Assembly: GCA_040007375.1 (NCBI GenBank) | Contig: JBDTVD010000003.1 | Span: 1-36,990 of the forward strand | Direction: 5' to 3' | Source of the DNA: Bacteroidota bacterium | Lineage (GTDB): Bacteria; Bacteroidota; Bacteroidia; AKYH767-A; OLB10 | DNA: 36,990 nt | In this document: positions 1 to 36,990 of the stretch, in pieces | How the letters are laid out: every line of letters begins with the position of its first letter | How positions within the stretch are numbered: the stretch's first letter is position 1 | Translations under genes and position numbers: made by a program | Notes under the pieces: generated by a model | Database searches by the model: none | Told to the model about the DNA's origin: nothing | The model's input: only the letters and a program-made list of their open reading frames with translations

Positions 1-20
1 AGGAATTATAATAACAAACC

Positions 21-65
21 ACCTTTGCGAACCTTTGCGTTTTATTCCTTTGCGCACTCTGCGGT
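21..65. repeat. Short imperfect tandem repeat (CCTTTGCG x3 plus CTCTGCG)
   Basis: CCTTTGCG at 22-29, 32-39 and 47-54, and CTCTGCG at 57-63, upstream of the 117 start. Confidence 0.8.
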
Positions 66-116
66 AAAAAGAAAATCATTAATAGAAAGATAAAATTTTA
101 AGAACAGAAAAGTATT

Positions 117-1085
117 ATGAATTGGCTGGATTATATTTTTGATGATAGAGTTGCTTTTGAGGAGAAGGCATTATCTGTTTTTCAATATCAAGTTAAAGAA
201 AACAAACTATATGCTGATTATATACTTGCTTTAAATACTAATATTGATGAAGTAAAACGTATTGAAGATATTCCTTTCCTTCCTGTTTCCTTTTTCAAAA
301 CGCATAAAGTAATTTGTGGTGATGAAAATTTTCAAAATGCATTCACCTCCAGCGGAACAACAGGTGATACATCGTCGCATTATATAAAAGACCTTGCTCT
401 TTACGAAAGCAGTTTTATGAAATCGTTTGAACAGTTTTATGGTGATATAACAGAGTATTGCTTTCTTGCCTTACTTCCTTCTTATCTCGAACGCGAAGGT
501 TCATCGCTTGTATATATGTGTCAGCATCTGATTGAGAAAAGTAAACATCCGTTAAGTGGATTTTATCTTCACAACAGGAGCGAATTATATCAATCACTTC
601 AACAATTAAAAAAGGAAAATCAAAAAACAATTCTGATCGGTGTTACTTATGCTTTGCTTGATCAGGCAGCAGATTTTCCAATGGATTTTCCGGAGTTAAT
701 AATTATGGAAACAGGAGGGATGAAAGGCAAACGAAAGGAAATGATCAGGGAAGAGATTCATGATATTTTAAAAGCTGCATTTCATGTTAATGCTGTTCAT
801 AGTGAGTATGGTATGACGGAATTATTATCGCAGGCCTGGTCAGCCGGAAATGGTGTGTACATTTGTCCGGCATGGATGAAACTGCTGGTACGGAATGTAA
901 ATGATCCGATGGAAGTAAAAAGTAAAGGTTCCGGTGGAGTGAATATTATCGATCTTGCCAATATATATTCCTGTTCTTTCATTGCAACACAGGATCTGTG
1001 CATAATAAATGATGATCATTCTTTTACCATCATCGGCAGATTTGATAACAGTGATCTGCGTGGTTGTAATCTGATGATTTTATAA
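117..1085 (+). CDS. LuxE-like acyl-protein synthetase / acyl transferase (ANL superfamily)
   Basis: FTSSGTTG adenylation motif, IMETGGMKG, SEYGMTEL, and C-terminal GR..SDLRGC. Confidence 0.85.
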   Translation: MNWLDYIFDDRVAFEEKALSVFQYQVKENKLYADYILALNTNIDEVKRIEDIPFLPVSFFKTHKVICGDENFQNAFTSSGTTGDTSSHYIKDLALYESSFMKSFEQFYGDITEYCFLALLPSYLEREGSSLVYMCQHLIEKSKHPLSGFYLHNRSELYQSLQQLKKENQKTILIGVTYALLDQAADFPMDFPELIIMETGGMKGKRKEMIREEIHDILKAAFHVNAVHSEYGMTELLSQAWSAGNGVYICPAWMKLLVRNVNDPMEVKSKGSGGVNIIDLANIYSCSFIATQDLCIINDDHSFTIIGRFDNSDLRGCNLMIL

Positions 1086-1090
1086 AAAAT

Positions 1091-1125
1091 AGTATCAAGA
1101 CATTAGTATCAAGTATCAAGACTAA
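1091..1125 (+). repeat. Heptamer tandem tract AGTATCA/AGACATT/AGTATCA/AGTATCA/AGACTAA
   Basis: Five 7-bp units starting 5 nt after the luxE-like stop. Confidence 0.85.
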
Positions 1126-1141
1126 AAACAGAATTTTAAAA

Positions 1142-1363
1142 ATGTCGAACAGAAGAAGAATCATAATAATAATGGTATCTGTAATTTCAGGAACCGTACT
1201 TTCCTTTTTTATTTTCAAAGCCAGAAAAGGTCCTGCCGGATTAACCAATGACGATTATTCAACCCTCATCACTAATTTTATTTTTTCACTGGCAATCATT
1301 GTCGGTGTAGGTTTAATGTTTGCATGGAAGAAAAATAAAGAAGAGAAGTCTGACAGGAATTAG
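1142..1363 (+). CDS. Small hypothetical membrane protein (2 predicted TM helices)
   Basis: 73 aa ORF with two hydrophobic stretches and basic termini, filling the gap between two + strand genes. Confidence 0.65.
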   Translation: MSNRRRIIIIMVSVISGTVLSFFIFKARKGPAGLTNDDYSTLITNFIFSLAIIVGVGLMFAWKKNKEEKSDRN

Positions 1364-1394
1364 TTATTTTGGTGCACTTATAAACTCAGTCACC

Positions 1395-2660
1395 GTGAAA
1401 AATCTTCTACTTGCAGTTCTATTCTTAACATCTTTCAACTCTTATAGTCAGTCCTCCTCTCCCTGCAGTCTGTGGCCACGTTACGATCAGGAAATATTTC
1501 CTTCCGTTGATACCACTTATAATGTTATTTATGGCAGCAATTCAGATTACCAGGGAGTGAACCAGATTCTGAAGATGGATATTTATCAGCCTTCAGGAGA
1601 TACATTATCACAACGGCCACTAATAATTTTTGCTCATGGAGGAAGTTTTGTTGCGGGCGATAAAGCAAATACTGACCAGATAAATCTCTGCACTCATTTT
1701 GCAAAAAGAGGATATGTAACAGCCACTATTAATTACCGTTTGGGAATGTTTCCTATCAATGGAGCAACTGCAACGGATGCTGTTTACCGTGCCTGCCAGG
1801 ATATGAAAGCTGCCATTCGTTTTTTCAGAAAAGATGCTGCAACCACGAATTTATATAATGTTGATCCAACTGTTATTTTCATAGGAGGAACATCTGCCGG
1901 TGCATTCACTGCTTTGCACACTGCATATATGAATACGTATGCTGAACTTCCTGCAACAATTGATACTTCTGTTATTGGCAACCTGGAAGGAAACAGTGGT
2001 AATCCGGGATATTCTTCAGAAGCCAATGCAGTGATTAATTTATGTGGTGCATTAGGAGAATCATCATGGATTGTTCCCGGAGATATTCCACTGTGCAGCA
2101 TGCATGGAACTGCTGATGGTACTGTTCCTTATTCTTCTCAAATGCTATATCTCTTCGGTATTGTTCCGATTATGGTAGTGGATGGCAGTTATGCAATTCA
2201 TAATTATATAAATACTTTCAGTCATCCTGCAACTATGTATACATGGTATGGTGCTGATCATGTTCCTTATGATGGAGGAACAGCAAGTGCTATTGCTTAC
2301 CTTGACACGACATTGCGGTTTGTAAGTAATTTTCTTTACACTTACTCCGGATGTATTCCTTCGGATCCAAACCCTTTAGCCAATACAGTTTATACAACCA
2401 CTGGTATCGGTTCTCAAAGTGCAGCATTGTCTGTAACTGCATCAAGTCCAGCCAGTGATTTTATCAGGCTGAACCATGTTGGTGAAAAAGGAATTGTAAG
2501 GGTATATGATGAAGCCGGACGAAAAGTGACCTCCTTAGCTGTTGATAATGCCTCCGAAACATTTAATATTTCCTGCTCTAACTACCAGAATGGAATTTAT
2601 GCAGTTCATTATGAGACGGTTAAAGGTGTTGAAATTCTTAAGGTAGTGGTCTGTCATTAG
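1395..2660 (+). CDS. Secreted alpha/beta hydrolase (carboxylesterase/lipase) with probable T9SS C-terminal sorting domain
   Basis: Signal peptide from GTG 1395. HGGSF oxyanion motif, GTSAG nucleophile, HGTAD and DHVP. C-terminus with VRVYD..GR and GIYAV. Confidence 0.85.
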   Translation: MKNLLLAVLFLTSFNSYSQSSSPCSLWPRYDQEIFPSVDTTYNVIYGSNSDYQGVNQILKMDIYQPSGDTLSQRPLIIFAHGGSFVAGDKANTDQINLCTHFAKRGYVTATINYRLGMFPINGATATDAVYRACQDMKAAIRFFRKDAATTNLYNVDPTVIFIGGTSAGAFTALHTAYMNTYAELPATIDTSVIGNLEGNSGNPGYSSEANAVINLCGALGESSWIVPGDIPLCSMHGTADGTVPYSSQMLYLFGIVPIMVVDGSYAIHNYINTFSHPATMYTWYGADHVPYDGGTASAIAYLDTTLRFVSNFLYTYSGCIPSDPNPLANTVYTTTGIGSQSAALSVTASSPASDFIRLNHVGEKGIVRVYDEAGRKVTSLAVDNASETFNISCSNYQNGIYAVHYETVKGVEILKVVVCH

Positions 2661-2675
2661 GAAGATAAAAACGAT

Positions 2676-2683
2676 TATTTTTG
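2676..2683 (+). promoter_or_regulatory. Bacteroidota housekeeping -7 promoter element TAnnTTTG (TATTTTTG)
   Basis: Exact consensus match 5 nt before the desaturase ATG. Confidence 0.6.
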
Positions 2684-2688
2684 CCTCG

Positions 2689-3756
2689 ATGGCAAGAATA
2701 ACATTCAACAATAAAGTGAGTCCGTTTACTGACACACTCAAGGCACGAATTCAACAATATTTCGAAAACAATAAACTGGAGCTGACGGGAAACCGACATC
2801 TTTTTGTAAAAACTATAATCCTCGTTAGTTCATTAATTTTGATCTACGTTCTTCTGGTATTTTTCACTCCTCCTGTTTGGATTTCTATAGTGCTGTGTGC
2901 ATTACTGGGAGTTAATTTTGCGGCAATAGGATTTAATGTAATGCATGATGGTGCGCATGGAAGTTATTCCGGCAAAAAAACTATCAATGAAATTATGGCT
3001 TATTCTCTCAACCTGATGGGAGGAAGTTCATATATATGGAAAATTAAACATAATCTTATACATCATTCATTTACCAATGTAGAAGGTATGGATGATGATA
3101 TTGATATCAGACCATTTATGCGTGTGAATGAAGACCAGCCACGTTACTGGTTTCATCGTTTTCAGCATATATATTTTTTGTTGTTGTATGGGATGTCGTA
3201 TTTCCTGTGGGTATACTTTCAGGATTTTCAAAAATATTTCTCTAAAAAAATCGGTGACACTCCATTACGAAAAATGAGTGTTAAAGATCATTTCATATTC
3301 TGGATCAGTAAACTTGTATATATATCTGTTTTTGTTATTATTCCTATTTTTAAAATAGGTCTTGCTGATACATTGATTGGTTACGGTATTGCGGTTTTTG
3401 TATGTGGTGTAATGATAGCTGTTGTATTTCAGCTGGCTCATGTAATTACTGAAACTTCATTTCCACGTCCAGATGAAAATACCTCAAAAATTAATAATGA
3501 GTGGGCGGTTCATCAATTGGAAACGACAGCTAATTTCTCTACCCATAATAAATTTGTAAGCTGGTTGGTTGGCGGTCTTAATTTCCAGGTGGAACATCAT
3601 CTTTTTCCAAGAATAAGTCATGTACATTATCCAGCTATCAGTAAACTGGTGCGTGATACGTGTGCTGAATTTAATGTGGTTTACCTGGAACACCCTACAG
3701 TGATAAGTGCAGTTCGGTCGCATATAAAGCACCTTAGAATAATGGGAAGAAGATAA
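2689..3756 (+). CDS. Membrane fatty acid (acyl-CoA/acyl-lipid) desaturase
   Basis: His boxes HDGAH, HNLIHH and QVEHHLFP, plus several TM segments. Confidence 0.93.
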   Translation: MARITFNNKVSPFTDTLKARIQQYFENNKLELTGNRHLFVKTIILVSSLILIYVLLVFFTPPVWISIVLCALLGVNFAAIGFNVMHDGAHGSYSGKKTINEIMAYSLNLMGGSSYIWKIKHNLIHHSFTNVEGMDDDIDIRPFMRVNEDQPRYWFHRFQHIYFLLLYGMSYFLWVYFQDFQKYFSKKIGDTPLRKMSVKDHFIFWISKLVYISVFVIIPIFKIGLADTLIGYGIAVFVCGVMIAVVFQLAHVITETSFPRPDENTSKINNEWAVHQLETTANFSTHNKFVSWLVGGLNFQVEHHLFPRISHVHYPAISKLVRDTCAEFNVVYLEHPTVISAVRSHIKHLRIMGRR

Positions 3757-3880
3757 TTTCTCTTTTTCTTTAAAACATTTTATTAACTGCAACAGTATTC
3801 ATAATAATTTCTGTTGATTGCGTTTATACACTATTGCTGATGGTAACTTTACATCTTGCCACAGGAAAGTGATAACATTA

Positions 3881-4582
3881 ATGAAGAAACCAGTTTACGT
3901 ATTATTTCCAAGTATCTTCTTGCTGCTTGTTTTTTACAGTTGTCAATCACAGGCACAAACTGATTCTATTCACAGTATATGGGATAAACCACGCTTCTTT
4001 CTTCAATTCGATCGTTACAATTCTGTAGTTGCAAATGAAGGTGCAGATATGAGTGGATTAAAAGCAGGACTGGAGTTTGGGCGTAAGTATCGCTTTGGTA
4101 TTGGTCTTTATAATCTAAAATCAGATATTATAGAATACAAAAAACTTACACCTGAGCAGGCAGCAGAGGCACCCGCCGACAGTGTTAAAGCACAGTTGAA
4201 CATGGGCTATGTTCCGTTATGTTTTGAATATATATTTTATGATAAAGGAAAATGGCAATTCGGTATTCCTCTTCATTTGGGATTTGGCGAAACATACTTT
4301 GAATACTTCAATAAATCAGGAGATAAACAGAAAATAAAAGGGCAGAATGTAGTCCTTGCCGATGTTGTTATTTCCGGGCAGTATAAGATATTAAAATGGG
4401 TTGGTGTGGGAGCTGGCTTTGGCTTCCGGAAAATGCTGGTGGATAATCCTTCCATTCAACGGAACTTTAATTCTCCACTTTACAATTTACGTCTTAAAAT
4501 TTTCCTCGGCGAAGTATATCGTACCGTTTTTCCACGTGGCATTTCAGGGAAAAAAGAACCGGCTAAGCAACAGGACAAATAA
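3881..4582 (+). CDS. Hypothetical exported protein, probable outer-membrane beta-barrel
   Basis: Signal peptide from ATG 3881 (the ORF is open from 3818) and alternating Gly/aromatic beta-strand pattern. Confidence 0.65.
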   Translation: MKKPVYVLFPSIFLLLVFYSCQSQAQTDSIHSIWDKPRFFLQFDRYNSVVANEGADMSGLKAGLEFGRKYRFGIGLYNLKSDIIEYKKLTPEQAAEAPADSVKAQLNMGYVPLCFEYIFYDKGKWQFGIPLHLGFGETYFEYFNKSGDKQKIKGQNVVLADVVISGQYKILKWVGVGAGFGFRKMLVDNPSIQRNFNSPLYNLRLKIFLGEVYRTVFPRGISGKKEPAKQQDK

Positions 4583-4644
4583 GAATAATGTTAAATGCCG
4601 GTTACTCTTTCAGGTATTGCTGCCTCCTCTCAGCAGTTAAATGT

Positions 4645-4652
4645 TACTTTTG
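4645..4652 (+). promoter_or_regulatory. -7 promoter element TACTTTTG
   Basis: Consensus match 6 nt before ATG 4659. Confidence 0.55.
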
Positions 4653-4658
4653 TCGCGC

Positions 4659-5135
4659 ATGAGCAAGTTAAAGTTTGATGATATATATATGGAGCTTGCC
4701 GAAACGCTTGCCCAGAAATCACATTGCGTGGTTAAAAAAGTAGGAGCAGTTATTTCGCGCGATACGAGGATAGTTTCGCTGGGTTATAATGGACCACCGG
4801 CAGGCACTCATAATTGCGATGAGGAATGGCCTGGTGTTGGATGTGCGCGCGACAGAAAAGGTGGATGTTCTCTTGCACTGCATGCGGAGGCAAATGCTAT
4901 TCTGTATGCATCTAAAAACCAGGTTCAACTGGAAGAAGCAACACTATATGTTACGTTGTCACCCTGTTTGCCATGTGCACGGATTATATATACAGTAGGA
5001 ATCAGAAAAGTAATTTACCTGCACTCGTATGCTGAATACAAAAAGATCGGAACAGATGAAGGTATTGATTTTCTTCGTCGTTTCGGAGTGGAAGTATTGA
5101 AGTATGAATCAGAGAAAAAATTTACAGATGCATGA
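4659..5135 (+). CDS. dCMP deaminase family protein (ComEB-like)
   Basis: HAEANA and SPCLPC zinc motifs, VGAVI and GYNG. The start may instead be 4641. Confidence 0.92.
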   Translation: MSKLKFDDIYMELAETLAQKSHCVVKKVGAVISRDTRIVSLGYNGPPAGTHNCDEEWPGVGCARDRKGGCSLALHAEANAILYASKNQVQLEEATLYVTLSPCLPCARIIYTVGIRKVIYLHSYAEYKKIGTDEGIDFLRRFGVEVLKYESEKKFTDA

Positions 5136-6715
5136 GTGATCAGATTTCCGCCAGAAACATCTGGCTTCCTTTAATAATGGGTGTGGTGATGGCATCAGGA
5201 ATTTATATAGGCACACGTATGGTTGCTGTTCCTGTTGCAACAGGTAATAATAAAATTAATGATGTATTAAGTTATGTTCAGGATGCATACGTTGATACTG
5301 TTAATCGTGCACAGCTTACCGACAAAACAATTGAGAAAATGCTGGAACAGCTCGATCCGCATTCATCATATATTCCGGCCGCTGATCTGCAGGCTGCAAA
5401 TGAACCGCTCGAGGGAAATTTTGAAGGAATAGGAATCGAATTTCATATTCAGCAGGATACATTAATGGTTGTAGCTGCGTTGTCAGGTGGTCCCAGTGAA
5501 GCATTGGGAATTCAACCCGGCGACAGAATTATAAAAGTGGATGAAAAAATTGTTGCAGGTAAAGGAATTACCAACGACCAGGTTTTTAAAATGCTGCGTG
5601 GAAAGGGTGGATCTAAAGTTAAGGTAGCAATCAAACATCCGGGCAGCAATAAGCTCACTGATTATATAATAACGAGAGGTAAAATTCCTATATATAGTGT
5701 TGATATCGCTTACATGGCTGATGCAGCAACAGGGTACATTAAGGTGAGCCGTTTTGCAGAACCAACCTATGATGAATTTGTTGCTGCATTACGTAAATTA
5801 AAAGCTCAGGGAATGAAAAAACTCATCCTCGATTTAAGAGGAAATCCCGGAGGCTATCTGAATGCTGCTACTGATATTGCTGATGAAATGATTGATGGTA
5901 ATCGTTTGCTGGTTTATACATTGGGAAAGTCGAGACCACGTACTGATTACAAAGCAGGAAAACCAGGACTTTTTGAAAATGGAAAACTGGCAGTATTAAT
6001 TGATGAAGGATCTGCATCAGCTTCGGAAATTGTTTCCGGTGCACTTCAGGATTGGGATCGCGCAACAATTATTGGTCGTCGTAGTTTTGGTAAAGGATTA
6101 GTGCAGGAACAATCCGGTTTTCCTGATGGATCTGCAATGAGACTTACTGTTGCACGGTATTATACACCAACTGGAAGGTGCATACAGAAAACATATGCAA
6201 ATGGTGTGGAAGCATATAATGATGATTTGTTAAATCGCATTAAACATGGTGAGCTGATGAGTGCAGACAGTGTTAAAATTACTGACACTTTAAAATACAG
6301 AACACCTGCGGGAAAAATTGTGTACGGTGGAGGTGGAATCATGCCTGATATATTTGTTCCATTAGATACTACTTATGATACGGATTATCTCAACTCAGTT
6401 GCATCTGCTGGTTTGTTAAATCAGTTTGCTTATGATTATGTGGATTCACATCGTTCAGAATTAAAAACATTTTCCGGTGCTGCCGATTTCAGAAACCGTT
6501 TTAATAGCAATACTATTCTGAATAATTTTTATGATTTTGTTGAAAAGAAGGGAGTGAAGCGTAATGCAGAACAGATCAAAAGATCATCAGGATTAATTGC
6601 TGTGCAACTGAAAGCATTTATCGGCAGGTTGATATGGCAGAATGAAGGATTATACCCGGTTTTACAGGATGCTGATCCTGCATTTCAAAGGGCATTAAAG
6701 TTTTTAAACAGCTGA
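5132..6715 (+). CDS. S41 family carboxy-terminal processing protease (PDZ plus peptidase)
   Basis: LDPHS, GIGI PDZ loop, DLRGNPGG, SASASEI and FGKGLVQ. ATGA overlap with the upstream gene. Confidence 0.95.
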   Translation: MSDQISARNIWLPLIMGVVMASGIYIGTRMVAVPVATGNNKINDVLSYVQDAYVDTVNRAQLTDKTIEKMLEQLDPHSSYIPAADLQAANEPLEGNFEGIGIEFHIQQDTLMVVAALSGGPSEALGIQPGDRIIKVDEKIVAGKGITNDQVFKMLRGKGGSKVKVAIKHPGSNKLTDYIITRGKIPIYSVDIAYMADAATGYIKVSRFAEPTYDEFVAALRKLKAQGMKKLILDLRGNPGGYLNAATDIADEMIDGNRLLVYTLGKSRPRTDYKAGKPGLFENGKLAVLIDEGSASASEIVSGALQDWDRATIIGRRSFGKGLVQEQSGFPDGSAMRLTVARYYTPTGRCIQKTYANGVEAYNDDLLNRIKHGELMSADSVKITDTLKYRTPAGKIVYGGGGIMPDIFVPLDTTYDTDYLNSVASAGLLNQFAYDYVDSHRSELKTFSGAADFRNRFNSNTILNNFYDFVEKKGVKRNAEQIKRSSGLIAVQLKAFIGRLIWQNEGLYPVLQDADPAFQRALKFLNS

Positions 6716-8106
6716 TGAAAAAGAATACCAGCTTTTATTTTTTGTTGGTATCCATTTTAATTTTTATAGTGCGGTTGCCATTCATTTTCCTCGGTTACGG
6801 ATCTGAAGAAGATGCCTGGGGGCTACCTTTAACCGCAGAAAGAATTGCTTCAACAGGAGTGTATGAAGTTTCGCGTCTGCCAGGACATCCTTTGCAGGAA
6901 GTGATTTATGCATTTGTTTTTCGTTTTGGCTTTATATATATGAACCTGCTAACGATGGCTATTAGTGCAGCCGGTATTTTTTTCTTTATGCAGATATTAC
7001 GTTTTTTTAAAGTGCACTATCCTGTTTGGCCTGCCATTGCTCTGGCATTTACTCCTGTTGTTTTTATCAATAGTACAAATGTGATGGATTATATATGGGC
7101 AATGAGTGGTATAATTACTTCTTTTTATTTTTTATGCAGGAAGGAATATTTGTTAGCCGGTTTGTTTCTCGGTCTCGCAATAGGATGCCGGATCACTTCA
7201 GGTGCTGTGCTGCTGCCTTTTGTGATATATGTTTTTATAACAGAAAGAGATGCTGTTTTCAAAAAGATAATAACATGCTCCTTGGTTACGATGATTACAG
7301 GGTTATTGTGTTTTCTTCCGGTGATTAAAGAATATGGATTAACATTTTTTACATACTACGAACATTTCCCACTTCCTCCAGTTTTCAAAAATATATATAA
7401 GGGAACGATAGGCGTATTTGGATTGGTGGGTTGTATTTCGCTGGGTGTTTACCTGATTGTCATATTCCGGAAACTAATGCATTCATTTAAAAGTTTTGAT
7501 GCTTGCAATAAAGGATTGGTAATAATGTGCATCTCCGCTGCAGTATTATATATAATTGCATTTATCAATCTTCCACTCAAGTCAGCATTTATGATTCCTG
7601 CCATACCATTTATTTTTCTTCTGATGGCAAAGTTTCTTACAGAGAGGCAGTCTGTTATTTTAGCATGCTTGTTCATCATATCATCTTTTTGTTTTGGCAT
7701 AAATCTGAAAGATTCTAATCGTGGAAATATTCCTTCTGCAGTAAGTTGCTCTTTCAAAATAGCCAGCCAGGAAGTTACATTCGACTTATTAAAAGGGCCT
7801 GTTATTGCTGAATATGAAAAACAAAAAAATATCCTCGAATTTACGGATAACGTTTTGACTCGTGCGTCAACAATAAAACATCGCTCCGTTGTAATAGCAG
7901 GATGGTACTTGAATTTTATTCAGAAAAAAGGCCGGCATTTAAATAATGACATAGTGAAGTGTGTTTATTATATTGATGCTGATTCTGTTTCCGGATATAA
8001 AGTAAATGGCTATGATGTTTATTATCTTCCTCTTCAGGAACAGTTCAATGATCTAAGATTCGGAATAAATAATACTGCGGAGCTTTCATCACCATTTCCC
8101 GGTTAA
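6715..8106 (+). CDS. Polytopic membrane protein, probable GT-C (ArnT/PMT-like) glycosyltransferase
   Basis: About 10 hydrophobic segments, acidic EED after TM1, PGHP loop, and GLAIGCR. Confidence 0.6.
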   Translation: MKKNTSFYFLLVSILIFIVRLPFIFLGYGSEEDAWGLPLTAERIASTGVYEVSRLPGHPLQEVIYAFVFRFGFIYMNLLTMAISAAGIFFFMQILRFFKVHYPVWPAIALAFTPVVFINSTNVMDYIWAMSGIITSFYFLCRKEYLLAGLFLGLAIGCRITSGAVLLPFVIYVFITERDAVFKKIITCSLVTMITGLLCFLPVIKEYGLTFFTYYEHFPLPPVFKNIYKGTIGVFGLVGCISLGVYLIVIFRKLMHSFKSFDACNKGLVIMCISAAVLYIIAFINLPLKSAFMIPAIPFIFLLMAKFLTERQSVILACLFIISSFCFGINLKDSNRGNIPSAVSCSFKIASQEVTFDLLKGPVIAEYEKQKNILEFTDNVLTRASTIKHRSVVIAGWYLNFIQKKGRHLNNDIVKCVYYIDADSVSGYKVNGYDVYYLPLQEQFNDLRFGINNTAELSSPFPG

Positions 8107-8558
8107 AAATCATCATGAGCTTTTATTTTTTCTATCCACTCAGGATTTACCGGAATACTTTTTTTAAGTACATAATCATAACAGACAATTACTGACTTTC
8201 CTTTTGCAAGTAATGTATAGCCATCCGCCGTTTTCTTTACTAATGCATATTCCAGGTCAAAACTTTTATTCCCGATTCTGCTGCACCTGGTGAATACAGA
8301 TATCTCATTCTGCAGATAAACAGGAAGGATATAATTAATAGTCACACTGGCCAGTATAAACCCTGTTTTCTGCCAGTTGTTTTCTTTCGTAATCACTTCA
8401 TTGAAATAATACATCCTGGCTGTTTCAAAGTAAGTAAGGTGATTGGCATTGTTTACATGGCCCATTGAATCCACATCTTTAAAGCGAAGCTGAATCGTTG
8501 TCTGGTGCCGAAATCCCTCGTAAAAGGCATCCGTTTTTTCTTTGTTTTGAAGTGTCAT
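8103..8558 (-). CDS. Acyl-CoA thioesterase (4HBT/YbgC hotdog family)
   Basis: RFKDVDSMGHVNNANHLTYFETAR motif. Likely start is ATG 8558 (the ORF is open to 8654). Confidence 0.92.
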   Translation of the reverse strand: MTLQNKEKTDAFYEGFRHQTTIQLRFKDVDSMGHVNNANHLTYFETARMYYFNEVITKENNWQKTGFILASVTINYILPVYLQNEISVFTRCSRIGNKSFDLEYALVKKTADGYTLLAKGKSVIVCYDYVLKKSIPVNPEWIEKIKAHDDF

Positions 8559-8656
8559 GTAAACGTCACATATATATTGCAGTAAAGAATTGACTTGCAG
8601 ACGAAGATAAAACTTCTTACATTGCAGTAACAATCCAGAAAACCTGATAAACAACT

Positions 8657-9010
8657 ATGAAAAGTCTACTTAATTACGGTCTCGCTATCCTGGTGATGGC
8701 AGCCGTTTCCTGCACCAAGGAAGATGATCAACCTCAAACAGCTACTTCCACTTCTTCCCCCACAATTCAACGGGTAACTTATTCTGTGCATGTTGCACCA
8801 CTGGTACGTAAAACCTGTTCTGCATCTAATTGCCACAATGGAATATCAGAAAGTAATATTTCCAGTGGAAGTTTGGTGGAGTCAGTTTATAATGGAACAT
8901 TTGAGCAGCGTATTTTTGTGCTGGGAAATACAACGCCATGTGGTAGTATTGATAAGCAATCACTCTCTATGCTTCATGATTGGGTGAATCAGGGTGCACA
9001 GGTAGAATAA
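8657..9010 (+). CDS. Lipoprotein with cytochrome c-like domain (CX4CH)
   Basis: Lipobox AAVS-C and the pattern VTY..HVAPL...CSASNCH...WVNQGA. Confidence 0.65.
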   Translation: MKSLLNYGLAILVMAAVSCTKEDDQPQTATSTSSPTIQRVTYSVHVAPLVRKTCSASNCHNGISESNISSGSLVESVYNGTFEQRIFVLGNTTPCGSIDKQSLSMLHDWVNQGAQVE

Positions 9011-9056
9011 TCCTCAGGAAATTTAATGTATTTTAGCAGCGATAAATCTGCTGCAA

Positions 9057-9767
9057 ATGAATTGTACAAAAATCTGTTCGTCCCTTTTACTTGTATTTGT
9101 AATTTTATTTTCTGCTTGCAAGCGACCGATAAAGGGTGAAGGTCCTGTTACGTCTCAGGCTATTTCTGCTAATGATTTTACCGAAATTACATTGTCTATT
9201 CCTGCAAAGGTCAATGTAGTAGCTTCCGATTCTTTTATCTGTATTATAAAAGCGCAGAAAAATATTATTGACGCCATAAAAATTAAAACCGATGGCGACA
9301 ACCTGGAAATAACATCAGATAATAATCTTAAAACAGATCAGGAGATAGAAATATTTGTTTCGCTTCCTGAAATTAAACTGGCGGAAGTGAATGGCAGTGG
9401 GACTATGACTTTTGTTAATCCTGCCAAAGGAAATAAACTTCGCCTTTCTGTAAATGGTTCGGGCACTATTGACGCGAAGGCAGAGATGGATGAGATCAAA
9501 ACACAGACAAATGGTAGTGGTACAGTAACTATTTCCGGTAATGCAAAAGAAGCCAGTTGCGAAATAAATGGTTCGGGTGATCTGCATGCTTTTGAATTAT
9601 CAACCAACGATTGCAAGGTTGAAATTAATGGCAGTGGTGACGCTGAAGTAAGTGTTTTATCAAAACTGAAAGCTGATATAAGAGGAAGCGGAAATATTAT
9701 ATATAAAGGCCGGCCTCATGTTGTTTCAGAAATAATAGGAAGTGGTAATATTAAAAATGCTGAATAA
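9057..9767 (+). CDS. DUF2807 / GIN-domain (auto-transporter adhesin head-like) lipoprotein
   Basis: Lipobox FSA-C, repeated (I/V)NGSG units, and terminal GSGNIIYKGRP. Confidence 0.88.
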   Translation: MNCTKICSSLLLVFVILFSACKRPIKGEGPVTSQAISANDFTEITLSIPAKVNVVASDSFICIIKAQKNIIDAIKIKTDGDNLEITSDNNLKTDQEIEIFVSLPEIKLAEVNGSGTMTFVNPAKGNKLRLSVNGSGTIDAKAEMDEIKTQTNGSGTVTISGNAKEASCEINGSGDLHAFELSTNDCKVEINGSGDAEVSVLSKLKADIRGSGNIIYKGRPHVVSEIIGSGNIKNAE

Positions 9768-9772
9768 TTATT

Positions 9773-10495
9773 ATGAATAAGATTTACAAAAGTATATTAC
9801 TCCTGCTAACTGTATTAACTGTTAATGTTCATGCACAGACTGCCGGAGATGTTAAAGTGGAAAACGACACTGTTTATTTAAAAGGGGTTCCTCAGGTTAC
9901 CTGCAAAGCAAAGGTAAAAAACGGTATGTCGCTTTATGTGATCAATTCATTTGATAGTGTTGCCCAGGCAACTTTACTTCTTGTTGACAGAGATTCTGTA
10001 GTAGGATGTACTGCCCGTTTTGAAAAGTTATTGTTGAAGTACGAGGTTCTTTACACTAAAACAGATATAAGTGTAATAATGGAATCATATATAAAGAATA
10101 AAGTTATTGTGGATGGTAAAATTGATTCACTTGGACTTGTTGCTTATTGCAATGGAAAAAAGATAGTTCTCCAGCCCATGAGGTTAAAAAAGAAAGGTGA
10201 AATTCCTTTTAATGATTCTCTTTTAGTGAAACGCGCCAAGGATGATATGGCAAGTCAGATTTTCTTTTCTATTGAAAATACACAATCTGCTTCTGCAAAG
10301 GTGAGTATTGGCTCGCCCTCCAGTAACAGAATCAAATTTTTAGCACCAGGACAAAAATCTGATGATCATGCCAGGCCGGGAGAAAAAATTTGTTTGCTGG
10401 ATAACAATAATAAAGTTGTTTCCTGTGAAGAAATAAGTCAGGGATTGAAGTCAATTCAGATTACAAAGAAGGGAACTTTAGTAAGAGGCGAATAA
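9773..10495 (+). CDS. Hypothetical secreted protein
   Basis: 240 aa with signal peptide ending VHA-Q. No family recognised. Confidence 0.7.
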   Translation: MNKIYKSILLLLTVLTVNVHAQTAGDVKVENDTVYLKGVPQVTCKAKVKNGMSLYVINSFDSVAQATLLLVDRDSVVGCTARFEKLLLKYEVLYTKTDISVIMESYIKNKVIVDGKIDSLGLVAYCNGKKIVLQPMRLKKKGEIPFNDSLLVKRAKDDMASQIFFSIENTQSASAKVSIGSPSSNRIKFLAPGQKSDDHARPGEKICLLDNNNKVVSCEEISQGLKSIQITKKGTLVRGE

Positions 10496-10504
10496 ATAAT
10501 TCTT

Positions 10505-13261
10505 TTATTCTGCTGAATGTTTGCTGATCTCATCCCTGAAGGAGATCACCACTTTTTTAAGAACCTCATCCAGCCTTTGTATGTCTGCAGTAAGTTGATC
10601 TCTTGTTCTTTTCTTGTCACGGTAACCCTCAATATTTCTGATTGTTTCACGAAGGCTGATGATGCCGGCTCCATCAAGTGTAGGTTTTAGTTTATGCGCA
10701 AGCGAACAGATAGAATCAATTTCATTTTTTAATAGATGATATTTCATCTGCTCAATAATCGGCGGAATAGATTCAATAAAGATGGTTAGCATCCTTTGAA
10801 TAAAAGCAGGATTATTTTTTGAATCATTTTGCAGTAACGATAAATCATATAATGTAACCTGTTGTGTGGAAGGTTTTTTACGCGCAGGAAAACGCGGACG
10901 TTGCAGTGCGCTGATCAATGAAGGGTCACCATTTTTTATATGCGTTGCTATTTTGCTGAAAAGTGTAACCTCTTTATAAGGCTTAACAAGTAAATCTGTC
11001 ATTCCTTCTGATATATATTTTTTATGCATGGTTCTGCTGGTATTTGCAGTTAATGCAATGATGGGTGTCTTTGCTTTTTTCTTATCACTCATATTCCTGA
11101 TAATATGCATAGCATCAATACCATTCAGATCAGGCATCTGGATATCCATCAGAATAATATCATAATAATATTGGTTGATGAGTGAAATCGCTTCTCTTCC
11201 ATTTGTTGCTGAATCAACAACAAATCCCCAATCCTGCAACATGGCTTCCGTAATAAACTGATTTACTCTGTTATCTTCTGCAAGCAACACCCGCAATTTT
11301 CCAAGACTTGTAAATTCTACACGTTGTGGTATGCCTGAAGAAATTGCCTGCACATCTGCTTTATCAAAATTGATTACGAAACGGAAATCAGATCCGATGC
11401 CAGGTTCTGAATGTAACCAGATTCTTCCACCTTGCATTTCAACGAGCTGACGACAAATGGTAAGTCCAAGTCCGCTTCCTCCATACTGACGTGAAATGCT
11501 GGATGAAGCCTGAGTAAAACTTTCAAAAATAGATTCTGCTTTATCAGTTTCAATTCCAATACCTGTATCACGCACAGAAAATTCAATTTCAATCTGATCA
11601 GAACTTTCCTGCAATACAGAACAAGTAAGATTGATACTTCCATGCTCAGTAAATTTAATTGCATTGCTGAGCAGATTAAGAATAATCTGGTTCAAACGAT
11701 ACGGATCACCACTTAACGGTGGAATTTCAAATGCCGGCAGAAACAGACTTAACGCCAGATCTTTTTCTTCAGCTTTATATAACTGAGTTTGAATTGAAGT
11801 GGTAACAGTATCTTTTAAATTGAATGGAATTTTTTCAATCGTCAGCTTTCCTGATTCAATTTTTGAATAGTCAAGTATATCATTAACGATGATGAGAAGA
11901 TGCTCTGCTGTTGTTCTTAATATATCAAGATAATTCCTTTGTATTCCATCTATCTTGGTTTTATATAGTAAGCCTGCCATGCCCAGAATACCATTTATCG
12001 GTGTGCGCAATTCATGACTTACATTAGCAAGAAAATTTTCTTTGATACGTGCAGTTTCTTCAGCATGCTGGCGTGCAAGTACTAATGTTTCCTCAATTTT
12101 TTTCCTGTCGGTAACTTCAAGTGCTGTTCCAACCAGCTTCACTACTTTATTATTATCGTTTCTAAAAGCTTTACCGATAGAATGAATTGCTTTTACACTC
12201 TGATCAGGAAGAACAATGCGATGATCTACTTCATACGTATCACCATTTATCAGAGCATTTTCAATACGCTTCACCAGCATTTCAACATCATCAGGATGTA
12301 TTGTTCTCAGATATTGTTCATATGTAGGACTCGTACCAACAGGCACGCCATAAATTCTGCATAACTCATCTGACCACAATATCTCTCCTGTAACAACATC
12401 GTATTCCCAGTTACCGAAATGCGCCATTTCCTGCGCTTCTTTCATGCGTAAACCACTTTGCTTTAATTGTTCTTCCGCACGTTTTTTTTGAGTGATGTCA
12501 GTAGAAATTCCAAGAACATGAATGGTTCCGTCAGGTTGTTCCAAAGGAACTTTAATTGTATCAAACCATTTCACTTCACCTGTTGGAATTGTAAATGGTT
12601 CTTCCAGCCTGATTTCTTTCCGTTGTTCAATCACTTCTTTATCTGTACTTGAATAAAGATCCAGTTCAGAAATATTATCATGCAACTCACTGTTCTTCCT
12701 GCTTACGATCTGTTGAGGATCCCTGCGGAATGATTTTGACATCGCTTCATTTACCAGCAGGAAACGCCCTTCTGAATCTTTAACAAAAATGAGATGTGGT
12801 GTATTTTCAATTATCTGTTTGTTGAGTTCCTTGCTTTCGCGTAATTCTTCCTGTATTTTTTTTCTTTCTGTAATGTTTAATCCATATCCTATAACGTAAC
12901 ATAATTTTCCTTCACTATCAAACAAAGGTGAAAGACGACGTAAATGATAAGTCTGAATTCCTTCAGCGTTATCTAATATTTCTTCCCATTCTGTTTCTTT
13001 ATGATTCGCTAAAACACTTTCAAACATTTTCCTGCGGTTTTCTGCAAGCGTAGTGTCTTTATTCCGGTACGTGCAATAATCGAAATCCGTTTTTCCTATC
13101 AGCCATTTACGTATTTCAGGGTCGTTTACTGCATGACGGTTAATATATATATAATGCCAGTCTAAATCAAAAATAACGATATCAGCATTTAGCTCATCTA
13201 ATAAAACTTCAAAAAAATTATCGGGATTTGATAGTGGCATGATGTAGTTATATTCTTCCAT
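10505..13261 (-). CDS. Cytoplasmic hybrid sensor histidine kinase (3 PAS/PAC, HisKA, HATPase, REC, HPt)
   Basis: SHELRTP, NLLSNAIKFT, DTGIGI, GGSGLGL, LMDIQMP and AHKLKP. No TM segment. The start may instead be 13240. Confidence 0.93.
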   Translation of the reverse strand: MEEYNYIMPLSNPDNFFEVLLDELNADIVIFDLDWHYIYINRHAVNDPEIRKWLIGKTDFDYCTYRNKDTTLAENRRKMFESVLANHKETEWEEILDNAEGIQTYHLRRLSPLFDSEGKLCYVIGYGLNITERKKIQEELRESKELNKQIIENTPHLIFVKDSEGRFLLVNEAMSKSFRRDPQQIVSRKNSELHDNISELDLYSSTDKEVIEQRKEIRLEEPFTIPTGEVKWFDTIKVPLEQPDGTIHVLGISTDITQKKRAEEQLKQSGLRMKEAQEMAHFGNWEYDVVTGEILWSDELCRIYGVPVGTSPTYEQYLRTIHPDDVEMLVKRIENALINGDTYEVDHRIVLPDQSVKAIHSIGKAFRNDNNKVVKLVGTALEVTDRKKIEETLVLARQHAEETARIKENFLANVSHELRTPINGILGMAGLLYKTKIDGIQRNYLDILRTTAEHLLIIVNDILDYSKIESGKLTIEKIPFNLKDTVTTSIQTQLYKAEEKDLALSLFLPAFEIPPLSGDPYRLNQIILNLLSNAIKFTEHGSINLTCSVLQESSDQIEIEFSVRDTGIGIETDKAESIFESFTQASSSISRQYGGSGLGLTICRQLVEMQGGRIWLHSEPGIGSDFRFVINFDKADVQAISSGIPQRVEFTSLGKLRVLLAEDNRVNQFITEAMLQDWGFVVDSATNGREAISLINQYYYDIILMDIQMPDLNGIDAMHIIRNMSDKKKAKTPIIALTANTSRTMHKKYISEGMTDLLVKPYKEVTLFSKIATHIKNGDPSLISALQRPRFPARKKPSTQQVTLYDLSLLQNDSKNNPAFIQRMLTIFIESIPPIIEQMKYHLLKNEIDSICSLAHKLKPTLDGAGIISLRETIRNIEGYRDKKRTRDQLTADIQRLDEVLKKVVISFRDEISKHSAE

Positions 13262-14600
13262 CCTTTAACATGCGATAAATAGTTGACTTACCGATCTGAA
13301 GTTTATCAGCAATAAGCAATACGTTCTGATCATATTTATTCATGTAGTGTTTCAGTATTCTCCTGTTGTATTCCTCCATGGTTGTTTCATTCTGAAGAAG
13401 ATCATCAAGTGATGCTGCATTGCCAAATACAATTTGCTGCTCTGTAATTATTACTTCATCAGTAATTACTGCAGCAAGTTCAACAATTGCCTTCAGCTCT
13501 CTTGCATTACCAGGATAATAATAGGAGGTAAGTTTTTTCTGTGCATCTGTTGAAAATGTTTTTGCAGGAATTTTATTTTCTATGCAGAAATGATCAAGGA
13601 AATGTTTTGCAATTAAAAGGATGTCGTTCCCACGTTCACGCAGTGGAGGAAGATGAATTGGTAAACCTAACAAACGATAATATAAATCTTCCCTGAACGT
13701 GCCTTTCTTCACTTCATCTGCAAGATTTTTATGCGTTGCAACTATGATGCGTACATCCAGAGAAATTAATGTGTTGCTTCCAATGCGACTGATTTCTCTT
13801 TCCTGTAAAACACGTAATATCTTTGCCTGCAAACCAAAATCAAGGTCTGCAATTTCATCCAGAAAAATAGTTCCACCCTGTGCTTCTTCAAACTTTCCTA
13901 ATCGTCGTGATACTGCTCCGGTGAACGAACCTTTTTCATGTCCGAATAATTCACTCTCCAGCAAGTCGCGCGGAATACTTGCAACATTAACAGCCATAAA
14001 TGATTTCTTATTCCGCGGTGATTGGTAATGAATAGCCTTTGCAATGAGTTCTTTCCCTGTTCCTGTTTCTCCGCTGATGCTGACTGTGATTTGTGATCGT
14101 GCAGCTTTCTCCATCATATTAAAAACCTGTTTCATGCTGTCACTGTTTCCAATAATAGCTTTCTGAAAATCATATTTGGATGTTACCTCACTTCTCAGTT
14201 TATCCAGTTCCAGGTTGAGCGCTTGTTTATTTCTTATGTGTTCAATTGTATTTAATAATCTGTCGCGGGTATCATTATCTTTTACAATATAATCATACGC
14301 TCCCTGCTTTAACAGATTAACAGCAGTATCAATTTTTTCCTGTGCAGATATTACAATCACATCAGTGCCCGGACTTTCTTTCCTTATTTTTTTTAATGCT
14401 TCTTCACCTTTCATATCAGGCAATGAATAATCAAGTGTAATTACCTGCGGATGTTCATGCAACATTTTAATGCACGCTTTTGCTGAGGTAAATCTGATGA
14501 CTTCAAAATCAGGATTTAGCCCAAGATGATACGTTAGCCATTCGCTGTACCATGGATCATCTTCCACAACAAAAATTTTAATAGCACTTGTTGGAATCAC
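13248..14600 (-). CDS. Sigma-54-dependent Fis-family response regulator (NtrC-like)
   Basis: REC domain, GETGTGKE, ELFGHEKGSFTGA, FLDEI, FREDLYYRL and C-terminal HTH. Confidence 0.95.
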   Translation of the reverse strand: MIPTSAIKIFVVEDDPWYSEWLTYHLGLNPDFEVIRFTSAKACIKMLHEHPQVITLDYSLPDMKGEEALKKIRKESPGTDVIVISAQEKIDTAVNLLKQGAYDYIVKDNDTRDRLLNTIEHIRNKQALNLELDKLRSEVTSKYDFQKAIIGNSDSMKQVFNMMEKAARSQITVSISGETGTGKELIAKAIHYQSPRNKKSFMAVNVASIPRDLLESELFGHEKGSFTGAVSRRLGKFEEAQGGTIFLDEIADLDFGLQAKILRVLQEREISRIGSNTLISLDVRIIVATHKNLADEVKKGTFREDLYYRLLGLPIHLPPLRERGNDILLIAKHFLDHFCIENKIPAKTFSTDAQKKLTSYYYPGNARELKAIVELAAVITDEVIITEQQIVFGNAASLDDLLQNETTMEEYNRRILKHYMNKYDQNVLLIADKLQIGKSTIYRMLKDGRI

Positions 14601-14683
14601 TTCTGAAGAAATTTTTATTGATACTGCTTGATTGACTAGTTATATATATAAACAAAAATAATATTTGTAACGACTGATTAATT

Positions 14684-15712
14684 TCAACCTGCCCAAATGG
14701 TGGTTCCTTCTGTACAGTTCTTGCACATTTCTATTTCTTTGCGTGAACGCACAACGGATTCTCTGAAGTTTCTGTACAGATTATTGTTCCATATATCAGA
14801 AAATGAAGTATCAGTAAGTGAACCCATTTTATTTTGTGCATCTTTATCAAAGCAGCAGGGAACAACAGTACCGTCCCACGTGATTACTGCAGAATGCCAC
14901 AACTTCCAGCAATTATTTTCATAGTTGTTTTTTACTGAATAAGTACCATCACCATTTTTTTTGTACCGGGAATATTTTGTATTGTCTGGTATCAGTTCAT
15001 TCCCGTTTTCATAATCATAAACCTGTGCAGTTTTAAATCCTGTTTCGTTAACACCAAGCTGAGCAGCCAGCTTTTTCACTTCGGTAATCTGATGCTCATT
15101 ATGTTTTACAACAAGGAACTGGAAAATGATATGTGGAGTTTTACTTTTCAGTCTTTTCTTGGCTTCAACAACTCTTTTTGTTCCTTCAATCACTTTTTCA
15201 AGCTTGCCACCAATGCGATAACTTTCATAAGTTTCCTGTGTAGTGCCATCAATGGAAATAATTAAGCGATCAAGTCCGGATTGTACTATTTTATCAGCAT
15301 TACTTTCTGAAAGATAATGTCCATTGGTGGAAGTTGCTGTATATATATTTTTTGCTGCAGCATATTTTACAAGGTTAAAAAAATCGGGATGCAGAAATGG
15401 TTCACCCTGGAAATAAAGTATAAGATACCATAATGAAGGTGCAAGCTCATCAATTGCTTTTCTGTACAACTCGGTATTGAGCATTCCTGTCGGACGGGTA
15501 AACGACCGTAACCCACTCGGACATTCCGGGCAGCGCAGATTGCAACTTGTGGTAGGTTCAATAGATATAGAAATCGGTAATCCTCTGTGTATTGCCTTAC
15601 CGGTTATTCTGGCGAAATAATAACTGCATAAAACACCAGCCGCATTTATAAACCGTCGGGTTGTAATCCTTGAAATGAAACGCAGCCCGTCGCTGAAACT
15701 TCTGTTGATCAC
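14684..15712 (-). CDS. Radical SAM protein with SPASM/twitch domain
   Basis: CNLRCPEC, QGEP, and C-terminal C...VPCC...CKNC. Confidence 0.9.
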   Translation of the reverse strand: MINRSFSDGLRFISRITTRRFINAAGVLCSYYFARITGKAIHRGLPISISIEPTTSCNLRCPECPSGLRSFTRPTGMLNTELYRKAIDELAPSLWYLILYFQGEPFLHPDFFNLVKYAAAKNIYTATSTNGHYLSESNADKIVQSGLDRLIISIDGTTQETYESYRIGGKLEKVIEGTKRVVEAKKRLKSKTPHIIFQFLVVKHNEHQITEVKKLAAQLGVNETGFKTAQVYDYENGNELIPDNTKYSRYKKNGDGTYSVKNNYENNCWKLWHSAVITWDGTVVPCCFDKDAQNKMGSLTDTSFSDIWNNNLYRNFRESVVRSRKEIEMCKNCTEGTTIWAG

Positions 15713-15823
15713 TTATTTAGATATTTATTAAACAATGTGCTAAGCTACGGAATAATTGCCGCTTTGCTTTGGTTGAAAAACTACGTCATTTCGCTCATTC
15801 GTTTTTAATTACATTTACCGCCG

Positions 15824-18208
15824 ATGTTCAGTTGGTTGGCGCGTTTTATTTTACGGAACAGGATCTCCTTATTAGTTGTGATAAGCCTGGTTACTGCAAT
15901 CATGGGTTACAAAGCCTTTGATATCCGCCTGTCATACGATTTCGCTAAAATTCTTCCAGAAACAGATCCGGATTACATCGCGTACGAAAATTTTAAGAAG
16001 ACTTTCGGAGAAGATGGAAGCGTGATGGTAATTGGTGTGGAGGATAAAAATTTTTTTCAGCTGGAGAAGTTCAACGATTGGTGGACACTTGGTGAGGAAA
16101 TTAAAAAGATAGATGGAATTGAAGCTGTTGTTTCCCTGGCAGGAATATATTCTATCAGCAGAAATGATGAATTGCAAAAGTTTGACCTGCGGCCTCTCGT
16201 AACGGCACCTTTAAAAACCCAGACAGAACTTGATTCCATTCATGATGTAATAGAAAAACTGCCTTTTTATAAAGGATTTATATATAATCCAGCTACCGGA
16301 GCTTCTGCAATGGCCATCACTTTTAATAAGGCAAAGCTGAATACCAAAAACCGGATTACTATAATAAATTATATAAAAGAAAAGTCGGATGAATTTGGAA
16401 AGAAGTACCAGCTGAATCTTCATTACTCAGGGATGCCATATATCCGTACTGCTTTAACGGCAAAGGTTTCTGCGGAGATGAAGTTGTTCCTCATGCTGGC
16501 ATTACTGGTTACAGCAATTATTCTATATATATTTTTCAGATCGTTCCAGGTAATGATCTACTCAATGCTGGTTGTAGTGGTAGGTGTAATCTGGTCGCTG
16601 GGTACCATTGCTTTGTTAGGATATAAAATCACCATATTAAGCGGGTTGATTCCACCTTTAATAATTGTTATCGGTGTACCGAATTGCATTTTATTATTGA
16701 ATAAATATCACACAGAATTTAATAAGCATGGCAAACAGGCAAGATCACTGGCAAGGATGATTCAGAGTATAGGCTTTACAACGGTGCTTGCTAATGTAAC
16801 AACTGCCATTGGTTTTTTTGTTTTTTATTTTACAAACAGTAATCTGCTTGTTGAATTCGGATTGGTAGCTGCAGCAAATGTTATGTCAACATGTGTGTTG
16901 TCCATAGTTCTCATACCTATCATTTTCAGTTTTCTGCCACCACCTAAAGTGAAACATACGCAGCATATTCATTCACCGCGTATCCACCGGTTGCTTGAAT
17001 TTGTTGAAGAGTGGGTAAATGATCACCATAAAACTGTTTATGCAACGGTAATAATAATTGTTCTGGTTTCTATTGTAGGAATGACGAGATTGTCAACTGT
17101 TGGTTATGTTGTTGATGATTTACCAAAGAAGGATCCTATATATATGGACATGAAATTTTTTGAAAGAAATTTTCATGGAGTGCTTCCATTGGAAATGGCA
17201 ATTGATACCAGGGAACCAGGAAAGGCTTTACAGGTAAATACACTTCAGAAAATAAACCGGTTGCAGAAAGTGCTTAATCAATATCCGGAATTCTCACGGC
17301 CGATTTCCATTGTAGAAGCGGTTAAGTTTGCATACCAGGCATTCAAGAATGGAGATGAGAAATATTATATATTGCCGGGAAGTATTCAGCTTGCTGAACT
17401 TTCAGGATTTATAGGTGATACAAAAGGCCGCGAGCAATTATTCAAAAGTTTTCTTGATAGTTCAAAGCAAGTAACAAGGATAAGTGTTCAGATGGCTGAT
17501 ATTGGATCAGTGAAGATGAAAAAACTGGTGAACGAATTGCAACCACGGATTGATTCTATTTTTGATCCGGCAAAATTTACAACAACGATTACAGGGAACT
17601 CCAGGATATTTTTGAAAGGAAATGATTACCTGTTTAAAAATCTTTTAGAAAGTATTCTTCTTGCCATTTTTCTTATCAGTATAATTATGATCCTGCTGTT
17701 TATGTCGCTGCGTATGATATTGATTTCAATTATTCCGAGTATTATTCCATTGATCATGACAGCTGGTGTTATGGGATTCCTCAATATCCCTTTAAAACCT
17801 TCCACCATTTTAATTTTCAGTATTGCATTCGGAATTGCTTCTGATCAGACGATCTATTTTCTCACTAAATACCGTCAGGAAATGAGGAGCCATAAGATGA
17901 TCAGTATATCAAAGGCGGTATCAGTAACAATCAGCGAAACCGGTGTAAGCATGATTTATACTGCTGTTATTCTGTTCTGTGGTTTCTTTATTTTCAGTGC
18001 ATCCGGTTTCGGAGGTACTGCTTCATTAGGGAAACTGATTTCTTTTACGCTTCTCATGGCTGTTTGCTCTAACCTTGTGTTATTACCAACTTTCCTGGTT
18101 GGTCTTGAGCGTAAACTTACCACCAAGGCTTTTCTCCAGGAGCCACTTTTCGAATTGAATGAAGAAGAAGCCGACATCGATCTTGATGAACTGGAAATCG
18201 AAAAATAA
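15824..18208 (+). CDS. MMPL/RND family transporter
   Basis: Two repeats of TM1, large loop, 5 TM, with IIVIGVPNCI and IAFGIASDQTI motifs. Confidence 0.9.
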   Translation: MFSWLARFILRNRISLLVVISLVTAIMGYKAFDIRLSYDFAKILPETDPDYIAYENFKKTFGEDGSVMVIGVEDKNFFQLEKFNDWWTLGEEIKKIDGIEAVVSLAGIYSISRNDELQKFDLRPLVTAPLKTQTELDSIHDVIEKLPFYKGFIYNPATGASAMAITFNKAKLNTKNRITIINYIKEKSDEFGKKYQLNLHYSGMPYIRTALTAKVSAEMKLFLMLALLVTAIILYIFFRSFQVMIYSMLVVVVGVIWSLGTIALLGYKITILSGLIPPLIIVIGVPNCILLLNKYHTEFNKHGKQARSLARMIQSIGFTTVLANVTTAIGFFVFYFTNSNLLVEFGLVAAANVMSTCVLSIVLIPIIFSFLPPPKVKHTQHIHSPRIHRLLEFVEEWVNDHHKTVYATVIIIVLVSIVGMTRLSTVGYVVDDLPKKDPIYMDMKFFERNFHGVLPLEMAIDTREPGKALQVNTLQKINRLQKVLNQYPEFSRPISIVEAVKFAYQAFKNGDEKYYILPGSIQLAELSGFIGDTKGREQLFKSFLDSSKQVTRISVQMADIGSVKMKKLVNELQPRIDSIFDPAKFTTTITGNSRIFLKGNDYLFKNLLESILLAIFLISIIMILLFMSLRMILISIIPSIIPLIMTAGVMGFLNIPLKPSTILIFSIAFGIASDQTIYFLTKYRQEMRSHKMISISKAVSVTISETGVSMIYTAVILFCGFFIFSASGFGGTASLGKLISFTLLMAVCSNLVLLPTFLVGLERKLTTKAFLQEPLFELNEEEADIDLDELEIEK

Positions 18209-18385
18209 GTTTTTCAAATCCTTATTCTTCCAAATGCCGTAGATTATACGGTTCTTTCATCATATCTTCTTATTTTCGTCGCATCAACATTAATATTCAG
18301 ATCAGCTATCATATATAATTTGCTGTAGTATATAAATTATATATATCACGATACTGAGTTAACCCTTATGTTAAATCATTAAACG

Positions 18386-19246
18386 ATGAAAGGAATACTG
18401 CTTGCCGGAGGATCCGGTACCCGTTTGCACCCGTTAACTCTTGCAATGAGCAAGCAACTAATGCCGGTATTTGATAAGCCCATGATCTATTATCCATTAT
18501 CCGTATTGTTGATGGCAGGAATGCGTGAAGTACTTATCATTTCAACACCTCATGATCTTCCTCATTTTCAAAAATTACTTGGTGATGGCAGTCGTTTAGG
18601 TTGTAATTTTCAATACGCAGAACAACCAAGTCCGGATGGTCTTGCACAGGCATTTGTTATAGGAGAAAAATTTATCGGTAATGATAATGCTGCTTTAATT
18701 CTTGGTGATAATATATTTTATGGAACAGGGTTGCAACAGATTCTGCAACAGAATAATAATCCTGTTGGTGGCGTAGTTTTTGCTTATCACGTATCAGATC
18801 CAGAACGTTACGGTGTAGTTGAATTTAATGGTAATAAAAATGCCATCAGTATTGAGGAGAAGCCAGTCAACCCAAAATCAAATTATGCAGTGCCAGGGCT
18901 TTACTTTTATGATAATGAAGTTATCGCCATTGCAAAATCGCTGAAGCCAAGTCCGAGAGGTGAGTATGAAATTACAGATGTAAACAGAGAATATCTCCGG
19001 AGAGGAACATTGAAGGTTGGCATTCTTGATAAAGGCACAGCATGGCTCGATACCGGAACATTTGGCTCTTTGATGCAGGCAGGTCAGTTTGTGCAGGTGA
19101 TAGAAGAAAGACAGGGATTGAAGATCGGATGTATTGAAGAGGTTGCATATAGAATGGAATATATATCTAAAGCCCAGTTACATAACATTGCAGAACCTCT
19201 GATTAAGAGCGGATATGGAAAATATTTAATAAATTTGATAGACTAA
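18386..19246 (+). CDS. rfbA: Glucose-1-phosphate thymidylyltransferase
   Basis: [24 protein letters not shown] and WLDTGT. Confidence 0.97.
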
Positions 19247-19299
19247 TGTAATTCCCCTTTACTATTAGTAAAATCCAAAATCATAAACCCACACACTAC

Positions 19300-20256
19300 A
19301 TGAACACACGCATTCTTGTTACCGGAGGTGCCGGTTTTATCGGCAGCAGCCTCGCCCAGCAACTGGCCGACAATCCCTCAAATTTTGTTGTAGTAGTCGA
19401 TAATCTTCTAACCGGTTCGGAGAATAAATTACCGCGATCGGCAAACAACAACTTCAAATTCATAAGAGCTGATGTAAACGATTTTCAGGATATTGCCAGT
19501 GTATTTCACGGCTTTACCTTTGATTATGTTTTTCATTTTGCAGCAGTTGTTGGTGTTAAAAGGACTCTCACCAATCCTATAATGGTGTTGAATGATTTAA
19601 ATGGAATAAGAAACATTCTTAACCTTAGTAAAAATACAGGAGTAAAACGTGTTTATTATTCAAGTAGTTCCGAAGTGTATGGCGAACCTGTTGAATTTCC
19701 ACAAAACGAACATACCACACCGCTTAACTCAAGACTTCCATATGCTATTGTAAAGAATGTTGGTGAAGCTTACCTGCGTTCGTATATGCAGGAATATGGA
19801 TTGGAGTTTACAATCTTCCGCTTTTTCAATACTTATGGACCGAAACAAAGTGCTGACTTTGTAATGTCGAAATTTTTAACGGCAGCTTTAAGTCATCAGG
19901 ATATTACAATTTATGGTGATGGCAGCCAGACACGTACATTCTGTTATATTGATGATAATGTAGATGCATTGGTAAATGCATTTTATCAAAATAAAGTGGT
20001 GAATGATGTGGCCAATATTGGAAGTGACCTCGAAATATCAGTTCTCGATCTTGCTAAAAGAATTATCAGCTTAACAAATTCCCGTTCGAACATTGTTTTT
20101 CTGCCTGCTTTAAAAGAAGGTGACATGACACGCAGATGTCCGGACAACAGCAAAATGAAAGAATTGTTGAACAGACGCATGACAACTCTTGATGAAGGAG
20201 TTCATAAATTGATGGAAGCACGTAATTTTGTACCTCCATCAAAAATACATGTCTGA
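19300..20256 (+). CDS. NAD-dependent epimerase/dehydratase (extended SDR)
   Basis: TGGAGFIG, SSSEVYG, YAIVK and GDGSQTRTF. Confidence 0.92.
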   Translation: MNTRILVTGGAGFIGSSLAQQLADNPSNFVVVVDNLLTGSENKLPRSANNNFKFIRADVNDFQDIASVFHGFTFDYVFHFAAVVGVKRTLTNPIMVLNDLNGIRNILNLSKNTGVKRVYYSSSSEVYGEPVEFPQNEHTTPLNSRLPYAIVKNVGEAYLRSYMQEYGLEFTIFRFFNTYGPKQSADFVMSKFLTAALSHQDITIYGDGSQTRTFCYIDDNVDALVNAFYQNKVVNDVANIGSDLEISVLDLAKRIISLTNSRSNIVFLPALKEGDMTRRCPDNSKMKELLNRRMTTLDEGVHKLMEARNFVPPSKIHV

Positions 20257-21223
20257 TCTAAAATCCCTGCAACAGCTCATTGATGAAAAGCTGAAGCTGA
20301 TTGAATTCCCGGAGCATCCATCAAGTTTATATGAACCGGTAAAATATATGTTAAGTATTGGTGGGAAGCGGATACGTCCGCTTCTCGTATTAATGGCCTG
20401 TGATCTTTTTAATGGTGATATTAATAAGGCTATAAATCCTGCATTGGCGATAGAAGTATTTCATAACTTCACTTTACTGCATGATGATATAATGGACAAA
20501 GCACCTGTTCGCAGAAATAAGGTTACGGTGCATGAAAAGTGGAATCCAAATATTGCAATACTTTCCGGTGATGCGATGTTTGTGAAAGCTATTCAGTTGT
20601 TATTGCAAACGGATGAATCAAAGATTAGATCAATAACAGATGTTTTTACTGCAACTGCATTAGAGGTGTGCGAAGGACAACAGCTTGACATGGATTTTGA
20701 AAACCGGCAGGATGTTTCTCTTGATGATTACCTGCATATGATCAGACTGAAAACGGCTGTTTTATTAGGATGCTCATTAAACATAGGAGCGATAGTTGCC
20801 GGAGCCTCAAAAGAAGATTGTGATCATATATATAGTGCGGGATGTAATTTAGGGCTGGCATTTCAACTGCAGGATGATCTATTGGATCTTTATGGCGATG
20901 AACAGCAGTTTGGAAAAATTCCCGGTGGTGATATTATTGCAAATAAAAAAACATTTCTGCTTTTGAAAGCACTGGAACTGGCTGATGAAAGTCAGAAGAA
21001 TGAAATAGTATATATAATGAGTAACCCTTCTCTTCAGCCGGTTGAAAAAGTAAGCCGGATGAAATCGATTTTTGATGAATTACATATAGCTGATCATACT
21101 TTAGAAAAGATGGAAGTATATTATCAGTTGGCTATGCAGATGATAAGTACGTTGCATGTTCCTGATGAAAGGAAAAGTTCACTTACAGGACTTGCAGAAA
21201 GTCTCCGGGTACGAGTAGCATAA
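20249..21223 (+). CDS. Polyprenyl diphosphate synthase (FPP/GGPP synthase family)
   Basis: GGKRIRP, FARM motif HDDIMD..RR, KT motif, and SARM motif FQLQDDLLD. Confidence 0.93.
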   Translation: MSDLKSLQQLIDEKLKLIEFPEHPSSLYEPVKYMLSIGGKRIRPLLVLMACDLFNGDINKAINPALAIEVFHNFTLLHDDIMDKAPVRRNKVTVHEKWNPNIAILSGDAMFVKAIQLLLQTDESKIRSITDVFTATALEVCEGQQLDMDFENRQDVSLDDYLHMIRLKTAVLLGCSLNIGAIVAGASKEDCDHIYSAGCNLGLAFQLQDDLLDLYGDEQQFGKIPGGDIIANKKTFLLLKALELADESQKNEIVYIMSNPSLQPVEKVSRMKSIFDELHIADHTLEKMEVYYQLAMQMISTLHVPDERKSSLTGLAESLRVRVA

Positions 21224-21224
21224 T

Positions 21225-21300
21225 AATTCTAAATTAGAAATTCTAAATTACAGGTAGTACTATTTCATTTATAATTTATAATTTATAATTTCTAATTTCT
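21225..21300. repeat. Two inverted heptamer tracts (AATTCTA/AATTAGA and AATTTAT/AATTTCT) between convergent genes, possible bidirectional terminator
   Basis: 21231-21250 is the reverse complement of 21279-21298 at 19/20 positions, with the palindrome TAGTACTA at 21255-21262. Confidence 0.8.
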
Positions 21301-21301
21301 T

Positions 21302-21814
21302 TTAGTGCTCAACTCCGCCTTGTCCATGAACATGTCCATGTGCAAGTTCTTCGATAGTTGCTGGTCTTACTCCAACAACTGATCCTGTAAAGTGAAGATC
21401 CATTCCTGCAAGTGGGTGATTGAAATCCATAGTTACTTCTTTATCATCAAAGCCCAGAACTTTTCCACGCAGCATATTACCTTCGTTATCCGACATTGGT
21501 AAAATGTTTCCGGTTTTTAAAACTTCAAAATCAATAACATTATCAACTTTAAAAATTTCAATTGGCAATTTGATTACTGCCGTTGCATCAGCAGAACCAT
21601 ACGCTTCTTCAGGTTGAATGCTGAAAGAAAATGTGTCGCCATTGGAAAGACCATTTAAATTGGTTTCAAATCCTGGTATCATCATACCTGATCCGAAAAT
21701 AAAAACAAGCGGATTGCTTTCATCAACGCTTTCTATTTCTTCAACCGGACTTCCGGCTATTCCCGCTTTCAGATTATAAGTAACTGATACGACGGAGTTT
21801 TGTTCGATTTTCAT
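21302..21814 (-). CDS. slyD: FKBP-type peptidyl-prolyl isomerase, SlyD family
   Basis: PEEAYG, DFNHPLAG, VRPATIEEL and His-rich tail HGHVHG. Confidence 0.9.
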   Translation of the reverse strand: MKIEQNSVVSVTYNLKAGIAGSPVEEIESVDESNPLVFIFGSGMMIPGFETNLNGLSNGDTFSFSIQPEEAYGSADATAVIKLPIEIFKVDNVIDFEVLKTGNILPMSDNEGNMLRGKVLGFDDKEVTMDFNHPLAGMDLHFTGSVVGVRPATIEELAHGHVHGQGGVEH

Positions 21815-21927
21815 TGCTGAGTAAAATTGATTTTTGAAGGCCGAAAGATACGTGTTTATTCAAAATAAAAAAGAGCATCTATATGAAGTGATAACAGAAA
21901 ATTAATCTCTGTAAGCATCATTTTAAA

Positions 21928-23235
21928 TTAAGTTTTTCCAAGAGCTGCTGCATAAACCTTCAGGCATCTTTCCCTTGCAAACTTATGATCAATAATTGGT
22001 GGAGGATAGGAGAAATCCTGAAACTCAGGCACCCATTTTTTTATATATATAAATTGCGGATCAAATTTTTTTGTTTGTTCATAAGGATTAAATATTCTGA
22101 AATACGGAGCAGCGTCACAGCCCGTTCCTGCGGCCCATTGCCATCCACCATTATTACTTGCCAGTTCGAAGTCGATAAGTTTATGTGCAAAATAAGCTTC
22201 TCCCCAGCGCCAGTCAATCAATAAATGTTTGGTAAGAAAACTTGCAACTATCATTCGCACTCTGTTATGCATAAATCCTGTTTCATTCAACTCACGCATT
22301 CCTGCATCAACAATTGGATATCCAGTTTGTCCGTTACACCATGCATCAAATTCGCTTTCATCATTCCTCCAGGGTATAGCATTATATGCGGGTTTAAATG
22401 CTCTGGAAACAACATGAGGAAAATGCCAGAGAATCATCTGGTAAAATTCTCTCCAGCATAATTCATTCAGCCATGTTGCATTTAATTTGTTTGCAAGTGT
22501 TGCCATTTTCCGGATGCTAACTGTACCAAAGCGAAGATGCACACTTAAATGTGTTGTGCCTTTTAGAGAGGGAAAATCACGCTGTTCTTTATAATGCTTG
22601 ATGATCTCCTGATCCGGAATGTTTGAAGGAAAAGCTGCATCGTTTTCTATAAATCCAATTTCTGATATGGAAGGAATTGTATTCGATACATCTTTAAAGA
22701 AATTGGAAAAAAACTTTTCAGTTGGATACGACTTCAAATAAAAGTCATTCAGCTTTGAAAGCCATTTTCTGGAATAAGGTGTATATATAGAATAAGGTTT
22801 TCCATCATCTTTTGTGATTTCATTTTTTTCAAATAGTACCTGGTCTTTATAAGTATGAAAATTTATATTTTTCTTTTGAAGAAGTGCTTTTACATTTTCA
22901 TCTCTTGCAATTGCATCAGGCTCATAATCGTGATTGGTAAATACAGATGTAATATTTTTCTCACTTATTAATTCCTTCCACACAGTTGAAGAAGTCCCGT
23001 GTTTAACCAGGAGTGTTGTTCCATATTTTTTTAATTCATTATTTATTATTTTCAACTGCTGCCAGATGAACGTTACCCGTTTATCATCTTTATCTTCCAG
23101 CTTATTAAGTATATCAGTATCGAAAATAAACAAACATAGAACAGGATGTTTACCTTTTAAGGCATGATATAATCCAGCATTATCATCCAGCCGTAAATCA
23201 CGACGGAACCAGAATACTGATAATGGAATATTCAT
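21928..23235 (-). CDS. phrB: Deoxyribodipyrimidine photolyase
   Basis: WFRRDLRLDDN, WREFY, TGYPIVDAGMR, MHNRVRM and NNGGWQW. Confidence 0.93.
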   Translation of the reverse strand: MNIPLSVFWFRRDLRLDDNAGLYHALKGKHPVLCLFIFDTDILNKLEDKDDKRVTFIWQQLKIINNELKKYGTTLLVKHGTSSTVWKELISEKNITSVFTNHDYEPDAIARDENVKALLQKKNINFHTYKDQVLFEKNEITKDDGKPYSIYTPYSRKWLSKLNDFYLKSYPTEKFFSNFFKDVSNTIPSISEIGFIENDAAFPSNIPDQEIIKHYKEQRDFPSLKGTTHLSVHLRFGTVSIRKMATLANKLNATWLNELCWREFYQMILWHFPHVVSRAFKPAYNAIPWRNDESEFDAWCNGQTGYPIVDAGMRELNETGFMHNRVRMIVASFLTKHLLIDWRWGEAYFAHKLIDFELASNNGGWQWAAGTGCDAAPYFRIFNPYEQTKKFDPQFIYIKKWVPEFQDFSYPPPIIDHKFARERCLKVYAAALGKT

Positions 23236-24137
23236 TTTTTTAATAAATTACTAAAAGCTGATGACAGATCTTTATATAAAAAATCAAAACCTTCAGATTG
23301 TATTTTTTCTGAACTCACTCTGCTTCCTTCCAGAACTATAACAGATTTTTCACCCAGAAATAGTTTTAATAAAAATGCAGGAAAAGGAATTTTTACAGAA
23401 GGCCATTTAATAACTTTCTGCAGAGTATTCATAAAATCATAAAATGTAACAGGTGCCGGAGCAACAGCATTATACAAACCGTGTACTTTATCATTTTCTA
23501 TTGAAAATTTTAATAGTTCACTTAAATCATCAATGTGAATCCAGCTTTGATAATGTTTACCATTTCCGAAAATAGGTGCAACACCAAACCGTAGCGGAAG
23601 AAATAGCTGTGGAAATGCGCCTCCTTTTTCTGATAATACAATTCCAAATCTGCAGATAACAGTTCTGCATGAAAAATGACTGTTTGCTTCCTCCCATTTT
23701 TTTACAACGCTTCCCAGGAAATCATCTGCTAAAGTTATGCTATCTTCTTTCTGCCACGCTGCACCTTCATCTTTATATATACCAATTGCAGATGCGCAAA
23801 TCACAGCCTTAACATTGTTCGGTATTTCATTTAATTTTTTTTGTAATAAAGAAGTTGATTCTATCCTGCTGTCGATAATTTTTTTCTTGTATGAATCCGT
23901 CCATCTGTGATCAGCCAGATTTTCACCGGCAAGATGAATGATATAGTCAGCATTTGCAATGGCTTCCGGATCTATAGTTCCGGATTTTGGATTCCATATA
24001 TATTGATGAACATCAGGAATATTTTTTTTACTTCTTCCAACCCAGGAAACAGCATAGTGTTTACTTAAAAGATGAGTGAGATGTCTGCCAATCATTCCGC
24101 TTCCTCCGGTGATAAGAATATTTATTTTTTTAGTCAT
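23232..24137 (-). CDS. TIGR01777/YfcH-like NAD(P)-dependent epimerase family oxidoreductase
   Basis: ITGGSGMIG, HLAGE..W, SAIGIY, WIHIDD and YNAVAP. Confidence 0.9.
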   Translation of the reverse strand: MTKKINILITGGSGMIGRHLTHLLSKHYAVSWVGRSKKNIPDVHQYIWNPKSGTIDPEAIANADYIIHLAGENLADHRWTDSYKKKIIDSRIESTSLLQKKLNEIPNNVKAVICASAIGIYKDEGAAWQKEDSITLADDFLGSVVKKWEEANSHFSCRTVICRFGIVLSEKGGAFPQLFLPLRFGVAPIFGNGKHYQSWIHIDDLSELLKFSIENDKVHGLYNAVAPAPVTFYDFMNTLQKVIKWPSVKIPFPAFLLKLFLGEKSVIVLEGSRVSSEKIQSEGFDFLYKDLSSAFSNLLKK

Positions 24138-24166
24138 CAATAAAAATTAATAATTGAAGTTAACTT

Positions 24167-24240
24167 CGATATTCGTTATTCTTTGCTTTTCATTCTTCGT
24201 ATTCATTTTTCATGAAGGAGAAGAACGATATTTGTTATTC
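24167..24240 (-). repeat. 15-bp direct repeat built from heptamers (GAATAAC RAATATC G on the minus strand)
   Basis: cgatattcgttattc at 24167-24181 versus cgatatttgttattc at 24226-24240 (14/15). The second abuts the 24241 stop. Confidence 0.65.
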
Positions 24241-25224
24241 CTAGTTCTCCGGTATTTCAGGATCAGCGTTTATAAAATCAGCAGGATCAAAATCCAAAAT
24301 GGGAGCGACGTTTGTTCTTTTTCCAAACTTATACCTAATCATCACTCTAACAAATGCAGAGGAACTTATATCATATTTCTCTTCACCAAGCTGTACCCAT
24401 GATCGACCTGAAATTCCAATATCCGGTTCTACAGAAAGTTGATAAGATATTTTTAATTTCATCTTAAAGGCCAACTGAAATTCTTTATGACGGAACTTTA
24501 CATCTTCAAGAACAAGACTGTCATTAACAGGAAGATTTACAGTATACATTCCTCCAAAAGGCCGTAGTGAAACTCCTGCAGCAAAACGGCGGCTGAAAAA
24601 ATGTGTGTACTGAACATAAGCAGGAAACATAAATGTGATAAGATCTTCTTTCAATGGTCTCCAACTGATTCCTGCAAGAGGAAGAATTTTGTTGCTTCCA
24701 AAAACGGATGTATATACTGCTCCCAGTGTATATGAAAACTGATCATTGCTTCTATGTCTCCAGAATAAACTTCCATTTACATAGGTTCCTTTGAAATTGA
24801 AAAAAGATGCGTAATCATGTGCATTTATTCCCTGTACATTCAGCATATATAAATTACGAAGTCCTTTGGAATATATAAAGCTTCCTCCAAGCCGTAATCG
24901 TAATAATTGTAAGCTGTCAGGAATAAAATCACCTGCAGGTTGTAAATAAGATACTGCACCTTGCAACGTAACTCCCACCAAAGGTGTATTTCCTGTTGAT
25001 GTTAACCAGTCTTTCCCACGATATAACGGAATATTAAATGATCCTTCTCCACGATAATAGCCAAACTTATTTTCAAAGGTATCTACCTGGCTGGCTATTC
25101 TGTCTTCAGTATTTATTTTAATCCACGATGATAACAATGGATGTGGTCCGGGCCATACCTGCGACTGCGATTGAATCGTAATTAAAACAAGGAAAGCAGA
25201 AAGAATTAAGCTATTTTTGATCAT
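24241..25224 (-). CDS. Hypothetical outer-membrane beta-barrel protein (DUF6268-like)
   Basis: Signal peptide, amphipathic strands, and LGAVY...LPLAGISW pattern. Confidence 0.65.
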   Translation of the reverse strand: MIKNSLILSAFLVLITIQSQSQVWPGPHPLLSSWIKINTEDRIASQVDTFENKFGYYRGEGSFNIPLYRGKDWLTSTGNTPLVGVTLQGAVSYLQPAGDFIPDSLQLLRLRLGGSFIYSKGLRNLYMLNVQGINAHDYASFFNFKGTYVNGSLFWRHRSNDQFSYTLGAVYTSVFGSNKILPLAGISWRPLKEDLITFMFPAYVQYTHFFSRRFAAGVSLRPFGGMYTVNLPVNDSLVLEDVKFRHKEFQLAFKMKLKISYQLSVEPDIGISGRSWVQLGEEKYDISSSAFVRVMIRYKFGKRTNVAPILDFDPADFINADPEIPEN

Positions 25225-25263
25225 CAGTAATTAACGGTAAAAGTAACTGATTGTTTTTTTACA

Positions 25264-25608
25264 ATGCTTCCTGAAAAAAAAGAAAATAGCGAACTGTCAA
25301 CACATCGTTTTAATAAGGAAATTATTGAAGCGGTAATTGCTCAATTGGAAAAGGATGTAATGATGTGTGGAGGTGATCTTAAGATTACTGAAGCATCATA
25401 CACTGATCTGGAATTATTAAAGGAAGAAGTTCAGAAGTATCTTTCATCTGTATCAGATAAAAATCCCACTTTGTTATTTAACCTGTTATACCGGATTGAT
25501 ATTCCACAAAAGATGCTGGATCAAAAAAACGGAAGCTTAGGAACGCTGGTATTGAAAAGAGAATTGACGAAAGTGCTGATCAGGATTTCTTATAAGAAAA
25601 GTGATTAA
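25264..25608 (+). CDS. Conserved-looking hypothetical protein
   Basis: 114 aa with QLEKD...LFNLLYRIDIP...LKREL.KV pattern, which resembles a small Bacteroidota family. Confidence 0.75.
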   Translation: MLPEKKENSELSTHRFNKEIIEAVIAQLEKDVMMCGGDLKITEASYTDLELLKEEVQKYLSSVSDKNPTLLFNLLYRIDIPQKMLDQKNGSLGTLVLKRELTKVLIRISYKKSD

Positions 25609-25635
25609 ATGATTAGGTGATTAAGTAATTAGGTG
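25601..25635 (+). repeat. Octamer tandem tract GTGATTAA/ATGATTAG/GTGATTAA/GTAATTAG
   Basis: Four 8-bp units, the first containing the stop codon of the 25264 ORF. Confidence 0.8.
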
Positions 25636-25650
25636 TATTGTCAGAAATGA

Positions 25651-25704
25651 CTACTCTTTTAATTCAAAATTCTATCACAAATAAATTTATAACTCGTTCA
25701 TCAT
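25651..25704 (-). pseudogene. Degenerate duplicate of the lptB 3' end
   Basis: About 43/56 identity by hand alignment to 26209-26264, with exact blocks ttaattcaaaattct (15 nt) and gttcatcat (9 nt). Ends in NFELKE* versus lptB NFELRK*. Confidence 0.8.
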
Positions 25705-25736
25705 TGAGGGAGATATTGTTGAGGCGGCCAATATAA

Positions 25737-26204
25737 TTATTGACAAATAAATCTGAAAACTGTCATTGGTCTGGGTTCATCCTCATATATATATTTATCC
25801 ACTAAATCTGAATACATATTTTCCGGAGGCTTTCGGTATTGCTCATAGATTTTAATGCTATAGAACTTTACCTCTGTTCCTGATGTACATTTGTTAAGAA
25901 CCTGAATATAAGAGTCAGGTAATTTACTTCCGGTTACATGAAGTATTGTGTCGACACTATTTGAAGCATCATGAATAGAGACCTCATAGGACACAATCCT
26001 TACTGTATCTTTTCTTAAATTTTTACCAGAACGATATTTGACGGATAACTCCTTAACCATAAAGACAGGGAAGTCTGGGTGACTATGAGGATTTCTTGGT
26101 AAAAATATTATATCTGGAAGAGGGATATTATCAGTTTTAGGGGACTCCTGAGCTGATGAAGCTTTAAAAAGAAATATAAATACGATTGCCAGGAATCGGT
26201 TCAT
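25737..26204 (-). CDS. Hypothetical secreted protein, possibly GldM/PorM C-terminal-domain-like
   Basis: Signal peptide. The pattern PLPD...RIVSYEVSI...VTGSKL...LNKC.SG.EVKFYSIK recalls the last GldM domain (recognition only). Confidence 0.6.
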   Translation of the reverse strand: MNRFLAIVFIFLFKASSAQESPKTDNIPLPDIIFLPRNPHSHPDFPVFMVKELSVKYRSGKNLRKDTVRIVSYEVSIHDASNSVDTILHVTGSKLPDSYIQVLNKCTSGTEVKFYSIKIYEQYRKPPENMYSDLVDKYIYEDEPRPMTVFRFICQ

Positions 26205-26208
26205 TCAA

Positions 26209-26934
26209 TTACTTTCTTAATTCAAAATTCTGTCCGAGATAAACTTTACGTACCTGTTCATCATCGGCCAGCTCCTGTGCTGTTCCTTCTTTTAAAATTT
26301 TTCCTTCAAATAAAAGATAAGCACGATCGGTTATTAATAATGTTTCATGCACGTTGTGATCGGTAATTAATATACCAATGTTTTTTTCTTTCAAACGAAA
26401 TACAATAGACTGAATATCTTCCACTGCAATTGGATCGACTCCAGCAAATGGTTCATCAAGCAAAATAAATTTAGGATTAACAGCAAGTGCGCGCGCAATT
26501 TCCGTACGTCTTCTCTCACCACCTGATAATAAATCACCACGGCTTTTACGGATGCGTTGTAATCCGAATTCACTTAATAAACTTTCCAGCGTTGTATCCT
26601 GTTCTGCTTTACTCTGTGCAGTCATTTCAAGAACTGCTTTTATATTATCCTCAACAGTAAGTTTTCTAAAAACAGATGCTTCCTGAGCAAGATAACCAAT
26701 ACCACGTTGTGCACGTTTATACATTGGAAGTGATGTGATCTCTTCATTATCCAGAAATATTCTTCCTTCATTAGGTTTGATCAATCCAACTGTCATGTAA
26801 AAAGTAGTTGTTTTACCAGCACCATTTGGTCCAAGCAATCCAACAATTTCTCCCTGCTTTACATTAATGGAAACATTGTCCACTACTGTGCGGCCTTTAT
26901 ATCTTTTAACTAAATTATCAGATCTTAATAGCAT
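26209..26934 (-). CDS. lptB: LPS export ABC transporter ATP-binding protein
   Basis: [38 protein letters not shown] and ITDHNV. Confidence 0.97.
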
Positions 26935-26935
26935 C

Positions 26936-26970
26936 TACGAATACGAATCTGTACGAATTTACGAATGAAT
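26936..26970. repeat. TACGAA(T) tandem tract immediately upstream of lptB
   Basis: Four TACGAA cores within about 30 bp, 1 nt from the lptB start codon. Confidence 0.75.
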
Positions 26971-26990
26971 TATTTCCTGAGAGAAATTAA

Positions 26991-27054
26991 TTATTAATTA
27001 TTCATTTTTCATTATTAATTAAAATACAAGTTGCAGGGTTGCTCTGAATCCGAA
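26991..27054 (-). repeat. Direct-repeat copy of the DUF5686 gene 3' end (36 bp) plus four heptamers
   Basis: 27019-27054 matches 27165-27200 at 34/36. Heptamer tract 26991-27018 parallels 27137-27164. Offset is 146 bp. Confidence 0.93.
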
Positions 27055-27136
27055 ACAATCGAATGAATAATTAAAAATTGAATACATCTAAATTAATAAG
27101 TAAGGACGAATGGTTAATATTTAAAAACAAATTTAA

Positions 27137-27164
27137 TTCTTAATTCTTAATTATTAATTCTTCA
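27137..27164 (-). repeat. Heptamer tract (TTCTTAA)2 TTATTAA TTCTTCA abutting the stop codon
   Basis: Four 7-bp units directly adjacent to the stop at 27165. Confidence 0.85.
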
Positions 27165-29675
27165 TTAAAACACAAGTTGCAGGCTTGCTCTGAATCCGAA
27201 CTGTGTTGGCACCGTTGCTTTTTCTCCAAACCGTTCTTTATATAATATTTTGTAGGGTTCATCTATATAAGTTAACCTCCAGATAAAATCAACACGCAGC
27301 ACCTTCAATATATTTTCCACTCCTGCACTTACTTCTGTATATGGTTTTGTTAAAGATGAAAACGCATTTGGGTTGGTTAATATTTCACGGTTAGCATTAC
27401 TCAGACTTCCACTTATTGCTTTAATACCCACAATTTCTCTCCATTTCAACTTGCGCATCAGTGGAACTTTATCAAAGAAGAAACCATCGAAGTGATGTGT
27501 TGCAAATACGCTGACATAATAATCACTTACAAATTCAAAATAGTTCATCATGTTGAATGCTGCATAATCATAAAAATAACTTTCATTTCCCGGATGTACT
27601 TCCAGCAATGGATAGGGAATTGTTCCCCAGATTCTTCCTGCCTGAACAACATAATAGGTATAACCAAATGGTTTGATTTTAATCTGGTCGTCAATTTTGA
27701 TAGTGACTTTATGATAATCAAAATCACTTTTCAGAAAATCTTTTATTCCTGCAACATAATTAACCTGCAATGTTGGATATGCACTTCCAATACTGATCCT
27801 GTCCGATCTTCCGGTAACAAATTTTTCACGATAGAGAAAACGGGTATATAAGGAAACCTCTGTGGAACTGATAGTGTTTTTAATTGCAGTTTTTTCATCA
27901 TTGGTGTAATACGAATAATTCAAACTGCCCAATGGATCAAAATCAGTATGTGTAAGAGTAATTTTATTGGAGAAACCTGGAAGCCATTCAATTTCATACC
28001 ATGCTTTCTGTTGCTCCATGTGTGTGAGTTTATCAGCCGGAGATCGACGGAATAAACTTGTTAATATATTATCATCCTGAAATGCATTATCACTTTGACC
28101 TAATTGCTGCACATCATTTTTATATCCTGCACCGGCAAACTGTCGCGGCTTTTTAGAAAGCATATATTTTATTCCGCCACCATATTTAAATTCTTCATCC
28201 TTTGTACCATAAGCAAGATAACTGCTCAGTTGCAATCGTGTGCTGAAATTATCACTTGTTCGTCCGCCAAAACGAAAACGAGCACCTTCCACTGCATTAA
28301 AACTAAAGAAGGTATAATAAGGTCCAAGTTCAAATTTTCCAATCTCTTTGTATCCTGTAAAAAATAAAGTAATGATATCAACATAACTTTTAAAAGCAGG
28401 CAATGTTTTAATAGTATCTACCATGTGATAGATTTTCTGTTCGCGTTCATTGAGACTATCATGTCGTGAATCTTTCCAGAAATCAACTGTTCGGTTTAAC
28501 GCATCATCAACCACCACTATATTTTCTGATCCATCAAAAATAGCATCGCTTATAGGTTGATTAAAAATAAATCCTTTGTATGATGTAGATTTTCTGCCAA
28601 TGAAACCCATTCCATCTTCCTTAGCAGCAAAATCAATTACAAGCATATCCTTGTTCTGCATCCATTGCTTACCATCAACATAGGTATATTCCTGCACAAT
28701 GGCCATGTCGTCAATCCAGTTGATATTTGCATCCTGTGCAATACGCATCTGTATTTTTTTTACAGCCCAGGTAGTATCGTTCACCCAGAAATCACCAGTG
28801 AAAGTAAGCTCCTGCGGACGTCGTGGTTTGAATTTTAATTTATAGCACCACTGATTGTCAATTGTAGTGCTGTCGATGAGATAATAACGATAATATAATA
28901 AACCAAGATCACTGATCGGACTTACGAAAGCTTTATTAAATATATCGATATAATTCTGATATATATTAACGCGTTGATACATGTCGCCAAGAAACTGTGT
29001 AACAGAAGCATTTTCCAATCCGGAAATTTTACTGGCTTTAATAATTTCTTTTTTATTTTTCGGATTGTTGCGGAAATAAAAATCAGAAAGTGTTTCTGAA
29101 ATAAAGAATGGAAGAAAAGGTTTGCTGTTTGTTTCTGTGCTGTCAACGTTATCCCAGATAAATGCAAATGGCTTTAATAATTTTTTGCCTTTGAATTTCT
29201 CACTGATGTTGGTAAGATCAAATTCTACTTTATTATATACTTCATATTGATACGACTGCAAATTGGAAGGATCATTTTCATCTTTATGTTTAATAATATT
29301 CCTTACTATAATATTTGCAGGATTTTCACCTGCTTTTATTTCAACTTCATGCAGATCAGACTGACTTGATTTCAGGGAGAAGTTAATTGTTTGAGCTTGT
29401 CCTTTTCTTATCCGGAGAGCAACTGTTTTGTATCCGATGAGTGTACATATTAAACTGTCAGATGGCGTTGAAGTGATGATGCGGTAATTACCATCCATAT
29501 CAGTATTGGTTCCGGCCTGCATTCCTTTCATCACAACAGTTGCAAAAGGAATCGGTTCATTGGTAAGTTCGTCAGTTACCTTTCCACTGATATTGGTTAC
29601 CTGCGAAAATCCGGTTAGTGTAAGTAAACAAAGCAAAAGCAGAGGAAGGATCCTGTATTGTAAAAGATGTTGCAT
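27165..29675 (-). CDS. DUF5686-type outer-membrane protein with N-terminal carboxypeptidase-like regulatory domain
   Basis: ISGKVTD..TNEPIPFATV, GTNTDMDGNY, YQYEVYNK, SPIS..YYRY, NAVEGAR.R.GGRT, GVENILK and terminal Phe. Confidence 0.85.
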   Translation of the reverse strand: MQHLLQYRILPLLLLCLLTLTGFSQVTNISGKVTDELTNEPIPFATVVMKGMQAGTNTDMDGNYRIITSTPSDSLICTLIGYKTVALRIRKGQAQTINFSLKSSQSDLHEVEIKAGENPANIIVRNIIKHKDENDPSNLQSYQYEVYNKVEFDLTNISEKFKGKKLLKPFAFIWDNVDSTETNSKPFLPFFISETLSDFYFRNNPKNKKEIIKASKISGLENASVTQFLGDMYQRVNIYQNYIDIFNKAFVSPISDLGLLYYRYYLIDSTTIDNQWCYKLKFKPRRPQELTFTGDFWVNDTTWAVKKIQMRIAQDANINWIDDMAIVQEYTYVDGKQWMQNKDMLVIDFAAKEDGMGFIGRKSTSYKGFIFNQPISDAIFDGSENIVVVDDALNRTVDFWKDSRHDSLNEREQKIYHMVDTIKTLPAFKSYVDIITLFFTGYKEIGKFELGPYYTFFSFNAVEGARFRFGGRTSDNFSTRLQLSSYLAYGTKDEEFKYGGGIKYMLSKKPRQFAGAGYKNDVQQLGQSDNAFQDDNILTSLFRRSPADKLTHMEQQKAWYEIEWLPGFSNKITLTHTDFDPLGSLNYSYYTNDEKTAIKNTISSTEVSLYTRFLYREKFVTGRSDRISIGSAYPTLQVNYVAGIKDFLKSDFDYHKVTIKIDDQIKIKPFGYTYYVVQAGRIWGTIPYPLLEVHPGNESYFYDYAAFNMMNYFEFVSDYYVSVFATHHFDGFFFDKVPLMRKLKWREIVGIKAISGSLSNANREILTNPNAFSSLTKPYTEVSAGVENILKVLRVDFIWRLTYIDEPYKILYKERFGEKATVPTQFGFRASLQLVF

Positions 29676-29698
29676 AGTTGTCAGTAACTCTTCCTGTT

Positions 29699-30058
29699 TT
29701 AACGCTTATTATCTTCCAAAGTTATTAATTCTTCCCAGTATTCAAGAGCCCGGCGTGTATGAGGTATAACGATAGTACCACCTACGAGATTGGCTACCAT
29801 GAAGATTTCAAAAAGCTCGTCCGTAGTAAGACCAGCATCACGGCATTTCTCAAGGTGATATTTTATACAGTCATCACATCGCAAAACCATGCTCGAAACA
29901 AGACCCAGCATTTCTTTTGTTTTAACGGAAAGCACTCCATCTGCATAAGTATTTGTATCAAGATTGTAGAGTCTTTTGATATTAATATTCCCCTGACTAA
30001 GGATCTTATCATTCATTTTCGAACGATAGTTGTTGAAGTCAGTTACAGCTTTACTCAT
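29699..30058 (-). CDS. Carboxymuconolactone decarboxylase (AhpD-like) family protein
   Basis: KTKEMLGLVSSMVLRCDDCIKYH with a CxxC motif. Confidence 0.9.
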   Translation of the reverse strand: MSKAVTDFNNYRSKMNDKILSQGNINIKRLYNLDTNTYADGVLSVKTKEMLGLVSSMVLRCDDCIKYHLEKCRDAGLTTDELFEIFMVANLVGGTIVIPHTRRALEYWEELITLEDNKR

Positions 30059-30101
30059 TTTTCAACTGTTGTTTAATAGTTAAATTGAGATGATAAATAC
30101 A

Positions 30102-30920
30102 TTATTGATTCGTTGCTTCTGATTTTATTTTTCCTCGCACCACAACACGTGAAACATAAATACTTATTTCATATAAAAGAAAAAGTGGGAAAGCAACCAG
30201 AAGCTGACTGGTAATATCAGGTGATGGTGTAATTAATGCTGCAAGAATCAGGTTTATTACCATTGCATGTTTTCTGTATTTGCGCATAAATTCAGGAGTG
30301 AGAATTCCGATTTTAGAAAGGAAATATACTACCATCGGTAATTCAAAAACCAATCCTGCTGAAAGCGAAAGTATGGTTACGGTATTTATATAAGAGTCAA
30401 GTGTAATCTGGTTTTGAATTTCAGCACTTACCTGATAATTGCCCAGAAAATTAATAGACATCGGACTGATCACAAAATATCCGAAAAGTATTCCTGTGAG
30501 AAATAAAAAGGAAACGGCAACCACTGTCCCCTGCGAATATTTTTTTTCTTTTGTACTTAATGCCGGCTTAATAAACCGCCACATCTCCCACACAAAATAA
30601 GGAAAGGCAATAACAAATCCCGTTACAAATGCTACCCACATATGCATCGTAAACTGACCGGAAATATCTGTACTTATTAATCGGAAATTTACTTTATTAA
30701 AACACATGTCAAGGTTATACTTCTCCGACAACCAGCAGAGAAAACGATACGTTGGAAAGTTCGGATTTTTTGGTCCGAGGATGATAGTATCAAAAATAAA
30801 TTCCTTCTGAAAAAAAGCAATTAAAGCAAATGATACAATTGCAATTGCAGTTCGAACAACATGCCATCGCAACGCTTCAAGGTGTTGAAGAAATGTCATC
30901 TCACTTGCTTCCTTACTCAT
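30102..30920 (-). CDS. tatC: Twin-arginine translocase subunit TatC
   Basis: MTFLQHLEALRW, FIKPAL, FELP, AALITP.PD and LYEISI. Confidence 0.96.
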   Translation of the reverse strand: MSKEASEMTFLQHLEALRWHVVRTAIAIVSFALIAFFQKEFIFDTIILGPKNPNFPTYRFLCWLSEKYNLDMCFNKVNFRLISTDISGQFTMHMWVAFVTGFVIAFPYFVWEMWRFIKPALSTKEKKYSQGTVVAVSFLFLTGILFGYFVISPMSINFLGNYQVSAEIQNQITLDSYINTVTILSLSAGLVFELPMVVYFLSKIGILTPEFMRKYRKHAMVINLILAALITPSPDITSQLLVAFPLFLLYEISIYVSRVVVRGKIKSEATNQ

Positions 30921-30927
30921 AAATTTT

Positions 30928-30962
30928 AGTATCAGATATCAAGATACAAGTATCAAGATTGA
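30928..30962. repeat. AGTATCA-family heptamer tract upstream of tatC
   Basis: AGTATC AGATATCA AGATACA AGTATCA AGATTGA, the same unit as 1091-1125. Confidence 0.75.
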
Positions 30963-30970
30963 TTATATAT

Positions 30971-31005
30971 AATTTTGAATTTATAATTTTGAATTTATAA
31001 TTCTT
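30971..31005 (-). repeat. Heptamer tract AATTTTG/AATTTAT x2 plus AATTCTT abutting the kdsD stop
   Basis: Five 7-bp units directly adjacent to the stop at 31006. Confidence 0.85.
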
Positions 31006-31971
31006 TCAAAAAATTCCTTCTTTAATGAGATCATGCAGATGCACAAAGCCAAGAAATTTTGTTTGATCCATTACTACCAGTTGTGTGATGTTATTTGTTT
31101 TCATCAATTGTAAAGCTTCAACAGCCATAGTTTCTTTCTGAACGGCTTTTGGTTTTTTTGTCATGATGTCTTTTGCACTAAGCTTATCATAAGTTTTATG
31201 CTTCTGCATCATGCGTCGTAAATCGCCATCGGTAATTATTCCCAAAAGTTTTCCTTTACTGATAACAGCAGTGGCACCAAGTCGTTTTGAGGAGATTTCT
31301 AAAATAACTTCATTAATAGAAGCTGCCGGACCAACTGTTGGTTTCGGATTCTGATCATGCAGATCTTCCACTTTCAGATATAACTTTTTACCAAGAGCGC
31401 CACCTGGATGGAACCTTGCAAAATCCGCGCTGGTAAAACCACGGTATTCGAGCAGGCATACAGCCAGTGCATCACCCAACGCAAGTTGCGCAGTGGTGCT
31501 GCTGGTAGGAGCAAGATTATGCGGACAGGCTTCTTTTTTAACATAAGTATTCAGTACAAAATCTGCATGTGAAGCAAGAAAGCTATCCACGTTTCCTGTC
31601 ATGGCAATTAGTGTATTACCACCATTTTTAATCAGCGGTGCCAGCACTTTAATTTCCGGTGTATTACCACTGTTACTGATTATAATTACCACATCATTTT
31701 TCTGTATTGTTCCCAGGTCACCATGAATTGCATCAGCAGCATGCATAAACACTGATGGTGTACCTGTGGAGTTAAAAGTAGCTACCATTTTCTGGGCAAT
31801 AATGGCACTCTTTCCAATTCCGCTCACCACCACACGGCCACCTGATTTAATAATGAGCTTAACAGATCCTGCAAAATCATTATCAAGGTTTTTAATCAAA
31901 TCCTTTACAGAGTCTGCTTCCAGCTGCAGGGTTCGTTTGGCAATTGCAAGTATTTGTTGTTCAGCTTTCAC
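31006..31971 (-). CDS. kdsD: KpsF/GutQ family arabinose-5-phosphate isomerase (SIS plus CBS)
   Basis: GIGKS, HGDLG, SNSG.T.E, EACP.NLAPT.S, FHPGG.LG and ITDGDLRR. Confidence 0.94.
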   Translation of the reverse strand: MKAEQQILAIAKRTLQLEADSVKDLIKNLDNDFAGSVKLIIKSGGRVVVSGIGKSAIIAQKMVATFNSTGTPSVFMHAADAIHGDLGTIQKNDVVIIISNSGNTPEIKVLAPLIKNGGNTLIAMTGNVDSFLASHADFVLNTYVKKEACPHNLAPTSSTTAQLALGDALAVCLLEYRGFTSADFARFHPGGALGKKLYLKVEDLHDQNPKPTVGPAASINEVILEISSKRLGATAVISKGKLLGIITDGDLRRMMQKHKTYDKLSAKDIMTKKPKAVQKETMAVEALQLMKTNNITQLVVMDQTKFLGFVHLHDLIKEGIF

Positions 31972-32029
31972 AAATTCAGAAATTTTTTGTTGTACAATCA
32001 GTTAAATAACCTAACTTCACAAAGTGCTG

Positions 32030-32037
32030 CAAAAGTA
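32030..32037 (-). promoter_or_regulatory. -7 promoter element TACTTTTG for the kdsD-tatC operon
   Basis: Consensus match on the minus strand about 60 nt upstream of kdsD. Confidence 0.55.
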
Positions 32038-32152
32038 TGCGGTTACCAGTTTCACTTTGTTATTATTATTGCTAATAGATTAAAAAAACTGTTTTTTATC
32101 AACCGGATGTTTTAATCGGTAAAAAGAAAAAATCAACATTCAAGAATTCTGT

Positions 32153-32160
32153 TATCTTTG
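32153..32160 (+). promoter_or_regulatory. -7 promoter element TATCTTTG for recQ
   Basis: Consensus match 32 nt upstream of the ATG. Confidence 0.6.
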
Positions 32161-32192
32161 CGTTCCGCAAAAAAAATTAAGTAGAGAGAGAC

Positions 32193-34385
32193 ATGTTAGT
32201 TGCAGAGAATACACTTACAGAAGCATTACATAAGTTTTTTGGTTATGAATCATTTAAAGGTGATCAGGAAGCAATCATTAAGCAGGTATTAGAAGGGAAG
32301 AACACTTTTGTGATCATGCCAACAGGTGGTGGTAAATCAATGTGTTACCAGCTTCCTGCTTTAATGAGTAAAGGCACAGCAATTATTATTTCACCACTTA
32401 TTGCACTGATGAAAAATCAGGTAGATGCAATAAGAGGTTTTAATACTGATGATGGTGTTGCACATTTTATGAATTCATCACTCTCCAAAGCTGAAATTGC
32501 CAAGGTGAGAAAGGATATTAAAGCAGGGAAAACGAAATTATTATATGTCGCTCCTGAATCGCTGACCAAGGATGAAAATGTTAAGTTTCTTAAGGAAGTT
32601 GATATTTCATTTTTTGCCATTGATGAAGCACATTGTATTTCAGAATGGGGTCATGATTTTCGCCCTGAATACCGTCGTTTACGACCAATTATAGAACAGA
32701 TCGGTGATCTTCCTATAATAGCTCTTACTGCAACAGCTACTGAAAAAGTGCAGGCTGATATTCAAAAGAATCTCGGAATGATGGACGCTATTGTTTATAA
32801 AGCATCTTTCAACCGTCCTAATCTCTATTATGAAATCCGTCCGAAGAGAGATGTAATTAAGGAGATCATAAAGTTTGTAAAGCAAAACACCGGTAAGTCC
32901 GGAATCATATATTGTCTCAGTAGAAAGAAAGTAGAGGAAGTAGCTCTTACACTTACCGTAAATGGAGTGAAGGCACTTCCTTATCATGCCGGTCTTGATG
33001 CAACAACACGTGCTACTCACCAGGATAAATTCCTGATGGAAGAAGTGGATGTGATTGTTGCAACGATTGCATTCGGTATGGGAATCGATAAGCCAGATGT
33101 TCGTTTTGTAATTCATCATGATATTCCGAAAAGTCTGGAAGGTTATTACCAGGAAACAGGAAGATCCGGTCGTGATGGCCGCGAAGGAAAATGTGTGACT
33201 TTTTACAGCTATAAGGATATTGAGAAGCTGGAGAAATTTATGAAAGGTAAACCTGTTGCAGAACAGGAAATTGGTAAGCAGCTTTTACTGGATACCGTTG
33301 GTTATGCAGAAACATCTGTTTGCAGAAGAAGAGTTTTATTACATTATTTCGGAGAAAAATATTTGCAGGATAATTGTCAGAGTTGTGACAACTGTTTACA
33401 TCCAAAACAAATGGTAGAAGCACAGGACGAATTAGAAATGATGCTGGAAGCAGTGCTTGCTGTTAAAGAAAAACATCAGAGCGAACATGTAGTGAATGTA
33501 CTGGTTGGTAAAACTGATCAGGCTGTTAAAACATATAAGCACGATAAACTGGAAGTGTTTGGTGAAGGTGCTGATAAAGATGAACGCTTCTGGACAGCAT
33601 TAATACGTCAGGCATTGCTTGCTGGTTTTTTAACTAAGGATATTGATAATTACGGTTTGCTGAAAATGACTGATGGAGGTCAGGCATATCTCAAAAATCC
33701 AACTACATTCAAGATTGCACTCGATGCTAATTTTGAAAATACGGAAACGGATGATGATGATGACTTCGGCGGAGCAGGAGGTGGAGGTGCAGCGGATGAA
33801 CAGTTGTTTGCCATGCTTAAAGATCTGCGCAAGATTGAAGCAAAGAGATTGAATCTTCCTCCTTTCGTAATCTTCCAGGATCCTTCACTCGAAGAGATGG
33901 CTACCAATTATCCTATTAACATGGAGGAGATGAAAACCATCACCGGTGTAGGTAATGGTAAAGCATCAAAGTATGGTGTGCCGTTTATCAACATGATTAA
34001 TAAATATGTTGAAGAAAATGAAATTGAGCGTCCAAATGATTTAATCGTAAAGAGTGTTGCAAATAAGAGTGTATTGAAAGTATATATTATTCAGAATATT
34101 GATCGTAAGATTTCATTGAATGATATGTCACGTGCAAAAGGAATATCGCTGAGTGATCTCTTAACAGAAATTGAAACCATTGTTTCATCAGGAACACGAA
34201 TTGATATCAATTATTATATAAACGAAATAATTGATGAAGATCGTCAGGAAGAAGTATATGATTATTTCCGTACTGCAGAAACGGATTCAGTTCAGGAAGC
34301 ATTAGTAGATCTTGGTGAAGATGATTACACACAGGATGATATCCGCCTGATGCGTATTAAATTTATGAGTGAATTAGGAAATTAA
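32193..34385 (+). CDS. recQ: ATP-dependent DNA helicase RecQ
   Basis: MPTGGGKS, DEAHCISEWGHDFRP, TATAT, QETGRSGRDG, Zn-binding CRR..C..CDNC, RQC and HRDC. Confidence 0.97.
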   Translation: MLVAENTLTEALHKFFGYESFKGDQEAIIKQVLEGKNTFVIMPTGGGKSMCYQLPALMSKGTAIIISPLIALMKNQVDAIRGFNTDDGVAHFMNSSLSKAEIAKVRKDIKAGKTKLLYVAPESLTKDENVKFLKEVDISFFAIDEAHCISEWGHDFRPEYRRLRPIIEQIGDLPIIALTATATEKVQADIQKNLGMMDAIVYKASFNRPNLYYEIRPKRDVIKEIIKFVKQNTGKSGIIYCLSRKKVEEVALTLTVNGVKALPYHAGLDATTRATHQDKFLMEEVDVIVATIAFGMGIDKPDVRFVIHHDIPKSLEGYYQETGRSGRDGREGKCVTFYSYKDIEKLEKFMKGKPVAEQEIGKQLLLDTVGYAETSVCRRRVLLHYFGEKYLQDNCQSCDNCLHPKQMVEAQDELEMMLEAVLAVKEKHQSEHVVNVLVGKTDQAVKTYKHDKLEVFGEGADKDERFWTALIRQALLAGFLTKDIDNYGLLKMTDGGQAYLKNPTTFKIALDANFENTETDDDDDFGGAGGGGAADEQLFAMLKDLRKIEAKRLNLPPFVIFQDPSLEEMATNYPINMEEMKTITGVGNGKASKYGVPFINMINKYVEENEIERPNDLIVKSVANKSVLKVYIIQNIDRKISLNDMSRAKGISLSDLLTEIETIVSSGTRIDINYYINEIIDEDRQEEVYDYFRTAETDSVQEALVDLGEDDYTQDDIRLMRIKFMSELGN

Positions 34386-34386
34386 A

Positions 34387-34421
34387 AAGTAATTAGTGAC
34401 TAAAGAATAGTGACTAGTGAT
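34387..34421 (+). repeat. Heptamer tract AAGTAAT TAGTGAC TAAAGAA TAGTGAC TAGTGAT
   Basis: Five 7-bp units starting 1 nt after the recQ stop. Confidence 0.75.
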
Positions 34422-34429
34422 ATATAAAG

Positions 34430-34461
34430 AAACCATCGGTAATAGTTATCGGTGGTTTTTT
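34430..34461 (+). terminator. Rho-independent terminator of recQ
   Basis: Stem AAACCATCGGTAA / TTATCGGTGGTTT (two G-U pairs), 3-nt loop, running into a T tract. Confidence 0.8.
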
Positions 34462-34526
34462 ATTTTATATATTCTTAAAGACAATGCATAATCAACCGCT
34501 TTGAGGATGAAACAGAAAATTTCTCG

Positions 34527-36560
34527 TCAGGATTTTGTTGCTGATAAAAGATCAAGAGCTTCCTTAACGGAAAAAACAGGTTTTTTACAACTGTTATTGG
34601 AACAAATATAAATTCCTGTTTTTCCTTCCGCAAATCTTCCTTTAAACAATAAGTTATTTTCATCAGGCTTAACTGAAAACAGCAACAAGCAACCAGGCAA
34701 ATAATATGATGCAAGTTCCTGATAATACTGCATTGCTTTATCACCGCAAATAACCACTTCATAAAAATCATTCTGCATCATCAATGCATTTTCCGCCCAG
34801 CACGAATACCAGGGTGCAGATTGTTCAATATGTTCTTTCACATTATTCACCATCCGTTGTGCCTGTTCCCGCCAGTCAGTATTACCGGTAATTTTGCTTA
34901 ATAAAAAAAGATTTCTGCACATCGCTGCATTGGAAGAATTGATAACGTTATCCTGTACTTCCATTTTGCGCATAATAAGTTGTTCTCCGTTTGATGATGT
35001 ATAATAAAACATACCCGAATCATCATCTGCAAAATAAGTTATTGCAGTTTTCATCAGTTGCAATGCAAATTGCAGATGTTGTTCGTCACCTGTACATTGA
35101 TATAGTTCAGTGATGGCATTTATGGTAAATGCATAATCGTCGAGGTAACCTTTTAAATTCGCCCTGTTGTTTTTTGCTGTGCGATAGAGTTCGCCATCAT
35201 TATATAAAACTGTTTTGATGAAAGAAGCATTCTTCACAGCAGCATCCAGCAACTTTTCATCTTTAAAAGAATGGTAAGCATCAATATATCCTTTCATCAT
35301 TAATGCATTCCACGAACAGATCTGTTTATCATCAAGGCCGGGAGCTATTCTCTTCTTCCTTTCTTCCCATAAAAGTGTTTTGCATTCTTCAATTATTTTA
35401 TCCAGTTGCTCCGTTGTAATGTTAAACTTTGACTCTACAGATTTTGTATCCTCTATACGTTGCAGAATATAAAATTCTTCCTCCCAGATTTCATCTTTTC
35501 GAATTTTATAATAATCAAAGAATATTAATTTTTTATTTTTCTCTTTTATGATCGATGAAAGTTCTTTCTCTGTCCACACATAAAACTTTCCTTCCACACC
35601 TTCTGAATCTGCATCAAGAGCTGAATAAAAACTACCTTCCGGTGTTGTCATTTCTCTTTTAATAAATTCAAGAGTAGCAATAACAGTTTCTTTATATATT
35701 GAATTCTTCTGTATCCGGAATGCATGCGAATAAAGTGAAACCAGTTGTGCATTGTCATAAAGCATTTTTTCAAAATGAGGAATTTTCCATTTGCCATCTG
35801 TAGAATAACGCGCAAAACCGCCGCCCAACTGATCAAATATTCCACCTGTTGCCATTTTCTGCAATGTAAGTTCTATCTGCTTAAGGCAGTTTTCATCAGC
35901 AGTATGATAATAATAATGCAAAAGAAACTCCCAGTTGGAAGGCATAGGAAATTTAGGAACACGGTTCATGCCTCCGTCAACCTTATCAAACTGGGTTTCA
36001 AAAAATTTATATATAGAAGAAAAATCAAACTGTGCAGTATCCTCCGACTTATAAACCTGTTCAAGATTGCTTATTCCTGCAGTAAGTTCCTCCGCATATT
36101 TCCTGCATTGATCCGGATCATTCTTATAAAGTTCAACAACCTTAAGTAAAATCTGTTGCCATTGTGATCGTGTAAAATATGTTCCGCCATAAAATGGTTT
36201 CTGATCCGGCAATACGATGCAGTTCAATGGCCATCCACCACGTCCTGTCATCAGTTGCACAGCATCCATATATATAGCATCTACATCAGGCCGTTCTTCC
36301 CGGTCAACTTTTATGCTGATGAAATTGTCATTCATAATCGCCGCTGTCGTCACATCTTCAAAACTTTCATGTTCCATTACATGACACCAGTGACAGGAGG
36401 AATATCCAATACTTATTATTACCGGTTTATTTTCCAGTTGTGCTTTTTCAAAAGCAGAAGCAGACCATGGAAGCCATTTAACAGGATTATAAGCATGCTG
36501 CAGCAGATACGGACTGCTTTCATGAATTAATGCATTTGCAGGAAGAGAAGAATCAGACAT
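34527..36560 (-). CDS. Thioredoxin-domain protein YyaL/SSP411 family (DUF255 plus alpha-toroid)
   Basis: [40 protein letters not shown] and [13 protein letters not shown]. Confidence 0.93.
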
Positions 36561-36564
36561 GCTG

Positions 36565-36572
36565 CAAAAGTA
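36565..36572 (-). promoter_or_regulatory. -7 promoter element TACTTTTG
   Basis: Consensus match 4 nt before ATG 36560. Confidence 0.6.
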
Positions 36573-36713
36573 ACTGCCTTTATAACATCATTGTCTGATT
36601 TAAAATAGCTCTCAATTTTTTGCAGATTTAATTCCAACAGGCAAGATGCCTGGGGATGATTTATTTTCTATTTATGTTTTGTAAGCACGAGCAGGATGAT
36701 CGCGCTAGAGTAA

Positions 36714-36762
36714 TAAATCGTAAATCGTACTTCGTAAATCGTACTTCGTAAATCGTACCTCA
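36714..36762 (-). repeat. Heptamer tract TAAATCG/TACTTCG x7
   Basis: TAAATCG TAAATCG TACTTCG TAAATCG TACTTCG TAAATCG TACCTCA, 3 nt from the stop at 36766. Confidence 0.92.
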
Positions 36763-36765
36763 AAA

Positions 36766-36990
36766 CTATTTATTCAGTTCCATTTTCTTATTCACATGTT
36801 CGGCAGTGAGTTCAGCAAAACTTTTTCCGGTAACTTTACTTTCTGCCCAGGTGAGAAAATCAAAATTTTCGAATACCGGTTTTTCAAAAGGATCATCATT
36901 AAGTTTAACCAGTTCTTCGTATAGCTTTGTAAAACTGTGTTTCTTTTCTTTCTCTGTTGTTGCTTTGGAAATAATTTTTACAAAATCAAG
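36766..36990 (-). CDS. 3' part of a hypothetical helical protein (truncated by the window edge)
   Basis: Open frame LDFVKIISK...DDPFEKPVFENFDFLTWAESKVTGKSFAE...MELNK*. Confidence 0.75.
   Translation of the reverse strand, partial: LDFVKIISKATTEKEKKHSFTKLYEELVKLNDDPFEKPVFENFDFLTWAESKVTGKSFAELTAEHVNKKMELNK

What the first reader, a model, noticed from the sequence alone, without database searches (positions are those of the whole stretch)
21..36762. About a dozen sequence-diverse short tandem tracts sit at stop and start codons with a mostly consistent polarity
Seen: tracts begin within 0-5 nt of a stop at 1091, 21225, 21300, 24240, 25601, 27018, 27164, 31005, 34387 and 36762. On the sense strand most are A/G-leaning (AGTATCA, AGAAATT, GAATAAC, TTAAGAA, TAGTGAC, CGAAGTA). 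Tracts before starts (21-65, 26936-26970, 30928-30962) are the pyrimidine-leaning orientation on the sense strand. The period (mostly 7) is conserved while the unit sequence differs. Established: heptameric repeats such as the cyanobacterial STRR sequences are known, with unclear function. Inference: these are left and right ends of a family of small elements, or periodic binding sites on DNA or mRNA. From recall, not verified here, similar tracts flank four-helix-bundle (23S-IVP/Avd-like) and GxxExxY genes, none of which is in this window.
Basis: partly seen in the sequence, partly recalled or inferred. Interest (0 to 1): 0.7.

Follow-up and report, generated by a model that had tools for sequence, protein, structure and literature searches.

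The report
Polar seven-base repeats between genes
Hundreds of short seven-base tandem repeats fill the gaps between this bacterium's genes in a fixed mirror-image orientation, and they match the paired arms that enclose a small gene family otherwise known from the intervening sequences of ribosomal RNA.

Summary
The window is one contig of a 3.7-Mb Bacteroidota genome whose intergenic DNA holds 867 arrays of period 7, 8, 14, 16 or 21, against about 59 in dinucleotide shuffles. They hug gene ends, mostly stops.

The polarity is strand-symmetric and does not follow transcription. Read 5'->3' out of the nearest gene end, the array is purine-rich: 237 of 276 at stops and 82 of 117 at starts. Spacers with two arrays are purine-left/pyrimidine-right (R..Y) 77 times and Y..R twice.

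R..Y is also the architecture of the arms around four-helix-bundle genes (TIGR02436, the 23S-rRNA intervening-sequence protein family). These sit between co-transcribed housekeeping genes (sdhC|sdhA|sdhB, atpA|atpG, scoA|scoB) in this genome. In 80 named genomes of several phyla, 52 of 80 had inverted arms, 46 of 52 were purine-first, and period 7 was best in 37 of 49.

I read the window's tracts as cargo-less arms of such cassettes. They are copied between loci and turn over quickly. GxxExxY genes carry a different, non-heptad repeat class. No RNA data were available, so the function is inferred.

The parts
21..65 (+). Pyrimidine-leaning period-10 repeat (CCTTTGCG units) upstream of the LuxE-like gene 117-1085. 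It belongs to a different repeat class from the heptads, the class seen beside GxxExxY genes.
   Evidence: period 10; sequence; similar stretch upstream of GxxExxY gene C175; CGCAAAG-type arms beside GxxExxY genes.
1091..1122 (+). R-orientation compound module (AGTATCA and AGACAYA units), 5 nt after the stop of gene 117-1085. An orphan arm.
   Evidence: The 23-nt core of this module occurs 62 times in the genome. The RNA is unstructured (z = +0.43).
21225..21251 (+). R-orientation AATTCTA/AATTAGA array directly after the polyprenyl synthetase stop (21223). Left arm of a cargo-less hairpin.
   Evidence: period-7 self-match 0.71; pairs with 21267-21299 in the RNA fold.
21267..21299 (+). Y-orientation ATTTATA array (4.6 copies). 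On the minus strand it reads as the R array after the FKBP gene's stop (21302-21304). Right arm of the hairpin.
   Evidence: Fold of 21221-21304: -13 kcal/mol, z = -3.39, 0 of 200 shuffles as good.
24156..24245 (-). Not a heptad tract. Copy of an 80-90-nt dispersed element next to the stop of gene 24241-25224.
   Evidence: blastn gives 11 further hits on 10 other contigs at 77-93% identity. Not called by TRF.
25599..25635 (+). R-orientation period-8/16 array (GTGATTAA type). Its first unit supplies the TAA stop of the 114-aa ORF 25264-25608.
   Evidence: Bridged without differences by a contig of run X4.
26936..26970 (+). R-on-plus TACGAAT array abutting the ATG (26934, minus strand) of the ABC ATPase gene. 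It reads ...TTCGTAG-ATG on the sense strand.
   Evidence: TTCGTAG followed by ATG occurs 12 times in the genome. The same junction occurs in G007.
26986..27021 (+). Y-on-plus ATTAATT array (5.1 copies) attached to a decayed second copy of the DUF5686 gene's 3' end (27018-27060).
   Evidence: A 71-nt alignment of roughly 26983-27054 with 27129-27200.
27133..27166 (+). Y-on-plus TTAATTC array (4.9 copies), R on the sense strand, overlapping the stop (27165-27167) of the DUF5686 gene.
   Evidence: The RNA is unstructured (z = +0.91). The same unit family forms the arms of the 4HB cassette on C98.
30928..30962 (+). R-on-plus AGTATCA-type array, Y on the sense strand, 8 nt upstream of the TatC start (30920).
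   Evidence: The orthologous spacer has no such array in G001 and arrays of other unit families in G002 and G007.
30968..31002 (+). Y-on-plus TATAATT/TTGAATT array, R on the sense strand, 3 nt after the SIS-CBS gene's stop (31006-31008).
   Evidence: The spacer RNA is not structured (z = 0.00).
34394..34420 (+). R-orientation TAGTGAC array, 8 nt after the RecQ stop and upstream of a separate hairpin plus T-run terminator at 34430-34462.
   Evidence: Small hairpin, z = -4.46. Bridged by contigs of runs X1 and X2.
36714..36758 (+). Y-on-plus TCGTAAA/TCGTACT array (period 7/14), R on the sense strand, 7 nt after the stop (36766-36768) of the minus-strand ORF that runs off the window.
   Evidence: The RNA is unstructured (z = +1.11).

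Best explanation
The tracts are members of a genome-wide population of about 870 short heptad (some octad) arrays. These are the arms of small intergenic cassettes related to the intervening sequences (IVS) of 23S rRNA.

The full cassette is laid out as follows: stop of gene A, then a purine-rich array (R), a short leader, a four-helix-bundle gene (TIGR02436, the S23p family), the reverse-complement array (Y), and the ATG of gene B. It sits between co-transcribed genes and points the same way.

Shown:
- This architecture, in this genome and across phyla.
- In a predicted fold of the transcript, the two arms pair into a stem of about 24 bp that loops out the cargo.
- An R..Y pair reads R..Y on both strands, so 'purine after stops, pyrimidine before starts' follows from geometry.
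- Array modules are copied between loci and are gained, lost and swapped between related species.

Inferred:
- The window's tracts are cargo-less arms, either orphan single arms or empty R..Y pairs, left by or copied from such cassettes.
- In RNA the matched arms are cut by RNase III, as in rRNA IVSs, or serve to bring the stop of gene A next to the start of gene B.
- R comes first because the first-transcribed arm stays single-stranded until its partner is made, so it must be a poor loading site for Rho (G-rich, C-poor).

Most orphan arms probably have no function of their own.
For: Abundance and placement:
- 867 arrays of period 7/8/14/16/21 in intergenic DNA, against 58.6 in shuffles.
- 385 of about 2560 spacers carry at least one array.
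- Arrays abut gene ends.

Symmetric polarity:
- Arrays nearer the left gene are R on the plus strand (223 R, 68 Y). Arrays nearer the right gene are Y (235 Y, 88 R). This holds in all four spacer classes.
- Two-tract spacers: 77 R..Y, 2 Y..R, 17 Y..Y, 12 R..R, 7 with a tie.
- 40 of 53 spacers with three or more tracts follow 'all R, then all Y', against 22.6 +/- 3.5 in shuffles.

Cassettes in this genome:
- 8 TIGR02436 genes. 7 of 8 have an array upstream and 6 of 8 have arrays on both sides, against 3.1% of 2365 genes.
- 6 of 8 are flagged as inverted same-family pairs.
- Each of the 8 has a different unit family.
- They lie at sdhC|sdhA, sdhA|sdhB, scoA|scoB, PDH E1alpha|E2, atpA|atpG, preT-like|preA and after serC.

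Generality:
- 12 of 19 further loci from 12 relatives have an inverted score >=14 that exceeds the direct score.
- 52 of 80 named loci have inverted arms (49 of 80 with other shuffles). The upstream arm is purine-rich in 46 and pyrimidine-rich in 3. G exceeds C in 48 against 2.
- Best period is 7 in 37 of 49 arms, against 1 of 49 control segments inside the ORFs.
- Neighbouring genes are co-directional 47 to 3 upstream and 50 to 0 downstream.

Fold: in the atpA-4HB-atpG RNA the arms pair as a 24-bp stem in both the MFE and centroid structures. The window's one complementary pair (21221-21304) folds with z = -3.39.

Links between orphan arms and cassettes:
- At the atpA|atpG spacer, G007 has no cargo but has a solo R array of the same unit family as G000's R arm. 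G004 has a cargo-less R..Y heptad hairpin there.
- Six of the eight cassette arm families are also orphan families.

Dispersal and turnover:
- A 23-nt compound module occurs 62 times with unrelated flanks.
- The AGTATCA family is shared by three genera of the family and by Pedobacter and Prolixibacteraceae.
- Orthologous spacers differ in presence and in unit family.
- Cargo was replaced behind a shared outer arm at scoA|scoB in G000 versus G001.
- Arm similarity tracks protein similarity: Mantel r = 0.32, 0 of 2000 permutations as high, n = 37. The three AGTATC[AG]-armed proteins form a clade at 97/92.

Precedent: the Coxiella 23S IVS has a 28-bp terminal stem cut by RNase III, an S23p ORF in the loop, and 2-3 tandem GACAGAT heptamers upstream of that ORF (PMC4990558, passages).

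RNase III and Rho genes are both present.
Against: - More than 95% of arrays have no cargo.
- Only 40 of 485 adjacent array pairs are complementary and 400 are of unrelated families, so stem formation cannot be what most arrays do. 6 of 8 window spacers are no more structured than shuffles.
- The derivation of orphan arms from cassettes rests on one clear orthologous case (atp locus, G007) plus shared unit families. The reverse order, with arrays first and 4HB genes settling between them, is not excluded.
- The commonest family (AAATTAT, 92 arrays) flanks no 4HB gene in this 88%-complete assembly.
- Orphan AGTATCA modules share the cassette's inner edge in only 11 of 253 cases.
- 28 of 80 named 4HB loci show no significant inverted arms, and 9 of 80 show stronger direct repeats.
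- One of the 8 local cassettes (C165) has direct arms and lies on the opposite strand to its neighbour kdpB.
- AGTAGAA arms occur on three unrelated 4HB proteins.
- Polarity at start ends is weaker, at 70%.
- No RNA data exist for this organism, so cleavage, translational coupling and Rho avoidance are all inference.
- No insertion junction or target-site duplication could be read, because the compared species are too diverged.
- Gene calls are simple ORF calls.
Confidence: 0.55

Rival explanations
1. Neutral microsatellites. The arrays are long simple-sequence repeats made in place by polymerase slippage, which is thought to favour 7-nt units. They have no mobility, no link to cassettes and no function. 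Polarity would reflect strand-biased mutation or weak selection.
For: Heptanucleotide repeats were reported as the commonest long simple-sequence repeat class in most prokaryote genomes, with slippage proposed as the cause (Mrazek 2007, seen only as cited in a passage of PMC4679880). Arrays drift internally: C145:8061-8368 wanders through related units. Arrays are not conserved at orthologous spacers. Copy number is mostly 2-6.
Against: The same 23-nt compound module occurs at 62 loci with unrelated flanks. A few unit families dominate: 92, 62 and 59 of 470 arrays. They recur in other genera and orders. Two-tract spacers are R..Y 77 times and Y..R twice. Matched inverted arms surround 4HB genes in 52 of 80 named genomes. 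Slippage alone predicts none of this.
Confidence: 0.12
2. Periodic binding sites in untranslated regions. The arrays are transcribed and bind a protein once per 7 nt (a cold-shock, S1-like or other single-strand binder, or the 4HB protein itself). This would tune mRNA stability at 3' ends and translation at 5' ends.
For: Arrays lie between the stop and a canonical terminator (34394-34420 before 34430-34462), or abut start codons (26936-26970; TTCGTAG-ATG 12 times). Solo arrays are unstructured as RNA. A post-transcriptional role with S1, Csp or Csr candidates was proposed for TAACTGA heptamer repeats, and B. subtilis CspB is described there as binding one protein per heptamer (PMC4679880, abstract and passages). 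Each 4HB paralogue has its own unit family.
Against: The same genes in sister species lack the arrays or carry another unit family, which is not expected for gene-specific regulation. There are 87 distinct canonical heptamers. One symmetric rule explains both the stop and start polarity without invoking two functions. No binder was identified or tested.
Confidence: 0.15
3. Ends of ordinary DNA transposons. The arrays are terminal inverted repeats of miniature inverted-repeat elements moved by a transposase encoded elsewhere.
For: Inverted arms, presence/absence differences between relatives, many cargo-less copies, and contig breaks at arrays (72 of 934 contig ends). These arrays attract many metagenome contigs with unlike flanks.
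Against: The two arrays of a spacer usually belong to unrelated families (400 of 485 adjacent pairs), which one transposase could not use. Arms are tandem repeats of variable length, not fixed termini. The dispersed unit is the 35-45-nt array alone, with no shared interior. No target-site duplication was seen at filled versus empty sites (inconclusive). No transposase association was looked for.
Confidence: 0.1
4. Transcription terminators or processing signals in their own right, as the reader's Term-seq proposal implied.
For: Arrays are enriched at stops and in convergent spacers: 115 arrays in 337 convergent spacers, against 50 in 387 divergent ones. Complementary pairs fold into hairpins (21221-21304).
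Against: Most arrays have no complementary partner and do not fold. Canonical hairpin plus T-run terminators sit separately between R and Y arrays (and many spacers printed). Arrays also lie inside operons, where termination would be harmful.
Confidence: 0.03

Closest known systems
23S rRNA intervening sequences (IVS) carrying an S23p / four-helix-bundle ORF (Coxiella, Leptospira and others)
   Same: Same cargo family (TIGR02436). Terminal inverted repeats pair into a stem of about 24-28 bp around the ORF. The element relies on host transcription and sits in highly expressed transcription units. Purine-rich tandem heptamers lie upstream of the ORF: GACAGAT x2-3, variable between strains, in Coxiella (PMC4990558, passages).
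   Different: Here the host is the spacer between protein-coding genes of operons, not helix 25/45 of 23S rRNA. Both arms are themselves heptad arrays of many unit families. Hundreds of cargo-less arms exist. RNase III excision is shown for the rRNA elements but only inferred here.
Long simple-sequence repeats of 5-11 nt units in prokaryotes (Mrazek and co-workers 2007; seen only as cited in PMC4679880)
   Same: Tandem, mostly heptanucleotide, mostly intergenic, patchy across lineages, far above expectation.
   Different: That work proposed slippage. From the passage I saw, it describes no polarity rule, no pairing into arms and no link to a gene family.
TAACTGA direct repeats of Beggiatoaceae, Cyanobacteria and five Bacteroidetes (MacGregor 2015, PMC4679880)
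   Same: Heptamer tandem arrays close to start codons (and once just after a stop, in reverse orientation). Patchy phylogenetic spread suggesting transfer. Other heptamer repeats noted in the same spacers of Gramella and Aequorivita.
   Different: That is a single unit. This genome has 0 TAACTGA doublets among 888 single occurrences. No cassette or four-helix-bundle link is made in the passages read.
Cyanobacterial STRR heptanucleotide repeats
   Same: Tandem heptamers in intergenic DNA of a lineage that, by my recall, is also rich in four-helix-bundle genes.
   Different: Different phylum. I did not examine any cyanobacterial sequence. The searched papers only mention STRR in passing (listing). 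Whether STRRs follow the R..Y rule is untested.
Miniature inverted-repeat transposable elements with autonomous partners
   Same: A few cargo-bearing copies and many cargo-less copies share end sequences. There are presence/absence differences between relatives.
   Different: No transposase. Ends are variable-length tandem arrays. The left and right ends of a spacer usually belong to different families.

Membership tests
23S rRNA intervening sequence (IVS) elements | Inserted in the 23S rRNA gene (helix 25 or 45) | tested here: not met
   The cassettes lie between protein-coding genes (sdh, atp, sco, pdh and pre operons). The window's tracts lie between ordinary genes.
23S rRNA intervening sequence (IVS) elements | Complementary termini that form a long stem enclosing the element | tested here: met
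   Met for the cassettes: a 24-bp stem in the MFE and centroid folds of the atp cassette, and inverted arms in 52 of 80 named loci. For the window's own tracts it is met only at 21221-21304, with a small hairpin at 34383-34425; the other 6 of 8 spacers do not fold.
23S rRNA intervening sequence (IVS) elements | ORF of the S23p / TIGR02436 family in the loop | tested here: met
   8 such genes in the genome, all over the curated cut-off. None is in the window, whose tracts are cargo-less.
23S rRNA intervening sequence (IVS) elements | Excision from the transcript by RNase III | not testable with these tools
   No RNA run is listed for this organism. An RNase III gene is present, which allows the mechanism but does not show it.
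Long simple-sequence repeats (5-11 nt units) | Tandem copies of a 5-11-nt unit, far more frequent than composition predicts | tested here: met
   Period 7: 471 arrays against 21.0 in shuffles. Period 8: 176 against 25.8.
TAACTGA repeat family | The unit is TAACTGA in tandem | tested here: not met
   0 doublets in the genome; 888 single occurrences.
Cyanobacterial STRR | Heptanucleotide tandem repeats of the named STRR units in cyanobacteria | tested here: not met
   The organism is Bacteroidota by its proteins (Por_Secre_tail, DUF5686, CarboxypepD_reg). STRR unit sequences were not compared because I have them only from recall.
Miniature inverted-repeat transposable elements | Matching terminal inverted repeats at both ends of each copy | tested here: not met
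   Only 40 of 485 adjacent array pairs are inverted copies of one family; 400 are unrelated.
Miniature inverted-repeat transposable elements | Target-site duplication at insertions | tested here: inconclusive
   Filled and empty sites in relatives are too diverged, and their spacers too A-rich, to read a duplication.
Intrinsic terminators | G+C-rich hairpin followed by a T run | tested here: not met
   Solo arrays do not fold. A canonical terminator lies separately at 34430-34462, after the array.
Repeats beside GxxExxY (TIGR04256) genes | Same heptad R..Y arms as beside four-helix-bundle genes | tested here: not met
   Of 30 loci, 26 could be scored. 13 have significant inverted flanks; best period is 7 in 0 of 13, and polarity is 8 R to 5 Y. 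Only the window's tract 21-65 resembles this class.

The most novel reading that the evidence does not exclude
Four-helix-bundle (S23p/TIGR02436) genes are the specificity factors of an undescribed class of mobile element. Each paralogue would recognise its own heptad unit and spread or maintain arrays of it. A handful of cargo-bearing cassettes inside operons would then act as the autonomous copies, and the hundreds of polar orphan arrays would be their non-autonomous derivatives or footprints. If so, the long-noted excess of heptanucleotide repeats in many bacteria, and the rRNA intervening sequences, would be two faces of one element family that behaves as an RNase III-excised intron of operons.
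Probability: 0.2. Interest if true: 0.9.

Novelty: new variant of a known kind. Interest (0 to 1): 0.7.

Why it matters
Two old loose ends could be tied together and made testable: why heptanucleotide tandem repeats are so over-represented in some bacterial genomes, and what the S23p/four-helix-bundle genes of rRNA intervening sequences are for.

The data show that this gene family sits, across several phyla, inside housekeeping operons between a purine-first and a pyrimidine-second heptad arm. In at least one Bacteroidota lineage the same arms, without cargo, occupy about 15% of all intergenic spacers under a strict mirror rule.

That yields concrete experiments in cultured relatives: RNase III dependence, arm swaps, and binding of a 4HB protein to its own array. 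There are practical consequences too. The arrays break metagenome assemblies, supply stop codons and 5' leaders to host genes, and change quickly enough to serve as strain markers.

I found no paper describing this in the searched library.

Tried and rejected
- **Expression data:** no RNA holder is listed for the window, so nothing can be said about transcripts.
- **Laying the four DNA runs:** depth is only 2-5. No insertions or deletions are listed, so there is no evidence either way on copy-number variation.
- **Genome-collection scan:** A narrower 7-sequence alignment was used instead. The 80 loci are therefore biased towards the NIAEG-type subfamily and towards the best 80 of more than 600 matches.
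- **Literature:** one search was swamped by unrelated 'BAVD' words and one had an over-long term (corrected).
- **Shared interior beyond the array:** conservation stops at the array for 56 copies, and only 11 of 253 AGTATCA array ends share the cassette's inner edge. The idea of a larger common element was rejected.
- **TAACTGA membership:** rejected.
- **Heptad arms beside GxxExxY genes:** rejected.
- **Target-site duplications:** not readable.
- **Stop codons in all frames as the reason for period 7:** considered and dropped. By my reading of the units, AGTATCA and GGAGTTC contain no stop triplet in the purine orientation.
- **A break-repair or telomerase-like origin** (each 3' end extended with a G-rich strand): this would also give R..Y, but nothing here tests it.
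- **Array density against 4HB copy number across relatives:** not done, because only the window's own genome can be scanned whole.

Full report
**What is in the window.** Tandem Repeats Finder and direct reading confirm short tandem tracts at nearly all the stated places. They are listed in the observation check and in the parts.

Two items need correcting. First, 24160-24240 is not a tandem heptad. It is one of 12 blastn hits (self included, 77-100% identity) of an 80-90-nt dispersed element. Second, 21-65 has period 10 and is a different repeat class.

The genes of the window are ordinary housekeeping genes of a Bacteroidota genome: TatC, a SIS-CBS isomerase, RecQ, an ABC ATPase, polyprenyl synthetase, and a T9SS-tailed esterase.

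**More than chance.** The window is contig C3 of a 3.72-Mb, 467-contig, 36.6% G+C, 88%-complete genome. I called genes crudely: ORFs of at least 80 aa chosen greedily, giving 3027 genes and 90% coding. I then ran TRF on intergenic DNA alone and on five dinucleotide-preserving shuffles of each spacer.

| Period | Real arrays | Mean in shuffles |
|---|---|---|
| 7 | 471 | 21.0 |
| 8 | 176 | 25.8 |
| 14 | 141 | 7.6 |
| 16 | 37 | 3.4 |
| 21 | 42 | 0.8 |

Periods 9-13 are at background. At least one such array lies in 385 of about 2560 spacers.

Arrays are stop-proximal. 139 of 524 stop-side distances are <=5 nt or overlapping, against 41 of 394 on the start side. Convergent spacers hold 115 arrays in 337 spacers, and divergent spacers hold 50 in 387.

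**Units.** The 470 period-7 arrays use 87 canonical heptamers, but a few dominate: AAATTAT 92, AAGTATC 62, AACTCCG 59. So the units are diverse but far from random.

**The polarity is symmetric.** 234 of 262 tracts within 15 nt after a stop are purine-rich on the sense strand, and 67% of 126 tracts before starts are pyrimidine-rich.

It reduces, however, to one geometric rule. In all four spacer classes, arrays nearer the left gene are purine-rich (R) on the plus strand (223 R, 68 Y). Arrays nearer the right gene are pyrimidine-rich (235 Y, 88 R). Read 5'->3' out of the nearest gene end, R holds for 237 of 276 at stops and 82 of 117 at starts.

Of 115 spacers with exactly two arrays, 77 are R..Y, 2 Y..R, 17 Y..Y, 12 R..R and 7 involve a tie. 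Of 53 spacers with three or more arrays, 40 follow 'all R, then all Y', against 22.6 +/- 3.5 in 2000 orientation shuffles, with a maximum of 34.

An R..Y pair reads R..Y on both strands, so the rule does not depend on gene direction. Host genes accordingly sit as Y-gene-R (47 of 79 genes flanked on both sides). Only 9 of 79 sit as R-gene-Y.

**What sits between R and Y.** The genome has 8 TIGR02436 (four-helix-bundle, '23S rRNA intervening sequence protein') genes and 4 TIGR04256 (GxxExxY) genes. None is in the window.

Seven of the 8 4HB genes have an array upstream and 6 of 8 have arrays on both sides. Among 2365 genes overall the figures are 10.4% and 3.1% (Fisher p = 1e-6 and 3e-8).

The pair analysis flags 6 of the 8 as inverted copies of one unit family. 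One further locus (C158:4211-4657) is complementary by eye, and one (C165) has direct arms. Four of the nine R-gene-Y genes are 4HB genes.

Each of the eight has a different arm family. Six of those families are also orphan families in the genome.

NCBIfam places the cassettes inside operons: sdhC|4HB|sdhA|4HB|sdhB, scoA|4HB|scoB, PDH E1alpha|4HB|E2, atpA|4HB|atpG, preT-like|4HB|preA, and after serC. The eighth lies beside kdpB on the opposite strand.

The arms fill the spacer. The R arm starts 4-17 nt after the stop of gene A, and the Y arm ends 0-7 nt before the ATG of gene B. As RNA, the atpA-4HB-atpG spacer folds with the arms as a continuous 24-bp stem round the ORF, in both MFE and centroid structures (whole-molecule z = -2.4).

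**Generality.** TIGR02436 genes occur in 25 of 31 relatives, at 0-10 copies. Of 19 further loci fetched from 12 of them, 12 have an inverted-arm score >=14 that exceeds the direct score. Two more show arms by TRF units or by eye. Two have direct repeats and three are unclear. The arms are G+C-rich in a G+C-richer genome but still purine-first.

A scan of one genome per species with a 7-protein alignment matched more than 600 places. The best 80 were kept. They are mostly Bacteroidota but include Ignavibacteriota, Planctomycetota, Opitutae, Desulfosarcina, Thermodesulfobacteriota, Clostridia and Caldilineaceae.

I compared 250 nt upstream with the reverse complement of 250 nt downstream:
- 52 of 80 have significant inverted arms (score >=14, z >=4 against 30 shuffles). 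With another shuffle seed the count is 49 of 80.
- 9 of 80 have stronger direct repeats.
- Among the 52, the upstream arm is purine-rich in 46 and pyrimidine-rich in 3. G exceeds C in 48 against 2.
- The best period of the arm is 7 in 37 of 49 and 8 in 6 of 49. For control segments inside the ORFs it is 7 in 1 of 49.
- Where a flank could be assigned to a single coding strand, neighbours are co-directional 47 to 3 upstream and 50 to 0 downstream. 22 and 20 flanks were open on both strands, and 2 and 3 on neither.

**Precedent.** The Coxiella 23S rRNA IVS (PMC4990558; abstract and passages) is described as a selfish element. [quoted passage not shown] Two or three tandem GACAGAT heptamers, variable between strains, lie upstream of that ORF. 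So a purine-rich heptad array on the 5' side of this cargo is already on record in a distant phylum.

In the searched library this is the only paper that links the family to heptameric repeats. Two genome papers only list 'four helix bundle protein' genes (listing; passages of PMC8700078).

**Orphan arms: dispersal and turnover.**
- *Copying between loci.* A 23-nt compound module (AGTATCAAGACAYAAGTATCAAG) occurs 62 times. For 56 copies with full flanks, conservation is confined to about 35-45 nt and the gene-side flanks are unrelated. Only 11 of 253 array ends share the cassette's inner edge. The array itself is therefore the copied unit.
- *Patchy spread of families.* Three AGTATCA copies (up to 2 mismatches) give 47 hits here, 24 and 18 in the two same-genus genomes, and 34 and 6 in two other genera. 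There are none in the other 14 same-family and 12 same-order genomes searched. The same family forms 4HB arms in a Pedobacter and two Prolixibacteraceae.
- *No conservation at orthologous spacers.* At polyprenyl|FKBP, G000 has 78 nt with two arrays and G001 has 32 nt with none. At TatC|SIS-CBS, G000 has two arrays, G001 none, and G002 and G007 have arrays of other families. At ABC|DUF5686 the spacers are 230, 83 and 34 nt.
- *The atpA|atpG site.* G000 and G002 are filled, and G002's 4HB carries a stop. G007 has no cargo but has a solo R array of the same family as G000's R arm. G004 has a cargo-less R..Y heptad hairpin. G005 has a short bare spacer.
- *The scoA|scoB site.* G000, G001 and G002 are filled. 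G001 carries a different 4HB subtype behind a shared outer arm. G004 and G005 have spacers of about 15-20 nt.
- *The E1alpha|E2 site.* G000 and G007 carry homologous cargo with different arm families. G002 and G004 are empty.
- *Arms track cargo.* Arm similarity follows cargo similarity: Mantel r = 0.32, 0 of 2000 permutations as high, 37 loci. Close kin contribute to that figure. The tree groups the three AGTATC[AG]-armed proteins at 97/92 although one sits at another locus. AGTAGAA arms, however, occur on three unrelated proteins.

**The window's tracts in this light.** All eight tract-bearing spacers obey R-left/Y-right. One (21221-21304) is an empty complementary pair that folds (z = -3.39, 0 of 200 shuffles as good). 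34383-34425 forms a small hairpin (z = -4.46). The other six are solo or mixed-family and no more structured than shuffles.

Their unit families are those of the genome's cassettes: AGTATCA, AATTAAG/TTAATTC, GTGATKAG-like and TAGTGAC-like. TACGAAT is the family found after one GxxExxY gene.

Independent contigs bridge three of these spacers without differences. The array positions also attract many metagenome contigs with unlike flanks, up to depth 831 in one bin.

**How it most likely works.**

Shown:
- The R..Y architecture.
- The matched arms round a co-directional 4HB gene inside operons, across phyla.
- The predicted stem.
- Copying of array modules.
- Rapid gain, loss and swap.

Inferred:
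- Orphan arrays are arms left by, or copied from, such cassettes.
- Matched arms are processed by RNase III (a gene is present), or act by bringing the stop of gene A next to the start of gene B. A terminating ribosome would then melt the stem base and free the downstream start.
- R comes first because the first-made arm stays single-stranded while about 350 nt of cargo are transcribed. A C-rich, G-poor arm would be a loading site for Rho (a gene is present). The preference of Rho for C-rich, G-poor unstructured RNA is established knowledge. Its application here is my inference.

The main weaknesses are these. More than 95% of arrays have no cargo and only 40 of 485 adjacent pairs are complementary. 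The commonest family has no 4HB partner in this assembly. The order of events (cassette first or arrays first) is open. There are no RNA data.

**GxxExxY.** In this genome 0 of 4 such genes have arrays on both sides and 2 of 4 have one downstream, against 17.9% of all genes (p = 0.15). In relatives, 26 of 30 loci could be scored. 13 have inverted flanks, but with units of 8-12 nt of a CGCAAAG/CACAGAG type, best period 7 in 0 of 13, and polarity 8 R to 5 Y. The window's tract 21-65 is of this class.

**Novelty.** The following are known:
- The heptanucleotide excess in prokaryotes (Mrazek 2007, seen only as cited in PMC4679880).
- TAACTGA repeats (PMC4679880, abstract and passages). They are absent here as tandems.
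- STRRs (only listings seen).
- rRNA IVSs with S23p ORFs.

I did not find the following in the searched library:
- The strand-symmetric R..Y rule.
- The cross-phylum operon-internal 4HB cassette with heptad arms.
- The link between these cassettes and genome-wide orphan arrays.

The library holds only open-access papers and preprints. I rate the finding a new variant of a known kind.

Noticed in passing
window 24156-24245: Copy of an 80-90-nt dispersed element with an internal hairpin-like core. There are 11 further blastn hits on 10 other contigs at 77-93% identity. In two spacers of C10 it lies upstream of an R..Y array pair.
   Followed up: partly
window 26983-27054 and 27129-27200: A 71-nt near-duplicate comprising a TTAATT-type array plus the last ~40 nt of the DUF5686 gene. 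It looks like a tandem duplication of array plus gene end, with one copy decaying.
   Followed up: partly
window 21-65; G000 C175 upstream of 6057; L196, L203: A second repeat class (CCTTTGCG / CGCAAAGG units, period about 8-12) lies beside GxxExxY genes and at the start of the window. It is distinct from the heptads and shows no R..Y polarity.
   Followed up: partly
G000, all contigs: 72 of 934 contig ends lie within 30 nt of a period-7/8 array, although such arrays cover 1.1% of the genome. In G001 the atp and pdh cassette loci coincide with contig breaks. The arrays fragment these assemblies, so their number is an underestimate.
   Followed up: partly
G000 C158:3300-7899 (L047); L028 (G024); L034 (G030): The spacer before the succinate dehydrogenase iron-sulfur subunit gene holds a 4HB cassette in three genera, with different arms. 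G000 has a second cassette before sdhA. The identity of the downstream gene in G024 and G030 is by eye from its first residues. Only G000 was checked with NCBIfam.
   Followed up: partly
G002:C103:144738-145046 (in L065): The 4HB gene of the atpA|atpG cassette carries an in-frame TAA in G002, although the arms remain. A decaying cargo recalls the reductive evolution reported for the Coxiella S23p ORF.
   Followed up: no
G000 C145:8061-8368: A 308-bp array, the longest seen. Its unit drifts stepwise through related heptamers (AAATTAT, AAATTAG, AAGTTAG, AAGCTAG, CAATTAG), showing local mutation and re-expansion within one array.
   Followed up: no
G029 (control column): The backwards control pattern (ACTATGA x3) hit 13 times in G029 and almost nowhere else. 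That genome therefore has its own abundant heptad family. It also has 9 4HB genes.
   Followed up: no
window 25264-25608 and 25737-26204: Two small ORFs (114 and 155 aa) have no Pfam or NCBIfam match. The 114-aa one is conserved in G001 (86% identity) and G002 (51%), and its stop codon lies inside the first unit of an array.
   Followed up: partly
G000 C196:112-555, C285:821-1303, C369:2403-3020, C11:9842-10621, C42:1212-1496: Five other ORFs of 94-259 aa sit in the rare R-gene-Y configuration typical of cargo. None has an NCBIfam match. They may be further cargo types.
   Followed up: partly

Follow-up and report, generated by a model that had tools for sequence, protein, structure and literature searches.

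Duplicated 3' ends behind two adjacent genes in a soil Bacteroidota genome as candidate scars of lineage-specific DNA additions

In this study, we analyzed a window of 36,990 nucleotides (the whole stretch of DNA) from a soil Bacteroidota genome, in which two adjacent genes, encoding a DUF5686-family protein and LptB, are each followed by a downstream copy of their own last codons. On balance, we lean towards reading both features as scars of two separate, lineage-specific DNA additions behind resident genes in which the old gene end was kept, and we infer that they were made by general recombination and repair rather than by a dedicated element. An older event would have placed approximately 500 nt with a horizontally acquired ORF for a secreted protein behind lptB, and a recent event would have placed 110 nt behind the DUF5686 gene. 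The features of the locus are as follows.

25264..25608, plus strand: convergent gene of 114 aa, the ancestral right border of the locus, kept in the same-genus relatives G001 (86% at the amino acid level) and G002
25599..25635, no strand: octamer tract between the stranded lptB end and the convergent gene (period 8, 4.6 copies)
25651..25708, minus strand: stranded, decayed copy of the lptB end
25709..25736, no strand: unique spacer from the stop of the 155-aa ORF to the stranded lptB end
25737..26204, minus strand: inserted ORF of 155 aa
26209..26265, minus strand: live 3' end of lptB, 18 codons and the stop, the upstream repeat member
26209..26934, minus strand: lptB, ABC ATPase of 241 aa, resident gene 2 (Pfam ABC_tran, E 4.1e-36)
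26935..26967, minus strand: TACGAAT-type tract immediately before the lptB start
26984..27018, minus strand: heptamer tract 3' of the stranded DUF5686 copy (TRF 26986-27021)
27019..27054, minus strand: stranded copy of the DUF5686 end, with frame and stop retained
27055..27129, no strand: 75-nt filler separating the two DUF5686-end copies
27130..27164, minus strand: heptamer tract directly 3' of the live DUF5686 stop, inside the 71-nt repeat (TRF 27133-27166, period 7, 4.9 copies)
27165..27200, minus strand: live 3' end of the DUF5686 gene, 11 codons and the stop, the upstream repeat member
27165..29675, minus strand: DUF5686-family gene with a CarboxypepD_reg domain, 836 aa, resident gene 1 (Pfam PF18939, E 2.1e-79)

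The last 36 nt of the DUF5686 gene and their downstream copy were identical at 34 positions; together with the adjoining A/T heptamer tract, the repeat extended to 71 nt with 86% identity and a spacing of 146 nt, and exact runs common to the two copies reached at most 16 nt. The stranded copy, which lies outside every ORF of at least 40 aa, differed from the live end by one silent and one conservative (Ser-to-Thr) change. The 110 nt bracketed by the copies consisted of the first heptamer tract and the filler, for which no second full-length copy was found in the genome (elsewhere only A/T-rich matches of 14-20 nt). A simple 146-nt tandem duplication was considered for this case and rejected, as the collinear tail past the 71-nt repeat was not significant (local score 12 versus 9.9 +/- 1.7 for shuffled sequences, P 0.13). 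The spacer was also rejected as an RNA or terminator: the folding z-score was 0.31, no terminator-like site was present, promoter-like sites numbered 6 versus 10.2 expected, and Rfam gave no match above noise within 24000-30000. The tract behind the stranded copy appeared by eye to resemble the spacer sequence of G001.

For lptB, the last 57 nt or so were repeated with an ungapped core of 37 nt at 81% identity, and with approximately 73% identity and three small gaps over the 57 nt. The stranded copy contained two in-frame stops and differed from the live end by two silent and eight replacing changes, a decay that looks neutral. Thus, the observation made from the sequence alone, that two adjacent genes have downstream copies of their ends enclosing 110 bp in one case and a whole ORF in the other, was confirmed; the reported lengths of 12-19 codons also held when the stop is counted (12 and 19), whereas the lptB copy proved to be decayed rather than intact.

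The ORF between the two lptB ends starts 4 nt past the lptB stop and has an N-terminus that was judged by eye to be signal-peptide-like. It had no Pfam family and no second full-length copy of its region in the genome, its homology was limited to the C-terminal part of two proteins of approximately 220-230 aa, and a search of 146 genomes from the order found it in only 2 (present genome included), with 1.8 billion representatives yielding a single real distant homologue. Its codon score fell in the 7th percentile of small genes, and, as far as its sequence can tell, this ORF is foreign-like. The AlphaFold model, built on a three-sequence alignment, had a mean pLDDT of 50.2.

Comparison with relatives revealed that in both G001 and G002 the DUF5686 gene, lptB, the convergent gene and a DUF6268 gene are arranged as here, except that the 155-aa ORF is missing. 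The spacer between lptB and the convergent gene was 16 nt in G001 and 12 nt in G002; here, 15 nt plus the octamer tract lie between the stranded lptB end and the convergent gene's stop. The tract provides the last three codons and the stop of that gene and is absent from the corresponding site of G001. The stranded lptB end thus occupies the ancestral position of the lptB end, in agreement with the earlier proposal that the old end had been left behind. The DUF5686-lptB spacer was 230 nt here versus 80 nt in G001. Moreover, the lptB-end duplication was found in none of 29 relatives and the DUF5686-end duplication in none of 15, with duplication scores of 24 and 31 here versus maxima of 11.5 (29 loci) and 8.0 (15 loci) in the relatives; lptB itself was present in 39 of the 41 genomes searched (the present one and 40 relatives). 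Both inserts are therefore lineage-specific, and both same-genus relatives carry empty sites. No donor sequence was obtained from order-wide, 5.8-billion-cluster or 1.8-billion-representative searches, and a 35-nt degenerate lptB pattern retrieved a single contig among metagenome contigs, whose lptB was 66% identical. By eye, the stranded copies of both genes were closer to the live ends of this genome than to those of G001.

To place the two events in context, all gene ends of the genome were surveyed. Duplicated 3' ends were found for 10 of 2279 genes versus 4, 3 and 1 in controls (the reverse-complement control yielding 1 of 2279 at a score of at least 20). Similar rates were observed in a control genome of the order, G030 (9 of 1150 genes at a score of at least 24), and in G002 (1 of 494 at a score of at least 20). 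Such duplications are therefore rare, and the predicted genome-wide enrichment was present but small. The G030 events were tandem segmental duplications, unlike the single-gene additions seen here, and the single-gene type may be commoner in this genus. By our own judgement, seven single-ORF insertions in the genome were bracketed by the 3' end of a resident gene, with repeats of 57-246 nt (24 to 246 nt across all events), and none was seen bracketed by a 5' end. The cargo occurred in either orientation and, when listed as had been suggested, comprised unrelated families: an orphan, Fic, KilA-N, a response regulator and secreted proteins. The proposed search for empty alleles in relatives succeeded in part, since in addition to the two inserts of the window the Fic case has an empty site in a congener; on the other hand, contigs C405 and C32 gave only short or paralogous matches to G001 and G002 DNA, so that no empty-site test was possible there, and the DUF1801 protein of C405 was not found in either relative. 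Short intergenic duplications with units of 50-270 nt were numerous both here and in G002, among them units of a gene end plus its flank (C286, C263 and C87 here and, in G002, a triplicated helicase end).

The short tandem tracts noted from the sequence were indeed dense, with four period-7/8 arrays within 25599-27166. Among 2338 arrays in the genome, 775 had period 7 and 332 had period 8, mostly non-coding (668 and 247, respectively), and near-identical copies of the tract upstream of lptB were present on many other contigs. The tracts are a genome-wide simple-repeat class that favors 3' flanks. They resemble long simple sequence repeats, with an excess of mainly intergenic period 5-11 arrays in which periods 7-8 are strongly over-represented and belong to few unit families. 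PMC4679880 describes heptanucleotide tandem repeats with stops in all frames, read forward, in Beggiatoaceae, Cyanobacteria and some Bacteroidetes; unlike those repeats, which lie mostly just upstream of starts, the arrays here favor 3' flanks and abut stops, and their unit sequences differ from those given there. The suggested co-occurrence with end duplications was also observed: tracts lay close to 7 of 11 events versus 374 of 2500 gene ends in general (a 15% baseline; P about 0.02 even when this baseline was doubled), with no tract near the other 4. Such an association is not predicted by a purely unspecific process, and the tracts may make breakage or mispairing locally more frequent.

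Live and stranded ends were also compared as possible alleles. In four events, which were picked post hoc after the data had been seen, the stranded end retains frame and stop and most differences are silent (25 of 38 differing codons versus an expected fraction of 0.36); for all nine tested events pooled under a stricter null, the excess was marginal (35 of 78 versus 0.36, P 0.066). Hand polarisation of the Fic case (C182) against G002 gave 7 silent changes out of 8 on the stranded branch, and all changes were silent in C32 (3 of 3) and C87 (3 of 3), whereas the differences of the lptB, C286 and C461 copies were neutral-looking. The frame-keeping stranded ends fit what would be expected of two alleles joined by recombination. 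At the window's own events this comparison rests on few or decayed differences (two changes for DUF5686, a decayed copy for lptB). In an alaS case, the C-termini differed in length from that of G002, and polarisation with this relative was unusable.

Several other explanations should be weighed against general recombination and repair. An assembly artefact, in which two strain alleles of one gene end were chained into a single contig, could be imagined for a metagenome bin of 467 contigs (88% complete) with related contigs in the same public runs; however, shared exact stretches no longer than 16 nt for DUF5686 and roughly 73% identity for lptB are too little to confuse k-mer assembly, and Logan contigs with 0-1 differences cover 26838-27258, 26051-26346 and 25658-25904 and bridge all junctions, which makes this very improbable. 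These contigs probably come from the genome's own source sample and hence represent a second assembler but not an independent sample. Public-run cover was patchy and low, its uncovered parts being uninformative. One contig (X1) joins 26966 to 27142 and skips 26967-27141; it was rejected as an empty allele, as its shorter side is 26 nt and it consists on either side of tract sequence that recurs genome-wide. Contigs approximately 90% identical to the window in the same runs are possibly co-occurring relatives and potential donors. Even less credible is a variable region and template repeat of a diversity-generating retroelement: a near-identical 3'-end copy does lie shortly downstream, but the targets are housekeeping genes, the repeats span only 36-57 nt, the two DUF5686 mismatches are not adenine-specific, and no reverse transcriptase was found in the window and no RVT_1 match over the cut-off in the genome. 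Purely local events, by slippage, unequal crossing-over or staggered-break fill-in with filler captured (for example by Ku-dependent end joining) and no homologous donor, deserve more weight and yet seem rather unlikely. Ku is present in the genome, the tracts could promote slippage or breaks, and both the many short intergenic duplications and the neutral-looking lptB, C286 and C461 copies would agree with such an origin; however, the DUF5686 repeat is not a simple tandem, and silent-only differences in C182, C32 and C87 are unexpected for a copy decaying neutrally in place.

The anatomy of the locus also recalls the attL and attR sites of integrative elements, with direct repeats that hold the target's last codons and flank acquired DNA, an intact gene and empty sites in relatives; integrase-less cis-mobilisable elements at gene 3' ends are a further class for comparison. 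Unlike such integrative elements, the insertions have many targets, sizes from 110 nt to one ORF, no common core among eight events compared by eye, and no integrase in or beside the insert, the 155-aa ORF included. It is thus improbable that site-specific elements were inserted through a gene end in attP and later lost their integrase and most cargo, since about ten target genes would call for an equal number of integrase specificities, none of the inserts holds more than one ORF or a visible integrase fragment, and the genome search with PF00589 yielded just two tyrosine recombinases (open frames of 302 and 327 aa, type unclassified). A scan of 31 ORFs of the window gave no match to an integrase or transposase family, as the sequence-only reading had stated, and the duplications have no fixed length of the kind left by transposons or insertion sequences. 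That reading went further and proposed a trans-acting system, in which an enzyme encoded elsewhere integrates small cassettes at gene 3' ends and brings a new end, often with a tract. The restriction of single-ORF insertions to 3' ends, the mobile-type genes in the cargo (Fic and KilA-N), the allele-like stranded ends (as if the end had travelled with the cargo) and the tracts near most events speak for it, and binned genomes such as this incomplete one often lack mobile elements. Nevertheless, this part of the proposal was not supported: aligned repeat boundaries of the eight events shared no motif by eye, repeat lengths and cargo orientation varied, the cargo was unrelated, tyrosine recombinases were few, the excess over controls was small and matched in other genomes, and selection alone could account for the 3' bias. 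Like the decayed elements, such a system appears improbable. Only a little less doubtful is a speculative version in which gene 3' ends abutting heptamer or octamer tracts are preferred entry points for recurrent, recombinase-independent single-gene uptake in the genus: an allelic end plus one gene from a relative would be added rather than exchanged, stranding the other allele's end, with the tracts as triggers of breaks or pairing, amounting to a distributed, sequence-unspecific form of cassette uptake.

Returning to general recombination and repair, three routes could be considered: one-ended homologous recombination of a close relative's DNA whose second joint is illegitimate, a single crossover involving a circularised fragment, and, for the short event, local duplication in the repeat-rich spacer. 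The events may be seen at 3' ends because only products with a complete gene copy and its promoter link would survive. Rhs/CDI polymorphic toxin loci likewise add a new gene end and small cargo and orphan the old end downstream; unlike in such displacement, the two ends here encode (nearly) the same sequence, with no alternative toxin tips and no toxin/immunity pair. For classical homology-facilitated cases, what is mostly reported is a loss of recipient DNA and not the stranding of a gene end. Like homology-facilitated illegitimate recombination, with one homologous and one illegitimate end (PMC3240628), or Campbell-type (insertion-duplication) integration during DNA uptake, our cases would place foreign DNA beside a homologous anchor, part of which can become duplicated, and would involve no element-encoded enzyme. 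Partial duplications generated by transformation are described in PMC3784515.

Our results provide a clean, dated pair of examples in which the essential gene lptB gained a downstream neighbor without mobile-element machinery while the footprint is still visible. They serve mainly as a caution that integrase-less gene-end duplications alone are no sign of a new integration system. If silent-only stranded ends were common, they would be an inexpensive way of tracing additive recombination among relatives in genomes and help to date and count single-gene gains. Finally, the occurrence of two events in adjacent genes was mildly unlikely by chance (about 0.04 by a rough hand estimate).

Within a minus-strand housekeeping block of the window (TatC, a CMD-family gene, a DUF5686/CarboxypepD_reg gene, lptB and a 155-aa ORF), which is followed by a convergent 114-aa gene on the plus strand and a DUF6268 gene, two adjacent genes carry a second copy of their 3' end downstream. 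The features concerned are:

27165-29675, minus strand, DUF5686/CarboxypepD_reg gene
26209-26934, minus strand, lptB
25737-26204, minus strand, 155-aa ORF
25264-25608, plus strand, convergent 114-aa gene

For the DUF5686 gene, a repeat finder returned a direct repeat of 71 nt (26984-27054 and 27130-27200; 86% identity, spacing 146), whose gene-side 36 nt are the final 11 codons plus the stop and whose other 35 nt are, in each copy, an A/T-rich heptamer tract. The downstream, or stranded, copy is identical to the live gene end at 34 of 36 bases and keeps frame and stop, the differences being one silent and one Ser-to-Thr. No further full-length copy of the 75-nt filler between the two copies was present in the genome of Bacteroidota bacterium GCA_040007375.1 (G000). 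The final 57 nt of lptB recur at about 25651-25708, with an ungapped core of 37 nt (81%); the full alignment is about 73% identical and contains two in-frame stops as well as three small gaps, and the pair encloses the 155-aa ORF. The two events differ in age, identity between the copies being 94% for DUF5686 and about 73% for lptB. The alignment scores of both pairs (31 and 24, respectively) are far outside chance: a score of 20 was reached by only one of 2279 genes in a reverse-complement control, and the same test on orthologous loci in relatives gave maxima of 11.5 (lptB, 29 loci) and 8.0 (DUF5686, 15 loci with a spacer >40 nt). Thus the recurrence of terminal codons, stop included, noted in the sequence-only reading is borne out, and so is its remark that integrases and transposases are missing from the window: none of the 31 ORFs scanned against Pfam matched an integrase, transposase or reverse transcriptase family. 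The genome as a whole (a bin of 467 contigs, 3.72 Mb, 36.6% G+C and 88% complete, in which the window is an entire contig) contains two PF00589 matches in open frames of 302 and 327 aa, one weak RVT_1 match below cut-off, and a Ku homologue; a bin of this kind can miss mobile elements.

Comparison with two relatives of the same genus, G001 (lptB 93% identical at the amino-acid level by tblastn) and G002 (88%), revealed empty sites. In both, DUF5686, lptB, the convergent gene and DUF6268 follow one another in that order and the 155-aa ORF is missing; the distance from the lptB stop to the convergent-gene stop is 16 nt in G001 and 12 nt in G002. The stranded lptB end of the window is 44 nt away from the convergent-gene stop, and of this distance 27 nt are an octamer tract absent in G001 and 15 nt are spacer; the stranded copy therefore occupies the position expected of the ancestral gene end. 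The DUF5686-lptB spacer measures 230 nt in the window vs 80 nt in G001, and by eye the DNA after the stranded DUF5686 copy is similar to the G001 spacer. Both stranded copies appeared, also by eye, closer to the live ends of G000 than to the ends of G001; the final 57 nt of the live lptB are 84% identical to G001, and the whole gene 81.5%. Both features are thus real scars of insertions in the G000 lineage that left the former gene end stranded, as had been proposed, and the locus structure differs between the window and its close relatives.

The duplications might instead have been assembly artefacts, an explanation that the sequence-only reading had itself raised. Parts of the window were found in three public runs of one rhizosphere study, from which the bin was probably derived; their Logan contigs therefore represent a second assembler and not an independent sample. 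One contig (26838-27258, 0 differences) spans both DUF5686 copies and the filler, two (26059-26322, 0 differences; 26051-26346, 1 difference) span the lptB stop and the start of the 155-aa ORF, and another (25658-25904, 0 differences) runs from the stranded lptB end into this ORF. Because the junctions are bridged, and the copies are too unlike, or their exact runs too short, for k-mer chaining, the duplications are not artefacts. One low-depth contig in run X1 joins 26966 to 27142 and skips 175 nt including the stranded DUF5686 copy, its shorter side being only 26 nt; it could represent an insert-free allele or a different locus that shares these tracts. Besides contigs showing 0 differences, run X2 contains others about 85-90% identical to 25437-25619 and 26411-26547, which may derive from a strain or species related to this one and present in the same samples.

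To what extent gene ends are duplicated across the genome was assessed on 2541 ORF-based genes, for 2279 of which the last 60 nt were aligned to the 2 kb downstream. A score of at least 20 was reached by 10 of the 2279 gene ends, compared with 4 when another gene's downstream DNA was used, 3 with an internal gene piece and 1 with the reverse complement; the two window cases ranked 5th and 6th. With 100-nt queries against 3 kb (score of at least 24), there were 11 of 2279 gene ends downstream, 4 of 2163 gene starts upstream, and 4-8 matches in each of four further control comparisons, several matches in every class being tandem paralogues. All-against-all BLAST recovered 439 pairs of local direct repeats no more than 4 kb apart; at 7 of these loci the duplicated part was a gene 3' end with its copy solely downstream, and at 4 it was a 5' end with its copy solely upstream. 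These three counts indicate that gene-end duplications are rare (<0.6% of genes) and their excess small; of the predicted genome-wide enrichment, only a slight excess stands. In 1.6 Mb of the closed genome G030 of the same order, 9 of 1150 gene ends scored at least 24, and the events examined were recent tandem segmental duplications. In 0.75 Mb of G002, a single gene end of 494 reached the threshold, a helicase end plus flank present three times: on its contig C23 (about 1370-2020), the final ~125 nt of a DEAD-box helicase gene and ~50 nt of flank form three tandem units of about 265 nt.

Seven loci in G000 were judged to hold one whole ORF between a resident 3' end and its downstream copy, and four events (DUF5686 and those on contigs C87, C286 and C263) enclose none.

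Loci with one enclosed ORF (resident gene; enclosed product; repeat)
lptB; 155-aa orphan; 57 nt
GT2 glycosyltransferase; Fic protein; 99 nt, 90%
DUF1801 gene; T9SS-tailed protein; 78 nt
M61 peptidase; single-domain response regulator; 138 nt, 77%
LuxR-type regulator; 1074-aa secreted protein; 246 nt, 98%
alanyl-tRNA-synthetase-like end; 387-aa lipoprotein; about 100 nt
T9SS protein; KilA-N protein; cut off by contig end

The repeats end 0-38 nt past the stop and the cargo lies in either orientation; no common motif was seen by eye at the repeat starts across the aligned events, and in G000 no inserted ORF was seen to have a stranded 5' end on its upstream side. On contig C182 (1694-5155), the Fic-domain gene lies between the GT2 and mannose-1-phosphate guanylyltransferase genes and is followed by the 99-nt GT2-end copy, with differences almost all silent; G002 is an empty site for this case, GT2 directly adjoining the guanylyltransferase gene. 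On C32 (13101-17404), the final 234 nt of a LuxR-type response regulator gene plus a short flank recur 3.66 kb downstream (98%), all three coding differences being silent. On C263 (about 1560-1830), three tandem ~100-nt units each consist of an octamer tract and a 45-nt G+C-rich segment, and the upstream gene's final codons enter the first unit.

A duplicate made in place should decay neutrally, whereas a working end from another lineage should differ mostly by silent changes.

Differing codons between live and stranded ends (event; silent; replacing)
C32; 3; 0
C87; 3 (one stop-to-stop); 0
C182; 8; 3
C459; 11; 10 (frame and stop kept across 34 codons)
C461; 6; 18
lptB; 2; 8 (2 stops)
C286; 0; 3
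C405; 1; 2
DUF5686; 1; 1

Altogether, 35 of 78 differing codons were silent, far above 0.20 and marginal (P 0.066) against a stricter null of 0.36 that allows for silent changes gathered in the live copy. The four frame-keeping events, selected after the data had been seen, gave 25 of 38 (P 2e-4), and in C182, polarised by hand against G002, the stranded branch carried 8 unambiguous changes, 7 of them silent (P 8e-5 against 0.2). From these codon patterns we conclude that some events probably brought two alleles together, as one-sided recombination with a relative's DNA would; the remaining events resemble duplicates made in place, or their age is too great to judge. The two window events carry no information on allelic vs in-place origin.

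Tandem tracts are a general feature of this genome. TRF reported 2338 arrays, including 775 of period 7 and 332 of period 8, from few unit families and mostly non-coding (668 and 247, respectively); window examples lie at 21267-21298, 30968-31002 and 36714-36757, and window-type units recur on dozens of G000 contigs. Arrays favour 3' flanks: of the convergent spacers 73 of 193 contain one, of the co-directional 195 of 974 and of the divergent 23 of 227, and among 314 arrays in co-directional spacers 80 are no more than 3 nt away from a stop vs 30 equally close to a start. An excess of heptamers has been reported before in bacteria, including some Bacteroidetes (PMC4679880). The period-7 excess is a lineage trait, being shared by G030 and G002; individual arrays turn over fast, since G001 lacks tracts at two compared sites of the locus. 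The octamer tract at 25599-25635 supplies the final three codons and stop (25597-25608) of the convergent gene, whose G001 orthologue ends three codons sooner and has no tract at this site. Over a TTAATTC-type tract in 27123-27223, summed contig depth in runs X1-X3 rises to 240-2770 vs single digits elsewhere, so the same tract sequence must be very common in these metagenomes beyond G000. In 7 of 11 events at least one repeat copy has an array no more than 30 nt away, compared with a baseline of 374 of 2500 gene ends (P 3e-4, rising to 0.02 if the baseline is doubled). The association of duplications with tracts suggested earlier is therefore real but loose.

The sequence-only reading had further proposed a dedicated system that delivers gene cassettes behind conserved genes. 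This is disfavoured by the rarity of the events, similar rates elsewhere, heterogeneous repeat lengths and cargo, the lack of a visible junction motif and the lack of a recombinase among the window ORFs scanned. The evidence favours general recombination and repair, which would have produced the insertions, combined with selection that would let through only products keeping the resident gene whole. Given the tract association, the adjacency of two events and the addition of single genes with ends that look allele-like, a bolder reading survives at low probability; general recombination with selection is the reading we prefer.

The 155-aa ORF starts 4 nt past the lptB stop, with an N-terminus that by eye resembles a signal peptide. 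We read it as a real gene, probably acquired horizontally. It matched no Pfam family, its structure model was too poor for use, and its codon score, although positive, fell at the 7th percentile for small genes. A search of 5.8 billion protein clusters returned nothing but itself; among 1.8 billion representatives a single homologue was credible (E 1e-10, 35%), and a further match was of low complexity. Within the order it occurs in 2 of 146 genomes, G000 included; in the second, G127, the match (E 2.6e-8) is to a secreted protein of 220 aa whose gene has other neighbours. The ORF corresponds to the C-terminal half of its longer homologues.

Follow-up and report, generated by a model that had tools for sequence, protein, structure and literature searches.

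The lptB gene of this soil bacterium is followed, directly after its stop codon, by a 558-nt insertion in which a single small open reading frame (ORF) stands between the intact gene end and a decayed, direct-orientation copy of that end (Table 1), and the corresponding site is empty in both other species of the genus (G001 and G002) used for comparison. The scar is a clear and fairly ordinary footprint of gene acquisition and involves no new machinery. In the following, the window means the whole 36,990-nt stretch of DNA that was analysed.

Table 1. Features around the end of lptB, with positions in the window.
Feature	Position	Strand	Description
orf114	25264-25608	+	Convergent neighbour, kept across the genus; ancestral downstream flank of lptB
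AT-rich repeat, 8-nt period (GTGATTAA/ATGATTAG...)	25601-25632		Separates the decayed copy from the orf114 stop; from the repeat search
Decayed repeat copy	25652-25704	-	Downstream; broken by indels and by in-frame TGA and TAG; terminal TAA>TAG
Intervening segment, 32 nt	25705-25736	-	Between the ORF stop and the decayed lptB copy
Cargo ORF, 155 aa	25737-26204	-	Between the repeat copies; ATG 4 nt past the lptB stop
Spacer, 4 nt	26205-26208	-	TTGA between the lptB stop and the ORF ATG; from sequence
lptB	26209-26934	-	Intact LPS-export ABC transporter ATPase; host gene of the insertion
Functional repeat copy	26210-26270	-	Upstream; 3' end of lptB up to the stop codon, ~56 nt or perhaps 62 nt

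A duplicated lptB end and its empty sites

The host gene is a member of the LptB equivalog family: its product exceeded the cut-off of the TIGR04406 LPS_export_lptB profile across the full length (374.5 bits against a cut-off of 240, with residues 3-239 on profile positions 2-239), matched the PF00005 domain, and was 93% and 88% identical in amino acids to the proteins of G001 and G002, respectively. The gene is presumably essential.

A repeat search detected a directly repeated core of 37 nt (25652-25688 versus 26210-26246) with 81% identity and a spacing of 558, and a gapped local alignment of 25652-25704 with 26210-26264 gave 45 matches in 56 columns, together with 7 mismatches and 4 gap columns. 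The original prediction, made from the letters of the window, had described this decayed copy, with GGA changed to TGA and CAG to TAG, and was right within 1 nt in its coordinates; its count of 43/56 matches was slightly low, and the exact 15-nt and 9-nt blocks and the net 2-nt deletion in the copy were all recovered. It had proposed a comparison with shuffled sequence and a look at synteny downstream of lptB in relatives as checks, and both came out in its favour. When the 128-nt intergenic stretch was dinucleotide-shuffled and aligned to the whole lptB gene, the scores had a mean of 19.9 (sd 2.5) and a maximum of 32, and none of 2000 shuffles reached the observed score of 52.

The repeat probably extends 6 nt more, as CGGCCA at 25725-25730 equals 26265-26270 across 20 nt (25705-25724) that may have been inserted into the decayed copy. 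This hexamer occurs at 6e-5 per position in the genome, so that 0.0017 would be expected over the 27 available positions, a figure to be read with the extension having been spotted post hoc. The 8-nt-period repeat next to the decayed copy lies outside the lptB repeat and is multi-copy, the stretch 25609-25660 having 11 further matching places in the bacterium's own genome.

Read in the lptB frame, the decayed copy carries frameshifts in addition to its two new stop codons. The copies differ by 1 synonymous and 6 non-synonymous changes and by gaps in 3 codons; this 1:6 pattern reads as plain neutral decay, does not polarise the two copies and is uninformative on the route by which the copy arose. 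Both copies have the synonymous states GAT and TTA, which are absent in G001 and G002.

Logan contigs from three runs of one rhizosphere study cross both junctions with 0-1 differences (the bridging contigs cover 26059-26322, 26051-26346, 25658-25904 and 25477-25682). These contigs are perhaps from the same sample as the assembly, and thus counter misassembly but are not independent occurrences. A joint skipping the 558 nt was not present in the contigs of the three runs, where depth was 2-5 and contigs drop rare variants.

In both G001 and G002, lptB runs directly into the convergent orf114 with no ORF between them. A MAFFT alignment of these loci with the window showed a single clean 558-nt gap that begins right after the lptB stop, in agreement with the roughly 560-bp insertion and the empty alleles that the original prediction had anticipated. 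The neighbour orf114, which adjoins the lptB stop in both species and is 86% (G001) and 51% (G002) identical in amino acids, had no Pfam or NCBIfam match. Because the site is empty in both other species, the insertion is lineage-specific. The third codon positions of lptB are 56% identical between the window and G001 whereas the two repeat copies are ~80% identical, which dates the event to after the species diverged. A downstream copy of the lptB end was found in 0/21 other lptB loci, and thus there is no sign that the gene is a recurrent target.

The cargo gene

As had been predicted, the copies enclose the whole cargo ORF, whose start is 4 nt past the lptB stop; the TGA within the spacer closes its frame upstream, directly before the ATG. 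The encoded protein begins with a signal-peptide-like segment (MNRFLAIVFIFLFKASSAQ) and had no Pfam or NCBIfam match. A 5.8-billion word search matched the ORF only to itself, and among 1.84 billion representatives its relatives were one distant pair (P0002, at E 1e-10, and P0004). A third candidate, the 662-aa tandem-repeat protein P0003, was rejected as spurious, as only 19 residues in 9 stretches were matched. The ORF was absent from 40/40 relatives in a protein search; a DNA search of 82 family genomes returned only three matches of 25-45 nt (E 0.005-0.01), and no paralogue was found in the bacterium's own genome. By these searches the cargo is a near-orphan, present in single copy.

Weak similarities point to the C-terminal domain of GldM. 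When the cargo was compared with 29 GldM_4th domains by hhalign, the probability was 56% over 60 columns (E 1.1e-4), its structural neighbours in the ESM Atlas were GldM_4th clusters at TM 0.54-0.60, and P0002 matched GldM_3rd at E 5e-4, which is below the cut-off. Stand-alone proteins of this kind are found in Bacteroidota (PF12080, GldM_4th): like the cargo they have ~140-250 aa and a signal peptide, and their strand-strand-helix-strand core is one that the cargo probably shares; relatives within the order have small ORFs (144-252 aa) that match PF12080. Unlike them, the cargo is under every Pfam threshold, its profile-profile probability is just the 56% given above, and its models are of low confidence (AlphaFold2 pLDDT 45.0 for the ORF alone and 44.2 with a 3-row alignment). 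PF12080 did not match the ORF even at E <= 10, and the true GldM was its sole match genome-wide. The cargo is thus probably a secreted protein with a predicted fold like the GldM C-terminal (4th) domain.

The decayed lptB copy provides a measure of how fast unconstrained sequence breaks down at this site. In simulations of decay at the rate of the pseudo-copy, all 155 codons stayed open in 2/5000 cases, and at half that rate in 1/5000. Since the ORF is open and the adjoining pseudo-copy has gained two stops and indels, the comparison indicates that purifying selection has kept the ORF open. The codon-usage score of the cargo, 0.092, falls at the 7th percentile among 492 ORFs of 130-200 aa (lptB, 0.328); such usage is foreign-like in sequence terms, and a foreign origin of the gene would be in keeping with it.

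As for expression, no sigma-70-like site was found upstream of the ORF start and a terminator scan found none. The Bacteroidota -7 motif is TAnnTTTG. It does not occur on the minus strand in 25737-27128, but this absence is weak evidence because in the window the motif is no commoner than expected (47 occurrences versus 49.6). A promoterless cargo co-transcribed with lptB, as the original prediction had proposed, is plausible from this layout, and the cargo would most likely be expressed by read-through of the lptB transcript.

Route of the insertion

We lean towards a homology-anchored insertion of one small gene at the lptB end, after the split from the sister species and from a related, unsampled lineage. 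Exogenous DNA with the gene would have entered at the end of lptB, most likely from a donor in which an lptB 3' end was already joined to the ORF, and the lptB end would have served as the homology anchor for recombination. The lptB side may have joined by homologous and the opposite side by illegitimate recombination (homology-facilitated illegitimate recombination, HFIR, as defined in PMC3240628), or a circularised fragment may have integrated by a single, Campbell-type crossover. Either would leave an intact lptB, the ORF and a second, displaced lptB end of ~56 nt; this copy, being functionless, would then decay neutrally and the ORF would be retained by selection. The layout expected of a displacement is present, namely intact lptB, then new DNA, then an lptB-end copy in direct orientation, with the site of the relatives empty, and it fits the displacement model as set out in Kirchberger 2017 (PMC5361080). 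Identity of lptB to G001 peaks in the last 180 nt (0.86-0.87). No mosaic block or breakpoint was detected in lptB when tested against G001 and G002, and none of the collections searched contained a donor lineage in which the ORF adjoins lptB.

Evidence on the route comes from elsewhere in the genome, where two further single-gene insertions are each flanked by a repeat of the upstream gene's 3' end: a Fic cargo at the end of a GT2 gene and a T9SS-tail-protein cargo at the end of a DUF1801 gene. G002 has an empty site in the Fic case. Of the 9 substitutions between the Fic-flanking copies, 8 are synonymous; for random substitution such an excess has P = 6.7e-6, and for the 40% expected of an in-situ duplication P = 0.0038. 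The functional copy agrees with G002 at the sites compared by eye. These two observations indicate that, before the joining, the displaced copy had been coding sequence of a different lineage, and the Fic event, judged from its substitutions, points to recombination with DNA from a related lineage, the gene end included (homology-anchored ‘displacement’). It thereby supports the model of a replaced terminus that the original prediction had put forward for lptB.

A genome-wide scan of gene ends gave 8 matches at a score of at least 34; three rows were left out, a low-complexity 8-mer repeat (C263), a tandem paralogue (C349) and a 34-nt match with a score of 39 (C237). Local repeats with a score of at least 40 were found at 7 of 2121 gene ends and in 11 of 2265 mid-gene segments. 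An enrichment of gene-end repeats was accordingly rejected, the mid-gene controls giving as many, and no process specific to 3' ends can be claimed. The spacers between gene-end repeats measured 21 nt (DUF559), 75 nt (DUF5686) and about 500, 950 and 1340 nt. DUF5686 is adjacent to lptB, so that two neighbouring genes both carry end duplications. The original prediction had ranked the lptB event as older than that at DUF5686, a ranking without support, as the identities (43/56 by the earlier count versus 61/71) differ with a Fisher p of 0.25.

A less probable account, though one to be taken seriously, places the origin of the repeat in situ: after a double-strand break with staggered ends, or a replication template switch, at the lptB end, repair would have filled in both overhangs and captured a stray DNA fragment that happened to carry an ORF, leaving the ~56 nt as a ‘target duplication’. 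The genome encodes a Ku homologue, the spread of spacers from 21 to about 1340 nt and the lack of a mosaic signal in lptB would suit such an event, and the GAT and TTA states common to the lptB copies fit it as well as they fit displacement. However, the filler must then be near-exactly ORF-sized, reaching from 4 nt ahead of the ATG to 6-32 nt past the ORF stop, the genome contains no sequence from which the cargo could have been copied, and the synonymous excess in the parallel Fic event would be unexpected for an in-situ duplication.

Elements that integrate at gene ends usually leave a direct repeat of the target gene's 3' end reaching as far as its stop codon, and the repeat does end exactly at the stop in both the lptB and the GT2 events. 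It is doubtful, nevertheless, that the insertion is the remnant of a site-specific integrative element whose attachment site mimicked the lptB end and whose integrase and most of whose body were lost. None of the 30 window ORFs has a recombinase domain, and the 88%-complete genome has just two PF00589 matches (302 and 327 aa), both on other contigs. The 4 nt and 32 nt beside the ORF leave no room for arm sites, the scar is missing from the 21 other lptB loci, and end duplications on two adjacent genes argue against site specificity.

Other kinds of mobile unit find no support either. For a transposon, IS or MITE, the repeat search found no inverted pair joining the cargo ends and hence no terminal inverted repeats, there is no transposase among the window ORFs, the duplication is ~56 nt long and the cargo is single-copy. 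For an integron cassette, there is no attC palindrome at the 3' end of the ORF: 25609-25736 contains no inverted repeat, the 3' region of the ORF showed no RNA structure beyond that of shuffles (fold z-score -0.10), and Rfam had 0 matches at E <= 1 in 25000-27500. The earlier picture of a ‘cassette’ as a mobile unit lacks support, as the cargo is single-copy, absent from the 40 relatives and 82 family genomes, and accompanied by no inverted repeats, attC or recombinase.

It is very unlikely that the ORF and repeat are ancestral to the genus and were lost in G001 and G002 by recombination between the lptB ends. Direct repeats of 56 nt could support a precise deletion without trace, but loss would be required in both species, the ORF is absent from all relatives and family genomes searched, and the copies, at ~80% identity, are set against near-saturated synonymous sites between species (56%), which places the duplication after the split. 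Finally, chance similarity within AT-rich DNA, or strain variants wrongly joined in the metagenome assembly, is hardly credible even for an assembly in 467 contigs that is 88% complete, as no shuffle reached the alignment score, the copy is set apart by indels and by substitutions at about 20%, which a strain variant would not show, and unitigs of three runs span both junctions.

Returning to the homology-anchored insertion, we see its interest as a clean, datable case in which a chromosome would have acquired one foreign gene right at the end of a presumably essential gene without harm to the latter. Selection on a gene without orthologues can rarely be demonstrated, and here the rotting lptB copy acts as a built-in neutral clock that exposes selection on the adjoining orphan ORF. 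The practical value lies in annotation, as a real gene next to a pseudo-fragment, and in a searchable signature of recombinase-free gene gain. A far-reaching and improbable extension would be that this Bacteroidota lineage routinely gains single genes without a recombinase, fragments with the last 50-100 nt of a host gene integrating by homology and the repeats letting genes loop out and re-enter other genomes. If true, this would amount to a passive, homology-addressed ‘cassette’ system with housekeeping gene ends such as that of lptB as attachment sites.

Relation to known systems

A narrow literature search brought up neither insertions that target lptB nor this class of scar at Bacteroidota housekeeping genes. 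Three known systems offer comparisons. Integron gene cassettes are tight, promoterless single ORFs that use an upstream promoter, as the lptB cargo probably is too, but the lptB insertion has no attC-like hairpin and no integron integrase, and the repeat on its flanks comes from the host gene. Integrative elements, like the cis-mobilisable elements (CIME) derived from them by loss of the integrase, insert in the 3' ends of protein and tRNA genes. As at lptB, the insert is flanked by a direct repeat of the target's 3' end and the gene stays intact; unlike them, the lptB insertion has no integrase and no arm sites, a cargo of about 480-500 nt, a single copy and a non-recurrent target.

C-terminal or effector displacement at Rhs, CDI and T6SS effector-immunity loci is treated by Kirchberger et al. 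2017 (PMC5361080), who cite Jackson et al. 2009, with HFIR as the proposed mechanism. In the process as outlined there, the incoming DNA finds its anchor in a conserved coding region further upstream and the new piece comes to lie beside an intact gene, with the resident 3' piece pushed downstream as an orphan remnant, and the same arrangement is seen at lptB. The expected two-allele signature is present in the Fic-cargo event but is not demonstrable at lptB. Unlike the effector loci, lptB is a housekeeping target whose end would have been swapped for a functionally identical end and not for a variable toxin tip, its cargo is one secreted protein that does not look like a toxin, and it is a single event with no array. 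The Fic event gives direct sequence evidence that such scars can join the gene ends of two lineages; with it, the displacement model, familiar from polymorphic toxin loci, reaches ordinary housekeeping genes as well.

Lineage-specific insertion between lptB and orf114

The lptB gene of the window encodes a true LptB, as its family score shows, and it is followed by a 155-aa ORF (the cargo) and by a second, decayed version of its own 3' end. A repeat search of the window gave a 37-nt core with 81% identity at a spacing of 558, and gapped local alignment gave a score of 52 with 45 of 56 columns identical (counted from the printed alignment). When the 128-nt intergenic stretch was shuffled by dinucleotides and compared with the whole lptB gene, none of 2000 trials reached this score (mean 19.9, sd 2.5, maximum 32), so the repeat that the original prediction had aligned by hand is real. 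The stop codon marks the end of the repeat. Read in frame with lptB, the decayed copy shows GGA>TGA, CAG>TAG, two deletions, one insertion and a stop changed from TAA to TAG. Judging from the hexamer CGGCCA at 25725-25730 and 26265-26270, the repeat probably runs six bases further upstream, beyond 20 nt inserted into the copy; this hexamer is rare in the genome (6e-5 per position, 0.0017 expected in the positions available), the extension having been spotted post hoc. Unitigs from a single rhizosphere study, in three of its runs, bridged both junctions with 0-1 differences, which excludes a misjoin; these runs are possibly the assembly's own sample and do not count as independent occurrences.

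Features of the locus and gene-end repeats of the genome (C-numbers, contigs; L-numbers, loci)
Feature	Position	Strand	Remarks
DUF5686 gene	27165-29675	-	first in minus-strand order
lptB	26209-26934	-	TIGR04406, 374.5 bits (cut-off 240)
Spacer, lptB stop to cargo ATG		-	4 nt
Cargo, 155-aa ORF	25737-26204	-
Spacer, cargo to decayed copy		-	32 nt
Decayed copy of lptB 3' end	25652-25704	-
Stretch between decayed copy and orf114 stop			43 nt, includes 8-nt-period repeat
orf114, 114 aa, convergent	25264-25608	+
DUF6268 gene			beyond orf114, last in this order
lptB repeat	C3 (window) 25652-25704, 26210-26264		~56 nt; 155-aa ORF, spacing 558 nt
DUF5686 repeat	C3 (window) 26984-27054, 27130-27200		71 nt, 86% identical; spacing 146 nt; not in G001
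GT2 glycosyltransferase repeat	C182 2327-2425, 3766-3863 (L039)		99 nt, ending exactly at stop; 361-aa Fic/DOC gene, opposite strand
DUF1801 repeat	C405 1442-1519, 2470-2546 (L040)		78 nt; 275-aa protein with T9SS C-terminal sorting domain
DUF559 repeat	C286 3643-3742, 3764-3859 (L041)		near-tandem 100 nt; 21-nt spacer

lptB was present in 23 of the 24 relatives searched. Both other species in the genus, G001 and G002 (LptB 93% and 88% identical to that of the window), share the neighbours, with DUF5686 upstream of lptB and orf114 and DUF6268 downstream, and have nothing between lptB and orf114; in G001 the orf114 end lies about 20 nt from the lptB stop. The three-way DNA alignment showed a single clean gap, from directly after the lptB stop to the end of the decayed copy. 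The insertion is real and lineage-specific, with the size and position originally predicted. A six-frame protein search found the cargo in 0/40 relatives. It was present at none of the 23 other lptB loci, and a DNA search of 82 genomes of the family returned just three 25-45-nt matches (E 0.005-0.01), which we took as chance. At 21 other lptB loci, the roughly 1.5 kb downstream of the gene contained no second version of that gene's 3' end (scores 17-24, against 16-31 for reversed-query controls).

orf114 itself has no match in Pfam or NCBIfam and, among the 23 relatives' lptB loci, was seen only in G001 and G002, convergent on lptB every time. Its stop is overlapped by an 8-nt-period AT-rich repeat (GTGATTAA/ATGATTAG...) at 25601-25632, a stretch matched at 11 other places in the genome; a repeat beside the C182 event, similar by eye, is matched many times in G001 and G002 as well. 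A contig from the metagenome run X2 matches the orf114 region 25437-25619 (18 differences over 183 nt), suggesting that a related species was present in that sample; the contig stops short of the insertion and is thus silent on occupancy. The remaining window is ordinary chromosomal core (KdsD-like, TatC, RecQ, photolyase and sugar-nucleotide enzymes), and none of the 30 window ORFs scanned had a mobile-element domain.

A maintained orphan gene

The decayed copy adjacent to the cargo serves as a built-in neutral clock: per site, it has accumulated about 0.18 substitutions and 0.036 indels since the event. When decay was simulated on the assumption that the cargo ORF and the duplication arrived jointly, the ORF survived without interruption in 2 of 5000 runs at the rate of the decayed copy, in 1 of 5000 at half that rate and in 134 of 5000 with substitutions only. 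The cargo ORF is a maintained gene, and this way of showing selection on an orphan gene is of modest wider interest. Its low codon-usage score (0.092, ranking at the 7th percentile among 492 ORFs 130-200 aa long; lptB, 0.328) would fit low expression or a foreign origin, and is close to the 0.095 of orf114, a gene conserved throughout the genus.

A TGA just before the cargo ATG closes the frame. A sigma-70-type scan found no site upstream of the cargo start, the sole good minus-strand hit (26134-26107) being within the ORF. Downstream of the cargo, scans for terminator-like sites, Rfam families and unusual folds gave nothing. The Bacteroidota -7 promoter motif, TAnnTTTG, had no match on the minus strand from 25737 to 27128, an absence that weighs little because the window shows no enrichment of it. 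On this evidence, a promoterless cargo expressed by read-through from lptB is plausible and the most economical reading of the sequence.

The cargo had no family match in Pfam or NCBIfam. Its own genome encodes no paralogue at E <= 1, and in a word-indexed search of 5.8 billion proteins the cargo matched itself only. An exhaustive HMMER search of 1.84 billion representatives returned one credible relative, P0002 (230 aa, E 1e-10; 41 of 119 residues identical pairwise), which has a single close relative, P0004. The C-terminal half of P0002 aligns with the cargo and its N-terminal half has a sub-threshold GldM_3rd match (E 5e-4). A profile of the three proteins matched 29 GldM_4th domains, excised from the GldM genes of relatives, in a sensible register over 60 columns (Prob 56%, E 1.1e-4), and the ESM Atlas model of the cargo had structural neighbours in GldM_4th-annotated clusters at TM 0.54-0.60; AlphaFold models were poor (pLDDT 45 and 44) and were not used for searching. 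Relatives of the same order carry small stand-alone ORFs (144-252 aa) with PF12080 hits. The cargo N-terminus is, by eye, hydrophobic and ends ...SSAQ, and we consider it fairly likely that the cargo is a secreted protein with a GldM-C-terminal-like domain.

Other gene-end repeats in the genome

For each of 2121 ORFs we searched the 3 kb downstream for a repeat of its last 63 nt and obtained eight scores of at least 34, with none from reversed-query controls. Five events were left after a low-complexity repeat (C263), a tandem paralogue (C349) and a weak 34-nt match (C237) were set aside. The DUF5686 copies comprise that gene's last 36 nt and 35 nt past its stop, duplicated in the DUF5686-lptB spacer, which in G001 is 81 nt and free of the duplication; two neighbouring genes thus each have a 3'-end duplication. 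The lptB event had been thought the older of the two, but their ages are not distinguishable (43/56 vs 61/71, p = 0.25). The DUF559 duplication takes in the gene's 3' end and 39 nt downstream, and the 275-aa cargo on C405 has a 43%-identical homologue at another place in G002. Local repeats scoring at least 40 were found for 7 of 2121 3' ends, for 1 of 2182 5' ends, where the search ran upstream, and for 11 of 2265 mid-gene segments. By nature, such mid-gene hits would mostly be internal repeats and paralogues.

Short AT-rich stretches at 27124-27197, 26933-26966 and 26986-27023 had many loose ends into unrelated sequence. In the metagenome contigs of three runs the summed word depth was 309-3737 for the first and 7-30 for the other two (surroundings, 0-10), and all three stretches look like short repeats common to many organisms in the samples.

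Origin of the scar

The scar is most likely a gene-end duplication from recombinational gene gain, a known kind of event, in which DNA from a related lineage would recombine at the gene end, anchored there by homology, and the resident end would be displaced. The Fic insertion, which has an empty site in G002, is the informative case here. Its copies differ by one frameshift and nine substitutions, eight of them synonymous and one non-synonymous, for which P is 6.7e-6 under random substitution and 0.0038 if 40% synonymous changes are expected, our estimate for in-situ duplication with one constrained copy. Since the functional GT2 copy keeps the G002 state at the sites compared by eye, the changes fall on the displaced copy's lineage, and their synonymous bias indicates that the displaced end was working coding sequence elsewhere before joining, as predicted by recombination with related-lineage DNA anchored at the gene end. 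The lptB copies differ by one synonymous and six non-synonymous substitutions and three codons with gaps, a pattern of plain decay that is uninformative on origin; that the lptB terminus was replaced, as the original prediction had it, is suggested by analogy with the parallel event and not by the lptB substitutions themselves.

In-situ duplication, or break repair capturing filler DNA, could also leave such a scar. Ku is present in the genome, the spacers between the gene-end repeats (21 nt to 1.3 kb) span a range that such repair could give, and two synonymous states absent from G001 and G002 occur in both lptB ends, which in-situ duplication would produce as well. No recombinant block was seen in lptB, which comes closest to G001 in its last 180 nt, and no donor with lptB joined to the cargo was found in any collection searched. 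However, in-situ duplication does not readily account for the synonymous bias of the Fic event. Because of the points against recombinational gain, including the lack of gene-end enrichment, we do not claim a dedicated mechanism. Ancestral presence of cargo and repeat with loss in both sister species is unlikely, because the event is younger than the species split: identity is about 80% between the repeat copies but just 56% at lptB third codon positions when the window is compared with G001. The term "cassette" was abandoned in any defined mobile sense, as the cargo is single-copy in the genome, has no inverted repeats linking its ends and has no attC-like hairpin in its 3' region, the window has no recombinase or transposase, and the only two PF00589 matches in the 88%-complete genome (302 and 327 aa) are both on other contigs.

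Displacement by homology-anchored recombination has been proposed for Rhs tips and T6SS effector-immunity modules (PMC5361080); homology-facilitated illegitimate recombination is understood here as defined in PMC3240628. The Fic sister event extends the displacement model to housekeeping genes, which is of modest wider interest.

Follow-up and report, generated by a model that had tools for sequence, protein, structure and literature searches.

The term 'C-terminal displacement' is often used for the orphan 3' fragments found at cdiA, rhs and T6SS effector loci. At such loci, part of a gene's 3' region persists as a remnant behind the intact gene, in the same orientation; for cdiA and effector genes these orphans have been explained by incoming DNA that pairs with the conserved part of the gene and is joined illegitimately at its far end (PMC6336857). 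Homology-facilitated illegitimate recombination (HFIR) has one homologous and one illegitimate end (PMC3240628). Such an event would yield an intact gene, then foreign DNA, then a remnant of the resident end. In integrative elements, direct repeats that regenerate the target 3' end (attL and attR) flank the insert. Long simple sequence repeats of period 7 (LSSR, cyanobacterial STRR and TAACTGA repeats) are tandem heptamers of intergenic DNA, and many of them adjoin a start or stop codon. Heptamers are reported as the commonest class, with slippage as the proposed source (PMC4679880, citing Mrazek 2007).

A locus in the genome of a soil bacterium of the phylum Bacteroidota shares features with all of these systems. 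It lies in a window (the whole stretch of DNA analysed) of 36,990 nt, and consists of an intact DUF5686 gene with an orphan copy of that gene's end downstream of it, in the same orientation. Unlike the cdiA, rhs and T6SS orphans, it carries neither toxin/immunity cargo nor a polymorphic C-terminus: the orphan piece measures 36 nt and codes for an almost identical peptide, the inserted DNA amounts to 110 nt of spacer, and the gene is of a housekeeping type. The order of its parts would fit HFIR, a process defined by transformation or conjugation experiments, whereas the DUF5686 case is inferred from sequence alone. It differs from attL/attR in lacking an integrase, an element-sized insert and a fixed att core, the repeats in this genome ranging from 36 to 246 nt. 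Finally, the heptamer tracts of the genome differ from LSSR, STRR and TAACTGA repeats in having many unit sequences, with 570 tracts in 3.7 Mb.

Anatomy of the DUF5686 locus

The features of the locus, in the direction of transcription, are as follows.

27165..29675, minus strand, intact DUF5686 gene (836 aa)
27165..27200, minus strand, E1, the live 3' end of the gene (11 codons and stop, FGFRASLQLVF)
27130..27164, minus strand, T1, heptamer tract starting at the live stop codon (TRF 27133-27166, period 7, 4.9 copies)
27085..27129, minus strand, unique portion of the insert M, devoid of any ORF
27061..27084, minus strand, T', an inverted tract belonging to this heptamer family (inverted repeats I5 and I6)
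27019..27087, minus strand, ATG-initiated 22-codon ORF (MYSIFNYSFDCFGFRATLQLVF, then stop), which includes E2 by happenstance; an in-frame stop directly precedes the ATG
27019..27054, minus strand, E2, the orphan gene-end copy (FGFRATLQLVF and stop)
26984..27018, minus strand, T2, heptamer tract following E2 (TRF 26986-27021, period 7, 5.1 copies)
26935..26983, minus strand, D, the spacer before lptB, with a TACGAAT-type tract at 26942-26966

Pfam recognises a CarbopepD_reg_2 and a DUF5686 domain in the product of the DUF5686 gene (E = 2.1e-79). The gene has orthologues in 40 of the 41 genomes searched (own genome counted), and is a housekeeping-type outer-membrane protein gene. Sequence matches in the PDB are confined to the N-terminal CarboxypepD_reg-like domain. 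A terminal Phe preceded by alternating hydrophobic residues defines the BAM signal, and the protein ends with F, L, L, A and F at positions -1, -3, -5, -7 and -9; a conserved terminal aromatic residue and alternating hydrophobics in the last strand, the features of a beta-signal, are thus both present in the E1 peptide. The same ending is found in same-genus orthologues, and F is the last residue in 106 of the 109 loci whose gene ends were compared. The duplicated peptide is therefore the conserved C-terminal strand with terminal Phe that a sequence-only reading of this DNA had taken it to be.

The same reading had described the 3' end as duplicated 146 bp downstream, and this description was confirmed. 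E2 matches E1 at 34 of 36 nt, lies 146 nt downstream on the same strand, and differs from it by one synonymous and one non-synonymous (Ser-to-Thr) change; its homology to the gene begins abruptly at 27054. With the heptamer tract included, a repeat search gave an ungapped direct repeat of 71 nt (26984-27054 versus 27130-27200, 86% identity, no indels), which gapped alignment lengthens weakly, by about 25 nt. For 2709 called genes, the terminal 30 nt were compared with the gene's own downstream 600 nt. At least 28 of 30 positions matched in two genes only, namely the DUF5686 gene and a doubtful 85-codon ORF, while the opposite-strand control reached a maximum of 22/30; a chance origin of the E1/E2 match is excluded on these grounds.

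The copies are separated by T1 and by the insert M, 75 nt that are not homologous to the flanks. Its unique 45 nt have no significant second copy in the assembly (88% complete) and no homology to the spacer before lptB. Under a tandem unit of 146 nt, M would need a homologous partner of 75 nt; it matches the sequence in that place at 22 of 75 positions (shuffle mean 23.6; gapped local score, P = 0.065), and a plain tandem duplication of a 146-nt unit was rejected.

Both stops are followed by a heptamer tract, as described, and both tracts are period-7 simple sequence repeats of at least three intergenic tandem copies, as found by TRF. They are not special to the site: the genome has 570 tracts of this kind in many different unit sequences, 534 of them outside called ORFs, and many begin at stop codons. 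In phase, T1 and T2 agree at 27 of 35 positions. The nearest matches of T1, at 88-97% identity, are at other loci, and each of the two tracts is nearer to tracts elsewhere than to the other, so they cannot be used as a clock. The duplicated coding end has these tracts as its surroundings but is not accounted for by them. The inverted tract T' is likewise real: 27062-27079 pairs with 26989-27006 (18 nt, 94%) and 27061-27079 with 27142-27160 (19 nt, 89%). It is, however, an ordinary heptamer tract that matches many genomic tracts on the opposite strand, and its membership in a genome-wide class lends no support to the proposed role as the end of an element. Inverted tract pairs occur 16 times elsewhere, and a similar inverted-tract module is present on contig C417.

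Comparison with related loci

The duplication is absent from all 108 related loci and unique to this genome. Since all close relatives carry Ser at the variable position of E1, Ser is the ancestral residue. Of 109 loci, 20 have Thr there; among the first 30 loci, its three carriers are orthologues of 50-53% identity. A search of 185,579 species genomes with an exact degenerate pattern for GFRATLQLVF gave no hits, and a relaxed pattern gave ten matches, two of them same-genus genes (both Ser) and eight due to chance. Among close relatives, no functional allele with Thr was found.

DNA identity to the nearest relatives is about 81%. Identity profiles of the gene against three relatives (G001, L040 and L041) gave no signal of an imported block, the background of about 81% being too distant for this purpose. 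In a metagenome scan, the closest among the best 80 of 275 relatives was 88% identical in protein, and none was of the same species (the gene ends of these 80 were all read by script and ten by eye). No donor-type or recipient-type strain was found among the relatives searched. The relatives' spacers could be aligned neither with T1 and M nor with T2 and D. Spacers at the DUF5686-lptB locus are not alignable even among congeners, which indicates fast turnover.

Gene-end relics elsewhere in the genome

The downstream neighbour of the DUF5686 gene, syntenic in relatives, is itself followed by inserted DNA and by a relic of its own end.

26209..26934, minus strand, lptB-like ABC ATPase gene (Pfam ABC_tran)
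25737..26204, minus strand, orf155, encoding a 155-aa predicted secreted protein, the cargo inserted after lptB in this genome only
25652..25704, minus strand, relic of the 3' end of lptB, decayed (56 nt at 80% identity, with 3 gaps and 2 stops)

Among 110 loci searched, orf155 matched the window's own locus only. In the same-genus genome G001, lptB is directly followed by a homologue of orf114, which is also present at the loci of four other relatives. The lptB/orf155 case lies 230 nt from the DUF5686 locus. A second case, on contig C182, consists of a glycosyltransferase gene followed by a cargo gene, Fic-like to judge from a motif, and by a relic; in genome G002 that glycosyltransferase gene is directly followed by the next gene, with no Fic-like gene between. 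At these two loci, the relics flank genes that are absent from the same place in relatives, that is, foreign DNA lies between the copies.

In the genome as a whole, copies of gene 3' ends were found on the same strand in downstream intergenic DNA in ten cases, against two upstream and three on the opposite strand, and E2 looks like one of about a dozen such leftovers in a repeat-rich genome. Comparison of relics with live ends gave synonymous and non-synonymous codon changes of 3:0 (C32), 8:1 (C182), 7:5 (C459), 1:1 (C405) and 2:0 with an additional stop-to-stop change (C87). Pooled, these five young relics, a set picked after seeing the data, have 21 of 28 changes synonymous, where decay in place would give a fraction of 0.38 (p = 8e-5); at C182 the count is eight of nine (p = 0.003), and all nine loci together have 29 of 62 (p = 0.10 against 0.38). 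By the counts of the young relics, some of them at least were once functional alleles of another lineage.

Relative to the stop codon, the repeats end at 0 (C182), +12 (C32) and +24 nt (C405) in the three clearer cases and at -1 (lptB) and +2 (C461) in decayed relics; against these five cargo loci, the DUF5686 locus stands at +35 nt, and this only if T1 is counted as part of its repeat. Repeats that end at or near the stop fit a limit of homology between strains, because spacers here turn over fast. At C405 and C459, the check for cargo met with a lack either of a close orthologue or of a conserved neighbour in the flanking 1.5 kb. The anchor gene of C32 has many paralogues. The genome also contains 100 local direct-repeat pairs within 1.5 kb, many of which are heptamer tracts and short modules, and one plain 117-nt tandem duplication of a gene end (C286, codon changes 0:3, 2 gaps).

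Proposed origin of the orphan gene end

E2 is best read as a non-functional copy of the DUF5686 3' end that was displaced by one-sided recombination with DNA of a related strain. We give this origin about an even chance; its support comes by analogy with other loci of the genome, and the process has a precedent in the orphan cdiA and effector remnants. The incoming DNA would have come from a closely related strain and carried the end of the same gene with its own spacer (T1 and the 75-nt M). On one side it would have been joined by homologous recombination inside the gene, and on the other by an illegitimate join just upstream of the last 11 codons of the resident gene. The gene would have kept an intact end, E1, while E2 and T2, the resident end and the tract belonging to it, would have been pushed 146 nt downstream, where it would now be drifting. 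An intact gene with a partial, same-strand copy of its own end, the abrupt boundary at 27054 and the unique 75 nt between the copies are consistent with this origin. Against it, the cargo is only 110 nt of spacer, and the two differences, one synonymous and one not, fit neutral decay equally well (in these codons, synonymous changes make up 23% of all single changes). The earlier suggestion that one end came from another strain's allele thus draws nothing from the locus itself, where the changes fit neutrality and no close relative carries Thr, and gains indirectly from the mostly synonymous relics with cargo elsewhere.

The main rival to import is a local origin, which we regard as possible but clearly the less probable: the gene end and its tract would have been duplicated in place, by slippage or illegitimate recombination in a hyper-repetitive spacer, the DNA between would later have been overwritten by tract turnover, and E2 would be decaying neutrally. 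The abundance of local direct-repeat pairs, the tandem duplication at C286, the unalignable spacers among congeners and the neutral-looking pair of changes all agree with it, and a possible microhomology is offered by the ATTCGTA-type tract ahead of lptB, to which the opening 9 nt of E are similar. It has to account, however, for 75 nt without homology to the 146-nt unit beside an unconstrained E2 that is still 94% identical, and so needs an additional ad hoc replacement step; the 71 nt without indels are also unlike C286. Quite unlikely, by comparison, is a scar left by a MITE-like hairpin element or by an integrative element with site-specific insertion; E1 and E2 would then represent either attL and attR or a long duplication of the target, and the element would end in the inverted tracts. 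Direct repeats that include the gene 3' end do flank the insert, E2 and the insert lie between inverted tracts (18-19 nt, complementary at 89-94%), and the module on C417 is similar. This reading is weakly refuted by the lack of any ORF in the 75 nt or of an integrase in or beside the insert (the neighbours are the ABC ATPase and DUF5686 genes), by the internal 45 nt, which have no other clear copy in the 88% complete assembly, by a fold no better than that of shuffles (z = +0.39), and by the other inverted tract pairs, 14 of which (of 16) have enough flank and show no flanking direct repeat of at least 10 nt beyond control. A target duplication of 36 nt is atypical of MITEs, which have a multi-copy interior and short target duplications, while the flanking repeat here is 36-71 nt. 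The mobile hairpin was rejected on the same absence of a second insert copy and of direct repeats at the tract pairs, and the minimal or internally deleted element with inverted tract ends, as first proposed, found no support.

An artefact of assembly from mixed strains is very improbable, even if the genome is a MAG broken into 467 contigs and 88% complete, the supporting contig has a depth of about 4, and at k = 21 some tract words are common to other loci. Both copies are spanned by a 421-nt Logan contig of run X1 (k = 31, depth 3.9) that covers 26838-27258 with no differences and no gaps; X1 is possibly the window's source sample, so that the assembler is independent and the data not necessarily so. 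Within 26838-27258 no word of at least 17 nt is repeated, none is common to the two copies, and no 31-mer recurs elsewhere in the assembly; moreover, a false join inside the tract would still leave E2 preceded by non-gene DNA. Another X1 contig joins 26966 to 27142, but its shorter side is 26 letters of tract, and it was set aside as unreliable. Runs X2 and X3 gave near-identical pieces of the gene body only, and X2, X3 and X8 have no contig across 26870-27258, an absence of cover that is uninformative. Least credible of all is a function for E2, either as the end of the 22-codon ORF (27087-27019), giving a free peptide with the barrel C-terminal strand, or as an RNA signal with the inverted tracts. 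The ATG-initiated frame is present and the inverted tracts could pair in alternative ways, but E2 is absent from all 108 related loci and the peptide, judged by eye, has no signal sequence. An RNA element was rejected: the insert region has no fold signal against shuffles, no Rfam match at E up to 1 and no terminator-like site, and has two promoter-like sites against 4.3 expected.

By itself the DUF5686 locus, a dead copy of 36 nt with no sign of function, matters little. It is conceivable, though we think it improbable, that stop-abutting tracts are landing sites of a lineage-specific insertion process and not passive microsatellites; such a process would put foreign DNA at or just after the stop of conserved genes and regenerate the gene end, and if so the DUF5686 locus would be its minimal or empty product. 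The heavy load of heptamer tracts abutting stop codons is a second feature of the lineage worth describing. Together with the cases at lptB/orf155 and C182, E2 belongs to a set of relics that record the insertion of DNA beside conserved genes in a soil Bacteroidota genome, and in some of them differences confined to synonymous sites still mark a second allele. Once strain-resolved genomes are at hand, one-sided recombination events in uncultured bacteria could be counted and dated by means of such relics.

Structure of the duplicated DUF5686 gene end

The 3' end of the DUF5686 gene is repeated within the 230-nt spacer separating this gene from lptB. A repeat search returned an ungapped direct repeat of 71 nt, 86% identical and with its copies spaced 146 nt apart; its coding core matches at 34 of 36 positions, the live end (E1) encoding FGFRASLQLVF* and the orphan copy (E2) FGFRATLQLVF*. 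Features of the locus (window positions) are as follows:

27165-29675, minus: DUF5686 gene, 836 aa, CarbopepD_reg_2 and DUF5686 domains
27200-27165, minus: E1, last 11 codons and stop of the DUF5686 gene
27164-27130, minus: T1, heptamer tract after E1
27129-27055, minus: M, 75 nt, with T' near its end
27084-27061, minus: T', tract of the T1/T2 heptamer family in inverted orientation
27054-27019, minus: E2, second copy of the DUF5686 gene end
27018-26984, minus: T2, heptamer tract after E2
final 49 nt before the lptB start codon, minus: contains a TACGAAT-type tract
26209-26934, minus: lptB-like ABC ATPase gene, co-directional neighbour of the DUF5686 gene
25737-26204: orf155, 155-aa predicted secreted ORF between lptB and its relic
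25652-25704: relic of the lptB 3' end beyond orf155, a 56-nt match at 80% identity that contains gaps and stop codons

A 22-codon ATG ORF (MYSIFNYSFDCFGFRATLQLVF*; 27019-27087, minus strand), immediately preceded by a stop codon, enters E2; it is probably a coincidence.

When the final 30 nt of each of the 2709 called genes were compared with the gene's own 600 nt downstream, at least 28 of 30 matches were reached only by the DUF5686 gene and a doubtful 85-codon ORF, the opposite-strand control maximum being 22/30. Since the genome is a fragmented MAG (467 contigs, 88% completeness), the locus was checked for assembly artefacts. A 421-nt Logan contig (k = 31, depth ~4) from sequencing run X1 spans 26838-27258 without differences or gaps, which upholds the duplication described by the sequence-only reading as real; X1 is perhaps the source sample, so the assembly is independent but the data need not be. 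The spacer was covered by the X1 contig, runs X2, X3 and X8 giving no cover there. No word of at least 17 nt is repeated inside 26838-27258, whose 31-mers are all absent from the rest of the assembly; a graph chimera between E1 and E2 is therefore impossible. A false join within a tract would still leave non-gene DNA before E2.

Heptamer tracts

The 276-nt region of the locus has 85 matches within its own genome, nearly all of them to tracts. TRF identified 837 period-7 arrays, far commoner than arrays of every other period, and these merge into 570 tracts of at least three copies, built from many different units. This extreme load characterises the whole genome and is not peculiar to the DUF5686 site. 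By crude ORF calling, 534 of the 570 lie outside ORFs; 187 of the 534 tract-to-3'-end distances (about a third) fall between -5 and +9 nt, compared with 54 of 360 tract-to-5'-end distances, so that a tract directly after the stop codon is the rule in this genome. Further period-7 examples in the window are found at 21267-21298, 30968-31002 and 36714-36758, and contigs of the assembly often terminate at tracts. T1 and T2 match at 27 of 35 positions and each has closer relatives (88-97%) at other loci; hence their likeness neither proves that the tract was in the duplicated unit nor can be used as a clock.

In other species of the genus, the DUF5686-lptB spacer also contains tracts, with unrelated units. 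At the relatives' loci L039/L040, L041, L042 and L037, heptamer tracts unrelated in sequence lie directly 3' of the DUF5686 stop codon, and at L042 two inverted tracts form a hairpin there. Thus, tract position is conserved and tract sequence is not. One study describes intergenic heptamer repeats as abundant in other bacteria, among them a few Bacteroidetes (PMC4679880). Elsewhere in the genome (contigs C21 4576-4935, C424 118-526, C158 2984-3351 and C29 15200-15509), tracts alternate with conserved intergenic hairpin-like modules of 35-55 nt in 2-4 repeats, which look like REP-like units amplified jointly with the tracts.

Relatives and gene-end relics

The order DUF5686-lptB is conserved, and 109 loci were compared, of which 79 came from metagenomes, 29 from related genomes and one from the window itself. 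A downstream copy of the final 36 nt is present at the window's locus alone; the next-best locus reached 23/36, with a control maximum of 21. The final residue is F in 106 of the 109, and the varied position is Ser in 75 and Thr in 20; the three Thr loci among the first 30 are all 50-53% identical orthologues. Ser, encoded AGY, is found in both same-genus genomes and also at three metagenome loci that are close relatives. As all close relatives have Ser, the C in E2 is the derived state, and the question of which allele is ancestral, raised from the sequence, is settled for Ser. Among 185,579 species genomes scanned, none matched GFRATLQLVF, and a relaxed pattern recovered the two same-genus genes, both with Ser. 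At synonymous sites E1 and E2 resemble each other far more closely than either resembles any relative; the event is therefore recent and lineage-specific.

When the final 90 nt of each gene were searched for in the DNA around it, ten same-strand copies turned up in downstream intergenic DNA, versus two upstream and three in opposite orientation. For the converse, gene starts with a copy upstream of them, there were six matches versus one. Several of these relics (displaced copies of gene 3' ends) flank one inserted gene each, the clearest being lptB/orf155, adjoining the DUF5686 site. Present in the window's own locus, orf155 was found in 0/109 other loci searched. G001, a same-genus genome, has a convergent homologue of another ORF, orf114, directly after lptB, and orf114 homologues also occur in four other relatives' loci. 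A glycosyltransferase gene on contig C182 has 99 nt of its end repeated beyond a gene that we take, by a motif, to be Fic-like; in the related genome G002 the next gene directly follows the glycosyltransferase gene.

Gene-3'-end direct repeats of 36-246 nt flank single inserted genes on C32 (13503-13748 and 17160-17404), C182 (2327-2425 and 3766-3863), C405, C459 and C461. Their cargo includes a 1074-aa secreted protein, the Fic-like protein, a 387-aa secreted protein and, named by eye, a T9SS-tail-like and a receiver-domain-like protein. A second short case with the layout of the DUF5686 site is found at C87 11417-11678 (L132): the final 24 nt of a 637-aa gene, a tract and 30 unique nt are copied 178 nt downstream, with an inverted tract 7 nt before the copy, at which the contig terminates. 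The coding differences are all synonymous, the stop codon being replaced by another.

Origin of the orphan copy

Codon changes between relic and live end (synonymous:non-synonymous)
C32, 3:0
C182, 8:1
C459, 7:5
C405, 1:1
C87, 2:0, plus stop-to-stop
C461, 6:17
lptB, 1:5
C286, 0:3, plain tandem duplication
DUF5686 site, 1:1

Insertion may proceed by recombination that is one-sided: the incoming DNA would pair homologously within the conserved gene, and its other end, past the cargo, would be joined illegitimately. Orphan cdiA and effector remnants are likewise ascribed to pairing in the gene and illegitimate joining in PMC6336857, and the same explanation would apply to the relics of this genome. 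The DUF5686 site has the anatomy of the relic class, its cargo being merely 110 nt of spacer. The proposal that one end came from another strain's allele is plausible by analogy only; the two E1/E2 differences, from which it was drawn, are non-diagnostic, fitting an imported allele or neutral decay alike. Import from a related-strain allele has about an even chance of being correct. Local duplication followed by spacer turnover would explain the same two differences by decay, and we consider it possible, though less likely; a plain tandem duplication of a 146-nt unit was rejected, M matching its required partner at 22/75 positions (shuffle mean 23.6; gapped P = 0.065).

The scar of an element, an artefact and a functional role are improbable even when taken jointly. 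The suggested minimal or internally deleted mobile element found no support: an ORF is lacking, the internal 45 nt have no significant match elsewhere in the genome, and among 16 inverted tract pairs found elsewhere, none of the 14 with flanks had flanking direct repeats. By the RNA and terminator tests applied, the site is neither a structured RNA nor a terminator. Under import and local duplication alike, E2 is most likely dead DNA, use of the 22-codon ORF being unsupported.

For the relics as a class, the expectation for in-place decay was estimated at 0.38 synonymous. Across all nine loci 29 of 62 changes are synonymous (p = 0.10); C32, C182, C459, C405 and C87, a subset picked after seeing the data, give 21/28 (p = 8e-5), and C182 alone p = 0.003. 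Differences between the repeat copies of C32 and C182 are almost all synonymous. From these codon patterns we conclude that some of the relics, at least, were once functional alleles of another lineage.
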